Shown here piece by piece: positions 1 through 43,814 of a stretch of 43,814 nucleotides of DNA. The DNA comes from a virus (taxonomy: Duplodnaviria; Caudoviricetes): positions 1-43,814 of IMG/VR virus record IMGVR_UViG_3300011423_000014; one strand, given 5' to 3'. Both the position numbers and the translations under genes were made by a program. A model generated the notes under the pieces. The model was given only the letters and a program-made list of their open reading frames with translations, was not told where the DNA came from and did no database searches. Within the stretch, counting starts at the first letter, position 1; every line of letters begins with the position of its first letter.

Positions 1-120
1 CGCATTGTGCACAACTGTGCGGTAACGACGGGGAGGAGGGGGGACTTTGGTTTCGCCGGATTTGCTGGGAAATTCGAGTTCCTCGTAGTCCTGCTGCGAG
101 AGTCCGAGTGGTCTGCTCAT
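1..120 (-). CDS. 5' half of a 69-aa membrane protein spanning the circular junction (continues at 43813..43724)
   Basis: ATG at 120 overlaps the upstream stop (ATGA); reads MSRPLGLSQQDYEELEFPSKSGETKVPPPPRRYRTVVHNA to base 1 with no stop. Confidence 0.65.
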   Translation of the reverse strand, partial: MSRPLGLSQQDYEELEFPSKSGETKVPPPPRRYRTVVHNA

Positions 121-461
121 AAGCTGCGCTGAATCTCCAGTATTATTCGCTGCAAGAGGGCCGGCTGGATCATGCCCGGACTCAACCGCAGGCACCGCCA
201 GCCCAGGAGCGCCGCGGTGTTCAGCTTCTCGAGATCCTTCTCGTAGCCATCCTGCCGCAGGTGGCGGCCGCGCCCTGCCCCTTCATGGATGCCGCCGTCT
301 ATCTCGACGGCGATCTTCTCGATGGGACGGGCGAAGTCGAAGCGCCACTTGCGCGGCGGCGCAAACTGGTACTCGCGCTCTAACCGGGGGCCGCCGAGCA
401 CCTTCCAGGCGAGGGCGAAGCGTTCTTCCGGTTCGCTTTTGGCGGCGGGGATCTTAGCCAC
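117..461 (-). CDS. DUF559/Vsr-like PD-(D/E)xK endonuclease
   Basis: REYQF..RKWRFDFA...IAVEIDGG...GRH...GYEKDLEKLN.A...GWR; probable GTG start at 461 overlapping the upstream stop. Confidence 0.8.
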   Translation of the reverse strand: MAKIPAAKSEPEERFALAWKVLGGPRLEREYQFAPPRKWRFDFARPIEKIAVEIDGGIHEGAGRGRHLRQDGYEKDLEKLNTAALLGWRCLRLSPGMIQPALLQRIILEIQRSL

Positions 462-594
462 GCCTGAAGATCCTGGCGGCCAGCCAGCCCACGCCATACG
501 AGAGGTGGTAGGCGATGAGTTCGAGGATGGTGAGCGGGCGCATGCGGGCGGTGGATTCGCTCACATCGACGACGCGCCAGGGGTGGTATTTCAT
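454..594 (-). CDS. 46-aa hypothetical protein (not in ORF track)
   Basis: MKYHPWRVVDVSESTARMRPLTILELIAYHLSYGVGWLAARIFRRG; ATGA overlap with the upstream gene and overlap with the downstream start. Confidence 0.55.
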   Translation of the reverse strand: MKYHPWRVVDVSESTARMRPLTILELIAYHLSYGVGWLAARIFRRG

Positions 595-947
595 TTGCTT
601 TCTTTCCTTCCGGGGAAACGGTACTGGTAGCGGAGCTTGGCATTGATGCGGCGGCGCTCGATCCTCTCCGGCGTCATCTGGCGCGGCGGCTTCTTCGGCT
701 TGGCCGGCGCGGCGAAGGGATTCTCCTCGTTCTGAGGGCGGCGCCGCGGCACCGGCTTGCCCTCCTCGAGGGCGATCATCACCTCGTCAGGGATCTTGTC
801 CTGAGGAATCTCCCCCCAGTTCGCGGAGATCAGCCGGTCCAAACGATCGAAGACTTTCCGATCGCGGATGGCAAGCGGGGCGACCGGCTGAGGGGGGGCT
901 ACCCCCGCACCGGTGAGGCCGAACTTACGAAGAATCGCTGGCAGCAT
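591..947 (-). CDS. Hypothetical basic protein
   Basis: ORF track; AGGAGG SD; operon packing. Confidence 0.65.
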   Translation of the reverse strand: MLPAILRKFGLTGAGVAPPQPVAPLAIRDRKVFDRLDRLISANWGEIPQDKIPDEVMIALEEGKPVPRRRPQNEENPFAAPAKPKKPPRQMTPERIERRRINAKLRYQYRFPGRKESK

Positions 948-1713
948 GGGTTCCTCCTGCTTTCCGGGCGAGATACCTTTTGGTGGCCTCTCTCTGGCAT
1001 ATTCTGCAGCGATGTTCTCTGCCGTTCCAGTGGATATTGTCAGGCGTCAGGAGGTGGCCATTGCAGCAGTGGGTACGGGCTGAAAGGATCGTCCTCGGCT
1101 CGGTGGTCAGTATGCGTTCCGGCGGCCACCCTCTCTCTACCCGTGCATAGATTGTGAACGGACTCATCCCTGTTCTCGCTGCCCACTGAGAGGCGGTGAG
1201 CGTCTCATCTCCGAAAGTCAGGCGGACGTTATGCCTGGTGTTGTTCTGTTGCTCTTCCCAAGTCGCCCAGCGGCAGTTGCCCGGTTCGTAGTTCCCATTG
1301 GTGTCGATGCGATCGAGAGAGTGGCCGTCCGATGGGCGCGGTCCCATGTCCTGATAGAACTTTACGAAGGAGGCATTCCACTCGGGGCAGACACTGATAC
1401 CTCTGCCGCCGTAGTTATAAAAGCCTAGGGTTTTGGAGTTGTTGCACCGCTGACGCATAGAAAACCAAGCGTGCCACTCCGGCGTGTTCTTCATGCCGTG
1501 GGTGCGCCTCTTTTTCCCGTTCGCGCTGGAGCTTTCCATCATCAGGCATCCGCATGACTGCGTATTCCCTGAGTGCAACCCGCCGGTGGTGGGAGCCGTT
1601 GTTGTGGCACCACAGTCGCACCGGCAGGTCCACCGCTGCTTATGGGCGGGTGTCAAGCCGCCCTTTCCAAGCACTGTCAACCTGCCGAACCGTTGCCCTA
1701 TTAGCGTTTGCAT
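925..1713 (-). CDS. HNH-type homing endonuclease (G.RFGRLTV / CxCDCG / YGGRGI family) with C-terminal Cys/His zinc motif
   Basis: LIGQRFGRLTV, CRCDCG, YGGRGISVCPEW, SLDRIDTNGNYEPGNCRWAT..EQ.NN, THCCNGH...CRIC; start placed at MQTLIG. Confidence 0.85.
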   Translation of the reverse strand: MQTLIGQRFGRLTVLGKGGLTPAHKQRWTCRCDCGATTTAPTTGGLHSGNTQSCGCLMMESSSANGKKRRTHGMKNTPEWHAWFSMRQRCNNSKTLGFYNYGGRGISVCPEWNASFVKFYQDMGPRPSDGHSLDRIDTNGNYEPGNCRWATWEEQQNNTRHNVRLTFGDETLTASQWAARTGMSPFTIYARVERGWPPERILTTEPRTILSARTHCCNGHLLTPDNIHWNGREHRCRICQREATKRYLARKAGGTHAASDSS

Positions 1714-1736
1714 GGTATGCAATACCATAACACAGG

Positions 1737-2312
1737 TCACCTCACTCGTAGCGACCACTTTCCGAACCGCAAATCGCAGCCCGGTACTTCCCGGCCGGCC
1801 TTCAAGGCTTCCTTGATCTGCGTCTTGGAGGCAGTGAAGGTGGCATCGAACTCACCGAGTCCGTCGTACTCCTGAACCAGTGCCCGCCATTCGGCGGCCG
1901 GCATCTTCACGGTGACGGTTTTGAACTCGTCGGGCACCAGTTCCAAGTCGGTGATCTCGACGCTCTCCGGGTTGGCCTGGATAGCGAGGCTCCCGTTGTC
2001 GGCCTCGACCTTCTTCTGGCCGCTCAACTCGATGCAGCGGACGAGGTAATCCTTGAAGCGGGCGAGTCCCGACTCGAGGCTCCCGCGCCAGGCGGCAATG
2101 CGGTTCTCCTCGGCGCGGGCATGGGCGATCTGCCCCTCGAGGTGCTGGATCGCCATGATGCATTTGGTTCTCTTGACCACGGCCTCGCGCGTCTTGGCGG
2201 CGAACTCAGCCTGGAAGAGGGCGAGCTGCTCCTCGGGGACCAGCGCCTCGCTATCGACGAAAGCTTGAAGGTCTGACTCGATCTGGTAGAGGGATAGGGA
2301 CTTCTCAGACAT
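1737..2312 (-). CDS. Siphovirus Gp157-family protein
   Basis: SLYQI N-terminus, AEENRI coiled coil, NPESVEITD..LVP, KTQIKEALKAGREVPG...SLRVR; adjacent to an annealase. Confidence 0.85.
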   Translation of the reverse strand: MSEKSLSLYQIESDLQAFVDSEALVPEEQLALFQAEFAAKTREAVVKRTKCIMAIQHLEGQIAHARAEENRIAAWRGSLESGLARFKDYLVRCIELSGQKKVEADNGSLAIQANPESVEITDLELVPDEFKTVTVKMPAAEWRALVQEYDGLGEFDATFTASKTQIKEALKAGREVPGCDLRFGKWSLRVR

Positions 2313-3195
2313 TGTCAGTGCCATCAGCCAGGGCTTCCCAGGCTTGATTCTCTTCAACCTCAGCGGGGGGAGGCGGGCTAGCAATCGTCGCGCAGTACTC
2401 ATACAAGGCCTTTATTATCTTCTTGATATCGCCGCGCTTCTTGTTTTGCAGCTCATTCCCGTGCTGCATGCCATGCTCGCCGATGATGCGATAGTACTCG
2501 TGCTCGGAGCCGGTCAGCTCCGAGATGATGGGCTTGAACCCGGTGATGATTTGCACCGTCTCGGCGAAACCGGTCGCCTGCGCGTACAGCTCGGCGAGGC
2601 GAGGCTCGATGTCGGGGAGGGGCGCCGGGGCAGGCTTGGCCTCTTCGACGCGTCTGGCGGGCACGGGAGCGGGCGCCGGGGCAGGTGCTTCGGCCTCGAC
2701 CGCTTCCCCTTCGCCGAGTTCGCCGTCCGAGTAGACGGGCACGCCGCCGAAGATCTCGGGCGTGAACCACTTGGCGCCGTTCGAGATGGCGCGGGCGAAG
2801 TACATGTTGCGGGGATATTTGTTATACATGTCGCCGCGGATGCCGGCTAGCTGAGCATCCTTGGCGGTGAAGGTGGACTTGCCGAGTTCCTTGCCGTCCT
2901 TGGCGAGGAAGGAGAGGGTGCAGCCATCCTGTTCGAGCCGCTCGACGCGGAAGTCGTAGCCATGCTGGCGGATCAACGCGGCCATAAGGTTGGCCGAGAG
3001 CGTAACCTTCCCTTTTATCAAGGAGATGCCCATCATAGACGCTATCGGCGGCAGGCCGAGTTCCTGCCCTGCCATGACCTTGACCGCGGCTTGCGCTGCG
3101 TCCTTGGCATCCTGGAAATAGCCGGACTTGGCGAGGAGGGCGCCGAGGGTCTGGACCTCGGCCAGACCCATGCGGGCAGGGAGATTCTCCTGCAT
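2305..3195 (-). CDS. RecT/Red-beta-like single-strand annealing protein
   Basis: AVKVMAGQELGLPP..S...I.LIKGK, FT..DA..AG, Y.KYPRNM.FARA.S, with a Pro/Ala linker and C-terminal domain. Confidence 0.8.
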   Translation of the reverse strand: MQENLPARMGLAEVQTLGALLAKSGYFQDAKDAAQAAVKVMAGQELGLPPIASMMGISLIKGKVTLSANLMAALIRQHGYDFRVERLEQDGCTLSFLAKDGKELGKSTFTAKDAQLAGIRGDMYNKYPRNMYFARAISNGAKWFTPEIFGGVPVYSDGELGEGEAVEAEAPAPAPAPVPARRVEEAKPAPAPLPDIEPRLAELYAQATGFAETVQIITGFKPIISELTGSEHEYYRIIGEHGMQHGNELQNKKRGDIKKIIKALYEYCATIASPPPPAEVEENQAWEALADGTDNV

Positions 3196-3512
3196 TAGTT
3201 GCGCTCCCGGAAGGAGACGACGGTGGTGCCGCCGGCGGAGTCGGGCAGGGCGAAGGCGCCGTCCTGCTCGGAGACGCCCGCGGGGGCGAGCTCGGCGTCG
3301 GAGTCGCGGTCCATCGTGTGGGCGATGGTCTCCATCTCGCCGAGGGCTTTCTCCATCTGGACCATGATGTGGGCGATGTCCTTCAGGTCGAAGAACAGAA
3401 TCAGTTCGTTCGAGAAGTCGTCGGACTGGATCGAGAGCCAGGAGGTGTTATCCCGGCGCTTGACCTGGAAGCGGGCCTTTTTGCCCTCGTGCTGGTGAAG
3501 ATGAGCAGTCAT
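3195..3512 (-). CDS. Hypothetical protein
   Basis: ORF with AAAGGATCACACACAC leader; TAATG coupling to the annealase. Confidence 0.75.
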   Translation of the reverse strand: MTAHLHQHEGKKARFQVKRRDNTSWLSIQSDDFSNELILFFDLKDIAHIMVQMEKALGEMETIAHTMDRDSDAELAPAGVSEQDGAFALPDSAGGTTVVSFRERN

Positions 3513-3542
3513 TGGTGTGTGTGTGTGATCCTTTCTGTACCT

Positions 3543-3571
3543 ATAATCTCATTCATCTAGATAGATGTCAA
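3543..3571 (-). promoter_or_regulatory. Sigma70-like promoter for the recombination operon
   Basis: TTGACA-17-GATTAT with TG extension; TCTAGA palindromes in the spacer and upstream. Confidence 0.65.
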
Positions 3572-3596
3572 TACCCCTTTACACAAATCTAGATAA

Positions 3597-3782
3597 TTAT
3601 TCTAGATCGGCTTGCGTATAAACGTAGGGATCGGCGGAGCGGACGCGCTCGAGACCGGCGAGCCGCGCCTCCAGGTCGAGGATACGCTTCTCCGTCTTCG
3701 AGGCGGTCCACGAGGCGACAAGGGCATAGCCGAGTACCATGCCGCAGGCGAATAGGGCGGCGGTATAGCAGAGCCAATCCAT
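3597..3782 (-). CDS. Small single-TM protein with short coiled coil
   Basis: N-terminal hydrophobic helix then RILDLEARLAGLER; GGAGG SD. Confidence 0.7.
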   Translation of the reverse strand: MDWLCYTAALFACGMVLGYALVASWTASKTEKRILDLEARLAGLERVRSADPYVYTQADLE

Positions 3783-3955
3783 TACGATTCTTCCTCCAGG
3801 ATTCTTTCATCGCAGACGCAGTCAAACAGTGGGCGCCCGCACTCGAGGCAGCGCACCGGCCCCTCTCCGCCAAACTCCGGCTCTTCACAGGCGCACTCGG
3901 CCCACTCGAGCTTGCAGAACGGGCACACGCCGTCCGGATCCACCATGATGATCAC
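3782..3955 (-). CDS. 57-aa Cys-rich microprotein with duplicated CxxC-x6-CxC (not in ORF track)
   Basis: MIIMVDPDGVCPFCKLEWAECACEEPEFGGEGPVRCLECGRPLFDCVCDERILEEES; GTGA and TAATG overlaps at its two ends. Confidence 0.7.
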   Translation of the reverse strand: MIIMVDPDGVCPFCKLEWAECACEEPEFGGEGPVRCLECGRPLFDCVCDERILEEES

Positions 3956-4542
3956 GGGTTCACCCCCAATTGCGGGAGCGCCTGCGACAGCGCCTGCATC
4001 TCCCTCATCGACCGGATCGAATAGAAGATCACCTTGCCATTACTCATCGGGAAATGGCTCTTGGCATGGCGCCGGATAACGCCCTGCTCATCGAGCACCG
4101 GGTCCAGGTAGACCTTGATATCGCGCAAGTGGTTGTCCTGCGCGAAATCAGCCCCCAATTCCTTGATGGTGGCCTGGCGCCAACTGTAGAAGTTGACCCG
4201 CACTTTCATGGCGGTGCGCTCCTCGCCGGCATCGATGGTGATGGTTTTCTTGGCAGTGGGATCACCGCCCACCTGCTGACAGATCATCAGGTAAATCTCG
4301 TGGCCCGGAATCAGATCCCGCCGCTTGACCGACTCGTTCGACTTCGCTTTCGCCTTCGTCCTGGCGGTCACGCGCTTCTTGTAATCCCCCTCGGCCGCCG
4401 GCAGCCGCGGCGCGTTGCCGATCGCATTCACATCGACTTTGAGGGGCGTAGACTCAGGGAATACTTCGCGCGTCTCGGCCCGGTCGGGGCGCACCGGCAG
4501 CACCGGCTGCTGCGAGGGGATGATCGGACGGGGCAGACTCAT
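3952..4542 (-). CDS. Hypothetical protein
   Basis: ORF track; GGAGG SD; operon packing. Confidence 0.7.
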   Translation of the reverse strand: MSLPRPIIPSQQPVLPVRPDRAETREVFPESTPLKVDVNAIGNAPRLPAAEGDYKKRVTARTKAKAKSNESVKRRDLIPGHEIYLMICQQVGGDPTAKKTITIDAGEERTAMKVRVNFYSWRQATIKELGADFAQDNHLRDIKVYLDPVLDEQGVIRRHAKSHFPMSNGKVIFYSIRSMREMQALSQALPQLGVNP

Positions 4543-4764
4543 TCAAACCTCCAATGGAATATTGCGGGCAACGCGGCACGGCGGACACACGCGCGCCCGC
4601 ACCAGGCCAAGCCTCAACCGCTCACCGGCGGCCGGCTCGAGGCAGAAATGGCACCGCACCGTGCCCCGGCTGGCCCTCGAGACAGAGATCTCGTTGTACT
4701 CAATCGGCTCACTGTCGCCGGTCATGCGGATACCTTTGTGCGCGAATGCGGCTCGCCGAATCAT
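4543..4764 (-). CDS. Small zinc-finger-like protein
   Basis: CHFC...CPPC; GAGGAG SD; ATGA overlap. Confidence 0.6.
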   Translation of the reverse strand: MIRRAAFAHKGIRMTGDSEPIEYNEISVSRASRGTVRCHFCLEPAAGERLRLGLVRARVCPPCRVARNIPLEV

Positions 4765-4919
4765 AGGGCGGGCTCCTCTTCCTCATCGAGCTTGACCGCG
4801 GTGATGCGGAACGGGCCATCGGCCTGCGGCGGGGTCAGCTCGCAGGCAATCTCGAAGGCTGCCTCTTCGGAATCGGCTTTGATGACAGCGGAAAGTGTCC
4901 ACTCGACTCGATATTTCAT
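4761..4919 (-). CDS. 52-aa phage protein (not in ORF track)
   Basis: MKYRVEWTLSAVIKADSEEAAFEIACEL...; ATGA overlaps at both ends. Confidence 0.7.
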   Translation of the reverse strand: MKYRVEWTLSAVIKADSEEAAFEIACELTPPQADGPFRITAVKLDEEEEPAL

Positions 4920-5236
4920 TTGAGCTTGGCTTGTTGATTACGGGGCTGGACATGCAGATGCGGATAACGGACACGCAAATCCTCGAGCACCTCCGCCGCC
5001 GCCAGCTTACTCGCCTGATCCCGCCGCCTCACTCGAGCACGAAAGTCTTCAGCGATCGCTTCGAAATACACGGCTAGCCCGCTCAACGCATCGTCCCCGA
5101 AGTAGGCGAGCAGGTACGAAGCTTCCGCATACGCCGCGCTCCGCAGCAAGTCCGGATGCGACGACGAAAGCCGCTCCCGGGACAAACCCGAGAACGGCTT
5201 CCGCGGAATCGGTTTTACCCGGTTCTCTGTCTCCAT
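4916..5236 (-). CDS. Hypothetical protein
   Basis: ORF track; operon packing. Confidence 0.6.
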   Translation of the reverse strand: METENRVKPIPRKPFSGLSRERLSSSHPDLLRSAAYAEASYLLAYFGDDALSGLAVYFEAIAEDFRARVRRRDQASKLAAAEVLEDLRVRYPHLHVQPRNQQAKLK

Positions 5237-5240
5237 GCGG

Positions 5241-5624
5241 CTAGTACACCAACACGCCCATCACCGGGGCCACCGGCAACACCGGGGTGTAGTACGACAT
5301 CGCCGGCCGCACCGGCGCCGGAGCATGATACACCGGATAGCCTCCCGTGTAGGACGGCCGCGGCGCAATCACAATCGGCGCCTCGGTGGCATACGGGTTG
5401 TTGGCGGACTGATTGCTATACGGCGAACCATACCGCCCATACGGATTATTCACCGAGTCGGACTGGTAGGGCGAACCATACTTGCCGTAAGGGTTTGAGA
5501 TGGAGTTGGGGTCGTAGGGGTTCGAACTGAGATTGCCCAAGTACTTGCCGTCGCGCGAGACGACGATGGGCGATTGGGCCGATAGCGCTATCGCTCCGGC
5601 CAATGCCAGTGTGATGAGTTTCAT
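5241..5624 (-). CDS. Secreted protein with NPYG(K/R)YGSPY repeats
   Basis: Signal peptide MKLITLALAGAIALSA; repeated NPYD/NPYG/NPYG/NPYA units. Confidence 0.8.
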   Translation of the reverse strand: MKLITLALAGAIALSAQSPIVVSRDGKYLGNLSSNPYDPNSISNPYGKYGSPYQSDSVNNPYGRYGSPYSNQSANNPYATEAPIVIAPRPSYTGGYPVYHAPAPVRPAMSYYTPVLPVAPVMGVLVY

Positions 5625-5658
5625 GTGTGTGTGATCCTTTCGAATTAAGCCTGTCTTA

Positions 5659-5850
5659 TCAAGCGCAGTAGGCTATGCTGCGCGACCCGGGTTCCCGGGT
5701 TTCGACTCTGCACCGCATGACGCGATGCCACGAAGCATGATACGCGCACAGCCGCCGCTCGCAGTCGACGCAGTACCAGCCCGCCTCCACACCGCAGCAC
5801 TGGTCAGGCGGCCTCGATACCTGCTCGCAACGGGCTTTCATCTTTGCCAT
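5659..5850 (-). CDS. Small B-box-like zinc-finger protein
   Basis: C..CC...YCVDCERRLCAYHASWH; AAAGGATCAC leader. Confidence 0.65.
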   Translation of the reverse strand: MAKMKARCEQVSRPPDQCCGVEAGWYCVDCERRLCAYHASWHRVMRCRVETREPGSRSIAYCA

Positions 5851-6024
5851 GCGTGATCCTTTGTCTGAGTTTATACGATTTTGTCTGTCTTTGTACAGTT
5901 ATTTTGTTGAGCTAAGCTTGCAGATTACAAGCCCCATAAATGCCCCACAAACGCGCGCTGCTTCGGGTGGCTCCGACCCACCGGAACCACCGCCGCAGCG
6001 CCCCACGCGCTACCCCAGACGCAA

Positions 6025-6420
6025 TTACGCCGCAACCTGGCTCTTAGCTGCCCACAAACCTTCGAACCGATCGCACCAAACCGAAGGCGCACGATTCACC
6101 AGCCGCGAATAGGCTTTCAGTTCGCCATCCGTGCCGATCGCATCGCCCAAGCCACCTTCATGGCAGCGCTCCACACTCGCCGAGGAAGCAGTCCAGCCAC
6201 CGGCTCCAAACGTGTGCCAGCAGTTAGCCGACTGCCGCAGCACAAGCACCTTTTCATCCGATCCAGGCAGCATAGCTTCGAACCACTTGCCATACACCGC
6301 CGGCGCGTAGATGCTTCCCAAACCGTCCAACGTCTCGCCGATTCGCTGCTTCGTTCCCAGTGCCTTCACGCTACCAAAACCAGCCGCTTCCAATTCAACC
6401 TGACCTCTGAGTCTTTTCAT
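6025..6420 (-). CDS. Hypothetical early protein
   Basis: AAGGGATCACACAAC-ATG at 6420. Confidence 0.7.
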   Translation of the reverse strand: MKRLRGQVELEAAGFGSVKALGTKQRIGETLDGLGSIYAPAVYGKWFEAMLPGSDEKVLVLRQSANCWHTFGAGGWTASSASVERCHEGGLGDAIGTDGELKAYSRLVNRAPSVWCDRFEGLWAAKSQVAA

Positions 6421-6499
6421 GTTGTGTGATCCCTTCAAATTGCGATAGATTCGCGCCTACGCCTTCCACGAAGGACGGCGTAATGCGAGCCCACCACGC

Positions 6500-7213
6500 C
6501 TAAGCGGCCGCGCCAATCTGTATCAACGCCGCCCGTACCTTCTTCGCTCCGCTCCCATGCGCCTCAAACGTGATGCAGCGCTTCGCCTCGAGCAGCCATT
6601 CGTCGCGCCAGCAAAGCTTGCAATCCACGCACTGGACATCGTCCTTCGTCTGCGCCGGACACGGGATCATGACAATCTCGCCGACCCGATACGCTTTCCC
6701 ATCTTCCGGATGCTTATCCACCACGAGAGCAGCAGCATACCCCTGCGCCATCGCATCCACCACATGCGCCACCGTCTCGCACGATGCCAATATGCTCACC
6801 TTGCCCCAAGCAGCACGCGAAACCTTCCTCCAAGCATGCGTATACGACCATACGCGCCGGCCAAACTTCCCCATGAATCGCTCTGCAGCCTTCGAGACGA
6901 TCGATGCCGCGCCATTCGTCCTGCAATCGCCCACCACGTGCAATCGCAAGTCCCGCTCACCAGACAGACTGTCGACCGCTTTCGCTTCGTCACGCGCGAT
7001 CTGACGCGCATCCACGCGCGTCTCCTTCCCTCCCACCTGCGCGTTCAATCTGTTCGTCCAGATTCCCGCCATTCCCGACTCCGCATAACAACCTTCGTTG
7101 AAAAACGCGCATTCCTTCGGACACGACGCCTGACTCACATACGTAGTCGATACCGGACCCGTTTTCTCGTTCCCACTCACCTCAACCGCTCGCGTGAAAT
7201 TGAATAATGCCAT
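6500..7213 (-). CDS. Gp88-like Cys-rich protein with radical-SAM-like Cys cluster
   Basis: SGNEKTG, SCPKECAFFNEGCYA, LRLHVVGD, WSYTH, CPAQ....CVDCKLC, F.AHG; start at MALFNF after AAGGGAACACACA. Confidence 0.7.
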   Translation of the reverse strand: MALFNFTRAVEVSGNEKTGPVSTTYVSQASCPKECAFFNEGCYAESGMAGIWTNRLNAQVGGKETRVDARQIARDEAKAVDSLSGERDLRLHVVGDCRTNGAASIVSKAAERFMGKFGRRVWSYTHAWRKVSRAAWGKVSILASCETVAHVVDAMAQGYAAALVVDKHPEDGKAYRVGEIVMIPCPAQTKDDVQCVDCKLCWRDEWLLEAKRCITFEAHGSGAKKVRAALIQIGAAA

Positions 7214-7230
7214 TGCCTTGTGTGTTCCCT

Positions 7231-7290
7231 TTAGCGTGATCATCAGTGCACGGCCGCTATCCCGTGCATACGCCCGAAGGCGTTTCACTA
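7231..7290 (-). ncRNA. Type II hammerhead ribozyme with loop I pseudoknot
   Basis: GAAA-CGCC-UUCG-GGC-GUA / UGCACGG-GAUAGCGG-CCGUGCA-CUGAUGA-UCA-CGCUA; complete catalytic core; stem II is minimal. Confidence 0.72.
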
Positions 7291-7452
7291 CTTGCTCAGT
7301 TCAACGCATCCCCGCAGAAACGCACAGCTTACAGCCGGCCTCTCTACCACAGGCACCTTCGCCATCTCCCCGCTCGCCATCCTCCCCAGCAGGAAAATCC
7401 CGCCCCATACCGCCACCACAACCACCATCAAGAATTTCATATCGTTTGTCAT
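7288..7452 (-). CDS. 54-aa single-TM protein, probably leaderless first gene of the early transcript (not in ORF track)
   Basis: MTNDMKFLMVVVVAVWGGIFLLGRMASGEM...; ATG 6 nt after the -10 box. Confidence 0.6.
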   Translation of the reverse strand: MTNDMKFLMVVVVAVWGGIFLLGRMASGEMAKVPVVERPAVSCAFLRGCVELSK

Positions 7453-7458
7453 ATTCAG

Positions 7459-7487
7459 ATAGTAACTTGAACCTCTATCTAGAACAA
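7459..7487 (-). promoter_or_regulatory. Sigma70-like early promoter
   Basis: TTGTTC-17-TACTAT in an AT-rich patch; TCTAGA overlaps the -35. Confidence 0.6.
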
Positions 7488-8174
7488 GAGTACTTAGGTA
7501 CTGTTTTTGAGATTATCTACAAGTTGCTACGATCGTCTCAATTCGTAGCACACTTTGACTGCCCAATCGCTGCGCCTCCGCCCTGTTTCGCCGGGGAATT
7601 CGTCCAAACGTGGGTATCGATCCCTCGAATGGGGGTAGTTTACGTGCATTCCAGGGCGTAGCCTTGCCGATTAACGCGAGAGCGAGCGAAGCGAGAGCAA
7701 GCAGGACTTCCTCGATGCGTGGCACACGCGAGGTGCGTACCGCCAAGGCTGGGAATCGCCCACGGTCCGGAGAATGGGAGCCTTCTGTATCAGGAGAGGC
7801 TCGCGGCCATCTCACGATGTGGGATGCTTTGTGCTGCGAAGCACACTGTGCTGCAGCAGCCGGCCGCCTGGCGAAGGCCTGGCCCTGCGGGCAGCCTCGA
7901 CCATCGATAGGGCCGGGGCACCCCCTTGCCGGGGGGGCGGCCGCTTTCAGTTGCTGGCAGAGCCGAGCGTGGTGGAATTTTCAGGTTATGGGGAATTTCG
8001 GGATTGACGAGTGCAGTAGGCGCTATGCTGCTGCGCTAGTAGTGTACTGTTACCGGAAGCGGAGGAAGAGCGTTTTGTAACCCCCCTGTGTCCCCCCATA
8101 GTCCTACCCGTTGTAATTCCGGCTATCCCAGTTCGGGGTGGAGAGCACCCGAAGTCCGACAGTTTCGCCGCGAG

Positions 8175-8699
8175 CTACTTCGTACGCGGTTCCCACGGGA
8201 GTGCGTCGGCACCCTGTGGATCCTGAGGACGGCCAGCGAGCGAGGCCGTTGCGGGGACCGCAAGACCAAGACGCACGATGGGAGCCGTGTGGCCGCGTTT
8301 GAGAGAACCACTACCGGTCGGACACGACACGGAGCGTGAACCCGTATTAGGTGCAGAGTCTGGTACGGCAAGGCTGGATTCTGGTATGAGGCCGGCCGTC
8401 TTTGATGGTCTGCTGCGGGAAGCCTTGGAGGCGTTCTGAGAATTCTTAAGAGCCTTGGCTCGACGCTGGTAGCGGAGCAGTTGGGCTGGAGTGAAGCGGA
8501 AGAGGTCTGTGTTGTTGTCGACGAAGGAGGGGTTGGCTTTGAGGAAGGCGAGCCAAGCCTCGTTTTTGTCGTCGGGTTGAGGGGAAGAGGCGACGGATTG
8601 GGCGTGATCGGAGCGGAGGCGTTCGAGTTCAGCCGCTTGGGCGGCGAAGCGTCGTTGCTGTTTGGCCTTTTTGATCGGCATGGCTAACGCGCCGGACAT
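8175..8699 (-). CDS. Hypothetical protein
   Basis: ORF track; N-terminal half looks protein-like and the tail is low complexity. Confidence 0.4.
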   Translation of the reverse strand: MSGALAMPIKKAKQQRRFAAQAAELERLRSDHAQSVASSPQPDDKNEAWLAFLKANPSFVDNNTDLFRFTPAQLLRYQRRAKALKNSQNASKASRSRPSKTAGLIPESSLAVPDSAPNTGSRSVSCPTGSGSLKRGHTAPIVRLGLAVPATASLAGRPQDPQGADALPWEPRTK

Positions 8700-8713
8700 C
8701 GTCCGGACAGAAG

Positions 8714-8870
8714 CAATTTAACGTCTCCAATCATGATCCTGGCGAAGAGAAAGCGCAACTGGTTTTTTAGGGAGGGCTGTGGAAAATCGTGGAGATGTGA
8801 TACGCTGAGGGCGTTAGGCAATCTAACGCACCGAACAATTTAACGCACCAGCGCCTCCTCCGGGAGGCGT
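8714..8870. repeat. CAATYTAACG(CACC) repeats, inverted repeat and hairpin between divergent genes
   Basis: Copies at 8714, 8819 and 8836; GCGTTAG-N5-CTAACGC at 8811-8829; GCGCCTCC-TCCG-GGAGGCGT at 8851-8870. Confidence 0.6.
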
Positions 8871-8889
8871 TTGTGTTATATGGCTAGGT

Positions 8890-9132
8890 ATGAAGTGGAT
8901 CGACAACACCTACTGCCAGGACAACGGATTCTTCACGGGCGGCATTTACGGGCAGAATACCGGCGGGAAGTATCCGGCGTGGTATGCGGGGGACGAGTTG
9001 GGGAAGTTCCTGGAGGTGGCGGACGCGAAGTTTGCGATCGAGCTGGCGCACGCGAGGAAGACGCGGGGGCCGTTGCCGGTGCGGATCCGGCTGGGACCGG
9101 TGGATCACACGCGGAAAGCTGTGATAGGCTGA
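8890..9132 (+). CDS. Hypothetical protein
   Basis: ORF track; first rightward gene. Confidence 0.6.
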   Translation: MKWIDNTYCQDNGFFTGGIYGQNTGGKYPAWYAGDELGKFLEVADAKFAIELAHARKTRGPLPVRIRLGPVDHTRKAVIG

Positions 9133-9274
9133 GCAAGTTCGGAACTGTATAGCCATATGCACGGGGGCCGCGGTTGATCAGAGCCGCGGCTTTCGTGCCA
9201 TAATCGTGGAGACAGTCTTGTGTTGATCCTTGGGCGGCGAGGCAGATCCCACTCCTCAGCCGCCCGATTCATTT

Positions 9275-9487
9275 ATGCGTGCGATCCATCTTCGTTGTCC
9301 GGGGTGCCGGGAATTCGAGGTGAGTCTGGCCGATACCGGGGAGTACTGCTGCACGGCGTGCGGCGAGTGCGGCAAGGCGAGCCTCGACAGCGGCCGCGTC
9401 CTGTGGCGCAGGGATCCGGGTTGCCATCCCAGGTTCCGGAAGCCGCCGGCCAAGGCTGAAACGGTTGCCCCTTCTCCGGCATCTTAG
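9275..9487 (+). CDS. Small zinc-ribbon-like protein
   Basis: CPGC...CCTACGECG. Confidence 0.5.
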   Translation: MRAIHLRCPGCREFEVSLADTGEYCCTACGECGKASLDSGRVLWRRDPGCHPRFRKPPAKAETVAPSPAS

Positions 9488-9685
9488 CATCGAGGGCGCA
9501 GCGGCCTCCGTTTACAAATCCTTCCGATGCGGGTTGTTTTGTTATCCAGGGCGGAAAACCGTTGCGCCCGCCTCAAGGTGTGGTCAAATTGACGGCAAGG
9601 GTGCCGCGGCGCGGGAGCGTTCCTTCGATACTTAACGTACTGATTCCCCAACTTCCCGGCTTGGCACCCGTATAATCTAAACCGC

Positions 9686-9714
9686 TTGACCCCATCCAGG
9701 TTTCTAGCTACCAT
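9686..9714 (+). promoter_or_regulatory. Sigma70-like promoter
   Basis: TTGACC-17-TACCAT, with TCTAG in the spacer and an ATG 11 nt downstream. Confidence 0.6.
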
Positions 9715-9725
9715 TCTATCTAACC

Positions 9726-10223
9726 ATGTCCGAATCCAACGGGGAAGAAGCCCCCACTTCCAGAACTCCACAGCGCGTATCGAAATCAATTGACTGGGCC
9801 GCCGACAAAGGGCTGCTCATCTTCGAATGGCAGGACTCGGAAACCACGGTCCTCGACCTCGCCGAATTGCCGCAGAATATCCAGACCGATCTTATGTACT
9901 GGGGGCTGATCGCCCGCTGCCAGCAGGCGTATGTGATGGCCAAAGGCTCGCCGAAAGTAGCGCGGGAGAAAGCAGGGAAGCTCTGGGAGCAGCTTAAGTC
10001 GGGCGACTGGGGCCTTCGCCGTGGGGAGCAATCCTACAGCATCACGGTCAGGGCTCTGGCCGTCCTGCTCAAAACCTCCGAGGCCGAAGCCCAGGCGCGC
10101 TTTGCCGCTTTGCCCGTCGACAAGAGGCGCGAAGTCTCTTCCCGGTCCGACGTGGTGGCGCAGGTCTTGAAACTCAAAGCCAAGGCCAATCCCCTTCAAA
10201 GCTTAGACCAGATTTTGAAATAG
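9726..10223 (+). CDS. Hypothetical protein
   Basis: ORF track; follows the promoter; C/G-ending codon bias. Confidence 0.75.
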   Translation: MSESNGEEAPTSRTPQRVSKSIDWAADKGLLIFEWQDSETTVLDLAELPQNIQTDLMYWGLIARCQQAYVMAKGSPKVAREKAGKLWEQLKSGDWGLRRGEQSYSITVRALAVLLKTSEAEAQARFAALPVDKRREVSSRSDVVAQVLKLKAKANPLQSLDQILK

Positions 10224-10241
10224 TCCGTCAGGAGAATAACC

Positions 10242-10718
10242 GTGCCCGAAGAACAAGAACAAACCGCCGAAGCCGCCGCCATCGATCCCTCGAAGATCCT
10301 CGTGCGCGCGATGAAGGGCTATCTCTACAGCCCGTGGAACAAGAAACTCTACTACACCCACAACCGTGAGGAGGTCGGCCCCTCCACCTACAACCGCCCC
10401 TGGAGCGTGAACCTCGGCTATGGTTTTTCGACGCCGGTGTACCCGCTCAATCCGGTCGACTATCCCACCCAGGACACCGCCGACGACATCCTCGTCTGGG
10501 CCAAACAGAACTGGCCCACGCTGATCTTCGACATCTTAGTCCCCACCCCCGACGGCTATGTCACCGAGTCGCAATACTGGCTGGTGGTCAATAACGGCGA
10601 CGACCTGTGGGAAGTCTACTCCGCCGGCTGGTGGGCCTTTGACAAGGACAAGGACGGCGAGGCCGCGGCCATCGAGCAGCGCACCGCCGAGCTGCGCGCC
10701 GCCGGCTTCAGTGTGTAA
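10242..10718 (+). CDS. Hypothetical Trp/Tyr-rich protein
   Basis: AGGAG SD with GTG start; strong codon bias. Confidence 0.75.
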   Translation: MPEEQEQTAEAAAIDPSKILVRAMKGYLYSPWNKKLYYTHNREEVGPSTYNRPWSVNLGYGFSTPVYPLNPVDYPTQDTADDILVWAKQNWPTLIFDILVPTPDGYVTESQYWLVVNNGDDLWEVYSAGWWAFDKDKDGEAAAIEQRTAELRAAGFSV

Positions 10719-10721
10719 CCC

Positions 10722-12371
10722 GTGGTCTATTACGGGGAGTGGGATCCCGGAAAAGCCGCCTGGCTCCGCGAGCTGATCACCGAAGGCGTGATCGCCAATG
10801 GCGAGGTCGACGAGCGCTCCATCCTCGATGTCAAAGCCCAAGACCTCAAAGGCTTCACGCAATGGCATCTGTTCGGGGGCGTGGGGATCTGGCAGTATGC
10901 CCTTCGCCAGGCGGGGTGGCCCGATGACCGCCCCGTCCTCACGCTCTCCTGCCCCTGCCAGCCGTTCTCGGCGGCCGGTGAGCGCCGCGGAGTGGAGGAC
11001 GAGCGCCACCTGTGGCCGGTAGCTTTCGAGCTCATCCGGGAATTGCAGCCGCCGGTGTTATTCGGCGAGCAGGTCAGTTCGAAGGATGGGATCCAATGGT
11101 TCGACGGAGTCAAAGGCGATCTCAATTCGGCGGGGTATTCGGTGTGCGGCTTCGACATGCCGGCGGCGGCCTTCGGAGCTCCCCACATAAGACAACGCTT
11201 ATACTTCACGGGGGTATCGGATGCAGATGGAACTGTTCTCCACGGCGTCGGCGGCCGAAGAGGATCTTCAGCAAAGGATGCTGGGGCGGCTGATGGCAAC
11301 CACGAACGGGCTCCGCTCCACGCTCTACTCCTACCGCTGGAAGATGAGGAAGACGCGGAATGGGACGATGATTGCCTCGCTGCGGGCGAATGGGGTCCGG
11401 CCGAATCCGATGATGGGGTGGCCGTCCCCGATGAAAGCGGACGGGATGGGCGGCCCGCGGCCGTACAGCCTGGAGCGGAAGACGGGTTACGGAGCGCAAC
11501 TGGGGGATGCGGCGGCACTGGCGGGCTGGCCCACGCCGGTGCAGGGAGATGTGCGGAGTCCGGCGACCCCGGAGTCGGTGGAGCACGAGATCGAGAAGAA
11601 CAACCTGCGGGGTACGGTGTTCCTGGCGGGCTGGCCCACTCCGACCAACGAGGATTACAAGAAGGACGGGCCGAAAGTGGAGGCTCGTCTGGGCACCTCA
11701 GATCTGAAGACGTGCGACCAGCGGCTGAGGAACTTCGCCCTCCTGGCGGGCTGGCCCACGCCGAATGCCTCGAACGGGAGCGGGGGCGGGCAAGCGGCGA
11801 GGGCCGGAAATCCAGAGCGGTCGAACGAACTGAACGACTTTGCGATGCTGGCGGGCTGGCCCACGCCCTGCGTGAAGGACGACAACAATTCGCGGATGTC
11901 GCCGGAGGCGGCAGCGCGGGAGTTGCTGCGCGAGGGGAAGGGATCGAGCCTTGCGAGTTCAGCCACACTGGCGGGCTGGGCCACTCCGTGCGCGAATCAG
12001 GCGAACGGGGAACCGGAAGCTTTCCTGGAACGGAAGCGGCGATCGGTGGCGCGCGGGAGTTCGATGGGAATCTCAGTAACGGACTTGGCAATGCAGGCCC
12101 GGTTAACGGCTTCTGGCGAGGGGCCGATTGGGTTTATACGAGAGCACAGCGGCTGGGAGACGCACCCAGCCTCCGGCCAATTGAATCCTGCCCTAAGTCG
12201 CTGGCTGATGGGCATTCCGGAGATCTGGTGCCGGTGCGCCATCCGGGCTTCCCGCTCGCTCAAGGCGAAGAAGCGCGCGTCCTCCGCCTCCGCGGTTACG
12301 GCGACGCCGTTTGCGCAGAACAAGCCGCCATGTTCATCAGAGCGTGGCTAGAGGAGGAAGACTCTGCCTAG
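10722..12371 (+). CDS. DNA cytosine-C5 methyltransferase, large (alpha) polypeptide lacking motif IX
   Basis: Motif I LFGGVG, IV CPCQPFS, VI GEQV, VIII PHIRQRLYF, X LRGYGDAV. Confidence 0.9.
   Translation: MVYYGEWDPGKAAWLRELITEGVIANGEVDERSILDVKAQDLKGFTQWHLFGGVGIWQYALRQAGWPDDRPVLTLSCPCQPFSAAGERRGVEDERHLWPVAFELIRELQPPVLFGEQVSSKDGIQWFDGVKGDLNSAGYSVCGFDMPAAAFGAPHIRQRLYFTGVSDADGTVLHGVGGRRGSSAKDAGAADGNHERAPLHALLLPLEDEEDAEWDDDCLAAGEWGPAESDDGVAVPDESGRDGRPAAVQPGAEDGLRSATGGCGGTGGLAHAGAGRCAESGDPGVGGARDREEQPAGYGVPGGLAHSDQRGLQEGRAESGGSSGHLRSEDVRPAAEELRPPGGLAHAECLERERGRASGEGRKSRAVERTERLCDAGGLAHALREGRQQFADVAGGGSAGVAARGEGIEPCEFSHTGGLGHSVRESGERGTGSFPGTEAAIGGAREFDGNLSNGLGNAGPVNGFWRGADWVYTRAQRLGDAPSLRPIESCPKSLADGHSGDLVPVRHPGFPLAQGEEARVLRLRGYGDAVCAEQAAMFIRAWLEEEDSA
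11221..12351 (+). CDS. Nested +1-frame polypeptide (putative MTase beta subunit) with six GWPTP modules and a motif IX-like end
   Basis: 376-aa ORF lying wholly inside the MTase gene; LAGWPTP repeats; GQLNPALSRWLMGIPEIW resembles motif IX. Confidence 0.8.
   Translation: MQMELFSTASAAEEDLQQRMLGRLMATTNGLRSTLYSYRWKMRKTRNGTMIASLRANGVRPNPMMGWPSPMKADGMGGPRPYSLERKTGYGAQLGDAAALAGWPTPVQGDVRSPATPESVEHEIEKNNLRGTVFLAGWPTPTNEDYKKDGPKVEARLGTSDLKTCDQRLRNFALLAGWPTPNASNGSGGGQAARAGNPERSNELNDFAMLAGWPTPCVKDDNNSRMSPEAAARELLREGKGSSLASSATLAGWATPCANQANGEPEAFLERKRRSVARGSSMGISVTDLAMQARLTASGEGPIGFIREHSGWETHPASGQLNPALSRWLMGIPEIWCRCAIRASRSLKAKKRASSASAVTATPFAQNKPPCSSERG
11410..11987 (+). repeat. Array of 20-bp direct repeats CTGGCGGGCTGG(C/G)CCAC(G/T)CC separated by unrelated spacers
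   Basis: Copies at 11518, 11623, 11743, 11848 and 11968, with a degenerate copy at 11410; periods 108, 105, 120, 105, 120. Confidence 0.9.
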
Positions 12372-12925
12372 GCAATGTGTTTCCAAATCTTCCTGGTGAT
12401 GATGCCCGAGCAGTGACCGGGCTTTATCCCAAATTTGTCAGCGATGTCGAGTTTACGCCATCCGTCGACGTAAAGCTTCCTGATCTCTGCGATATCGCTT
12501 TCGCTCAGTTTGGCCCTCGGATTATTCACTCCGCGTCGTATGGCTTCCGGATGTCTTCGGTAGTAGTGGTTCTCGCCGGACTGCATCCGCCCCTTCGAAG
12601 CCGCGTCTCGCATGTTGTCGGCGAGGGTGCCCAAGAACAGATGGCTGGGATTGCAACAGGCGCGAACGTCGCAATGATGGCAGACAAAGAAATTCCCTGG
12701 ATCGACACCGTGCCCGAGAAAATAAGCAAGGCGATTCGCTGCTACAACAATGCGACTTCTTGGCCCAGCCGGAGTAATACCGAAACATCCATATCCGTCG
12801 CTGTTCCTCATACCGGCTGTCCAAAGCCAGCACTCCGAATCGGAGCGGCGATCCACTTTTTTCCAGAATCTTTCTTTATCCTTCGCGGTAAGCGGAGGTA
12901 GCGTTCTACAATCTTTCAAGCCCAT
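12368..12925 (-). CDS. HNH homing endonuclease with C-terminal HTH (paralog 1)
   Basis: RFWKKVD..CWLWTA..GYG..NRLAY..VCHHCDVRACCNPSHLFLGT..DN..D; AKLSE..I.EIR..FGI. Confidence 0.9.
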   Translation of the reverse strand: MGLKDCRTLPPLTAKDKERFWKKVDRRSDSECWLWTAGMRNSDGYGCFGITPAGPRSRIVVAANRLAYFLGHGVDPGNFFVCHHCDVRACCNPSHLFLGTLADNMRDAASKGRMQSGENHYYRRHPEAIRRGVNNPRAKLSESDIAEIRKLYVDGWRKLDIADKFGIKPGHCSGIITRKIWKHIA

Positions 12926-13000
12926 GCGATCTCCTCGGAAAGGTCGTATCGGTCAGAGTCGGGTGGCGCTTCCAACGCCGCTCGGCTCGATCCATTCTAC
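12920..13000 (+). ncRNA. HNH-associated antisense two-hairpin element, copy 1
   Basis: ATGCGATCT-cctcggaa-AGGTCGTAT and GAGTCGGGTGGCG-cttccaa-CGCCGCTCGGCTC, fully paired with G-U on the + strand; TAGAAT -10 on the - strand. Confidence 0.7.
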
Positions 13001-13088
13001 GTGATTTCGATAGCGGAACGTCATGTTCTTTTGGTACTCTTGCTAGCAATCCCCGGCACCATGCCCGGCTTTCTAGAAAGGTACTTCG

Positions 13089-13781
13089 ATGATCAGAACA
13101 TTCGTTCTTGCGTCTCTTCTCGCACTCGGCACTTTACCCGCTGGTGCTACTTTGTTATCGACGCTCCTCCTTCCCGGCGGCTCTTTGTCAAATGGTTTGT
13201 TAACTGTAGACTCGTTTGAATTTACGCGCACCTGCGGCGGCATCGGTGTGTGCGCTCCCCTCGATGCGTCCGGCATCGACGTCACGCTCGTCAATAACCA
13301 GATCCGCTTTGCCGGCGGCTTCACCGCGCTCTCGAACGGGGGCTTCGCCAGTGCCGATTTCCTCGTCGCCTACCACCTCAATTCCACCTTGGCCATCGGC
13401 GGGGTCGGCCTCCTCTTCAACGGCGCCGTGGTTGGCGATCAGTCGTTCGCCGAAGTGATCGAGTCCATCATTGCTCCGATTGCTCACCTCGCCGGACAGG
13501 GTCAGGTCGACGCTCCCGGCGGTCCGCTCGCCGATGCCATCATCCTCGATGGCGCTTACCATAACCTCAAGATAGTGAAAGATATTTTCCTCGTCGGCTC
13601 GGACTCGGAAGGTCTCGGCTACGCGACGATCTCCCTGATCGATCAGTTCTACGTCGGAGTGGGCGTCAACCCGCTCTGCGTCGAAGGCGTGGACTGCGAG
13701 CCTGCAGTTCCTGAACCCGCTACGTATGGAATGATGGCTGCCGGTTTGATCGGACTCTACTTCACCAAGCGCCGGTCCTAA
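13089..13781 (+). CDS. PEP-CTERM sorting-domain surface protein
   Basis: N-terminal signal peptide; C-terminal VPEPATYGMMAAGLIGLYFTKRRS (PEP motif, TM helix, basic tail). Confidence 0.92.
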   Translation: MIRTFVLASLLALGTLPAGATLLSTLLLPGGSLSNGLLTVDSFEFTRTCGGIGVCAPLDASGIDVTLVNNQIRFAGGFTALSNGGFASADFLVAYHLNSTLAIGGVGLLFNGAVVGDQSFAEVIESIIAPIAHLAGQGQVDAPGGPLADAIILDGAYHNLKIVKDIFLVGSDSEGLGYATISLIDQFYVGVGVNPLCVEGVDCEPAVPEPATYGMMAAGLIGLYFTKRRS

Positions 13782-13819
13782 TCAGACTCCCTCCGTAACA
13801 CGACCCGGTAAGCTGGTAA

Positions 13820-13862
13820 GGGCCAGGACTGATCGGCAGATCCTCCTGGCCCTGTTTTTTTT
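13820..13862 (+). terminator. Rho-independent terminator
   Basis: GGGCCAGGA...TCCTGGCCC stem followed by a T run. Confidence 0.8.
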
Positions 13863-13889
13863 GCCTTGCGAGAGAAGCGGCTATATACT
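13861..13889 (+). promoter_or_regulatory. Sigma70-like promoter
   Basis: TTGCCT-17-TATACT. Confidence 0.6.
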
Positions 13890-13899
13890 CAACATCAAG

Positions 13900-14031
13900 A
13901 TGCCGCCACCCAAAGATCCTCCGGATCCTGAGTTCGATGAGATGTTCGAACCGGACTCGCCCGACGTTCCCCCCTCTGAACCGGACTACGCACCCGCCGA
14001 AGACGCCAATGAAGTAGAGGAGCTCACGTAA
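13900..14031 (+). CDS. 43-aa acidic Pro-rich peptide (not in ORF track)
   Basis: MPPPKDPPDPEFDEMFEPDSPDVPPSEPDYAPAEDANEVEELT; follows the promoter and its stop abuts the next ATG. Confidence 0.55.
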   Translation: MPPPKDPPDPEFDEMFEPDSPDVPPSEPDYAPAEDANEVEELT

Positions 14032-14853
14032 ATGGCTGCGATTAAACTCGATCAGAACGGTCTCCCGATCAATCCTGATTTCTTCGGCGGCGGCGGACTC
14101 GGAGGCGCTCTCGCCTCGCTCCCCGGCACGCCCGTCTTAGGCGGCGGCCGCATGCCGGTCGGCCCCGGTGGCGAAGGACTCACGCCCGGCCAACCTCCTC
14201 CCGGCACTGCTCCCCCGGAGGCTCCCGGCGGCGGCATCAACGGCTACCGCTCCGACACCGGCTATGGCAGCCCCCTTGCCGGCGGCGCCCCGCAAACCAA
14301 TCCAGGACTCCCGCCTCCTGCCTCCACCGCAGGCACCGGCGGCTTCTTCGGCGGACAATCGCCGTTCCAGCAGGGCGTCACCGGCACGCTGAACAACGAG
14401 ACGGTGCCCTTCAACTCAAACCAGTATGTGACCCCAGATGCCGCACAGAGGCTTGGCTCCCTGCTCGGCGCGAATGTCGTATCTCAGAATACCCAAGGGA
14501 TGGCGAGCCCCGGCAGCGGCGCACCTTCAGCGCCCCTCCTGGGGCTAGACTTCGGGGGCCAGGGTGACGTGCAAGATGCCGCGATGGGTGCTACGCAACT
14601 CGCGCGTGGCGATCGACCGGAAGATGTCGCCGCACGCTATCAGGCGGGCCGCACAACCAAGGCGTGGGCTGGTGATAACCCCATCCCTCAGCTCGCCGAG
14701 AATTGGGATGCGCCGTACTGGAACAGGAGTACGCCCGTCTCCACCAACACGCCCAACGCCGAGCAGGCTGGCTTCTTCGGCCAAGGCGGCGGCTCCCCCG
14801 ATCAGCAGCAGGCTTTCTTTACTTGGCTCAGAGGGCAGCTCGGCCAAGGCTAA
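14032..14853 (+). CDS. Gly/Pro-rich hypothetical protein (possible virion protein)
   Basis: GAGGAG SD; codon bias. Confidence 0.7.
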   Translation: MAAIKLDQNGLPINPDFFGGGGLGGALASLPGTPVLGGGRMPVGPGGEGLTPGQPPPGTAPPEAPGGGINGYRSDTGYGSPLAGGAPQTNPGLPPPASTAGTGGFFGGQSPFQQGVTGTLNNETVPFNSNQYVTPDAAQRLGSLLGANVVSQNTQGMASPGSGAPSAPLLGLDFGGQGDVQDAAMGATQLARGDRPEDVAARYQAGRTTKAWAGDNPIPQLAENWDAPYWNRSTPVSTNTPNAEQAGFFGQGGGSPDQQQAFFTWLRGQLGQG

Positions 14854-14858
14854 GTCCA

Positions 14859-14888
14859 TTGACAGTCTTCATATTCCAGGTTTAAACT
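14859..14888 (+). promoter_or_regulatory. Sigma70-like promoter upstream of the packaging genes
   Basis: TTGACA-18-TAAACT. Confidence 0.55.
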
Positions 14889-15055
14889 TGCAGCCACATG
14901 GCGGTTACTCTCTTGAACCGCTTCGACAGTCGTTGGAAATTGGGCATTTCTGTGGTTTCGGGCGACGAACTTCAGTGTGATCCGCGCCGCCCGGGAAATG
15001 GGCCGGTGGGCGCTGACTAGGTTCATCGGCCCTCTCTTTGGAATCTGAATCGATA

Positions 15056-15550
15056 ATGGCAACTGAACTAAAGAGTCTGTCCTACCGCCATCAGGCGCTC
15101 CTCAATTGGATGCTCGCCAATCCCCACCGCCAGTTGCGGGAAGCGGCCATCGAACTCAACTACGGCCGCCAATACGTCCACATTCTCGTCCACAACGATC
15201 TCTTCCAGCAGGCGTATAAAGAAGCTTGTAAAGAATTGGGAAAAGAGGCGGTGTTCGCCGGGGCGCAGATCACGGAGAAGCTTACATCGCTCGCCCACCG
15301 CTCGCTTGATGAAGTGGATAGAAGGCTCGAAGAGAACGAACTCGAGTCGCGCGAGCTGCTCACCGCCGCCAAGCTTTCCCTGACCGCTCTCGGCTACATC
15401 AACCCCAAGGGCTACTCGACCGACATGCACGTCCACTCGCATCTCCAGGTCGACGTGAACATTATTAATGAGGCGCGCGAGCGGGCGCTTTCACGCCGCG
15501 CCGCCGTGCCCCTCACCCTCGAAGCCAACCTCGAAGAACAGGAAACCTGA
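15056..15550 (+). CDS. Putative terminase small subunit (N-terminal HTH)
   Basis: RHQALLNWMLANP...REAAIELNY...V.IL...LFQ helical HTH-like pattern; lies upstream of TerL. Confidence 0.55.
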   Translation: MATELKSLSYRHQALLNWMLANPHRQLREAAIELNYGRQYVHILVHNDLFQQAYKEACKELGKEAVFAGAQITEKLTSLAHRSLDEVDRRLEENELESRELLTAAKLSLTALGYINPKGYSTDMHVHSHLQVDVNIINEARERALSRRAAVPLTLEANLEEQET

Positions 15551-16476
15551 TGCAAACCACCACGATGGAAGAACTCGCCGAGCGCCTCTACACGGCCAAG
15601 GCCCAGATGCTCGACTGGATGACGGCGGAGACGCTCGCCCCCATCCCCACCTGGTCGGAGACCCAGCGTACCGTCAAGAACGCCTGGTACCTCGTCGCCC
15701 AGCAGTCGATCGACGCCGAGGAGGAAACTCCGCCTCCCCCGCCGCCTATCCTCTTTGAAGCATCCGCCGGCGAGTCGAAAGATGAGAGGGCCATCGACAT
15801 CCTCGGCCCCCATCCCCAATGGGCTGCGCTCTCACCGGACGTCCAGACCGATTGGGCCGTGGTCGGCCAGGTCGCCACCGATGTCCAGGAAGATCTGAGG
15901 CGCGATGTGAAGCCGCTGCCTTTGAAGAAGAAGCAGCACGCCACCGACGAGCCGGTCGATCTGCCCGAACCCATCACCGGCCAGGCGAGCGTCACCTCGG
16001 CCCAACTCCTGGCACTCGTTGCCACACCCATCACGCTGGTCCCCGCGCCCGCCGCCGGCATTCAACTCCAGTTCGTCTCCGGCGCGCTCACCTATACGTT
16101 CGGTACGCTCGCCTACGTGGCCGGCGCCAACCTCCTCGTGGTCAAGGCGAACGGCGTGGCGGTATCGGAGACTCTCCCCGCCGCCGGACTCCTCGATACC
16201 CCGGCCAGTTCGACCGGTTCGATCACCGCCTTGCCGTACCCGCAGAACGTGGCGCCCGAGGCCACCGCGCTCATGCTCCACATCGAACCCGCGGACGTGA
16301 CCGGAGGCGACGGCACGCTCACCGTCGACGTGACCTACCGCGAGATCTCCACGGCTCCCGCCGCAGACGCCGCGGAAGCTCCGCTGATGTCCCGCAAGAC
16401 TGCCATCGGCGGGGCAGCGATGGCCGTTAAGCCGCCACTGGCGGGCGGCATCATCGCCAAGGGCAAAGGAAAGTAA
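15550..16476 (+). CDS. Two-domain hypothetical protein; C-terminal beta-rich domain is possibly structural
   Basis: LLALVATPITLVPAPAAG...GGDGTLTVDVTYR; TGATG coupling. Confidence 0.65.
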   Translation: MQTTTMEELAERLYTAKAQMLDWMTAETLAPIPTWSETQRTVKNAWYLVAQQSIDAEEETPPPPPPILFEASAGESKDERAIDILGPHPQWAALSPDVQTDWAVVGQVATDVQEDLRRDVKPLPLKKKQHATDEPVDLPEPITGQASVTSAQLLALVATPITLVPAPAAGIQLQFVSGALTYTFGTLAYVAGANLLVVKANGVAVSETLPAAGLLDTPASSTGSITALPYPQNVAPEATALMLHIEPADVTGGDGTLTVDVTYREISTAPAADAAEAPLMSRKTAIGGAAMAVKPPLAGGIIAKGKGK

Positions 16477-16538
16477 AGTCCTCGCGAGGGACTCTGACTC
16501 GATTACTCGTTTGATTCGATCCAAGGAGAATTGAACAG

Positions 16539-16931
16539 ATGACAGAAAAAGATACGGGCTACTCGAAGCCCGAACCCACGCCGCTCCCGGCACCCGGTCC
16601 CGAGCACACCGCCGAAGGGCTGGCCGAGAAACTCTTTGCCGCCTGGGCGGCTTACTGGAAGTCGGGCGACAAGGTTCCCGCCTGGAAGGATGCCGACTTA
16701 TCCATCAAGCTGAGGTGGCGCGCCGTGGCCAACCTGGCCCTCTCCCGCGGCCCCTTCGACGATCCGGACGAACACCGCCGCATGGCCGAAGACGACCGCT
16801 GGGCCTTCCAGCACGTCCGCGACATGGCCTTCGGCGATCCGGCCAAACCCAAGGACACCAAGGATGACAAGAACGACAAGCATCCTCCCGTCGCGGCCAC
16901 CACACCGGCCGCGCACACCGCCCACAAATAG
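16539..16931 (+). CDS. Hypothetical protein sharing a Trp motif with the preceding gene
   Basis: AAGGAG SD; LAEKLF...PAWKD...K.RW.AVA. Confidence 0.7.
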   Translation: MTEKDTGYSKPEPTPLPAPGPEHTAEGLAEKLFAAWAAYWKSGDKVPAWKDADLSIKLRWRAVANLALSRGPFDDPDEHRRMAEDDRWAFQHVRDMAFGDPAKPKDTKDDKNDKHPPVAATTPAAHTAHK

Positions 16932-16934
16932 CCG

Positions 16935-18443
16935 ATGAAGCAGACACGCTCCCCGTCCGTCGACCTCAACGAATTAGTATCGCTGTGCGCCACCGACGGG
17001 GAGCTTTTCTGCCGCACCTTCTTCCCCTCCGCCTTCCGCCAGTCGAGCCCGGAATTTCACCGCGAGATCTGGAAGGACTGGACGAATCCCGATGTGAGTC
17101 TGAGCGCCATTGCCGTCTTCCGCGGCGGTGCCAAGACCACCCTCCTCCGCGCCTACGTCGCGTGGAGTGTAGCCTACCGGGCTTCGCGCACCATCGCCTA
17201 CCTCGGGGCGTCGAGTGATAAGGCGCAGGAATCGGGTGACTGGCTGCGAAGATTGATCGAAGGAGGTAGTGAGGACGGTCTCGCCTTCGCGCAGGTCTAT
17301 GGATTACGCCCCGGTAACGTGTGGAATTCGGACAGGTTGGACATCCTCTGCCGCCTTTCGCAATCGAAGCCGGAGACGACGATCAGCATGGTTGCGCTCG
17401 GCATCACAAGCTCGGTAAGAGGGCTAAATATCGCAAACTACAGACCGGATCTGGTGTGTCTGGACGACGTTCAAACGGAAGAAAACGTTGGGAATGAGAC
17501 GCAGAGAAGCAAACTTAACGAATTAGTTTTTGCATCGATTTGGAATACAATGGCGCCGCGTTCTGAGGCTCCAAATTCCAAACTTGTGCTCCTCCAGACT
17601 CCGATGAGGCCACAGGATCTGATAGCTCGCGCCGAGCACAATCCGGATTTCAGATTCAGGAAGTTCGGAATTTTCGACGAGGCTGGGAAAAGCCGCTGGG
17701 AGGAAAGATTCCCGACCGCAGTTGTCATAAAGGAGGAGGAGGCTTCCCGGAGAGAGAACCAACATTCCTACTTCTGCCGCGAAAAGCGGTGCGTCCTCGT
17801 GCCGGACGAGGGCCAATTCTTCAGAATGTCGGATCTCCGCTACTACGAGACGCCACCGCTGAACATGATAACTGCTATCGGTGTCGATCCCGTTCCACCG
17901 CCGACGGCAGCGCAGGTAGCAGGAGCGCTGGCAACCAAGGATTTCGAATGCCATTGCGTGGTGGGTCTCACTTCGAATCGTGACGTATATTTACTCCAGT
18001 ACGCTCTCAGTCGTAATCATCACCCAGGATGGACTGCTAATACGTTTTTCGAGTTGGCGGGCAAGTGGAAGCCAATGCGAATCAGAGTCGAAGGAATCGC
18101 ATTTCAGGCCACCCTAAAGTATTTTCTCGATGAGGAGATGAAGCGCCGTGGCCGTTTCCATGTGGTGGAGATCTGGAAAGACCAACGGGCGAAGCCGATC
18201 CGGATTCGCCAGTCTCTGGCAGGGCTGGCATCGAACGGGAAGCTCTACGTTCGCCGTGATCAACGTGAGTTTTTGGAGCAGTGGGAGTCGTATCCGGGGA
18301 CTAGCCACGATGATCTGCTCGATGCCCTGTCGATGGCGGTTTCATTGGTCCTCGAACTGAGCGACAGTGTCGGCATGTTCGACGACATCAACACTCCCGG
18401 CAATACCGTGGAGTTGGAAAACGGGTGGCGTTTATGCCCGTGA
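16935..18443 (+). CDS. terL: Terminase large subunit
   Basis: Walker A FRGGAKTT, VRG..RPD, Walker B LVCLDDVQ, RNase H-like IGVDP and HDDLLDALS. Confidence 0.92.
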   Translation: MKQTRSPSVDLNELVSLCATDGELFCRTFFPSAFRQSSPEFHREIWKDWTNPDVSLSAIAVFRGGAKTTLLRAYVAWSVAYRASRTIAYLGASSDKAQESGDWLRRLIEGGSEDGLAFAQVYGLRPGNVWNSDRLDILCRLSQSKPETTISMVALGITSSVRGLNIANYRPDLVCLDDVQTEENVGNETQRSKLNELVFASIWNTMAPRSEAPNSKLVLLQTPMRPQDLIARAEHNPDFRFRKFGIFDEAGKSRWEERFPTAVVIKEEEASRRENQHSYFCREKRCVLVPDEGQFFRMSDLRYYETPPLNMITAIGVDPVPPPTAAQVAGALATKDFECHCVVGLTSNRDVYLLQYALSRNHHPGWTANTFFELAGKWKPMRIRVEGIAFQATLKYFLDEEMKRRGRFHVVEIWKDQRAKPIRIRQSLAGLASNGKLYVRRDQREFLEQWESYPGTSHDDLLDALSMAVSLVLELSDSVGMFDDINTPGNTVELENGWRLCP

Positions 18444-18445
18444 GA

Positions 18446-19045
18446 TCATGGCACGATGTGCTTCCACCGGATGCGGTGCACGATTTCGCTGATGACGCTC
18501 TGCGTAATTCCGAACTTTCTGCCGAGAGCGGATTGGCTGAACTCCCCGGTTGCGTAAAGCGCCCTAATCTCGGCGACGGCACTCCCGGTCAGCTTGGAGT
18601 TCCAATGCCCTTCCCCGCAAGGAACAAGCTCCGGATGTTTCCTGGAATAGTGGCGTTCTCCTCGTTGCGTAAGCTCCGGATGTTGCCGCGTCCAGTGGGT
18701 ATCCCCGGAGGATGTCAATCGTCCTTTGGCTTTGGCGTCCTGCATATTGTCGGTCTTCGTGCCCAAAAAAAGATGGCGAGGATTCACGCAAAGCCTCACG
18801 TCACATTTGTGGCAGACGCACAAAGGTCCAGGATCCACTCCATACTCCAGGAAGTAGGCGAGGCGGTGCGCCCGGATCACCCAGTTTTTCCCTCGTGGGC
18901 CGAAACCAATCTGTCCATATCCACTCTGAGTGCTAGCCGTCCACAGCCAACATTCATCCGGCCCTCGTTTCGCCACCTTGACCCAATATCGGGCGATGTC
19001 GCTAGGGGAAATCGGGGTGAGCGGGATACCATCTGTGATAGCCAT
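18446..19045 (-). CDS. HNH homing endonuclease with C-terminal HTH (paralog 2)
   Basis: [37 protein letters not shown]; GAGGAGG SD before ATG 19045. Confidence 0.9.
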
Positions 19046-19122
19046 TGGGGCCTCCTCGACCAAGGTCTCAATCGTCAGAGCCGCTGCGGTGCTGATACAC
19101 TGCGCGGCTCGTTCCATTCTAC
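19041..19122 (+). ncRNA. HNH-associated antisense two-hairpin element, copy 2
   Basis: ATTGGGGCCT-cctcgacca-AGGTCTCAAT and GAGCCGC(T)GCGGTG-ctgata-CACTGCGCGGCTC. Confidence 0.7.
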
Positions 19123-19139
19123 GCCCCGAAGGAGGCAAT

Positions 19140-19340
19140 GTGATTGACCAATTGATCTACCTGATCATCGCGATTATCATCTTCGCAATCGTAGTGTGGG
19201 GATTGAATTGGATCATCGTCACCTACCAGCTCCCGGCCCCCGTGAAATGGATCGTGGGCGGGTTACTTCTAATCGTGCTGCTGCTCTTCCTCGCCCATCA
19301 ACTGGGGGTCGGAGGCGGTGCGAGGCTCTTTCCACGATGA
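19140..19340 (+). CDS. 66-aa two-TM membrane protein (holin candidate)
   Basis: AAGGAGG SD with GTG start; two hydrophobic helices joined by QLPAPVK. Confidence 0.7.
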
Positions 19341-19433
19341 AAATTCACGCCTATCCGCGTTTACATGCGAATATGAAGTTCCTCTATGGGCCGCACACCT
19401 TTACGCTTCCAGGATTTGAAGGGCCTCGAGCCG

Positions 19434-19526
19434 ATGTGGAAACGCGAGATGACGTGGCCGGAGATCGCCGTGCTGTGCGTGATTCTGCTGGGGATCATCT
19501 ATCTTGTGGTGGAGCTTCGAAAGTGA
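19434..19526 (+). CDS. 30-aa single-TM peptide (not in ORF track)
   Basis: MWKREMTWPEIAVLCVILLGIIYLVVELRK; GTGA overlap with the next peptide. Confidence 0.5.
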   Translation: MWKREMTWPEIAVLCVILLGIIYLVVELRK

Positions 19527-19600
19527 GCTGGCTCGATGCACTCCTGCTCGCCGTGATGGCCCTCACTAGCATGGCGCTTTACTTGGGGGAAATGCCGTGA
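19523..19600 (+). CDS. 25-aa hydrophobic peptide (alternatively the C-terminus of ORF 19337..19600)
   Basis: GGAG SD, GTG start; MSWLDALLLAVMALTSMALYLGEMP. Confidence 0.4.
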   Translation: MSWLDALLLAVMALTSMALYLGEMP

Positions 19601-19602
19601 TC

Positions 19603-20154
19603 CTACACGTACGCCCATCGCTTCCGATTCACGATCAGGCATACGTTGGTCGCCGCGATCCCAAACTTGGCGGCGATTTCTGGCTGACTGTACAACCCCG
19701 TTGCGAACATCCTTCTGATCTCGATAACGTCAACCTCGGTCAACTTCGCGTTTCCGTGCCGCTCTCCGCGCGACGAAAGCTCCGGATGTGTCCGGTAGAG
19801 GTGATCGGTCTTCCACTTCATTCTCCCCTTGGACTGGCAGTCGCGGAAGTTCTCGGTCGCGGTGCCTGCAAAAAGGTGGTTAGGATTGACGCACGCCCTT
19901 ACATCACATTTGTGGCAGACGAAGAGCGGGGCGGGATCGTACCCGTAGCCCAAGAAAAAGGCGATTCGGTGGGCGTAGATATTCCGGCTCTTTCCTTCCG
20001 ATCTAATGCTCATGAATCCGTAGCCGGTACGCATCTTGCAGCCCGTCCAGATCCAGCAGGCATCCGGCCCAGCGCTTTGATCGAAGTGCGACCGGTATCG
20101 AGCAAGATATTTGTCCGCGATTTGCGGCAGCAACGTACAATCTGTTTTAGCCAT
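19603..20154 (-). CDS. HNH homing endonuclease with C-terminal HTH (paralog 3)
   Basis: [37 protein letters not shown]; GGAGG SD. Confidence 0.9.
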   Translation of the reverse strand: MAKTDCTLLPQIADKYLARYRSHFDQSAGPDACWIWTGCKMRTGYGFMSIRSEGKSRNIYAHRIAFFLGYGYDPAPLFVCHKCDVRACVNPNHLFAGTATENFRDCQSKGRMKWKTDHLYRTHPELSSRGERHGNAKLTEVDVIEIRRMFATGLYSQPEIAAKFGIAATNVCLIVNRKRWAYV

Positions 20155-20229
20155 TGGGCCTCCATGAAAGGTTCAATCGGTCAAGAGCCGCTGCGGCGCG
20201 TCAACGCTGCGCGGCTCGCTCCATTTTGT
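20150..20229 (+). ncRNA. HNH-associated antisense two-hairpin element, copy 3
   Basis: ATTGGGCCT-ccatgaa-AGGTTCAAT and GAGCCGC(T)GCGGCG-cgtcaa-CGCTGCGCGGCTC. Confidence 0.7.
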
Positions 20230-20240
20230 CAGGAGGCAGC

Positions 20241-22178
20241 GTGACCGGCAAGTTTAAAATTCCGTTCGATGGGGACGTGCATCAGGAAATCCTAGAGAAA
20301 TTGCTGCACATGTTTAGCTCCTCCAGGAACAGGATGAGCAGCCGTCACGAAAAATGGAAGAAAGCTGAAGATTTGTATAGGGCTTACCTACCAGAGACTG
20401 AGGCATCGTCCAAAAAGCAAAGAGCGCGTGAACAGGGTAGCGCTTCACAGTTTAGTGAAGTCATTTTGCCGTATAGCTACGCGCTTGCTTTGACAAGTCA
20501 CACGTATGCCACGAGCGTCTTCCTGGGGCGCGATCCGGTCTGGCAATTCCGCGGGCGCCACGGGGAGACCGAGCAGTCGACGCAGTGCCTCGAAGCCCTG
20601 ATCGCCTACAACCAGGACATCGGCGACATGGCGACCAACGAGTTCATCTGGCTGCTCGACGCCATCAAATACGGCTGCGGCGTAGTGGGTTCGGATTATG
20701 CGAAGGAATACCAAATCTTCAGTGAGTACGTCCCTATAGCGCCTACGCTTGGGGGAATCGACCTCGGTGCGGATCCGAAATGGGAACTGGTGGAAGAGCG
20801 CGTGGAAGGCTACTGCGGTAACCGGCTCACCAACGTGCGCCCCTACGATTGGTATCCGGATCCAGGTGTACCCCTCGTCAACTTCCAGGACGGCGAGTTC
20901 TGCGGCCACACGATGATGATGGGCCTCGAGCGGCTCCGCTCGATGAAGAACGAGTGGGATCTGTTCAACCTCGACCAGCTCGAGGGCGGCATGGGCGTGG
21001 GCGGCAACAACATGGCCCCCTCTACGGCCGGCAGCCGGGATAACATGCTCGCTGCCGAAAAGGTTTGGGATCCGAAGGATCTCAAGGGCGGCAAGGTAGG
21101 CATCTTCCGCGTCGTCGTCAACGTGGTGCCGGAGGCGTGGAAGCTTCCCGGCAAGTACTACCAGAAGTGGGAATTCCTGGTGGCGAATAACTCGGTCATC
21201 ATCAAAGCCAGTCCCCTCGGTTTGAGGCACTGTAAGTTCCCCTACGACGCCATCGCCTGGGAGACCGACGGCTATGACTCATCGACGCGCGGGATGATGG
21301 AAGTCACCAAGCCGCTGAACGACGTGATCAATTGGCTCTACAACACGCACATGTTCTCGGTGCGGCGCTCGCTCAACGGCAACCTGATCATCGATCCCGA
21401 CCGCATCAATGTGAAAGACTTGATCGACGGCGGACCCGGACGGATCGTCCGCATGCGCCCCGGCACAGGCTATGGCACCGACGTGCGCTCCGCCGTCGCG
21501 GAACTGATGAACGTCGATCCCACTCGAGGGCATCTCTCGGACACGCAGTTCACCGAAGGGTTGATGCAGCAGATCACCGGGTCGAACGACTCGCTGATGG
21601 GTTCCCTTGGTCGCGGCAGAAAGACTGCAACCGAAGTCCGGACGGCCGCCGCCCAGGGAGCCAATCGCATGAAGACATTCTGCGACTTCGCCTCTGCTCT
21701 GGGCTGGTCGCGTTTAAGCCGCAAAATGGTGGCGAACTTACAACAGTTCTACGACCAGGAGAAGATGTTCCGCATCGCCGGCGACCTGATGCAGGGCACC
21801 AAGTTCGTCAACGTCGATAAGACGATGATTACCGGCGAATTCGACTACGTGCCCGTCGATGGCACGCTCCCGGTCGACCGGTTCGCGCAGGCCACGCTCT
21901 GGAAAGAGATCTTCTCGGTGATCGGGAAGAACCCGCAGATTGCCCAGCAGTACGACATCTCGCGGATCTTCGGGCACATGGCTTCGCTCGCGGGTTTGAA
22001 GAACATCACGCAGTTTCGCATCACGCCGGACGAGGCGGCGATGCAGCAGGCGCAGGCCGGAAATCTAGTCCCCGCGGGGCAGGCAATGGGAGGCGAAGGC
22101 GGTGGCGGATACCCCGGAACAAGTCCGACAGCAGCGATTGCAAGCATGGTCAACGGAGCTGGCGGAGCACCGCAATGA
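20241..22178 (+). CDS. Portal protein
   Basis: AGGAGG SD with GTG at 20241; about 645 aa; position after TerL; PYDWYPDP, KTATEV, ITG..D..MG portal-like motifs. Confidence 0.85.
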   Translation: MTGKFKIPFDGDVHQEILEKLLHMFSSSRNRMSSRHEKWKKAEDLYRAYLPETEASSKKQRAREQGSASQFSEVILPYSYALALTSHTYATSVFLGRDPVWQFRGRHGETEQSTQCLEALIAYNQDIGDMATNEFIWLLDAIKYGCGVVGSDYAKEYQIFSEYVPIAPTLGGIDLGADPKWELVEERVEGYCGNRLTNVRPYDWYPDPGVPLVNFQDGEFCGHTMMMGLERLRSMKNEWDLFNLDQLEGGMGVGGNNMAPSTAGSRDNMLAAEKVWDPKDLKGGKVGIFRVVVNVVPEAWKLPGKYYQKWEFLVANNSVIIKASPLGLRHCKFPYDAIAWETDGYDSSTRGMMEVTKPLNDVINWLYNTHMFSVRRSLNGNLIIDPDRINVKDLIDGGPGRIVRMRPGTGYGTDVRSAVAELMNVDPTRGHLSDTQFTEGLMQQITGSNDSLMGSLGRGRKTATEVRTAAAQGANRMKTFCDFASALGWSRLSRKMVANLQQFYDQEKMFRIAGDLMQGTKFVNVDKTMITGEFDYVPVDGTLPVDRFAQATLWKEIFSVIGKNPQIAQQYDISRIFGHMASLAGLKNITQFRITPDEAAMQQAQAGNLVPAGQAMGGEGGGGYPGTSPTAAIASMVNGAGGAPQ

Positions 22179-22437
22179 CGTCACGCACCTTGAAGCTCTT
22201 GAGCAGCACCCAGGCTGGCGTATATTGCGCCGTGAGCTCGGAGCCATTCTTCGTTATAAGCGCGATGAGCTTGCGACTAAGCCCCTGGTGGGAGAGCAGC
22301 TCCAACAATCCGCAATCCTCCAGGGATATTGCGAGGGGATTGACATGGCCCGGCAGGCTCCCGAGCGCTTTGCCGAAAACTGGCGCAACGCCATCGAAGT
22401 ATTGAAACGAGAGATTGAAAATGTGGAAGAAGAGTAG
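22102..22437 (+). CDS. Small helical protein following the portal
   Basis: L..HPGW..L.........L......G...G pattern typical of the post-portal gene in podophages. Confidence 0.65.
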   Translation: MADTPEQVRQQRLQAWSTELAEHRNDVTHLEALEQHPGWRILRRELGAILRYKRDELATKPLVGEQLQQSAILQGYCEGIDMARQAPERFAENWRNAIEVLKREIENVEEE

Positions 22438-23458
22438 TTTTGATGAAATGGAGTTAGGGCTTCTCTCGATCGAGGGCGAGGGAGGGGGGGCGGATCTTGG
22501 CGGTGGAGGCACCTCCGCAGCCCCGCCTTCAGACAGTTCCGCCTCTCCTCCTCCGTCTTCGAGCGCGCCTGGCAAAGAGACCGCGGCCCGTCAGGAGTCG
22601 GTGCTCGCCGACATCATGGGCCACGCCCGTGGGCCGGTCGAACCGAAGCCTCCGCAGCCCGTGGTGCCCTCAATCGGGAAAGGGGCTAACGGAGCGCCGC
22701 CCGCCGTTGGTGCGCTCAACGCGCAGCAGCAGCGCCCAGCGCAGCCGCCACAACAGTACGCGCAGCCGCAGGTTCAGCAGCAAGCTCCGCAGCAATACGC
22801 GCAGCAGGCTCCGCCCATGACGCAGCAGCAGCAGGCGGCTCAACACGCGCAAGTGCGCGACACGGTGCGCCAGCAGATTGCTTCTTCTTACCAACTCACC
22901 CCCGATCGCGCGCTCATGATGGCGACCGAACCCGAGCGCGTGCTGCCCGACATGGCCGCCGACATCACGCTCAACGCCTACGAGGCGACCGTCGCCACGC
23001 TCCAGCAGCAGATGCCGCAGATCATCGCCGAGCACCCGCAGATCCGGCAGCAGATGGCGCAGGTGGTTCAGTCGACCATCCAGCAGATGTTCCAAGTGCA
23101 CCAGGCCGAGAACGATTTCTTCACCGTCAACCAGGACTTGCGGCAAGTGCCCAAGCACGAGATCGACAGAATTTCGGCCCTCTACATACAGGCCAACCGC
23201 GGTAATCCGGGACTCACCCGGGACATCGCCACCCGGGAGATCGGCATATTGGTACGCAATATGCTCGGCATGTCTCCCTCCACCAATGCCCCAGCTAATA
23301 ATGCTCCCCAGCCTCCTGCGGCCCAGCCCCCATACCAGAACGGGAACGGCAACATCGTTGCCCGCACCCCGCTCGGTCCCGGCAGCGTAGCCCCTTCACC
23401 AACCCCCTCGTACAACGTGTTCGCGGACATGGTGAACCACGCGCGCAACGGCCGTTAG
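22421..23458 (+). CDS. Capsid scaffolding protein (putative)
   Basis: Gln/Pro-rich and helical; lies directly before the MCP. Confidence 0.65.
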   Translation: MWKKSSFDEMELGLLSIEGEGGGADLGGGGTSAAPPSDSSASPPPSSSAPGKETAARQESVLADIMGHARGPVEPKPPQPVVPSIGKGANGAPPAVGALNAQQQRPAQPPQQYAQPQVQQQAPQQYAQQAPPMTQQQQAAQHAQVRDTVRQQIASSYQLTPDRALMMATEPERVLPDMAADITLNAYEATVATLQQQMPQIIAEHPQIRQQMAQVVQSTIQQMFQVHQAENDFFTVNQDLRQVPKHEIDRISALYIQANRGNPGLTRDIATREIGILVRNMLGMSPSTNAPANNAPQPPAAQPPYQNGNGNIVARTPLGPGSVAPSPTPSYNVFADMVNHARNGR

Positions 23459-23480
23459 GGCTTAGACCAGGAGAATTTCA

Positions 23481-24695
23481 ATGGCATTTTTCGCAGGCGT
23501 TCGCGCCACCGATGACTGGGGCACCGACGAGCGCCCCAAATCTTTCCGGGAGACCATCCTCTTCCTCAACCCCAACGGCAAGTCGCCGCTGTTTGCCCTC
23601 ACCGAGAAGCTCGGTTCTTCCTCGGTGACCGATCCGCAGTTCTCGTGGTGGAATGAGCGCAACACCGTCATCCGCCTGACGCTGACCGCCGCCGGCGCCA
23701 CCACGGCCGGCACGCTCACGGTGACCGGCGGCGCCCTCGCGCTCCGCCCCAACCAACTGATCAAAGTCGACACGATCGGCACCACCGAGCCGGTATCCTA
23801 CGTGGCGGCCAACGTGGAAATCGCTCTCGTATCGTCGGTCACAAACGATACGACGGTTGTGCTCAAGCGCGGTCAGTTCGGCACCACGCCCGTAGCCCTA
23901 ACTACCGGCGGCACTTTCCTGACCGCACTCGGCACGGCGTTCGGCGAAGGTTCGACCCGGCCTGCGTCGGTATCGAACAATCCGACCAAGTACACCAACT
24001 ACTGCCAGATCTTCAGAACGAATTGGGCCGTTACCGGCACCGCCGATAAGACCTTTGCCCGCACTGGCGATGCCTATAAGAACGACCGGGAGAGGGCCAC
24101 TTTCGCTCACGGCCGCGACATCGAGATGCAGTTCCTGTACGGGCTGGCATCCGAGGTTGTCGATCCCTCGCCCCAAGCCACCGGCAACCTGACCCGTACC
24201 ACGGGCGGCCTCCGAAGCTTCATCACTTCGAACGTGACGATCTTTCAATCCTCGACCGGCATCACCACGTCGACGTTTATGGATGCCACGTACCCGATCT
24301 GGAACTGGGATACCCGCGCCGGCGATCAGCGCATCGCTTTCTGTGGCAACGGCTTCCTCAATTCGCTGAACAAACTGGCCAAGACCGATTCGGTCATCAA
24401 CCAGGACGGCATCGTCAAGATGTTCGGCATGAACCTGAACGTGTGGACCCTGCCGCAGGGGCAGATCGGGTTCAAGACGCACCCGCTCATGAACGTCCAC
24501 GCGCAGTATACAAACGCTGCGTTCATCCTCGATCCCACGGTTCTGAAGTACCGCTTCCTCCGCGATACCAAGCTGATCGAGGATCAACAGGACAAGGGCA
24601 CCGACTCGATCATCGACGGCTGGCTCACCGAGTGCGGCCTCGAGGTACTCGCCGAAGAGACCTGCGCCTATATAGGCAATATGGTGGTCATTTAG
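23481..24695 (+). CDS. Major capsid protein (DUF5309/SU10-like)
   Basis: AGGAG SD; P.FSW.NE, NYCQIFR....VTGT, DIEMQFLYG, R.TGGL..FI, E.GLEV. Confidence 0.85.
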   Translation: MAFFAGVRATDDWGTDERPKSFRETILFLNPNGKSPLFALTEKLGSSSVTDPQFSWWNERNTVIRLTLTAAGATTAGTLTVTGGALALRPNQLIKVDTIGTTEPVSYVAANVEIALVSSVTNDTTVVLKRGQFGTTPVALTTGGTFLTALGTAFGEGSTRPASVSNNPTKYTNYCQIFRTNWAVTGTADKTFARTGDAYKNDRERATFAHGRDIEMQFLYGLASEVVDPSPQATGNLTRTTGGLRSFITSNVTIFQSSTGITTSTFMDATYPIWNWDTRAGDQRIAFCGNGFLNSLNKLAKTDSVINQDGIVKMFGMNLNVWTLPQGQIGFKTHPLMNVHAQYTNAAFILDPTVLKYRFLRDTKLIEDQQDKGTDSIIDGWLTECGLEVLAEETCAYIGNMVVI

Positions 24696-24729
24696 TACTA
24701 GTACACCCTCAACCGGGAGCGTAATCAGC

Positions 24730-25425
24730 GTGATCTCAGCCAAAGTGTTGGTCGGGTTTCCCACCACGGGCCACTGGTCGGATCAGTTCGGGATGGCCAT
24801 GTGCAACATGCTCACCCAGACGATGCGCCACGAGCCTCAAATCGAGATGGCGGTCTTGAACCACAAGACATCCATGCTGTGGGCCGCGCGCCAGCACTTC
24901 GGCGAGATGGCGTTGAAGTACTCCTTCACCCACTTACTGTTCATCGACACCGATCAATCGTTCCCGGCCTCCGTCGTCGCGCGGCTGCTCACTCACCAGC
25001 GGGCAGTCGTCGCCTGTAACATCGCCACCAAGGTCGATCCGCCGATGGAGACCGCCTGCCTCGGCTTCGGCGAGAACGGCAAGCTCATTCCTTGCGAGCG
25101 CATGACCGGCCTCGAGCGCGTGTGGCGCGTCGGCACCGGCGTCATGATGATCAAGTCGACGGTGTTCCACGACATCAAGAAACCGTGGTTCCCGGTGAAG
25201 TGGATCGAGTCCGAACAGCGGTGGCAGGGGGAAGACTGGGGCTTCTGCGAGAAGCTCGAGCAGGCGGGCATCCCCATCTGGGTCGACCACGACACTAGCG
25301 CACTGGTCGGCCATTGGGGCAACAAGATGTATTCCCTCCCGCGGTACGAGGAACATAGAGTGGACAATACCACAGTCATTTACGAAGGGCGCAACGCCGA
25401 CAAGGAGAGCTTACATGGGGCTTGA
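24730..25425 (+). CDS. GT-A fold glycosyltransferase
   Basis: HLLFIDTD (DxD), VGTGVMMIK..VF, PWF, GEDWGFC, IWVD...GH. Confidence 0.85.
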   Translation: MISAKVLVGFPTTGHWSDQFGMAMCNMLTQTMRHEPQIEMAVLNHKTSMLWAARQHFGEMALKYSFTHLLFIDTDQSFPASVVARLLTHQRAVVACNIATKVDPPMETACLGFGENGKLIPCERMTGLERVWRVGTGVMMIKSTVFHDIKKPWFPVKWIESEQRWQGEDWGFCEKLEQAGIPIWVDHDTSALVGHWGNKMYSLPRYEEHRVDNTTVIYEGRNADKESLHGA

Positions 25426-26128
25426 AACAGGCACAGGCATCGGGGATCTGGTCCCCACCAATCCGCTCTCGACCGACGCCGTCTCCTCTGGCGACGACCA
25501 CATCCGCCTCATCAAGACGGTGATGCAAAGCATTACCTTCCTCAAGTCGATCCAGACCTTCACGGCGTCGGGAACGTGGACCCGTCCGGCCAACGTGAAG
25601 CGCATCCTCATTTATTGCCTCGGCGGGGGAGGCGGAGGGAACGGAGCTGCCCCATCGGCACACTCCGGCGGCGGCGGCTCGAGCGGGGCCATCGCCATCA
25701 AGTGGCTCGATGTGTCGGCGATCGCCTCCGGTGCCGTCCAGGTCGGGAACGGCGGAACGGGCGGAGCGGCGACTTCAGGGTTAGGCACCGCCGGGCAGTC
25801 CACTGCCTTCTTCGATGGGGTGTCGTTCAACTGTCTCGCCAGGGAAGGCCAGCCGGGCACGGCTCAATACGAAGGGGGGCCGCCCCTCGCCACCAGTTTC
25901 AGCGTAGGCGACATAGTCTTCCCCGGCACGTACGGCTTCGATGGAACGTTCAGCGGCGCGAATTTAGCCTTCGGCGGGCATGGCGGCGGAACCGGCGGAC
26001 GCACCGATACGGCGGCTCCACCCAACAGCGGCGGCGGCGGAGGAGGAGGATCGGCGTCTCCCGGCGTGGGGAACGGGGGCAGGGCGGGCGGCTCCGGCTA
26101 TTGCATCATCTTGGAGTTCGGGTGGTAA
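25415..26128 (+). CDS. Gly-rich tail/virion fibre-like protein
   Basis: N-terminal L..TNP...D....GDDHIRLIK; FTASGTWT.P and GGGGGG glycine-rich domain. Confidence 0.75.
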   Translation: MGLETGTGIGDLVPTNPLSTDAVSSGDDHIRLIKTVMQSITFLKSIQTFTASGTWTRPANVKRILIYCLGGGGGGNGAAPSAHSGGGGSSGAIAIKWLDVSAIASGAVQVGNGGTGGAATSGLGTAGQSTAFFDGVSFNCLAREGQPGTAQYEGGPPLATSFSVGDIVFPGTYGFDGTFSGANLAFGGHGGGTGGRTDTAAPPNSGGGGGGGSASPGVGNGGRAGGSGYCIILEFGW

Positions 26129-26132
26129 CGCC

Positions 26133-26801
26133 ATGACGCTCGATGAAATGAAGACTCTGCTCGCCGGGCGCCTCGGCCAGCGCACCGACATCGACCAGAT
26201 GATCTACAACGAGATCCGCGAGGCGCAGCGCACGCTTGAAAAGACCCCGCCCTATCCCTGGTTCCTCGCCTACGCCCAGCGCATCGAATATGACAAGGGC
26301 ATCACTCCGCTGGTCCCCGATTTCATCGAGACTTTCGATGACTGGCTCCTGCTCAGAAAGAGAACCGACGAGACCGTATACTGGGCCACTCCGGTCAAAG
26401 TCTACGGCGGGCAGATGGAGCATATTATCGACCCCCGCCCTGGCCGCCCCAGGAACTTCCATATCTACGGGGACAACATAGTCTTGTATCCCAATCCGGA
26501 CGTAAGTTACACCTTCGAGCTTTACTACTACCGGAAGATCGACCCGCTGGTCAGTCCCTCGAGCGAGAACCTTTGGTCTATACAAGCCAACGACCTGCTG
26601 ATCTCAGAAGCCGGGTGGCATGTGGCGCGCAACATCCGCGACAACGAGGCGGCCACGCTGTTCGGGCAGGACCGGGCCGAAGCCCGCCGCCGCGTGGCCC
26701 AGGAAACCACCTCGCGTCTCGAGTCCCGGCGCCGCGCCGTCATCGGCTCCGGCGAAGACGCCATGCTGAACCAAATGACCTGGGAGGCGGGCCACCAGTA
26801 A
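26133..26801 (+). CDS. Head-tail adaptor / tail tubular protein A-like
   Basis: PWFL, L.PDF.E, GRP..F......L.P.PD..Y...L.YY, NLW; position. Confidence 0.7.
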   Translation: MTLDEMKTLLAGRLGQRTDIDQMIYNEIREAQRTLEKTPPYPWFLAYAQRIEYDKGITPLVPDFIETFDDWLLLRKRTDETVYWATPVKVYGGQMEHIIDPRPGRPRNFHIYGDNIVLYPNPDVSYTFELYYYRKIDPLVSPSSENLWSIQANDLLISEAGWHVARNIRDNEAATLFGQDRAEARRRVAQETTSRLESRRRAVIGSGEDAMLNQMTWEAGHQ

Positions 26802-28381
26802 TGATCGTCCCCGTCCAATTCGTCGGCAAGACCGGGTTGATCATCGACCAGCCGCCCTACGACCTGCCGCCCAACTTCTGGAACGACTGCCGCAACGTGC
26901 AGTTCGAACTGGGAGGTGTCCAGAGAGCGCCTTCATGGCACACGGTGACCAATGCCGGAGCCTCTCCGACCCCTTATGGTCTCTTCTTCGTCCACAGCCT
27001 GATCGGCAAGTTCTGGGTCTACACGGGCCTCTCTCAGGTGATGGCTCTCTCCGGTCCGTCCGTCGACGACATCACCCGCCTTTCCGGCCCCTACACCGGA
27101 GGAGCCCAGGACTTCTGGCAGGGCGGGATGTTCAACGACCACCTGATCCTGAACAATGGCGTCGACGTGCCCCAGAACTGGGATCTGCCCAACGCTGCCA
27201 CTGACCTGATCGACCTCCCCAACTGGCCCTCGACTCACCGGGCCAAGGTTGTCACCCCCTTCAAGGAGTTCCTGGTGGCTCTGGATGTGACCATCAGCGG
27301 GGAACGGGACGACCGCCTCGTCATGTGGTCGCACCCGGCTGACCCGCTCAACATTCCGCCCTCCTGGGATGTGGCCGACGAGACACTCGATGCCGGGCAG
27401 ATCTCGCTCTCCGAAGGCGAGGACCGTATCGTCGACGGCATCCAGGTCGGCAACCAGCTCATGATCGGCACCAATGCCCAGACGTGGGCCATGACCTTCA
27501 TTGGCGGCCAGGACATCATGGCCTTCCGGCGGGTCTTCAGCGAGATCGGGTTGCTGGCGCAGGGCTGCGCCACCACGTTCCTCAACAAAGTCTTCCAGGT
27601 GACCGCTGACGACTTCGTCATTCACGATTTGCAGAGTGTCACCAGCATAGGCTATGACCGCACCAAGCGCTGGTTCTTCTCGCAACTGACCCCGGCGAGT
27701 TACGACAAGGTGCGCTGCGTCCGCAAGATGACCGCCAAGGAAGTCTGGATCTGCTTCTCCCACGGCGGCACGGTGGTCAATAACATGGCCCTCGTGTGGA
27801 ACTGGCAGTTCGACACCTGGACGATCCGCGACATCGAGGATAACCATCATGCCATCGCTTCCGGTCCCACCACGCCCACCGCCGGCGCCAACTCATGGGC
27901 CTCGGCGGTCGGAACCTGGGCCGCGCAGGATCCCCTCACCTGGGAATCGAATACCTACGAGCGCTCGGTCGAGGGACTCGCCCTGATGTCGACGGCCTTG
28001 GTCCTTCGGGTCAACGGCGATACGGTGGACGTCGATGACAGCACGGTGAATTACGTCGAGCGCATCGGCGTGGCGGTGAAGGGGACGTCGCGCGGCGAGA
28101 TCGTCATCGACCACGGGCGCCTGGCGGTCATGCGCGAGATCTGGCCCAAGTTCGTCTGCGACGACGGCATCACGTTCTCGATCACCATCGGTTTCTCGAT
28201 GGGCCGCAAAGCGCCGGTGGCGTGGCAGCCCGCGCAGGACTTCACGCAGGGGACGACTGTGAAGCTCGGCTTCTTCGGCACCTTCCGATATCTCTCTTAC
28301 CGGGTCGAGTGCTTCGAGATGGGAGCCAAGTGGAAGCTCATCGGCTTTGACCTCGACCTCGAGCCGACGGCGAGGCTATGA
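26801..28381 (+). CDS. Tail nozzle / tubular protein B-like (beta-propeller)
   Basis: GLI.D.PPYDLPPN.W...NV.F; beta-rich, 526 aa; TAATG coupling. Confidence 0.75.
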   Translation: MIVPVQFVGKTGLIIDQPPYDLPPNFWNDCRNVQFELGGVQRAPSWHTVTNAGASPTPYGLFFVHSLIGKFWVYTGLSQVMALSGPSVDDITRLSGPYTGGAQDFWQGGMFNDHLILNNGVDVPQNWDLPNAATDLIDLPNWPSTHRAKVVTPFKEFLVALDVTISGERDDRLVMWSHPADPLNIPPSWDVADETLDAGQISLSEGEDRIVDGIQVGNQLMIGTNAQTWAMTFIGGQDIMAFRRVFSEIGLLAQGCATTFLNKVFQVTADDFVIHDLQSVTSIGYDRTKRWFFSQLTPASYDKVRCVRKMTAKEVWICFSHGGTVVNNMALVWNWQFDTWTIRDIEDNHHAIASGPTTPTAGANSWASAVGTWAAQDPLTWESNTYERSVEGLALMSTALVLRVNGDTVDVDDSTVNYVERIGVAVKGTSRGEIVIDHGRLAVMREIWPKFVCDDGITFSITIGFSMGRKAPVAWQPAQDFTQGTTVKLGFFGTFRYLSYRVECFEMGAKWKLIGFDLDLEPTARL

Positions 28382-28382
28382 C

Positions 28383-29267
28383 ATGCCCATAGACCGGCCG
28401 CTCCCCGACGACACCCGCGAGGCGCTCAAGATGCTCTGGAGCATCAACGAGGATCAGCAGGCCAATATCGACCGGCACCGCGATTCGCTCCACAAGGTCT
28501 GGCATGTGGCTCCGATCAAACCGCGGGAAGGCATGCTCGTTTATGCCGACGGCGTCAACTGGAATCCTGGGAGCGGCGCCGGTTACTACGTTTATTACGG
28601 GGGCGCGTGGCACGCGATGAGCGGAGGCGGCGGCGGTGTGGCTCCCGTCACCAGCGTCTTCACCAGGATCGGGGATGTTGTCGCCGTCACGGGGGATTAC
28701 ACTGCCGCACAGGTTACCAATGCCGTGTCGACGATCGGCAGTTACCCGAACCCGGTCTGGATTCCATCCTACGCATATAGCAAGCTGACCGGCGTTCCCA
28801 CTTCGTTCCCCCCGGCGGCGCACGTTCACGCTGCCGCCGATACCACGACCGGCATTTTCGCAGTAGCACGTCTTGGGTCAGGTACACCAAGCGCGGTGAA
28901 TTACCTCCGGGGTGATGGCGCTTGGACGGACTTGACTTGGACGACCTCGTCTGACGCGAGAATTAAGCGCAACGTGCGGGACTTGGAGGGCGGCCTCGAG
29001 GTGATCGAAAGGGTGAGACCGATTTCGGCTACCTTCAATGGCCTTGGTGGTACCACCGAAGGAAAACAGATTGTCTCTTTCGTGGCCCAGGAGTTGGCCG
29101 AGATTCTGCCTGATGCTGTTACCAGCCACCGTGGAAAACTCTCGCCAGATGATTCGGATGAGACGGATATTTTGGGTATCGACCCCTATCCGGTATTGAT
29201 CCACTTGGTCCTGGCAGTGAAGCAGTTGACCAAACGTGTGGATGAACTGGAGGCGGCTATTCCATGA
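28383..29267 (+). CDS. Tail fibre/spike with C-terminal intramolecular chaperone (peptidase S74)
   Basis: KPREGM.VYADG.NWNPGSG.G.Y N-terminus; VTSVF.R.G.V; SDARIKRN...AQEL...P..V...L..AVKQL. Confidence 0.85.
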   Translation: MPIDRPLPDDTREALKMLWSINEDQQANIDRHRDSLHKVWHVAPIKPREGMLVYADGVNWNPGSGAGYYVYYGGAWHAMSGGGGGVAPVTSVFTRIGDVVAVTGDYTAAQVTNAVSTIGSYPNPVWIPSYAYSKLTGVPTSFPPAAHVHAAADTTTGIFAVARLGSGTPSAVNYLRGDGAWTDLTWTTSSDARIKRNVRDLEGGLEVIERVRPISATFNGLGGTTEGKQIVSFVAQELAEILPDAVTSHRGKLSPDDSDETDILGIDPYPVLIHLVLAVKQLTKRVDELEAAIP

Positions 29268-29806
29268 GTACTGCAACAACTCCGGTTGAAGAGATTACAA
29301 CTCCGGTTGAAGCCGCGAAGCAGTTGGCTCCGCGCAAGTTGCAAGTTACGCGCATCGCTGCGGACATGGCGATCGAGCCTGCCGTCTGGGTGAGGCTCAC
29401 GCCGTATCTTCAAGAAGCACTTCGCTACTGCCACGGGGAATTGAGCGAGAGTTCCATCAAGGCGCTCGTGGCTGCTGACCGGCAACAAATTTGGGTAGCT
29501 CTTGCGGGCGAAGGCGCGGAGTTACTTGGCGTGATATTAACGGAACTTTCGGAATATCCATGTCTCCGGGTACTCCGCATCGTTCTACTTCAGGGCATCC
29601 ACTTCAAGGATTGGTCGGGCCACGCCCGAGTGGCGCTCGAGATCTTCGCGCGGGAGCAGGGCGCATCGCGGCTCGAGGCTTCCGGACGCAAAGGATTGGC
29701 GCGATTACTCGCCCCACTGGGCTTCGAAGTCGCCTACACCACGTTAATAATGGAGGTCCGCAATCATGGGAAAGAGCGCCGGCGGCAACGTCTCGACGTC
29801 GACTAG
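29264..29806 (+). CDS. GNAT-fold virion-associated protein
   Basis: Q.WV...G...TE...YP..R.L......G.....W......FA...G...LE..GRKG..R.L...GF. Confidence 0.65.
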   Translation: MSTATTPVEEITTPVEAAKQLAPRKLQVTRIAADMAIEPAVWVRLTPYLQEALRYCHGELSESSIKALVAADRQQIWVALAGEGAELLGVILTELSEYPCLRVLRIVLLQGIHFKDWSGHARVALEIFAREQGASRLEASGRKGLARLLAPLGFEVAYTTLIMEVRNHGKERRRQRLDVD

Positions 29807-30671
29807 CAGCTACCCGACTTGGCAACAACCTGCGGTAAAACAGTTTGTTGATGAAAGCACGCGATTGTACCAGCAGGGCGGGCCGAAGCTATCGCCCGAG
29901 CCGCGAGTGGCCGATTTCAATCAGGACGAGCTCGCCGCGCAGAAGCAGCTCGGTGCCGCGGTCACGCCGGCGCAGTACCTCGCTGAGCTTGGGACGAAGA
30001 GCGCGGAGTTCAACCTCGGAGCGGGGCGCGATCCGGCTACGAACCCGTACCTCAAGAATGCGATCTCGGCGGCCGTGGCACCCATCGGCGATCAGTTGCT
30101 GACGCGGGCGCTGCCGGCCATCCGGCACCAGGGGATCGCCAGCGGCGGCTATGGCGGCTCGAGGCAATCGATTGGAGAGGCGCAGGCGGTGCGAGATGCC
30201 GAGCGCGTGGCGGGGGAAGTGTCGTCTGGCCTCGCGAACCAGGGCTATCTGTCGGGTCAGCAGCAGGCGATGCAGACGATGCAGAATATCCCGCAGTTGC
30301 AGGCTAACCTGACGGCGCCGGGTCAGATCACGGGTGCGGTGGGCGCGCAGATCCGGGCGCAGGAGGAAGCGCAGCGGAACGAGAACGCCAACCGGTACGA
30401 GTATGAGCAGCGGTTGCCGTATGAGAACCTGCTGAATTATGGGAATCTCATTCGGCAGCCGTTCGGGGCCGAGGCGCAGTCAGAAGTGAAGGTGCCGCAG
30501 CCGAGTACGGCGTCAGCGATCATCGGCGCCGGGCTGAGTGTTCCGGCTCTACTTCAGATGATCGAGGAGTGGCGCAAGAAGAATCAGCAGACCGCCGGGA
30601 CGCCGCCGATCGTACCGACTGGCACCACGGTAGGCACGCCGCCGGGCGGCACCAGCGGATTCTTCGGGTAA
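29766..30671 (+). CDS. DNA ejection / internal virion protein
   Basis: MGKS.GG..STS...P.W; NPYL; G..GGSR..IG.A.A; GA..R..EE. Confidence 0.7.
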   Translation: MGKSAGGNVSTSTSSYPTWQQPAVKQFVDESTRLYQQGGPKLSPEPRVADFNQDELAAQKQLGAAVTPAQYLAELGTKSAEFNLGAGRDPATNPYLKNAISAAVAPIGDQLLTRALPAIRHQGIASGGYGGSRQSIGEAQAVRDAERVAGEVSSGLANQGYLSGQQQAMQTMQNIPQLQANLTAPGQITGAVGAQIRAQEEAQRNENANRYEYEQRLPYENLLNYGNLIRQPFGAEAQSEVKVPQPSTASAIIGAGLSVPALLQMIEEWRKKNQQTAGTPPIVPTGTTVGTPPGGTSGFFG

Positions 30672-30680
30672 GGAGACGAC

Positions 30681-31583
30681 ATGGTCAGCACTTATAATCC
30701 GAATCCTCCCGGCAACGGCAACACCCGGTGGTGGCTCGAAGATTGGACTGGCGGTAGCGGTAGGGACTACCAGAATCAATCCTTCGAGGAAGCGTACCGG
30801 GAGTTCCTTAGGCAAAGCCAGCAGCCTCCGCAGCCGCAGCCTCCGCCCCAGCAGCCCAACGAGGGGCAGATCGTCAACCAGCCGCAAGATCCCACTGGCA
30901 CCGCGCAAGACCCGGTCTTCTCGACCGACGTGTGGGGCAACAACCAGCCTCTGCAAACTATCGGCTCTAACATCGGTGACCCGACCCTCAACGAGTACCT
31001 CGCGTCCTTGCCGCAAGGGCAGGGCGGCACCGGAGGCGGCTACGACTTTCCCGGTGCCTATGGGGATCCATTCACTTTTGATCCGAATCTTCCGCCCTCC
31101 ACGTTCACCGCAGAGGGCACCACGAAGGTTCACGATTTTCCCGGTGAGTATCCGGTAGAAGAATGGCAACCAAATCTGCCAGTAGGCGGGGTCACGTTCG
31201 ATGCGGAGGGAACTTATAAGCCGCCGCCTGACATCGTCGGCTGGCCTGAATTCAAGTTCACACCCAATAAACCACCGAGAGAATTCCCGGTTTCGATCTG
31301 GCCGATAATCGACAAGGTCAAGAAAGTCATTACCGGTGGTGGCGGCGAAGAAGGCGGAGGGGGAGGCGGAGGGGGAGGCGGAGGCCAACAGAAGCAGCAG
31401 CCGGGAGTGGGCAAGCTCCTCGCCGCGCTGCCCATGCTTGCCGCGTTCCAGGGCGGCACCACCACCACGCCCGCGCCCTACGCGCACCTCGGTCCGCACA
31501 CCCCCGTCGCCCCCGTCTTCAAGCCGCAAGGCCGCGGCAACCCCATTCCCTCGATCGGTCAGCTTCTCGCAGGAGTTAAGTAA
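30681..31583 (+). CDS. Pro/Gly-rich putative internal virion protein
   Basis: AAGGAG SD; position in the ejection module. Confidence 0.6.
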   Translation: MVSTYNPNPPGNGNTRWWLEDWTGGSGRDYQNQSFEEAYREFLRQSQQPPQPQPPPQQPNEGQIVNQPQDPTGTAQDPVFSTDVWGNNQPLQTIGSNIGDPTLNEYLASLPQGQGGTGGGYDFPGAYGDPFTFDPNLPPSTFTAEGTTKVHDFPGEYPVEEWQPNLPVGGVTFDAEGTYKPPPDIVGWPEFKFTPNKPPREFPVSIWPIIDKVKKVITGGGGEEGGGGGGGGGGGQQKQQPGVGKLLAALPMLAAFQGGTTTTPAPYAHLGPHTPVAPVFKPQGRGNPIPSIGQLLAGVK

Positions 31584-33260
31584 ATGCCAGCCATCATGCC
31601 GCCCATCAACCCCAATATCATCGCCGCGCTCGGGCAGTATTTCGGCGGCATGCAGAACCGCACGATCCGCACGCCTCCCTTCGTTCGCCCCGGCAGTACG
31701 GCTCAACGTGGCGAGGTGCTCGGCAGGCCCAGCATGCCTACTCCGGGGATGCCGCAGCCGATGCCGTCCGGTGGCGCTGCCCCGACTGCGCCGGGGGTGG
31801 CTCCGCCCCCCAGATCCTTGGGTGATGCTCTCTCTACCATTCCCATTCAGCCCACGCTGACTCCTACTCCTCGGGCTGCTACTCCGGTTGCTGCCGCTCC
31901 TGCCACGCCGCCTCCCAACTATCAATTGGATCCGGGCGAACTGCCGGAGGGATTCAGCGAGATCAAGGATGCATCGGACGGAAGCCGGAGACTGGTTGAC
32001 GCCGATGGGAATGAGTACGTCTACAACGCCAGCGGCCGCCAGATCAGTGGTCCTCCGCCGCCCGCTGCTGCCGCGCCGTCTGCTGCACCATCCGCTGCTC
32101 CAAGCGCGGAACCGCCCGAGGAAGATACTCCCAGAGCGGCAACGCAGAGGGGCATTAAATCGACTGTCGCCAATGAACTCGGAGGTCGCACTGATGAAGA
32201 TACCGATGGGACTAAGTATGTCTACGACAAGAACAACAAGTTAGTGAAGACAATTGCGCCTCCTGGAGGATCGCCAGTTACTGGCACGCAACCCGGTGGT
32301 GGCGCTCAGGCTCCTGCGTCAATGCCTCAAAAGAAGGGCGGTATCTGGGATAGGTTGACTGACCCCAGCTTAGCCGGTATTGCCTTAGCCGCAGGGCAGC
32401 AGATGACTCGCGCCAGATACCCCGGAGAGAGCGGCATAGGTAACGCCGTTAACGCAGTAACTGCCGGGTACAACACGCTCGCTCAGCAGAGGCAAATGCA
32501 GTATGCCAGAGAGCAGGCTGAACGGGAGCGGAAACTGAAGGAACAGGAAGCCTTCCAGAAGACCGTCGAGAGTAACGCGCGTATCAAGGATTACGAGAGT
32601 CAAGGGGAACGACGGGCTGCGCAATCTACTGAGGCACAGCAGAAGTATGGCCTTGACGCAGCCAAGGCCATACAGGAAGAACTCAAGCAGGAATGGGACC
32701 AGAATATGGCCCTCCTGGAACAGGCTAGGAAGGAAGGCGATACCGCATCGGAGATACAGCGTCGAAAGGACTTGACCAGGATTGCCGATGAGCAACTCAA
32801 GATCTCCGAAAGAACTGTAACTAACGCCGAAGCCAAGCTCGCTGAAGATACCCGTCAGTTCAATCTTGGTCGCATCGACAAAAACCAACTCGACCAGAGC
32901 AGGCTGCAACTCGAACGCATTCGGTCGAATGCCGCCGCCACGCAGGCACAAGCAGCAATGATGAGAGCCGGTGCCGAGCACCTGACTCCCCACGTCAATA
33001 CTGCGACTCGGGTGGTATTGAACCAGATCAACAAGGCGAGGGAGACCGCCGTCAACAACGGTGATCCGTTCACCGAACCGGATGACGAAGCCGTCACTGA
33101 ACGGATCATGCAGGTGGCCGGTGGAATGGCCAACAAGCCAGCGGCTGCTGCTCCCGCCGCCACGCCACAAGGCGAAGCCAAGGTATGGCAAGATCCGAAA
33201 ACCGGCAAGTTAGTCACGCGCGGTCCTGACGGTAATTGGGTCGAAGTTCAGGTGAAGTAA
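31584..33260 (+). CDS. Putative internal virion/ejection protein with coiled coil
   Basis: AGGAG SD; long coiled coil; position. Confidence 0.65.
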   Translation: MPAIMPPINPNIIAALGQYFGGMQNRTIRTPPFVRPGSTAQRGEVLGRPSMPTPGMPQPMPSGGAAPTAPGVAPPPRSLGDALSTIPIQPTLTPTPRAATPVAAAPATPPPNYQLDPGELPEGFSEIKDASDGSRRLVDADGNEYVYNASGRQISGPPPPAAAAPSAAPSAAPSAEPPEEDTPRAATQRGIKSTVANELGGRTDEDTDGTKYVYDKNNKLVKTIAPPGGSPVTGTQPGGGAQAPASMPQKKGGIWDRLTDPSLAGIALAAGQQMTRARYPGESGIGNAVNAVTAGYNTLAQQRQMQYAREQAERERKLKEQEAFQKTVESNARIKDYESQGERRAAQSTEAQQKYGLDAAKAIQEELKQEWDQNMALLEQARKEGDTASEIQRRKDLTRIADEQLKISERTVTNAEAKLAEDTRQFNLGRIDKNQLDQSRLQLERIRSNAAATQAQAAMMRAGAEHLTPHVNTATRVVLNQINKARETAVNNGDPFTEPDDEAVTERIMQVAGGMANKPAAAAPAATPQGEAKVWQDPKTGKLVTRGPDGNWVEVQVK

Positions 33261-33269
33261 GGAGTTCCA

Positions 33270-36200
33270 ATGGCCTTGCCTCCGCCTCCGAAGGGATACG
33301 TCCCGGTAAATGGCCTGACTGTGAGAGCGCCAGCCGGAGGCTTGCCTCCTCCGCCTCCAGGCTTTGTGCCGGTGACTATGCCGGTGTCTGCTTTACCGAA
33401 TCTTCCACCACCTCCCGCCGGCTTCGTGCCGGTGGATCAAGATCTGCTGACTAACTCAGCAGTACACCCGGTTCAACCGGGGGCGGTTGCAACAGGGGGG
33501 CTGAATCCGAGTCCTCCTGCGCTCTCCTGGCAGGGAGCAGTGCAACATCCAGCCGCGTTCGCGGGGCAGGTCTTCGAGCGCACCTTCGATCTGACCGGAG
33601 CAATCCGCGAGTCAGCCGAGGCTACTTTGAAGGGCATCCCCCAAGCTGCCAAGTCCCTGCTCGGCGGCGCACAGAGCGTGGTCGGGACCGTGGAGGATAT
33701 CAACAACCTGACCTCCCGTGTCGGCACGCGCCTGACCGGGAAACCAGACTTAAACTCGCGCGCCCTCTCGAAGAGAATCGCCGACATCAACGTCAGTATC
33801 AAGAAGCCGGATGTCACCTCGCCATCCCTGCAAGAGGGCCTCGCTGATCCGCGTCTCTTGGGACGGGCGGTTGGCGGGGTAGTAGGATCGAGCGCCGTAC
33901 CAATGGCGGCGACTATCGGCGCAGGCGTGGTGGGAGGGATTCCCGGCGCAACGATTGTCTCCACCATGCTGAATGCCGGAGATGTCTTCAACACTCTCAC
34001 CGATGCAGGAATAAATGCCAACGAGGCAGCACTGACGGCGGGCCTTTCGATGGCGGCTCTCGATGCGATCGTGCCGCTGCGGGCGCTCGGTCTGTGGAAC
34101 AAGAAAGGGCTGGAGCAAGCCATCAAGGCGGGCATTGCGAAGACCCCCAAGTCAGTGATTCGCACATGGGCCAAGGAAGCGGCACTCGAAGGTGCGACAG
34201 AGACAGCCCAAGAGGGCATAGCCGCCGGTACGGAAGCAGCTCACGGTATCAAGCAGCCGAATCTTTTCTGGCGACTGGTGAATGCGGGACTCGGCGGAAC
34301 GATGATCGGGTTCGGGGTGGGCGCGGCTGGCCGTCCATCTGCTGCCGAGACTACGGTTGCGCCGCCTCCCCGCTTCGAGCCGATGGGTCCGCCTGCGCCT
34401 CCTCCTGCTGCTCCTGCGCCAGTTGTGGAAGCGAGTGCTCCGCCTCCTCCCGGCTTTGTGCCCGTGCAGCCGAGGCTCTCTAATCGTCCGCAGCCTCTCG
34501 CCACGCCAGCGGTTCGAATGTCTGGCGTGAGCGGAGGGCCTCCCACGCCTACAGCGCCTTTACCTGCTCCAGTCGCGGCGGCTCCTGAGATTCAGCCGAG
34601 CGTGGATATTCAGCCTCCCGCCGGCGACATGGTGATCCAGACCCCGGAAGGCCCTCAGGTCGCAGACAGCGCGCAAGTCCTCACCGACAAAGTCCTCACC
34701 GTAGCCGAGGAAGCGCCGGAAGTGAAACCCGCTGTGCCTCAGAGCACCCTCGATAAGTGGGATGCCGAAGGCAAAGCAGCCGACGACGAACTCCGCCAGA
34801 TGGGTCTGTTCACCGGCGGACGGGCTTCAATGGGCGCCTTCCTCGATCCGAAAGTCATCAGCAAGATGGCGCTCTCGATCCGGGGTGACGTGGCCCGCTT
34901 CGTGATTCATGCCGGCAACGCCGTCGAAAAGATCGTTGCCAAGTTCGGCGAGGACTACCGTCCGATCGCTGTGCAAGTATTCGAGGAGGCGCGGAAGCTG
35001 GCAGGAATGCCCTCTGCTGCGCCGCCAGTTAGCTCAGGAGCGCCCGCTGCCGTTCCGGCGTCCGTCACAGCCACCCCGCTCCCCGGCTCGCCACAGGGCC
35101 AGCCACCGCCATTGCCCACCGAGCCGAGGGACATGCCCTCTCTCCGCACCGAAGGGCTTACCACCTCCCAGCGGATCAACATCGGCATCCGGACCGTGGG
35201 CACGATCAACCGTAACAACCTCCAGTTCCGCCAGATGGCCGAGCAGAACCCCGACTTCCAGCCCATCCAGGACCAGCTTGCCGCCAAGAACCGCATGGAC
35301 CGGACCATCCAGAACTGGAAGAACAAAGGCGGGGATGCGATGGAGGAGTGGAACGCGCTCGGCGAGGAGCGGGGCCGGCAACTGAGCGACTTCAACTACA
35401 CCGTCCAGGATTGGACCCAGAGGGCGAACCGCCCGCTGACCGAGCAGGAAGTGATGCAGCTTGCCGACAAAGCCGGCCTTGACGAGGAGACCGTTACCGT
35501 CTACCAGCGCCAGCAGCAGACCTTCCGCGAATTCTGGGAGGGCTTGCGCCAGGCGGAGGTCTCTGAACTCGAGCGGGAGATCAAAGATCCGGAAGCTCTC
35601 GCCTCGGCCATCGCCACGCTGAACAAGGAGGTCGACGAGAAGGCGCGCAGAAACTACTTTCCATTAATGCGGTTCGGCGACTGGATGGTCACCTCGTACC
35701 TCAAGACCGACGACCCGCAATACCCCTCGGGAAAGAAGGTCCACCGGCACGAGCAATACGCGAGCGAGAAGGCCGCCGAGGAAGCCGCCACCCGGATGGA
35801 GCGCGACTACGCCGCCGCCGGCATCGTCCCGGAAAACGTTACGGTGGGCGAACTGTCCCCAGAGGTACGGGACATGGGCCACCTCCCGCCTTCCATCGCC
35901 GAGAGGCTTGCTTCCAAGCTCAACCTGACCGACAAGCAGCGCGCCGCCTTCGACGACATGATGGCTTCGACGATGGTCGAGCGCTCCGGCCGCCAGCACC
36001 AGAAGTACCGCGAAGGTATTCCCGGATACAGCCGCGACGGCAAGCGCACCGCGGGCGCCTACTTCTCGGCGATGTCGAACCTCATCGGCCGGACGGCGGA
36101 GCGCGGCAATATCCTGCAAGCGGTGAACGATGCGAGGACGTATCGCAAGAACCTGCGCGCCGAGACTCCGGGGCAGTTCGTCAATCTCACCAAGATCAAC

Positions 36201-37919
36201 CACATGATCGAGTTCATGGACGATGCCGCCAAGAACCAGATCAGCCCCAAGGTGCATTCCAACACTCTCAGCGGGGCGATGATGCTGTGGTGGCTCGGCT
36301 ACAACCCCAAGCAGATCCTGCTCAACTTCACCCAGCTCGGCCAAGGCGTGGCCGTCCTGGCGGATCAGGTCGGTCCGGACGGCGGGAAGGTGGGCATCCC
36401 CGCGGCCACCGCGCAAATGCTCAAGGCGATCCGGGATGTGAGCCACGCTTACTCGAAGCGCGTCTTCTCGAAAGACAAGCACAAAGTCGTCGGGGCGCCG
36501 GGGGACCAGCAGAATTACATCGGCAACCTCACCCGCGAAGAATGGGAAGCGCTCGAAAACGCGAGGCTCAGCGGCCTCGTCGGCGAGACCAACGCGAAGA
36601 TGGTGACGCAGCACGCCAAGACTTCGACCCTCGAGAAGCTCGGCGGCAGGATCTCCGGCATCAGCGGAGAGGAGGCCGGCAGGAAGCGGGACGAGCAGCT
36701 CGCCCATCTCGCCGAAGGCAGCATGGCGGGCTTCCAGTGGAGCGAGGAGTGGCTGCGCCGCACGATTCTCGTGGCCTCGGGCAGGGCCATGAAAGCCAAG
36801 GGCAGCGCCAATCCTTGGGGGACCGCCGAGCAGGTGGTCCGCAGTTCGCAGGGGAGCCACGAGGCATCGAACCGCTCGAAGCTGCAGCGGGACTGGCCGA
36901 AGACGCTGATCTTCAAAAGCTTCCTGCTCAACAACGCCTATCTCGGGACGCTGTCCCCGTACCGGCGGAAGATCTGGCTCGCGCAACTGCTGCTGGCCGG
37001 CCTCACCGGCGGCTTTGCGATGGAGCATTTCTTCCAACTCATCGACACGCTCGGCTCCCTGTTCAACTGGCACTTCTTCGGCATGAAGAACCCGCGCGTC
37101 GACCTGCAACACGCCATCCGCGAGTGGGTCAACTGGGGCGCCGGGAAGGCTAGCGTTCCAGGGGCCGGTCCCTACGCGAGCGAGTTCCTGCTGAAGGGTC
37201 TGGCGGGCGGGATACCGGGGAATCCGTGGGATCTGCAGGCGTCGACCTCGCAGGGGAAGGCGCTGCCCTTCATCGAGCAGTTCCTCGACTTGATCAATGG
37301 CACGACCACTCCCCAGAATGCCTTATGGAAAACGGCGGAGGATATTACCGGCCTCGCAGGTTCCACAGCGATGAACGCCACCAAGGCGCTCGTCGAAGAC
37401 AGCCCGACCTCCGAGAACATCATCCGCACCGTCATGCCCAAGGCCGCCTCGCAGCCTTTGCAGGCGCTGCGTGCCCTCGCTGCGGGAGGAGTCAGGGATT
37501 CGAAGGGCGCCAAGCTCATTACGCTCGACCCGAGTAAGCCGCGGGACGTGATCGAAATTGCTGGCATGGCCGCCGGCATCCAGCCCAAGCGCCTCACGCA
37601 GGCGCGGGAGCAGAAGTGGGCGCCCAAGGAATTGAATCTCTACTACGACAACCTGCTCCGGGGTTTGCAGAACGACTACAACAAGGCGCGGGCGACCAAG
37701 GATCCGCAAGTCATCCGGGCGATGAACAAGGAAATCATCCGGATCAACCGCGAGGTTCTGCCGCAGGGATTCAACCGCACGCTCGGCGAGTACCTGGCCA
37801 ATTACCAGAACCGCAACAAGGGCCTGCGGAAGGAAGAGCGGGGTGTTCCGCCGGGAGCGGTGCGGCGGCGCGGCTATGTCAAGGGCTACATGGGAGCCTA
37901 CGGCGAACGCGCACAGTAG
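33270..37919 (+). CDS. Large internal virion (ejection) protein, 1549 aa
   Basis: AAGGAG SD; PPPPxG(F/Y)VPV repeats, EGATETAQE, NYFPLMRFG, LGYN....L.N.TQ; last gene of the virion operon. Confidence 0.75.
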   Translation: MALPPPPKGYVPVNGLTVRAPAGGLPPPPPGFVPVTMPVSALPNLPPPPAGFVPVDQDLLTNSAVHPVQPGAVATGGLNPSPPALSWQGAVQHPAAFAGQVFERTFDLTGAIRESAEATLKGIPQAAKSLLGGAQSVVGTVEDINNLTSRVGTRLTGKPDLNSRALSKRIADINVSIKKPDVTSPSLQEGLADPRLLGRAVGGVVGSSAVPMAATIGAGVVGGIPGATIVSTMLNAGDVFNTLTDAGINANEAALTAGLSMAALDAIVPLRALGLWNKKGLEQAIKAGIAKTPKSVIRTWAKEAALEGATETAQEGIAAGTEAAHGIKQPNLFWRLVNAGLGGTMIGFGVGAAGRPSAAETTVAPPPRFEPMGPPAPPPAAPAPVVEASAPPPPGFVPVQPRLSNRPQPLATPAVRMSGVSGGPPTPTAPLPAPVAAAPEIQPSVDIQPPAGDMVIQTPEGPQVADSAQVLTDKVLTVAEEAPEVKPAVPQSTLDKWDAEGKAADDELRQMGLFTGGRASMGAFLDPKVISKMALSIRGDVARFVIHAGNAVEKIVAKFGEDYRPIAVQVFEEARKLAGMPSAAPPVSSGAPAAVPASVTATPLPGSPQGQPPPLPTEPRDMPSLRTEGLTTSQRINIGIRTVGTINRNNLQFRQMAEQNPDFQPIQDQLAAKNRMDRTIQNWKNKGGDAMEEWNALGEERGRQLSDFNYTVQDWTQRANRPLTEQEVMQLADKAGLDEETVTVYQRQQQTFREFWEGLRQAEVSELEREIKDPEALASAIATLNKEVDEKARRNYFPLMRFGDWMVTSYLKTDDPQYPSGKKVHRHEQYASEKAAEEAATRMERDYAAAGIVPENVTVGELSPEVRDMGHLPPSIAERLASKLNLTDKQRAAFDDMMASTMVERSGRQHQKYREGIPGYSRDGKRTAGAYFSAMSNLIGRTAERGNILQAVNDARTYRKNLRAETPGQFVNLTKINHMIEFMDDAAKNQISPKVHSNTLSGAMMLWWLGYNPKQILLNFTQLGQGVAVLADQVGPDGGKVGIPAATAQMLKAIRDVSHAYSKRVFSKDKHKVVGAPGDQQNYIGNLTREEWEALENARLSGLVGETNAKMVTQHAKTSTLEKLGGRISGISGEEAGRKRDEQLAHLAEGSMAGFQWSEEWLRRTILVASGRAMKAKGSANPWGTAEQVVRSSQGSHEASNRSKLQRDWPKTLIFKSFLLNNAYLGTLSPYRRKIWLAQLLLAGLTGGFAMEHFFQLIDTLGSLFNWHFFGMKNPRVDLQHAIREWVNWGAGKASVPGAGPYASEFLLKGLAGGIPGNPWDLQASTSQGKALPFIEQFLDLINGTTTPQNALWKTAEDITGLAGSTAMNATKALVEDSPTSENIIRTVMPKAASQPLQALRALAAGGVRDSKGAKLITLDPSKPRDVIEIAGMAAGIQPKRLTQAREQKWAPKELNLYYDNLLRGLQNDYNKARATKDPQVIRAMNKEIIRINREVLPQGFNRTLGEYLANYQNRNKGLRKEERGVPPGAVRRRGYVKGYMGAYGERAQ

Positions 37920-37920
37920 C

Positions 37921-38000
37921 GTAGACTAGAGCAGGCCGCGCAGTGTTACTAGCACTGCTACGGCCCTGACCTTATGACCTTTCGAGGAGGCCACATTGGC
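37921..38000 (-). ncRNA. HNH-associated antisense two-hairpin element, copy 4
   Basis: On the - strand, TGTGGCCT-cctcgaa-AGGTCATA and GGGCCGT(A)GCAGTG-ctagtaa-CACTGCGCGGCCT; TAGACT -10 on the + strand at 37922. Confidence 0.7.
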
Positions 38001-38529
38001 TAAGAGAAAGTATAGGCCGATCCCCCCGTTCACTGAGAACGACAAAGAACGTTTCTGGAAAAAGGTAGACAAGACTGGCGACCCGGACGAGTGCTGGTTG
38101 TGGATAGCCAGTGTCAAGAAGAGTGGGTATGGACAGTTTCGTATCGACGGGCGTCCGGTTCTCGCACATCGCGTGGCCTACTTTCTCGGCCACGGCAAAG
38201 ATCCAGGAAAGAAGTGTGTCTGCCACAAATGTGACACGCCTCTTTGTGCCAACCCAAATCATTTGTGGAGGGGTAGCCATGCGGAAAACATCCGCGACTC
38301 CGTATCCAAAGGGCGCTTTACGAACCATCCTTGGCGAAGCCACCCGGAACTTGTGCGGCTTGGAGAACGGAATGGTTTCTCCAAGTTGAAAGAGACTGAG
38401 GTTATCGAGATCAGAGCGCTGTACGCTACCGGACTGTTCAGTCACAGAAAACTTGCGGTGAAGTTCGGGGTTGAGCGGAGCAGCATCTGGCGCATAGTCA
38501 GCCAGAAGAGCTGGCGGCACGTAGTCTAG
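37996..38529 (+). CDS. HNH homing endonuclease with C-terminal HTH (paralog 4)
   Basis: RFWKKVD..CWLW..GYGQF..AHRVAY..VCHKCDTPLCANPNHL..G...EN; GAGGAGG SD with TTG start. Confidence 0.9.
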   Translation: MAKRKYRPIPPFTENDKERFWKKVDKTGDPDECWLWIASVKKSGYGQFRIDGRPVLAHRVAYFLGHGKDPGKKCVCHKCDTPLCANPNHLWRGSHAENIRDSVSKGRFTNHPWRSHPELVRLGERNGFSKLKETEVIEIRALYATGLFSHRKLAVKFGVERSSIWRIVSQKSWRHVV

Positions 38530-39749
38530 GACGGCAGTGAATCCGGTTTGGAACCAAGCCACCTGATCGCTTTGCCACTTTGGTTCATGATCGGCGCGAT
38601 CATGCCCGCTTCCTCCAGGCCCATCAGGATCGATTGGAACGTTCGCCAATCCATCTTCGATTTGAATCGAGCGTAGAGTTCGAGTTGATTTACCGTGCCG
38701 TATTTTCGAAGGGTCTGCTCTATGCGAATCTGCGGACGGAGTTCCTCATGCATTCCAGAGAGGGCGGCTGGCATCGCCTTCTCAGTCGCTTCAAGCATGG
38801 TGATGCTTTCTTCGAGATGGCGTGCGCTGACGACCATGTCATCGCTCTCGGCCGCGCTATGAATCATAGCCAGTTTGTGCGCGTGTGCCTGCCGACGATT
38901 TAAGTAACCACCAAATTCGTCTTCGGATAATCCCACCGGGGGATGGGCGCTGTACTGTGCGTACCACGCTTCGCCCATTCTGTAGGCTTCCTCTGACAAC
39001 GTGAATTCGCCTTGTAGCTTGGCAATCTTGGAGAGGTCTTCCTGCAATAGCCGCGCCATGTTCTCTGTATCACCGGCCCCTTGGCTTGCGGCCATCCTGC
39101 GTGGGTACGCGATCAGAGCCTTCTTGGATTCCGCGTAGACCAAAATACACCGCGACGTGAAGCCCGTGCCGATCAGACTCGGCGGGAGATTATCCTGAAC
39201 CCACGTCGGTGTCGCTCCCGCCAGCACATTCAGAAAAGCCTTCTCGATCTGGCGTCCGCCCCGTCCTACCGTGCGTCGTTTGAAATCTTCGCCGCCATCC
39301 CCGCCCCACAACGCCGTGAGGGTGCTCATTAGTTTCTTATCGTGCGGATTCAGGAACGTGCCCAACTCACCGAGGCAGTACGTGACTGAGGAATGCTTTC
39401 GCATCCCGCCCCTGCTCCGGATACCAGTACCACCGGCGGACGCCTCAACGAATTCATCCACGAGACTTTGCCACGTCAGGCTATCGCTTCCGATGTGGAC
39501 ATTTTTGATTCCCTTGAGCAGCCGCATGCCTGTATTGATTGCTGTCGACTTGCCGCTGCCGGGTGGGCCAAGCAACAAAATATAAAAATTAGGGCACCAC
39601 TCGAAGAAGCCCATTCCGAAATACGTCTTGCCCTGGAGTGCGCCGGCGATCACAGATACGGCGGTCCAGTATCCCCAAACTTCGGGTGGTTCTGTCGCGG
39701 CCGTATAACTCATATACGCTTTGAGCCAGTTCTCAAAGTGCCTGGCCAC
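38526..39749 (-). CDS. DUF3987-like P-loop ATPase (helicase/primase-associated)
   Basis: TEPP..W..W...S.IA.AL, Walker A GPPGSGKST, ELGTFL, L.G.TP.W, GF.SR. Confidence 0.75.
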   Translation of the reverse strand: MARHFENWLKAYMSYTAATEPPEVWGYWTAVSVIAGALQGKTYFGMGFFEWCPNFYILLLGPPGSGKSTAINTGMRLLKGIKNVHIGSDSLTWQSLVDEFVEASAGGTGIRSRGGMRKHSSVTYCLGELGTFLNPHDKKLMSTLTALWGGDGGEDFKRRTVGRGGRQIEKAFLNVLAGATPTWVQDNLPPSLIGTGFTSRCILVYAESKKALIAYPRRMAASQGAGDTENMARLLQEDLSKIAKLQGEFTLSEEAYRMGEAWYAQYSAHPPVGLSEDEFGGYLNRRQAHAHKLAMIHSAAESDDMVVSARHLEESITMLEATEKAMPAALSGMHEELRPQIRIEQTLRKYGTVNQLELYARFKSKMDWRTFQSILMGLEEAGMIAPIMNQSGKAIRWLGSKPDSLPS

Positions 39750-39936
39750 TCTTAGCCTTCCCTTTCACGACGGGCGCGAGCTGGCTCGTCGGCGTGAAGT
39801 GCGAGCAGGTGTCGATAGCGAACTGCGCCGGGTATTCCCACGAGCCGGTCCAGACCCGCGGGTTGAGGGTGCAGATTCCGACGTCCACGTTTCTCTCCTG
39901 CCAGTGCTGGCATTTGCCGCAGGTCTTGTCAGGCAT
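39733..39936 (-). CDS. Small four-Cys protein (HiPIP-like spacing)
   Basis: CGKCQHW...GIC...P....YP.....CSHF. Confidence 0.65.
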   Translation of the reverse strand: MPDKTCGKCQHWQERNVDVGICTLNPRVWTGSWEYPAQFAIDTCSHFTPTSQLAPVVKGKAKSGQAL

Positions 39937-40114
39937 ACTTCTTCTCCTTGCCCTTGCCCTTGCGTATGGCATCCAACTGGTTGCTGATCTTGCGGCCAAG
40001 ATACTCCACGTTGTTGACCATGCTCTCGTGGTGATCACGTTCGGCATCCTTGCCCACCACCCATAGCAAGAACAGGAGTTGTGTCACTTCCTCGTCGGAT
40101 AGTTCGATGTTCAT
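39929..40114 (-). CDS. Hypothetical protein
   Basis: MNIELSDEEV...; ATGA overlap. Confidence 0.6.
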   Translation of the reverse strand: MNIELSDEEVTQLLFLLWVVGKDAERDHHESMVNNVEYLGRKISNQLDAIRKGKGKEKKYA

Positions 40115-40311
40115 GGCTTCTTCGCCTCCTCGCGCGGCTGCCACCGGCCGCACCAGTCCTCGTCGTAGGTGACGGGCCAGCCCCAGTCGTCGTGGTCGGT
40201 GTCGTTGCGCACGGGCGGGTAGATGCGGCAGAGCCCGCTGTTGCGCTTGTCGGGGTAGCTGGTGACTTTGTCCCAGTACCGGCACTCGTAGCAGGTACGC
40301 TCGACGCTCAT
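40111..40311 (-). CDS. Small four-Cys protein (HiPIP-like spacing)
   Basis: CYECRYW...GLCRIYPP....WP.....WCGRW. Confidence 0.7.
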   Translation of the reverse strand: MSVERTCYECRYWDKVTSYPDKRNSGLCRIYPPVRNDTDHDDWGWPVTYDEDWCGRWQPREEAKKP

Positions 40312-40475
40312 GCAGCCCTCGCCGAGCGGATTACTTCCGTCAGCACGCGCTCGGGCACGAGGTCGAGCAGGATCGCCGCCGCTGCCATCACCCGGAGCCT
40401 GGAATCCTCCGGCAGGGGGCCGAGGATACCGAGCACCTCGTTGAACACCTTGATCTCCTCGTCGTAGGCTTTCAT
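40308..40475 (-). CDS. Hypothetical protein
   Basis: MKAYDEEIKVFNEVL...; ATGA overlaps at both ends. Confidence 0.6.
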   Translation of the reverse strand: MKAYDEEIKVFNEVLGILGPLPEDSRLRVMAAAAILLDLVPERVLTEVIRSARAA

Positions 40476-40702
40476 TCGGCCATGCCCCTTGCTGCGATGC
40501 GGCTCATGATGGCTTGTTCGCTGTCGCCCGACTTTCTCCACATCTCAACGTCCTCGAGCGTGACGGGCAGGTAGGGGTAGCCGTGCTCGTCGGGCTCGTG
40601 GCCATGCACGCTCATCGCGTGGCCGCACACCAAGCACTTGCTCACGTAAACTGCTTTCTCGTTGTCCGGATTTTCCGGGGATTTCGGGGCCTCTTCTTCC
40701 AT
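40472..40702 (-). CDS. Hypothetical protein with CxxC..H motif
   Basis: AGGAG SD; CLVCGH...H.H. Confidence 0.6.
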   Translation of the reverse strand: MEEEAPKSPENPDNEKAVYVSKCLVCGHAMSVHGHEPDEHGYPYLPVTLEDVEMWRKSGDSEQAIMSRIAARGMAE

Positions 40703-40711
40703 GTGCTTCTC

Positions 40712-40861
40712 CTAAGATGCTCTCGCCGTTCTAACTGCGATGAGCCTATCATCACGCATAGCCTGTAACACCGCCTCGGTATTGACGCGGGTCCACACCT
40801 TACCCTCGCGCTCGGTGAGGAACCGCTGGATGGAGACTTTCTCAGGCGGCTTGCGTTTCAT
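40712..40861 (-). CDS. 49-aa hypothetical protein (not in ORF track)
   Basis: GGAG SD; MKRKPPEKVSIQRFLTEREGKVWTRVN...; fills a gap in the operon. Confidence 0.5.
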   Translation of the reverse strand: MKRKPPEKVSIQRFLTEREGKVWTRVNTEAVLQAMRDDRLIAVRTARAS

Positions 40862-41078
40862 GTGCCTGCTCCATCTTGGCCTGGGAGATCTTCTCGATCA
40901 CTTCCGCCACCTTACAATCCACCTCAAACGGCTCTTCCCCCGTCCCACGCACCCAGATCTTCGTCGACTCCCGATGGGAATTATGCTCGCTCCAGGACGC
41001 CATCACCGCGACGATAGCGTCCGCCGCCACATATAACTCGCTTTCCCCTGTCGTACTCAACTTGATTAACCTGTTCAT
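40842..41078 (-). CDS. FlbD/SwrD-like small beta protein
   Basis: IKL.......YV..DAI..V......T.I......F.V.....EVIEKI; ATGA overlap with dnaB. Confidence 0.55.
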   Translation of the reverse strand: MNRLIKLSTTGESELYVAADAIVAVMASWSEHNSHRESTKIWVRGTGEEPFEVDCKVAEVIEKISQAKMEQAHETQAA

Positions 41079-42385
41079 ATCCCTTCTGTCTCCCATATCT
41101 GCATATTGGCCGGGTTAAACATCATGCGAACGGTGCCCGTCGCACCGCTACGCTGCTTGGCTACGATCAGGTCGAGCGCGTTGGCCCGTCGCGCCTCGAT
41201 CGCTGCCTTCACTTCCTTCGGGTCGGCGTGCAGGAGCAGCACGATATCGGCGTCCTGCTCAATCGAACCTGACTCTCTGAGATCCTGCAACTCTGGAGCA
41301 CGGGCATCCTTCGCCGGTGTGCGGTTCAGTTGCGACAGCACGAGGAAAGGAACCTGTAAATCACGGGCGGCGATCTTCAAGGCGCGGCTGATCTCACTAA
41401 CTTCCTCAGCGCGGGTCTGCCTCTTCCGCAGAGGGCTGAGTAACTGGAGGTAGTCGATCACCACCAGCCGGATGCCGCCGCACCGGCGCACTGCTGCGAC
41501 GATGGCAGGCACGTTTGCCCCGGTGGTGTCGTCGAGGTACAGGGGAGTGTCAGCAAGCTCGGAGGCTACCCGGTTCAACCGCAACCGGATGTCCGGGTTC
41601 TCCAGGTCGCCTTCGGTGACCACCTTCAGCGGCAGGTTGGCGTGCGAGGCGATCATGCGGAACCAGTTCTCGCGGCTGCCCATCTCCAGCGAGAACACGG
41701 CAACGCCCCGGTCCTTGGCACCGAGCGCAATCAGGGCGGCAGTGGCGCTCTTGCCGAGGCTCGGCCGCGCACCGAGTACCACCAGTTGCCCCGGCAGGAA
41801 CCCGCCGCCGGACAGCATGGAGTTGAAGTAGCTCCACGGGGAGGGGATGGCATGGCTGCGGTCAGGGCGATAGAACGGGACGATGCCTCCGCTCTTCTCG
41901 ACGTACTTGCCGAGGTTCATCAGGTTGGGTGCCTTGCGCTCGGCCCTTGAGGCGGCTTCCCGGAACAGCACATCCGCCGAGTGAAGCTCCTCCACTCCCG
42001 CTCCCGGCATGGCTAGCCGGTTAGCTAGTTCATGGGCGGCGATGATGCCACGCCGTAGCGATGCCTTGACGCGCAGCGTGCCGAGGTAGGTCTCAAGACC
42101 GTAGATGTGCGGCACGCTCAGGCCGGTGAGATAGGTGATACCGCCGACACTATCGTGATGGCCGTTGTCTTTGAGGTGCTGATAGACCGACATGGGAGTG
42201 ATCTCCTGCCCGTTGTCAGAGCACCAGCGGGCGGCGTCGAAGATGCGTTTGTGCTGCTCGATGAAGAACTCATCCCGCTCCAACGTCAGGATGGCGGCGA
42301 CTGCGTCAGCTTCGTTCAGGAGGACTGCGAGCACCAGCTTCTCGGTCTCGATAGCCTCAGGAAGATTGGGGATCGACTGCATCAT
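41075..42385 (-). CDS. dnaB: Replicative DNA helicase DnaB-like
   Basis: LGARPSLGKS, FSLEM, VIDYLQL, EISR.LK..A, LSQLNR, DLRESGSIEQDAD, IVAKQRSG. Confidence 0.95.
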   Translation of the reverse strand: MMQSIPNLPEAIETEKLVLAVLLNEADAVAAILTLERDEFFIEQHKRIFDAARWCSDNGQEITPMSVYQHLKDNGHHDSVGGITYLTGLSVPHIYGLETYLGTLRVKASLRRGIIAAHELANRLAMPGAGVEELHSADVLFREAASRAERKAPNLMNLGKYVEKSGGIVPFYRPDRSHAIPSPWSYFNSMLSGGGFLPGQLVVLGARPSLGKSATAALIALGAKDRGVAVFSLEMGSRENWFRMIASHANLPLKVVTEGDLENPDIRLRLNRVASELADTPLYLDDTTGANVPAIVAAVRRCGGIRLVVIDYLQLLSPLRKRQTRAEEVSEISRALKIAARDLQVPFLVLSQLNRTPAKDARAPELQDLRESGSIEQDADIVLLLHADPKEVKAAIEARRANALDLIVAKQRSGATGTVRMMFNPANMQIWETEGI

Positions 42386-43161
42386 GGCTCCAGCCCGTTC
42401 CGCTTCCGTTGTCTAGCGAGGGCGGCTTCATCCTTGGCCCGTTGCTCATCGGTGTACGGCTTAGGTAGGGGGGCCGGTGGCTCTACCCCCTCGGTCCAGC
42501 CCCGGTCGGAGATCCATTGCGCTAGCTTGGGTGCGAATCTACCTTTGTCCTTCGTCCATTCCTCGGTCTCACAAAGTTCAGCGTGTCTAGCTTCGATGAG
42601 GGTGAACAGTTTCTCGGGTTCAGGCACCTTCATTGCTTCGAAGAAAGTGTTCTCGGCGAACGCCCGGTCCTTCTTTTTCGGATGCCGCGAGTAGAGTTTT
42701 TCGAAAGCCAAGTCCGGCGCGAACGCGCCATCGGTGGGCAATGGCAATGGTAACGGCAATGGTAACGGCAACGGATGGGTAGAGCACCCGTCAAGCGGAT
42801 GCTGTAGCACCCGCTTAGCATCCGCTTTAGCTTTGCCACCCAGTGCGCCAGCGTTTCGCCGCTGCTCCCGCCACGTTTCCACCTTTGCCTTAATCTCTGC
42901 AACTCGTTGTTGATAAAGCCTTCCGTCCTGTTCGATGAATTGCTGGCGAACCTTAGACCAGCATCGTTTGAATTCCTTTTCGGTCGCCATTGCGATCCAG
43001 CACAGTTCGCGCTCGTTATCGGGGATTGAACCTTCGACATAGCAGTAGTCGAGCAGTTCGCGGTACAAACCTCGCTCTTCGAGTGTGAGTTTGCGCCGGG
43101 TTGGCGACTCCCGCCAGTCGGAAATGTACCAAGGGTACGAATGAATCACGGACTTCGGCAT
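42382..43161 (-). CDS. Replication initiator, DUF1376/YdaU-like N-terminus
   Basis: YPWYISDW....LT.EERG.Y..LL..Y, GALGGKA, PLPLPL linker, FE.LY..HPKK, F.P....W....W; upstream of dnaB. Confidence 0.8.
   Translation of the reverse strand: MPKSVIHSYPWYISDWRESPTRRKLTLEERGLYRELLDYCYVEGSIPDNERELCWIAMATEKEFKRCWSKVRQQFIEQDGRLYQQRVAEIKAKVETWREQRRNAGALGGKAKADAKRVLQHPLDGCSTHPLPLPLPLPLPLPTDGAFAPDLAFEKLYSRHPKKKDRAFAENTFFEAMKVPEPEKLFTLIEARHAELCETEEWTKDKGRFAPKLAQWISDRGWTEGVEPPAPLPKPYTDEQRAKDEAALARQRKRNGLEP
42737..42774. repeat. GG(C/T)AA(T/C) hexamer tandem inside the initiator gene; candidate origin
   Basis: ggcaatggcaatggtaacggcaatggtaacggcaacgg, encoding PLPLPLPLPLP. Confidence 0.55.
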
Positions 43162-43277
43162 GCGCCTCTCCCATCTGGCTCACCGGGGGGCGGACTGGAT
43201 AGGAGACAGCCGCCCGTATTCCCGGTAGATTCCGTCGAACGATGGGGGAGCTACCCTCATCGCTTTGGCCGACGGAT
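43162..43277 (-). promoter_or_regulatory. Structured 5' leader of the initiator: two hairpins and an SD-sequestering pseudoknot
   Basis: Hairpin 2 loop UCUCCUAUC is complementary over 9 bp (one G-U) to GAUGGGAGA, which contains the SD. Confidence 0.65.
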
Positions 43278-43278
43278 A

Positions 43279-43307
43279 AGTCTAACTCTAGATGTCATTC
43301 GTGGCAA
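43279..43307 (-). promoter_or_regulatory. Sigma70-like promoter of the replication operon
   Basis: TTGCCA-17-TAGACT with TCTAGA in the spacer. Confidence 0.65.
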
Positions 43308-43500
43308 TGGTTTTACGATGAAGCACACAACTCTTCAGGCGCAGACCGAGTGCGAGGCGGACGAGCACCTGAAGCTTGAGGTTCTCGGGGGCCAAGCGGA
43401 CCCGGCTGCCGAGGGCGGTGACCACCACCACGCCCTCGTCATCGGCGAAGGCGACGAGCGCCAGCATGCGGGTTTCTTCGAGCACCTTGAGGATGATCAA
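43288..43500 (-). CDS. Hypothetical protein
   Basis: GGAG SD; TTG start in a TTGA overlap; MIILKVLEETRMLALVAFAD... Confidence 0.5.
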   Translation of the reverse strand: MIILKVLEETRMLALVAFADDEGVVVVTALGSRVRLAPENLKLQVLVRLALGLRLKSCVLHRKTIATNDI

Positions 43501-43727
43501 TCGAGTTCTCCGTTCCAGCGGAACATGACGCCATGTTTCTCTGCGAGGTACTGGGTATCCCACTCAGGGCTTTCGAGATAAGAGCAGTCGAGCGGCTCCA
43601 CTTCGAAGTGATAGTTCGAGATGGAAACGCCGTGCTCGCTGCCGCATTCGAACAGCAGCAGGTCGCCGTGTTCGGCCTTGATGGCCTCGAGCTGGCGGAT
43701 AGCATCGGAGATACGGGTGATGATCAT
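43497..43727 (-). CDS. Hypothetical phage protein
   Basis: ISD.I..LE.IK.EHGDL pattern; ATGA overlap. Confidence 0.7.
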   Translation of the reverse strand: MIITRISDAIRQLEAIKAEHGDLLLFECGSEHGVSISNYHFEVEPLDCSYLESPEWDTQYLAEKHGVMFRWNGELD

Positions 43728-43814
43728 TCGTATTCTTTCCTGCCGGTGAGTGCGAGGAATCCATAGAGGCAGAGCGCAAACAGGAACACGATCGTCCAGG
43801 CGGCGAACCAGACC
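43724..43814 (-). CDS. 3' half of the junction-spanning membrane protein
   Basis: VWFAAWTIVFLFALCLYGFLALTGRKEYE then stop; TM helix. Confidence 0.65.
   Translation of the reverse strand, partial: VWFAAWTIVFLFALCLYGFLALTGRKEYE

Follow-up and report, generated by a model that had tools for sequence, protein, structure and literature searches.

The window, by which we mean the whole stretch of 43,814 nucleotides that was analysed, represents a complete virus record of 43.8 kb with genes including those for terminase, portal, capsid, DnaB, primase and a RecT-like protein. Two overlapping reading frames were found at the locus described here (Table 1): the outer frame encodes a chain with a C5-methyltransferase catalytic domain, named alpha, and the inner frame encodes a chain named beta, which is laid out as a short N-terminal domain, six cassettes and a motif IX-like end. 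A further, small ORF in the +1 frame spans 10798-11022. A promoter and terminator scan gave matches at chance level only, and no RNA data set was listed as containing the sequence. The window is depleted in the palindromes GGCC, CGCG and TGCA, a depletion that cannot be tied to the cassettes.

Table 1. Features of the alpha/beta locus; positions refer to the window.
Feature	Position	Strand	Basis and relatives
Alpha, 549 aa, C5-methyltransferase catalytic domain	10722..12371	+	Pfam DNA_methylase (E 2e-15); phrog_363 (E 1e-63); HhaI hit
Motif II-like (YYGEWD) and III-like (DERSILDV), alpha N-terminus, before motif I	10728..10832	+	
Motif I (HLFGGVG), displaced behind II-III	10866..10886	+	Profile alignment to HhaI
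Motifs IV (SCPCQPFS, catalytic Cys), VI (FGEQV) and VIII (PHIRQR)	10947..11198	+	
Alpha pre-X segment (GFWRGADW...) and motif X (RLRGYGDAV)	12108..12311	+	
Beta, 376 aa, +1 frame, wholly inside alpha	11221..12351	+	phrog_31772 and phrog_1008, both labelled DNA methyltransferase
Five near-identical 20-bp junction repeats (L-A-G-W-P-T-P codons)	11518..11987	+	Identity-switch points and loose contig ends
Cassette 1 (WPSP...LAG, 36 aa)	11419..11526	+	No relative found; singleton type among loci
Cassette 2 (35 aa)	11527..11631	+	Relative in 1 of 238 proteins
Cassette 3 (40 aa)	11632..11751	+	Relatives in 10 of 238 proteins
Cassette 4 (35 aa), common type	11752..11856	+	29 other members in loci
Cassette 5 (40 aa)	11857..11976	+	8 other members in loci
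Cassette 6 (~43 aa, end approximate)	11977..12105	+	21 other members in loci
Motif IX-like segment of beta (LNPALSRWLMGIPEIW)	12181..12228	+	Kept across relatives; label from position and complex model

The alpha chain carries its motifs in the order II-III-I-IV...VIII, followed by an insert over the cassette array, the pre-X segment and motif X. The hallmarks of C5-methyltransferases were recovered, namely the PC of motif IV, the Glu of motif VI, the RxR of motif VIII, FxGxG and motif X, with motif VI reading EQV instead of ENV. Alignment of 91 alpha chains revealed P-C-Q and G-E-Q-V to be invariant, the pre-X segment was strongly conserved among aligned alpha chains, and the motif X pattern was present in 207 of 219 loci. 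Against TIGR00675, alpha scored 43.7 bits, under the cut-off of 100.65. The predicted alpha structure of a short relative, L055, aligned with HhaI over 173 residues (Z 14.4, rmsd 3.0 Å), and an HhaI-type large-domain fold is accordingly predicted as judged on the alpha of this relative.

The canonical motif order from I to X was not found, the order being II<I<IV in 90 of the 91 alpha chains, with motif IX located on beta. Residue 1 of the L055 alpha model aligns with HhaI residue 34, and profile positions 37-66, the FxGxG stretch, align to HhaI 3-32, this stretch being weak when taken alone. Since motif I has been moved behind II-III, the arrangement is not a circular permutation. A non-canonical motif order is shared with permuted C5-methyltransferases such as M.BssHII and M.Alw26I; according to the accessible text of the survey, whose search required X before I, all natural permutations covered are cut in the variable region, with IX-X first (PMC5944983).

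Relatives of beta numbered 1867 among 7993 scored candidates. No Pfam or NCBIfam family and no PDB sequence matched beta, and an ESM Atlas search returned only unnamed clusters, mostly viral. When beta was folded alone with AlphaFold2, the mean pLDDT was 63, with values below 50 for the module, and no Foldseek match was obtained at E 0.001; this model is too poor for a fold search. The window beta is without an N-terminal stretch of ~130 residues that is open in 164 of 170 loci, part of which contacts alpha in the predicted L055 complex. Among the 120 listed of 2119 hits, longer or fused beta forms had no Pfam domain on record, which is weak evidence. Four loci in which the catalytic and beta frames are joined (L030, L077, L165 and L226) were rejected as natural fusions, motif X or the beta N-terminal domain being lost.

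The 20-bp repeats that the earlier note had described are present, starting at 11518, 11623, 11743, 11848 and 11968 with a spacing of 105/120/105/120 bp. They match the first copy in 20, 19, 20, 20 and 18 of 20 bases, respectively, and the degenerate copy at 11410 matches it in 13 of 20. Six GW[PA][TS]P motifs were found, all within the beta ORF, and the W codon of each is the first codon of the corresponding cassette in Table 1. The claim that both overlapping frames stay open through all six modules was confirmed, the third frame being closed. Given the codon usage of the phage, the alpha frame should contain 11.8 stops along the beta ORF. The window has none there, and in simulations keeping the beta protein and the phage codon usage a stop-free alpha frame arose in 0 of 5000.

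To place these values in the family, 249 sequences were assembled from 240 loci (three collection scans), eight named phages and the window. A sequence was parsed if one of its ORFs contained the motif IX pattern together with one module or more, so at least one cassette per array was needed, and single-cassette genes exist; 219 of the 249 were parsed, and the 30 unparsed sequences stand outside all counts. The alpha frame was stop-free across the array in 219 of 219 parsed loci, and the third frame contained 1493 stops in 98,184 nt of the same loci. Under a synonymous-codon shuffle of the 196 distinct arrays, 607 alpha-frame stops were expected and 0 were observed. We conclude that alpha is kept open across the array by selection against stops; it must stay open there because motif X lies beyond.

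At the five anchors of the window, same-codon identity was 0.82 versus 0.32 expected, a value reached in 0 of 20,000 simulations. Synonymous conservation of the repeats, as the earlier note had reported it, therefore holds for the window array, but it did not extend to the family: the within-locus anchor identity was 0.45 family-wide versus 0.38 for the core control, the control was exceeded in 65 of 120 loci, and anchor codon usage resembled that of the cores. Dual coding had been offered as a possible cause; since the conservation is local and not family-wide, dual coding does not force it, and recent homogenisation in the lineage of the window is the likelier cause. Family-wide selection on synonymous sites of the repeats was likewise considered and rejected, as anchors vary like cores.

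For the comparison of cassettes, 23 identical arrays were dropped before typing and restored for the backbone comparison, leaving 196 distinct arrays. These held 684 modules with a median length of 36 aa, falling into ~200 types (149-237 depending on the threshold). The number and order of modules, whose invariance across relatives the earlier note had named as evidence against its reading, proved variable: there were 1-7 modules per array in loci and 2-11 in proteins, 194 distinct ordered combinations occurred in the 196 arrays, and 55 of 127 recurring type pairs were seen in both orders. Cassette lists were the same in 16 of 24 pairs with backbones of at least 99.5% identity, in 2 of 53 at 95-99.5% and in 3 of 72 at 85-95%. 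Six cultured Xanthomonas phages carried the lists BC, BC, BCD, ABC, ABC and ABC, thus differing by whole cassettes.

The same reassortment was evident for the cassettes of the window. Its spacers are mutually unrelated, as had been noted, but not unique, since five of the six have relatives elsewhere; only cassette 1 scored at least 0.4 in 0 of 238 proteins. Cassettes 3, 4, 5 and 6 were found elsewhere at 98-100% score and in other orders. One protein (P0004) contains identical cassettes 3 and 4 in reversed order (4 then 3), cassette 4 being identical also in P0006 and P0011 and standing in first place in locus L168 with 105 nt of which 97 are identical. Cassette 5, with one residue changed, stands in first place in P0008, and an identical cassette 6 was found at position 5 of 6 in P0005.

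When module pairs with different neighbours were compared, identity switched within the stretch from codon -3 to codon +1 relative to W (44 and 34 pairs), showing the exchange points to be at the G|W junction. Loose contig ends were located at 11524, 11854 and 11974, where units like cassettes 2, 5 and 6 were joined to other upstream sequence in runs X7, X8 and X6, respectively; the cassette-2-like unit was the first of its array in the X7 contig. Contigs of runs X1, X3, X4 and X5 revealed no joint. A clean deletion between two window repeats was seen in none of the contigs of eight runs, although contigs drop rare variants. As to the proposal that recombination adds, deletes and swaps modules, the outcome is established by the variable number and order and by the breakpoints at the repeat. 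The same type occurred twice within an array in 3 cases versus 14.6 expected (P 0.0002). Repeated types being under-represented, the arrays grow by import of different cassettes and not by neighbour copying; that is, new modules come from other genomes and not from duplication inside one array.

Selection was measured on the cassette cores of the first and middle cassettes. In the beta frame, pN/pS was 0.11, 0.22 and 0.37 in three identity bins of 73, 380 and 459 pairs, respectively, the pairs being phylogenetically non-independent and typing by protein similarity pulling the ratio down somewhat. Over the same cores, the alpha frame gave 1.8-2.5, pN/pS was lower in beta than in alpha for 46 of 46 types, and differences within types fell mostly at the third codon position of beta. 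This shows purifying selection on the beta cassette cores: the information is in beta, and the alpha insert only has to stay open. Together with the stop counts and the rarity of duplicates, these values largely refute a neutral expansion of repeats in a tolerant region, in which the double open frame would be a by-product of high GC. The third-position GC of ~0.8 and the poor folding of beta alone would fit such an expansion, which we nevertheless consider highly improbable.

Tandem modules between motifs VIII and IX, the position pointed out in the earlier note, are present in the window and were recovered in single-chain form in actinobacteriophage relatives. In seven genes of the latter, a single frame carries motifs I, IV and VIII, 1-5 xPTP (LPTP) modules and motif X; six of the seven also match the motif IX pattern. 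In Artemis2UCLA, gp90/gp89 form an AquI-like split with two LPTP modules.

To relate the two chains to each other structurally, the alpha/beta complex was folded for the one-cassette relative L055 and reached a score of 0.91, with the best of three controls at 0.29. Of 157 solved complexes, 116 attain the mark applied to this score, as do 2 of 215 mismatched pairs; a split enzyme can also attain it through its likeness to solved monomers. At least 93% of contacts were shared between the runs, and the partner pLDDT was at least 79. For the L055 pair, the model thus supports a predicted association of the two chains. In the model, His156 of alpha (motif VIII) contacts W101, P102, T103 and L150 of beta, the latter being the motif IX Leu. 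Residues 97-109 and 125-133 of beta dock on alpha, the variable loop 110-124 is absent from the listed interface, and the pre-X/X region of alpha packs on motif IX of beta. The modelled docking site of W-P-T is presumably the site of the TL motif in HhaI.

Of the 684 modules, 678 have a Thr or Ser at the TL-like position, and a Gly-rich stretch comes next. The TL consensus of known target-recognition domains (TRDs), given in the accessible text as PT[ILV][TASV] at 10-50 residues before motif IX (PMC2413257), was matched by 0 of the 684 modules. The distance from the last Thr to motif IX has a median of 58 residues; it falls into the published range of 10-50 in 22 of 196 arrays and exceeds 50 in 174. 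Module and motif IX profiles gave no match to two phi3T enzymes, the variable regions being without significant similarity, and cassette units gave no match among PDB sequences. The cassettes are only mildly basic, with a mean net charge of +0.56 and values of -2 to +1 for those of the window. The proposal that each module would specify a target is backed by position, selection and the structure model, whereas the sequence comparisons with known TRDs were negative.

The unmet TL consensus, together with the strong conservation of the pre-X segment, would suit an enzyme whose specificity is fixed by the alpha pre-X segment, with the cassettes serving some other purpose, for instance as decoys or in the binding of host proteins; for M.EcoHK31I, too, the parts of its descriptions at hand put the predicted TRD in alpha (PMC2836561, PMC3404938). 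The structure prediction argues against this, as it packs pre-X against motif IX of beta and puts WPT at the motif VIII/IX site. In addition, the single-chain gene of WillSterrel and the split gene of Artemis2UCLA have xPTP modules between VIII and IX, with pre-X absent as judged by eye. We regard this alternative as unlikely.

How the recognition unit is delimited bears on a second alternative, in which the unit straddles the junction, so that neighbour pairs (the tail of one cassette and the head of the next) set the specificity and order matters as much as content. According to the accessible text, DNA is contacted in HhaI and HaeIII by the region ~10 residues ahead of TL as well as by the loop that follows it (PMC2413257); here, the residues upstream of the TL-like Thr belong to the preceding cassette, and exchange occurs at W, directly before the Thr. 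In the L055 model, by comparison, the single cassette is anchored on alpha at its two ends, as would suit a self-contained loop, and a type retains its sequence next to a wide variety of neighbours. A straddling unit appears decidedly unlikely to us.

The cassettes could also be recognition units of which just one array position docks, leaving a monospecific enzyme with the others held in reserve until rearrangement. There is a single catalytic site, the modelled complex had one cassette, and some types are position-biased, one of them occurring only at the end of an array or by itself (8 of 8 arrays). Purifying selection on first and middle cassettes in all 46 types tested speaks against it, as do the occurrence of most of the common types in first, middle and last place and the missing inter-repeat deletion described above; we judge it to be an unlikely arrangement, much like that of specificity residing in alpha.

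Preference is given to the reading that the locus encodes a phage cytosine methylase in which two overlapping frames yield one enzyme and six inner-frame cassettes are swapped whole at GW, each likely reading its own sequence. We consider this reading probable, if by a modest measure. The SAM site would come from alpha along with the catalytic Cys and motif X, and the scaffold of the small domain from beta, which would also contribute motif IX and the cassettes. A cassette would consist of W-P-T-P, a loop rich in G/R/K/S/T and L-x3-A-x-L-A-G, with WPT predicted to dock next to motif IX and the His of motif VIII and the loop free toward the DNA. By analogy with the multispecific Bacillus phage enzymes, cassettes may dock one at a time, and we infer one specificity per cassette. 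The observed gain, loss and reordering of cassettes would result from recombination at the junction repeat between this phage and others. The likely benefit would be protection against several host restriction systems, as reasoned from what the accessible texts propose for the Bacillus phage enzymes (PMC12707154, PMC8936443).

Several elements of this arrangement are already known, namely nested alpha/beta methylases, tandem-TRD methylases and, in the accessible text of PMC4351075, overlapping mycobacteriophage methylase pairs. As far as the available descriptions of M.EcoHK31I (E. coli, YGGCCR) go (PMC2836561, PMC3404938), its beta also lies wholly in another frame of alpha, with motifs I-VIII and X on alpha and IX on beta; nesting of this type, with the beta ORF inside alpha, IX on beta and X on alpha, was found here. 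Compared by description, M.EcoHK31I differs in having its predicted TRD in alpha and one specificity and in its alpha motif order, which here is II-III-I-IV; those descriptions mention no cassette array, whereas beta here has 1-11 exchangeable cassettes.

The multispecific C5-methyltransferases of Bacillus phages (SPR, phi3T, H2 and others) are, according to the accessible texts, alike in having tandem units of ~35-45 residues between VIII and IX with a conserved Thr (PMC12707154, PMC8936443, PMC2413257) and in being phage-borne with a proposed anti-restriction role (PMC12707154, PMC8936443). They differ in being described there as single chains with TL-type motifs; the units here are TP-type, lie in an overlapping frame, comprise ~200 types and are reshuffled between near-identical phages. 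M.AquI and mycobacteriophage pairs such as Corndog 6/7 are likewise C5-methyltransferases split into overlapping frames, but with motif X on the second chain, which here is on alpha (PMC3404938, PMC4351075, accessible text). For the mycobacteriophage pairs, the accessible text does not decide between the production of two chains and that of a frameshift product, and modules are not mentioned there (PMC4351075).

The accessible literature, main texts with few subscription papers or REBASE notes among them, contained no description of these cassettes or of their shuffling and none of a II-III-I motif order; supplementary alignments belonging to PMC5944983 and PMC2413257 may be relevant to what is said here on the permutation and on TL. 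The accessible texts of PMC11954522, PMC5056774 and PMC2884959 were equally without a description of cassettes, shuffling or the II-III-I order.

Should every cassette define a target, a fast-diversifying anti-restriction system would be embodied by a phage gene family that is both large and common and whose specificity chain usually escapes annotation, as in phages N15 and epsilon15, where only alpha is annotated. The ~200 short variants that occur naturally on an unchanging scaffold would then open the recognition code of C5-methyltransferases to direct testing and could yield programmable methylases. The locus also clearly exemplifies the evolution of a hypervariable region that is constrained by two frames.

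When distant actinobacteriophage modules were compared with the cassette library, 8 of 28 scored above 0.5, beyond the best shuffle (0.50). On a wider scale, we tentatively propose, as a possibility falling somewhat short of an even chance, a cross-phylum phage pool of hundreds of interchangeable TP-type DNA-recognition cassettes for one C5-methyltransferase socket, which would move between proteobacterial and actinobacterial phages at the ~20-bp junction with two frames kept open and so form a combinatorial specificity library, combined with a motif permutation outside the published types. The nested form is present also in the Paenibacillus phage Shelly, where it is annotated as 'g55 internal gene'.

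Inspection of the aligned alpha chains, i.e., the C5-methyltransferase catalytic chain and its relatives, revealed the motif order II-III-I-IV, with motif I placed after II-III, in 90 of 91 cases (window positions 10722-10970), and the distant Paenibacillus phage and mycobacteriophage relatives were found to have the normal order. As far as the available portion of PMC5944983 shows, the order of alpha is absent among the natural C5-methyltransferase permutations surveyed there, the permutation search of that study being restricted to motif X ahead of motif I.

The window beta, the chain nested in the +1 frame of alpha, begins with MQMELF (11221-11238). In 19 of 115 beta proteins, P0004 and P0015 among them, a QL[S/D]LF-like motif, which corresponds to the sliding-clamp-binding consensus, lies within the N-terminal 25 residues; it was absent from the rest of the 40,275 residues. 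Over motif III of alpha, however, the motif occurred in only 6 of 117 loci; the overlapping frame may partly impose it.

In 164 of 170 loci, the open frame of beta extends upstream of the catalytic Cys. In the window, a 74-aa ORF occupies the site where relatives encode the N-terminal part of beta, and the +1 frame is closed after it until approximately 11191; this ORF represents a third chain or else a remnant. Two related loci, L020 and L079, share the short beta start of the window. In both, alpha stops directly after motif VIII and the motif X part is located in a separate frame segment; in L020, an HNH-like ORF is inserted, and in L079, V replaces W at the cassette junctions. These loci are either three-chain forms or broken genes.

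In six of seven single-chain methylase genes of actinobacteriophages (L255, L258-L262), a nested +1 frame is likewise retained and holds one cassette-like xPTP module; that of WillSterrel scored 0.78 against a P0005 module. The methylase gene of Streptococcus phage P0092 (L256), whose product has an ordinary-looking recognition region, carries a nested ORF similar to the N-terminal part of beta, from which modules are absent.

Regarding other genes of the window, no evidence was obtained for the HNH endonuclease next to the methylase being its cognate restriction enzyme. The PEP-CTERM protein hints at a Gram-negative host with an exosortase.

Coordinates of nested ORFs and other genes (window positions unless a locus is named)
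Feature	Position	Strand	Remark
HNH endonuclease gene	925-1758	-	
Mu Gam-like end-protection gene with RecT-like annealase gene	1737-3195	-	the two adjoining
74-aa ORF	10798-11022	+	+1 frame
HNH endonuclease gene	12368-12925	-	abutting methylase stop, opposite strand
Secreted-looking protein	13089-13781	+	PEP-CTERM sorting motif, phage-encoded
HNH endonuclease gene	37996-38529	+	
Nested ORF of P0092 methylase gene	L256:1505-1924		+1 frame

Follow-up and report, generated by a model that had tools for sequence, protein, structure and literature searches.

A two-hairpin element over the start codons of four phage HNH endonuclease genes resembles the cis-antisense RNAs RepX, FinP and SymR

Introduction

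What restrains an HNH endonuclease gene that occurs four times in one phage genome, and on which strand does the restraint lie? This question is raised by IMG/VR virus record IMGVR_UViG_3300011423_000014 (Caudoviricetes), which was analyzed over its full 43,814 nt and is referred to here as the window. Each of four HNH genes in the window begins within an element of two hairpins. Millard and colleagues reportedly described, in 2010, an antisense RNA that links psbA to a homing endonuclease. According to published accounts, structures that sequester the ribosome-binding site (RBS) regulate the endonucleases of T-even phages (PMC2988022), and hairpin leaders have been described for endonucleases of marine phages (Dassa et al., 2009; PMC2677866). 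A first-pass annotation of the window had instead assigned the selected structure to the strand antisense to the HNH genes. Here we examine the structure, promoters, distribution and relatives of these elements.

Results

All four elements lie where the first-pass annotation had put them, and each overlaps the start codon of a gene of 177-199 aa with a Pfam match to HNH_3 (PF13392). The four genes are:

12368..12925, minus strand: HNH_3 endonuclease copy 1, 185 aa; its stop overlaps that of a DNA methyltransferase gene
18446..19045, minus strand: HNH_3 endonuclease copy 2, 199 aa, counted from the ATG at 19045; optional insertion, tail-to-tail with the terminase large subunit gene
19603..20154, minus strand: HNH_3 endonuclease copy 3, 183 aa; immediately before the portal gene, optional insertion
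37996..38529, plus strand: HNH_3 endonuclease copy 4, 177 aa, TTG start (a correction to the first-pass annotation); tail-to-tail with a DUF3987/primase gene

The copies are 49-53% identical to copy 2 and fall in one clade in a quick tree, so the four cassettes are not independent of one another. Copy 3 has an additional weak Pfam match to zf-His_Me_endon, no RuvC-type family was found by Pfam in any of the four, and the HNH profile matched no solved structure. They have an HNH_3 domain with a His-Asn-Asn core, and two of the sites occur both with and without the insertion, which marks the proteins as putative free-standing homing endonucleases. No cassette accompanies the fifth nuclease of the window, at 925-1758.

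The predicted antisense RNAs run opposite to the HNH genes:

12919..12994, plus strand: copy 1; hairpin A 12920-12953 with the anti-SD CCU in its loop, GUCA linker, hairpin B 12956-12988
19040..19116, plus strand: copy 2; hairpin A 19041-19075, GUCA linker, hairpin B 19078-19110
20149..20223, plus strand: copy 3; hairpin A 20150-20181, GUCAA linker, hairpin B 20185-20217
37927..38001, minus strand: copy 4; hairpin A 37969-38000, GUCA linker, hairpin B 37933-37966

These elements of about 75 nt (68-83 nt across 82 elements) consist of two stem-loops with a short spacer and are complementary to the RBS and start codon of the nuclease; the CCU of loop A is unpaired with a probability of 0.95-1.0. 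The portal gene's AGGAGG and GTG follow the copy 3 element within about 25 nt. The copy 4 RNA points at the end of a convergent gene of 1549 aa and has no gene to serve downstream.

Folding z-scores of copies 1-4 were -4.5, -4.1, -2.9 and -2.9 on the antisense strand and 0.1, -1.7, -1.5 and -1.3 on the HNH strand. The antisense minimum free energy structures contain 80 Watson-Crick and 19 G-U pairs and no A-C pair, and hairpin B has 13 pairs in every copy, as annotated. The earlier statement that all irregular pairs are G-U on this strand is thus correct within the stems and fails at the base of hairpin A, where copies 1 and 2 have a C-C mismatch. We counted strand bias in 40 non-redundant phage elements, using a stem finder in which G-U and A-C pairs carry equal weight and leaving out bases fixed by the search pattern. 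On the antisense strand the G-U:A-C ratio was 34:0 in hairpin A, 29:2 in hairpin B and 63:2 overall; G-U pairs outnumbered A-C pairs in 34 elements, six were tied and none showed the reverse. The antisense strand also gave the more stable fold in 41 of 43 elements. Together with the covariation described below, these results support selection of the structure on the antisense strand, as first proposed.

The hairpins could alternatively hide the RBS on the HNH mRNA itself, as in T4, for which both the T-even (PMC2988022) and the marine phage endonucleases (PMC2677866) offer precedents. The mRNA side does fold, at -23 to -30 kcal/mol, with the Shine-Dalgarno sequence (SD) largely paired in copies 1-3. 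We nevertheless consider this reading highly improbable, since both the pair ratio and the relative stability of the folds favour the other strand and since it would leave the antisense promoter box, described below, unexplained.

A pattern of linker plus hairpin B matched three places in the window against 0.04 expected from shuffles, copy 3 being missed because its linker is GUCAA. A covariance model that included the four copies, a check proposed with the first-pass annotation, recovered them at 57-65 bits, with nothing else in the window above 13.3 bits. Changes on both sides of a pair were seen in 18 of 26 pairs in a plain MAFFT alignment of 25 elements, for which the structure was set by hand from single-sequence folds, and in 22 of 26 pairs in a model-fitted alignment of 82 elements, a level reached by none of 500 shuffles. 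Covariation and strand bias thus both held up in larger alignments. From a plain 44-row alignment, RNAalifold recovered only the base of hairpin B, because the variable stem lengths misalign.

In the window, no Rfam family matched at its gathering cut-off and no tRNA was found. The best Rfam match of copy 2 was FinP, at 21.8 bits against a cut-off of 45. In 10 of 18 phage loci, RepX (RF00043) ranked first or second among the Rfam matches to the element, with homologues scoring 23.5-37.2 bits, below the family cut-off of 55. SymR (RF01809), whose cut-off is 61, scored at best 34.7 bits, in a single homologue. In the other direction, a model built from phage copies alone (R2) matched RepX (31.1 bits), FinP (21.4 bits) and SymR (18.5 bits) at full length and in register. 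The scores for FinP and SymR lie near the noise level, a chance-level match of 18.8 bits having been seen in 329 kb. The Rfam check therefore yielded sub-threshold likeness to these three families and no copy at any cut-off. Self-cleaving ribozymes (HDV-like, hammerhead) and group II domain V were rejected as candidates, having no Rfam match, and the look-alike letters belong to the anti-SD and linker.

Searching cultured phages by blastn gave no match to copy 2 and, with a homologue as the query, a single phage, Rhizobium phage RHph_Y1_10; plasmids gave only short, weak matches. We found no prior description of the cassette in the literature, although the supplements of PMC10690425, with over ten thousand candidate phage RNAs, may hold the motif.

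The first-pass annotation had noted a -10 box of the HNH gene beyond hairpin B and had overlooked a second one on the antisense strand, within codons 5-7 of the open reading frame (ORF). Both sets are given below.

12907..12912, plus strand: antisense -10 box TACAAT, copy 1, ORF bases +14..+19
19027..19032, plus strand: antisense -10 box TACCAT, copy 2, ORF bases +14..+19
20136..20141, plus strand: antisense -10 box TACAAT, copy 3, ORF bases +14..+19
38009..38014, minus strand: antisense -10 box TATACT, copy 4, ORF bases +14..+19
12994..12999, minus strand: sense -10 box TAGAAT, HNH copy 1
19116..19121, minus strand: sense -10 box TAGAAT, HNH copy 2, with ATCACA at 17 nt
20223..20228, minus strand: sense box CAAAAT, HNH copy 3, weak
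37922..37927, plus strand: sense -10 box TAGACT, HNH copy 4

The sense box of copy 3 lacks the TA, a correction to the first-pass annotation. The antisense box has the form TANNNT at +14..+19 in all four copies and in 15 of 15 cassettes of close relatives. The promoter signal lay outside every search pattern used. TA occupied the antisense -10 position in 35 of 40 phage elements (background mean 1.6, maximum 4) and in 63 of 65 elements from bacterial genomes; only 16 of the 40 phage elements had the complete TANNNT, and the others had TA alone. TTG stood at -35 in 17 of 35 phage elements (controls 0-4). Among HNH relatives with a testable start, TA occurred at this offset in seven of nine with the cassette and in none of 21 without it, and is therefore not a protein constraint. 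In the window the -35 regions of the four antisense sites are poor, and no full sigma-70 promoter was called at these sites.

This fixed box makes it likely that the RNA has its own promoter, embedded in the first codons of its target, and that operon read-through is not needed. The first-pass annotation had assumed the opposite, with the neighbouring operon supplying the antisense strand and no dedicated promoter. The arrangement of the genes fits that assumption, in that all four HNH genes are tail-to-tail with a host gene and, in 18 of 28 rows, the gene that follows the nuclease stop runs antiparallel, as do the weak -35 regions in the window. We consider it very unlikely, however, as TA/TANNNT is conserved at a fixed offset with TTG enriched at -35, the following gene is parallel in 9 of the 28 rows (about a third of nuclease-linked homologues are parallel to their neighbours), and selection on the structure starts exactly at the predicted start site.

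Beyond hairpin B, no terminator was called and no U-tract was found, the 6-nt tail holding mostly 1-3 T across the 82 elements. The 3' end is therefore undefined by sequence, and a longer transcript may begin with this RNA as its leader. The missing U-tract would also suit an antisense box that serves mainly as an outward promoter restoring downstream host genes, with the hairpins as a stabilising 5' leader and HNH repression as a side effect. A strong SD and start codon directly after hairpin B in copies 2 and 3 point the same way, as do the 22 nuclease-linked rows, of 38, whose upstream neighbour is oriented like the antisense RNA. In portal-side empty alleles, moreover, the upstream stop and the ATG of the portal gene are coupled as ATGA, while a new SD comes with filled alleles. 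Against this, copy 4 and 14 of the 38 rows, including the annotated case of RHph_Y1_10, have no gene to serve in that direction and yet keep box and fold, and the loop of hairpin A displays exactly the anti-SD. We therefore regard the outward promoter as an unlikely main function.

The cassette moves with the nuclease, as had been suggested. Across 17 related portal loci, 15 HNHs and 15 cassettes were present or absent together. Empty and filled alleles were taken from related contigs at two sites; both HNH and cassette were missing from 10 of 16 sites on the terminase side and from 8 of 17 on the portal side. HNH and cassette insert as one optional block. Comparison of four DNA runs with 11500-21500 gave no clean joint across HNH plus cassette. 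Relatives of the primase gene next to copy 4 were sought and none was found, so that the comparison of alleles covers copies 2 and 3.

Such joint movement would be expected of an RNA cofactor or guide for the HNH, or of a single-stranded DNA hairpin used in recombination, in which G-T pairs are also tolerated. The cassette, however, also heads genes for GIY-YIG nucleases, serine recombinases, RadC, a methyltransferase, 14-aa peptides and many unknown prophage genes, and it accompanies only 10 of the 80 nearest HNH loci. It is thus not specific to nucleases, contrary to what the first-pass annotation had supposed. DNA energies showed a small strand preference that is reversed in copy 4, no Rfam family, HEARO included, matched in the window at cut-off, and the promoter boxes point to transcription. 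We found no support for either alternative, and the chance that one of them is right appears slim.

Discussion

Control of the HNH gene by antisense RNA, predicted at first from selection on that strand, is still the best reading. Each HNH gene probably makes a cis-antisense RNA of about 75 nt, of the same type as RepX, FinP and SymR, which would prevent the nuclease from being translated; we base this on the antisense-strand fold, its covariation, the constant location of the box, the resemblance in register to the three RNAs and the insertion as one block. As in SymR, the RNA would begin 7 nt beyond the antisense box, with the A of AGCCAU, and the HNH mRNA would start from the facing -10 box just past hairpin B. 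The exposed CCU of loop A could then meet the AGGAG ribosome-binding site, and from this contact a full duplex could zip up, keeping ribosomes from loading and attracting RNase III. Only 32 of 82 elements have a YUNR motif in their first loop. Duplex energies were about -100 kcal/mol net for cognate pairs and -15 to -47 kcal/mol for non-cognate pairs. We speculate that, after entry, a short early burst of nuclease would suffice for homing before the stable RNA accumulates and represses it. As all four window copies lie against the operon, host read-through would contribute further antisense RNA; for copies 1-3, the following gene may in addition be expressed from the antisense promoter.

More tentatively, the cassettes that head hundreds of genes in phages and prophages could share descent with RepX, FinP and SymR as one ancient portable module, made up of two promoters that face each other, an antisense RNA and a -10 box fixed in codons 5-7, an idea that we find possible but rather less than probable. 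Such a module would land in either orientation, fire briefly in a naive cell and silence itself, and its antisense promoter would double as a repair promoter for the interrupted operon. Diverged stems would keep each copy's brake private, so that an incoming nuclease would escape the resident's RNA and could home.

A dedicated antisense RNA would give phage homing endonucleases a second route of translational control, beside mRNA hairpins that hide the RBS, and control of the cassette type seems common in uncultured phages and prophages.

Comparison with known systems

The first-pass annotation considered the module apparently undescribed. Its layout is nevertheless that of RepX, FinP and SymR, and the -10 box offset of +14..+19 recurs in repA/RepX, traJ/FinP and symE/SymR. 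RepX, from R1162-like/IncQ plasmids, is the best cross-match in both directions. According to PMC8136791, it overlaps the RBS and start of repA. Like the cassette, it has an AGCCAU start opposite the start codon and carries CCUCC atop hairpin 1. Further shared features are a GGU-U/C-A linker (GUUA in RepX, GUCA in the cassette), a second long hairpin, the absence of a U-tail and a -10 box, TAGGCT in RepX, at the same offset. The targets differ, being a replication helicase (IncQ repA) for RepX and phage HNH_3 nuclease genes for the cassette; with the scores below cut-off, the elements fall outside RF00043.

FinP (RF00107, F-like plasmids) is similar in its length of about 76-79 nt, its two stem-loops with the anti-SD CCUCCUC in stem-loop I, its 4-nt spacer (GACA against GUCA) and TACGAT at the same offset. 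It differs in its target, the transcription activator traJ, and in its U-rich 3' tail, which the cassette lacks; the phage encodes no FinO/ProQ domain (PF04352), and membership is further contradicted by the sub-threshold score.

SymR of E. coli, at 77 nt, likewise has two hairpins and a promoter embedded in coding sequence, with TAGAAT as its box and an annotated start 7 nt later. It represses translation of a harmful protein, symE; according to PMC1891008, its promoter lies inside symE and translation repression was shown by a silent -10 mutation. The HNH_3 target and the score below cut-off place the cassette outside this family as well.

The hairpins of T-even and Aeh1 homing endonucleases (I-TevI, segB, mobE) and the leaders of Dassa et al. 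(2009) share with the cassette an RNA structure at the gene start that restrains translation. As described in PMC2988022 and PMC2677866, they lie on the mRNA strand and a T4 late promoter bypasses the hairpin, whereas the cassette shows selection on the opposite strand and has host-type -10 boxes. HEARO and the omega-RNA of IscB-type nucleases do not fit, there being no Rfam match at cut-off and no RuvC-type family.

The element is thus most likely a cis-antisense RNA of a known kind. The antisense mechanism itself is textbook; the comparison puts RepX, FinP and SymR, each studied separately, on a common blueprint with an identical promoter offset, and this blueprint provides a simple sequence signature for a family that is missing from Rfam.

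The four elements and their internal promoter-like box

The window is estimated to be a complete virus genome (43,814 bases). Its + strand carries the genes for terminase, SU10-like portal and capsid, tail and ejection, its - strand those for replication. A PHROGs scan of 45 window ORFs found no integrase or RNA polymerase match, and most ORFs matched nothing. The four HNH_3 genes all lie tail-to-tail with host genes. They form one clade in a quick tree (SH-aLRT 96), so their four cassettes are not independent observations; the cassette is present in 10 of the 11 clade rows and in three further carriers outside the clade. Other features of the window are as follows.

925-1758, - strand: fifth nuclease, of another family (phrog_374 HNH family), without a cassette here
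10722-12371, + strand: C5 DNA methyltransferase ORF, 549 aa, Pfam match at residues 70-166 only
11221-12351, + strand: 376-aa ORF in another frame, overlapping the methyltransferase ORF, with repeated AGWPTP motifs
13089-13781, + strand: PEP-CTERM protein, an unusual phage cargo
19140-19600, + strand: terminase-portal interval; small hydrophobic ORFs kept in relatives, flanking HNH blocks come and go

Members of the phrog_374 family carry the cassette at five other loci (L130, L142, L152, L156 and L204). The PEP-CTERM protein is a hint that the host has an exosortase system.

The four two-hairpin elements are present as the first-pass annotation described them, and none matched an Rfam family at cut-off. 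Their structure lies, as had been proposed, on the strand antisense to the HNH gene (folding z of -4.5, -4.1, -2.9 and -2.9, versus 0.1, -1.7, -1.5 and -1.3 on the HNH strand). The claim that all irregular pairs are G-U on that strand stood for 80 Watson-Crick and 19 G-U pairs with zero A-C, but not for one basal C-C mismatch in each of copies 1 and 2. A feature absent from that annotation is an antisense TANNNT hexamer at ORF positions +14 to +19 in all four copies; this motif occurs at 0.45% of window positions.

Antisense -10 boxes at ORF +14 to +19
Copy 1: TACAAT
Copy 2: TACCAT
Copy 3: TACAAT
Copy 4: TATACT

Together with the sense box on the far side of hairpin B, the hexamer forms a pair of promoter-like boxes that face each other across about 80 bases. 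In a consensus promoter scan of the window, copy 2 alone was given a full promoter, on its sense side; the four antisense sites, whose -35 regions are poor, received none.

Conservation and mobility in phages

A pattern comprising only start codon, anti-SD and linker matched at least 121 stretches of viral contigs (about 280 estimated), with 112 distinct among the matches listed. A strand-neutral hairpin-B filter, which 107 of 2240 shuffles passed, kept 45 of the distinct rows, 43 of them non-redundant, among the matches listed; dropping three likely chance matches (L145, L192 and L212) left 40. Another 55 non-redundant rows failed this filter and were excluded, although a later model scores some of them as true elements. 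For the 43 elements, before fixed bases were masked, hairpin A gave a G-U:A-C ratio of 47:1 and hairpin B one of 34:7; for the 40, outside pattern-fixed bases, the ratios were 34:0 and 29:2. With a spacer of 6 or 7 nt, 35 of the 40 have TA at the antisense -10 position, versus a background mean of 1.6, and 16 have the complete TANNNT; TTG stands at the antisense -35 in 17 of 35, versus 0-4 at 18 control offsets. Ten of the 80 nearest HNH loci carry the cassette; 45 of the 80 had no testable start, and among those with one, 7 of the 9 cassette carriers had TA at the -10 offset, as against 0 of the 21 loci lacking a cassette. The stems covary, both sides changing in 18 of 26 pairs in a plain alignment of 25 elements and in 22 of 26 in an alignment of 82 that was fitted with the model and is biased towards the structure. 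The GUCA linker, partly built into the search pattern, is found in 79 of the 82. The cassette is real and well conserved.

HNH gene and cassette move as one block. Among 17 loci around close portal-gene relatives, several of them near-duplicates, 15 cassettes (model) and 15 HNHs (tblastn) were without exception together, all 15 cassettes having TANNNT at +14 to +19. Of the two insertion sites, the one beside the terminase is vacant in 10 of 16 loci and the one beside the portal in 8 of 17. In empty alleles the next SD directly follows the terminase stop, and the start codon of the portal gene overlaps the stop before it; in filled ones a fresh SD lies 3' of hairpin B. A single site hosts different HNH variants, about 40-55% identical. 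A 45-kb close relative (G002; L005, L009, L242-L244) has five cassette matches, all heading HNH genes and partly at other sites. At another locus (L091:1137-1212, +, and 1495-1569, -), two HNH genes on opposite strands, within about 400 bases, have a cassette each.

Partner genes

The 40 phage elements supplied 37 ORFs for scanning, of which 25 matched nuclease families in Pfam or PHROGs (several kinds of HNH, two of GIY-YIG type and one partly LAGLIDADG-like), the remainder being stubs, short peptides and unknowns. Bacterial genomes contributed 120 pattern loci; the model was run on 80 of them and yielded 71 matches, and TA was at the -10 position in 63 of the 65 best elements. Pfam named 5 of 62 bacterial cassette ORFs (two serine recombinases, RadC, Rap1a and a methyltransferase) with zero nuclease matches, and three of the ORFs have starts resembling those of phage-set HNHs. 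The earlier idea of a nuclease-only module therefore gave way: because phage partners are mostly nucleases and bacterial-genome copies head recombinases, RadC and other genes, the cassette is a control unit for mobile-element genes in general, and its clients in phages are mainly nucleases.

Bacterial-genome cassettes that head serine recombinases, RadC and one integrase-like ORF (L271, L285, L261 and L283) suggest putative antisense control of integration or excision genes. At L113, L129, L149 and L218 the ORF under the cassette encodes a 14-aa peptide with a GVKQx or VVKQC end, and small ORFs of membrane-like character come next; such peptides may be leaders whose sole role is to carry the antisense promoter. 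At L082:1495-1570 (-), a cassette with a 24-aa stub, its start matching the L101 and L104 HNHs, immediately precedes a capsid-like gene; the nuclease appears to have been deleted, leaving cassette and antisense box.

Source and action of the predicted antisense RNA

The neighbouring operon had been taken as the antisense source. With orientation assigned by a crude codon model in 38 rows (one duplicate), the cassette-side neighbour is antiparallel to the nuclease in 22, parallel in 14 and unclear in 2; for the gene past the nuclease stop, scored in 28 rows, the counts are 18 antiparallel, 9 parallel and 1 unclear. In the annotated Rhizobium phage RHph_Y1_10, the cassette-bearing HNH gene is parallel to the capsid operon. 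Operon read-through cannot account for the antisense strand in general.

Transcription from the internal box would give a predicted antisense RNA starting at AGCCAU. The loop CCU, computed to be unpaired, would make first contact with AGGAG, and the complete duplex would block ribosome loading and be cut by RNase III. Both effects are known from FinP (PMC8136791). Computed net duplex energies are about -100 kcal/mol for cognate and -15 to -47 for non-cognate pairs, so each copy would largely control itself. Counting against this mechanism, a U-tract is absent, YUNR occurs in the first loop of only 32 of 82 elements, and FinO/ProQ was not found among phage-encoded proteins. Since a terminator is lacking, the predicted RNA of copies 1-3 may be the leader of the downstream gene's mRNA.

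Comparison with known antisense RNAs

T-even endonucleases rely on mRNA structures (PMC2988022; PMC2677866). Our literature search, within open papers, found no antisense RNA of this type described on phage endonuclease genes, and no paper joining SymR to FinP and RepX. Sub-threshold Rfam matches included FinP for copy 2 (its best, 21.8 bits versus a cut-off of 45), Plasmid_R1162 (RepX) in 10 of 18 phage loci (23.5-37.2 versus 55) and symR in 1 of 18 (34.7 versus 61). Conversely, R2, a covariance model built from phage copies alone, scored RepX at 31.1 bits, FinP at 21.4 and SymR at 18.5, matching each at full length from six bases into the ORF, which in SymR is the annotated first base. Taken by themselves, the scores for FinP and SymR lie close to noise level, a hit of 18.8 bits having turned up once in 329 kb; the likeness rests on register and on the common -10 offset: RepX (TAGGCT), FinP (TACGAT) and SymR (TAGAAT) also have a -10 box at ORF +14 to +19.

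Published work reports that the SymR promoter lies inside symE, the RNA being abolished by a silent change in the -10 box (PMC1891008); that RepX, which overlaps RBS and start of repA, uses GUUA as its spacer, has no U-tail, and has a two-stem-loop fold in common with FinP at about 50% identity (PMC8136791); and that FinO requires the 3' tail of stem-loop II (PMC3105414). A cassette-headed 45-aa ORF (L310:772-906) starts MATNTHKPIAW, near the IncQ RepA start MATHKPINIL, a possible trace of ancestry common with RepX. By every sequence test the phage element would work like RepX, FinP and SymR, although it is a member of none of the three Rfam families. The most likely reading, which we consider quite probable, is that the cassette is a cis-antisense RNA of the RepX/FinP/SymR type acting on phage homing endonucleases.
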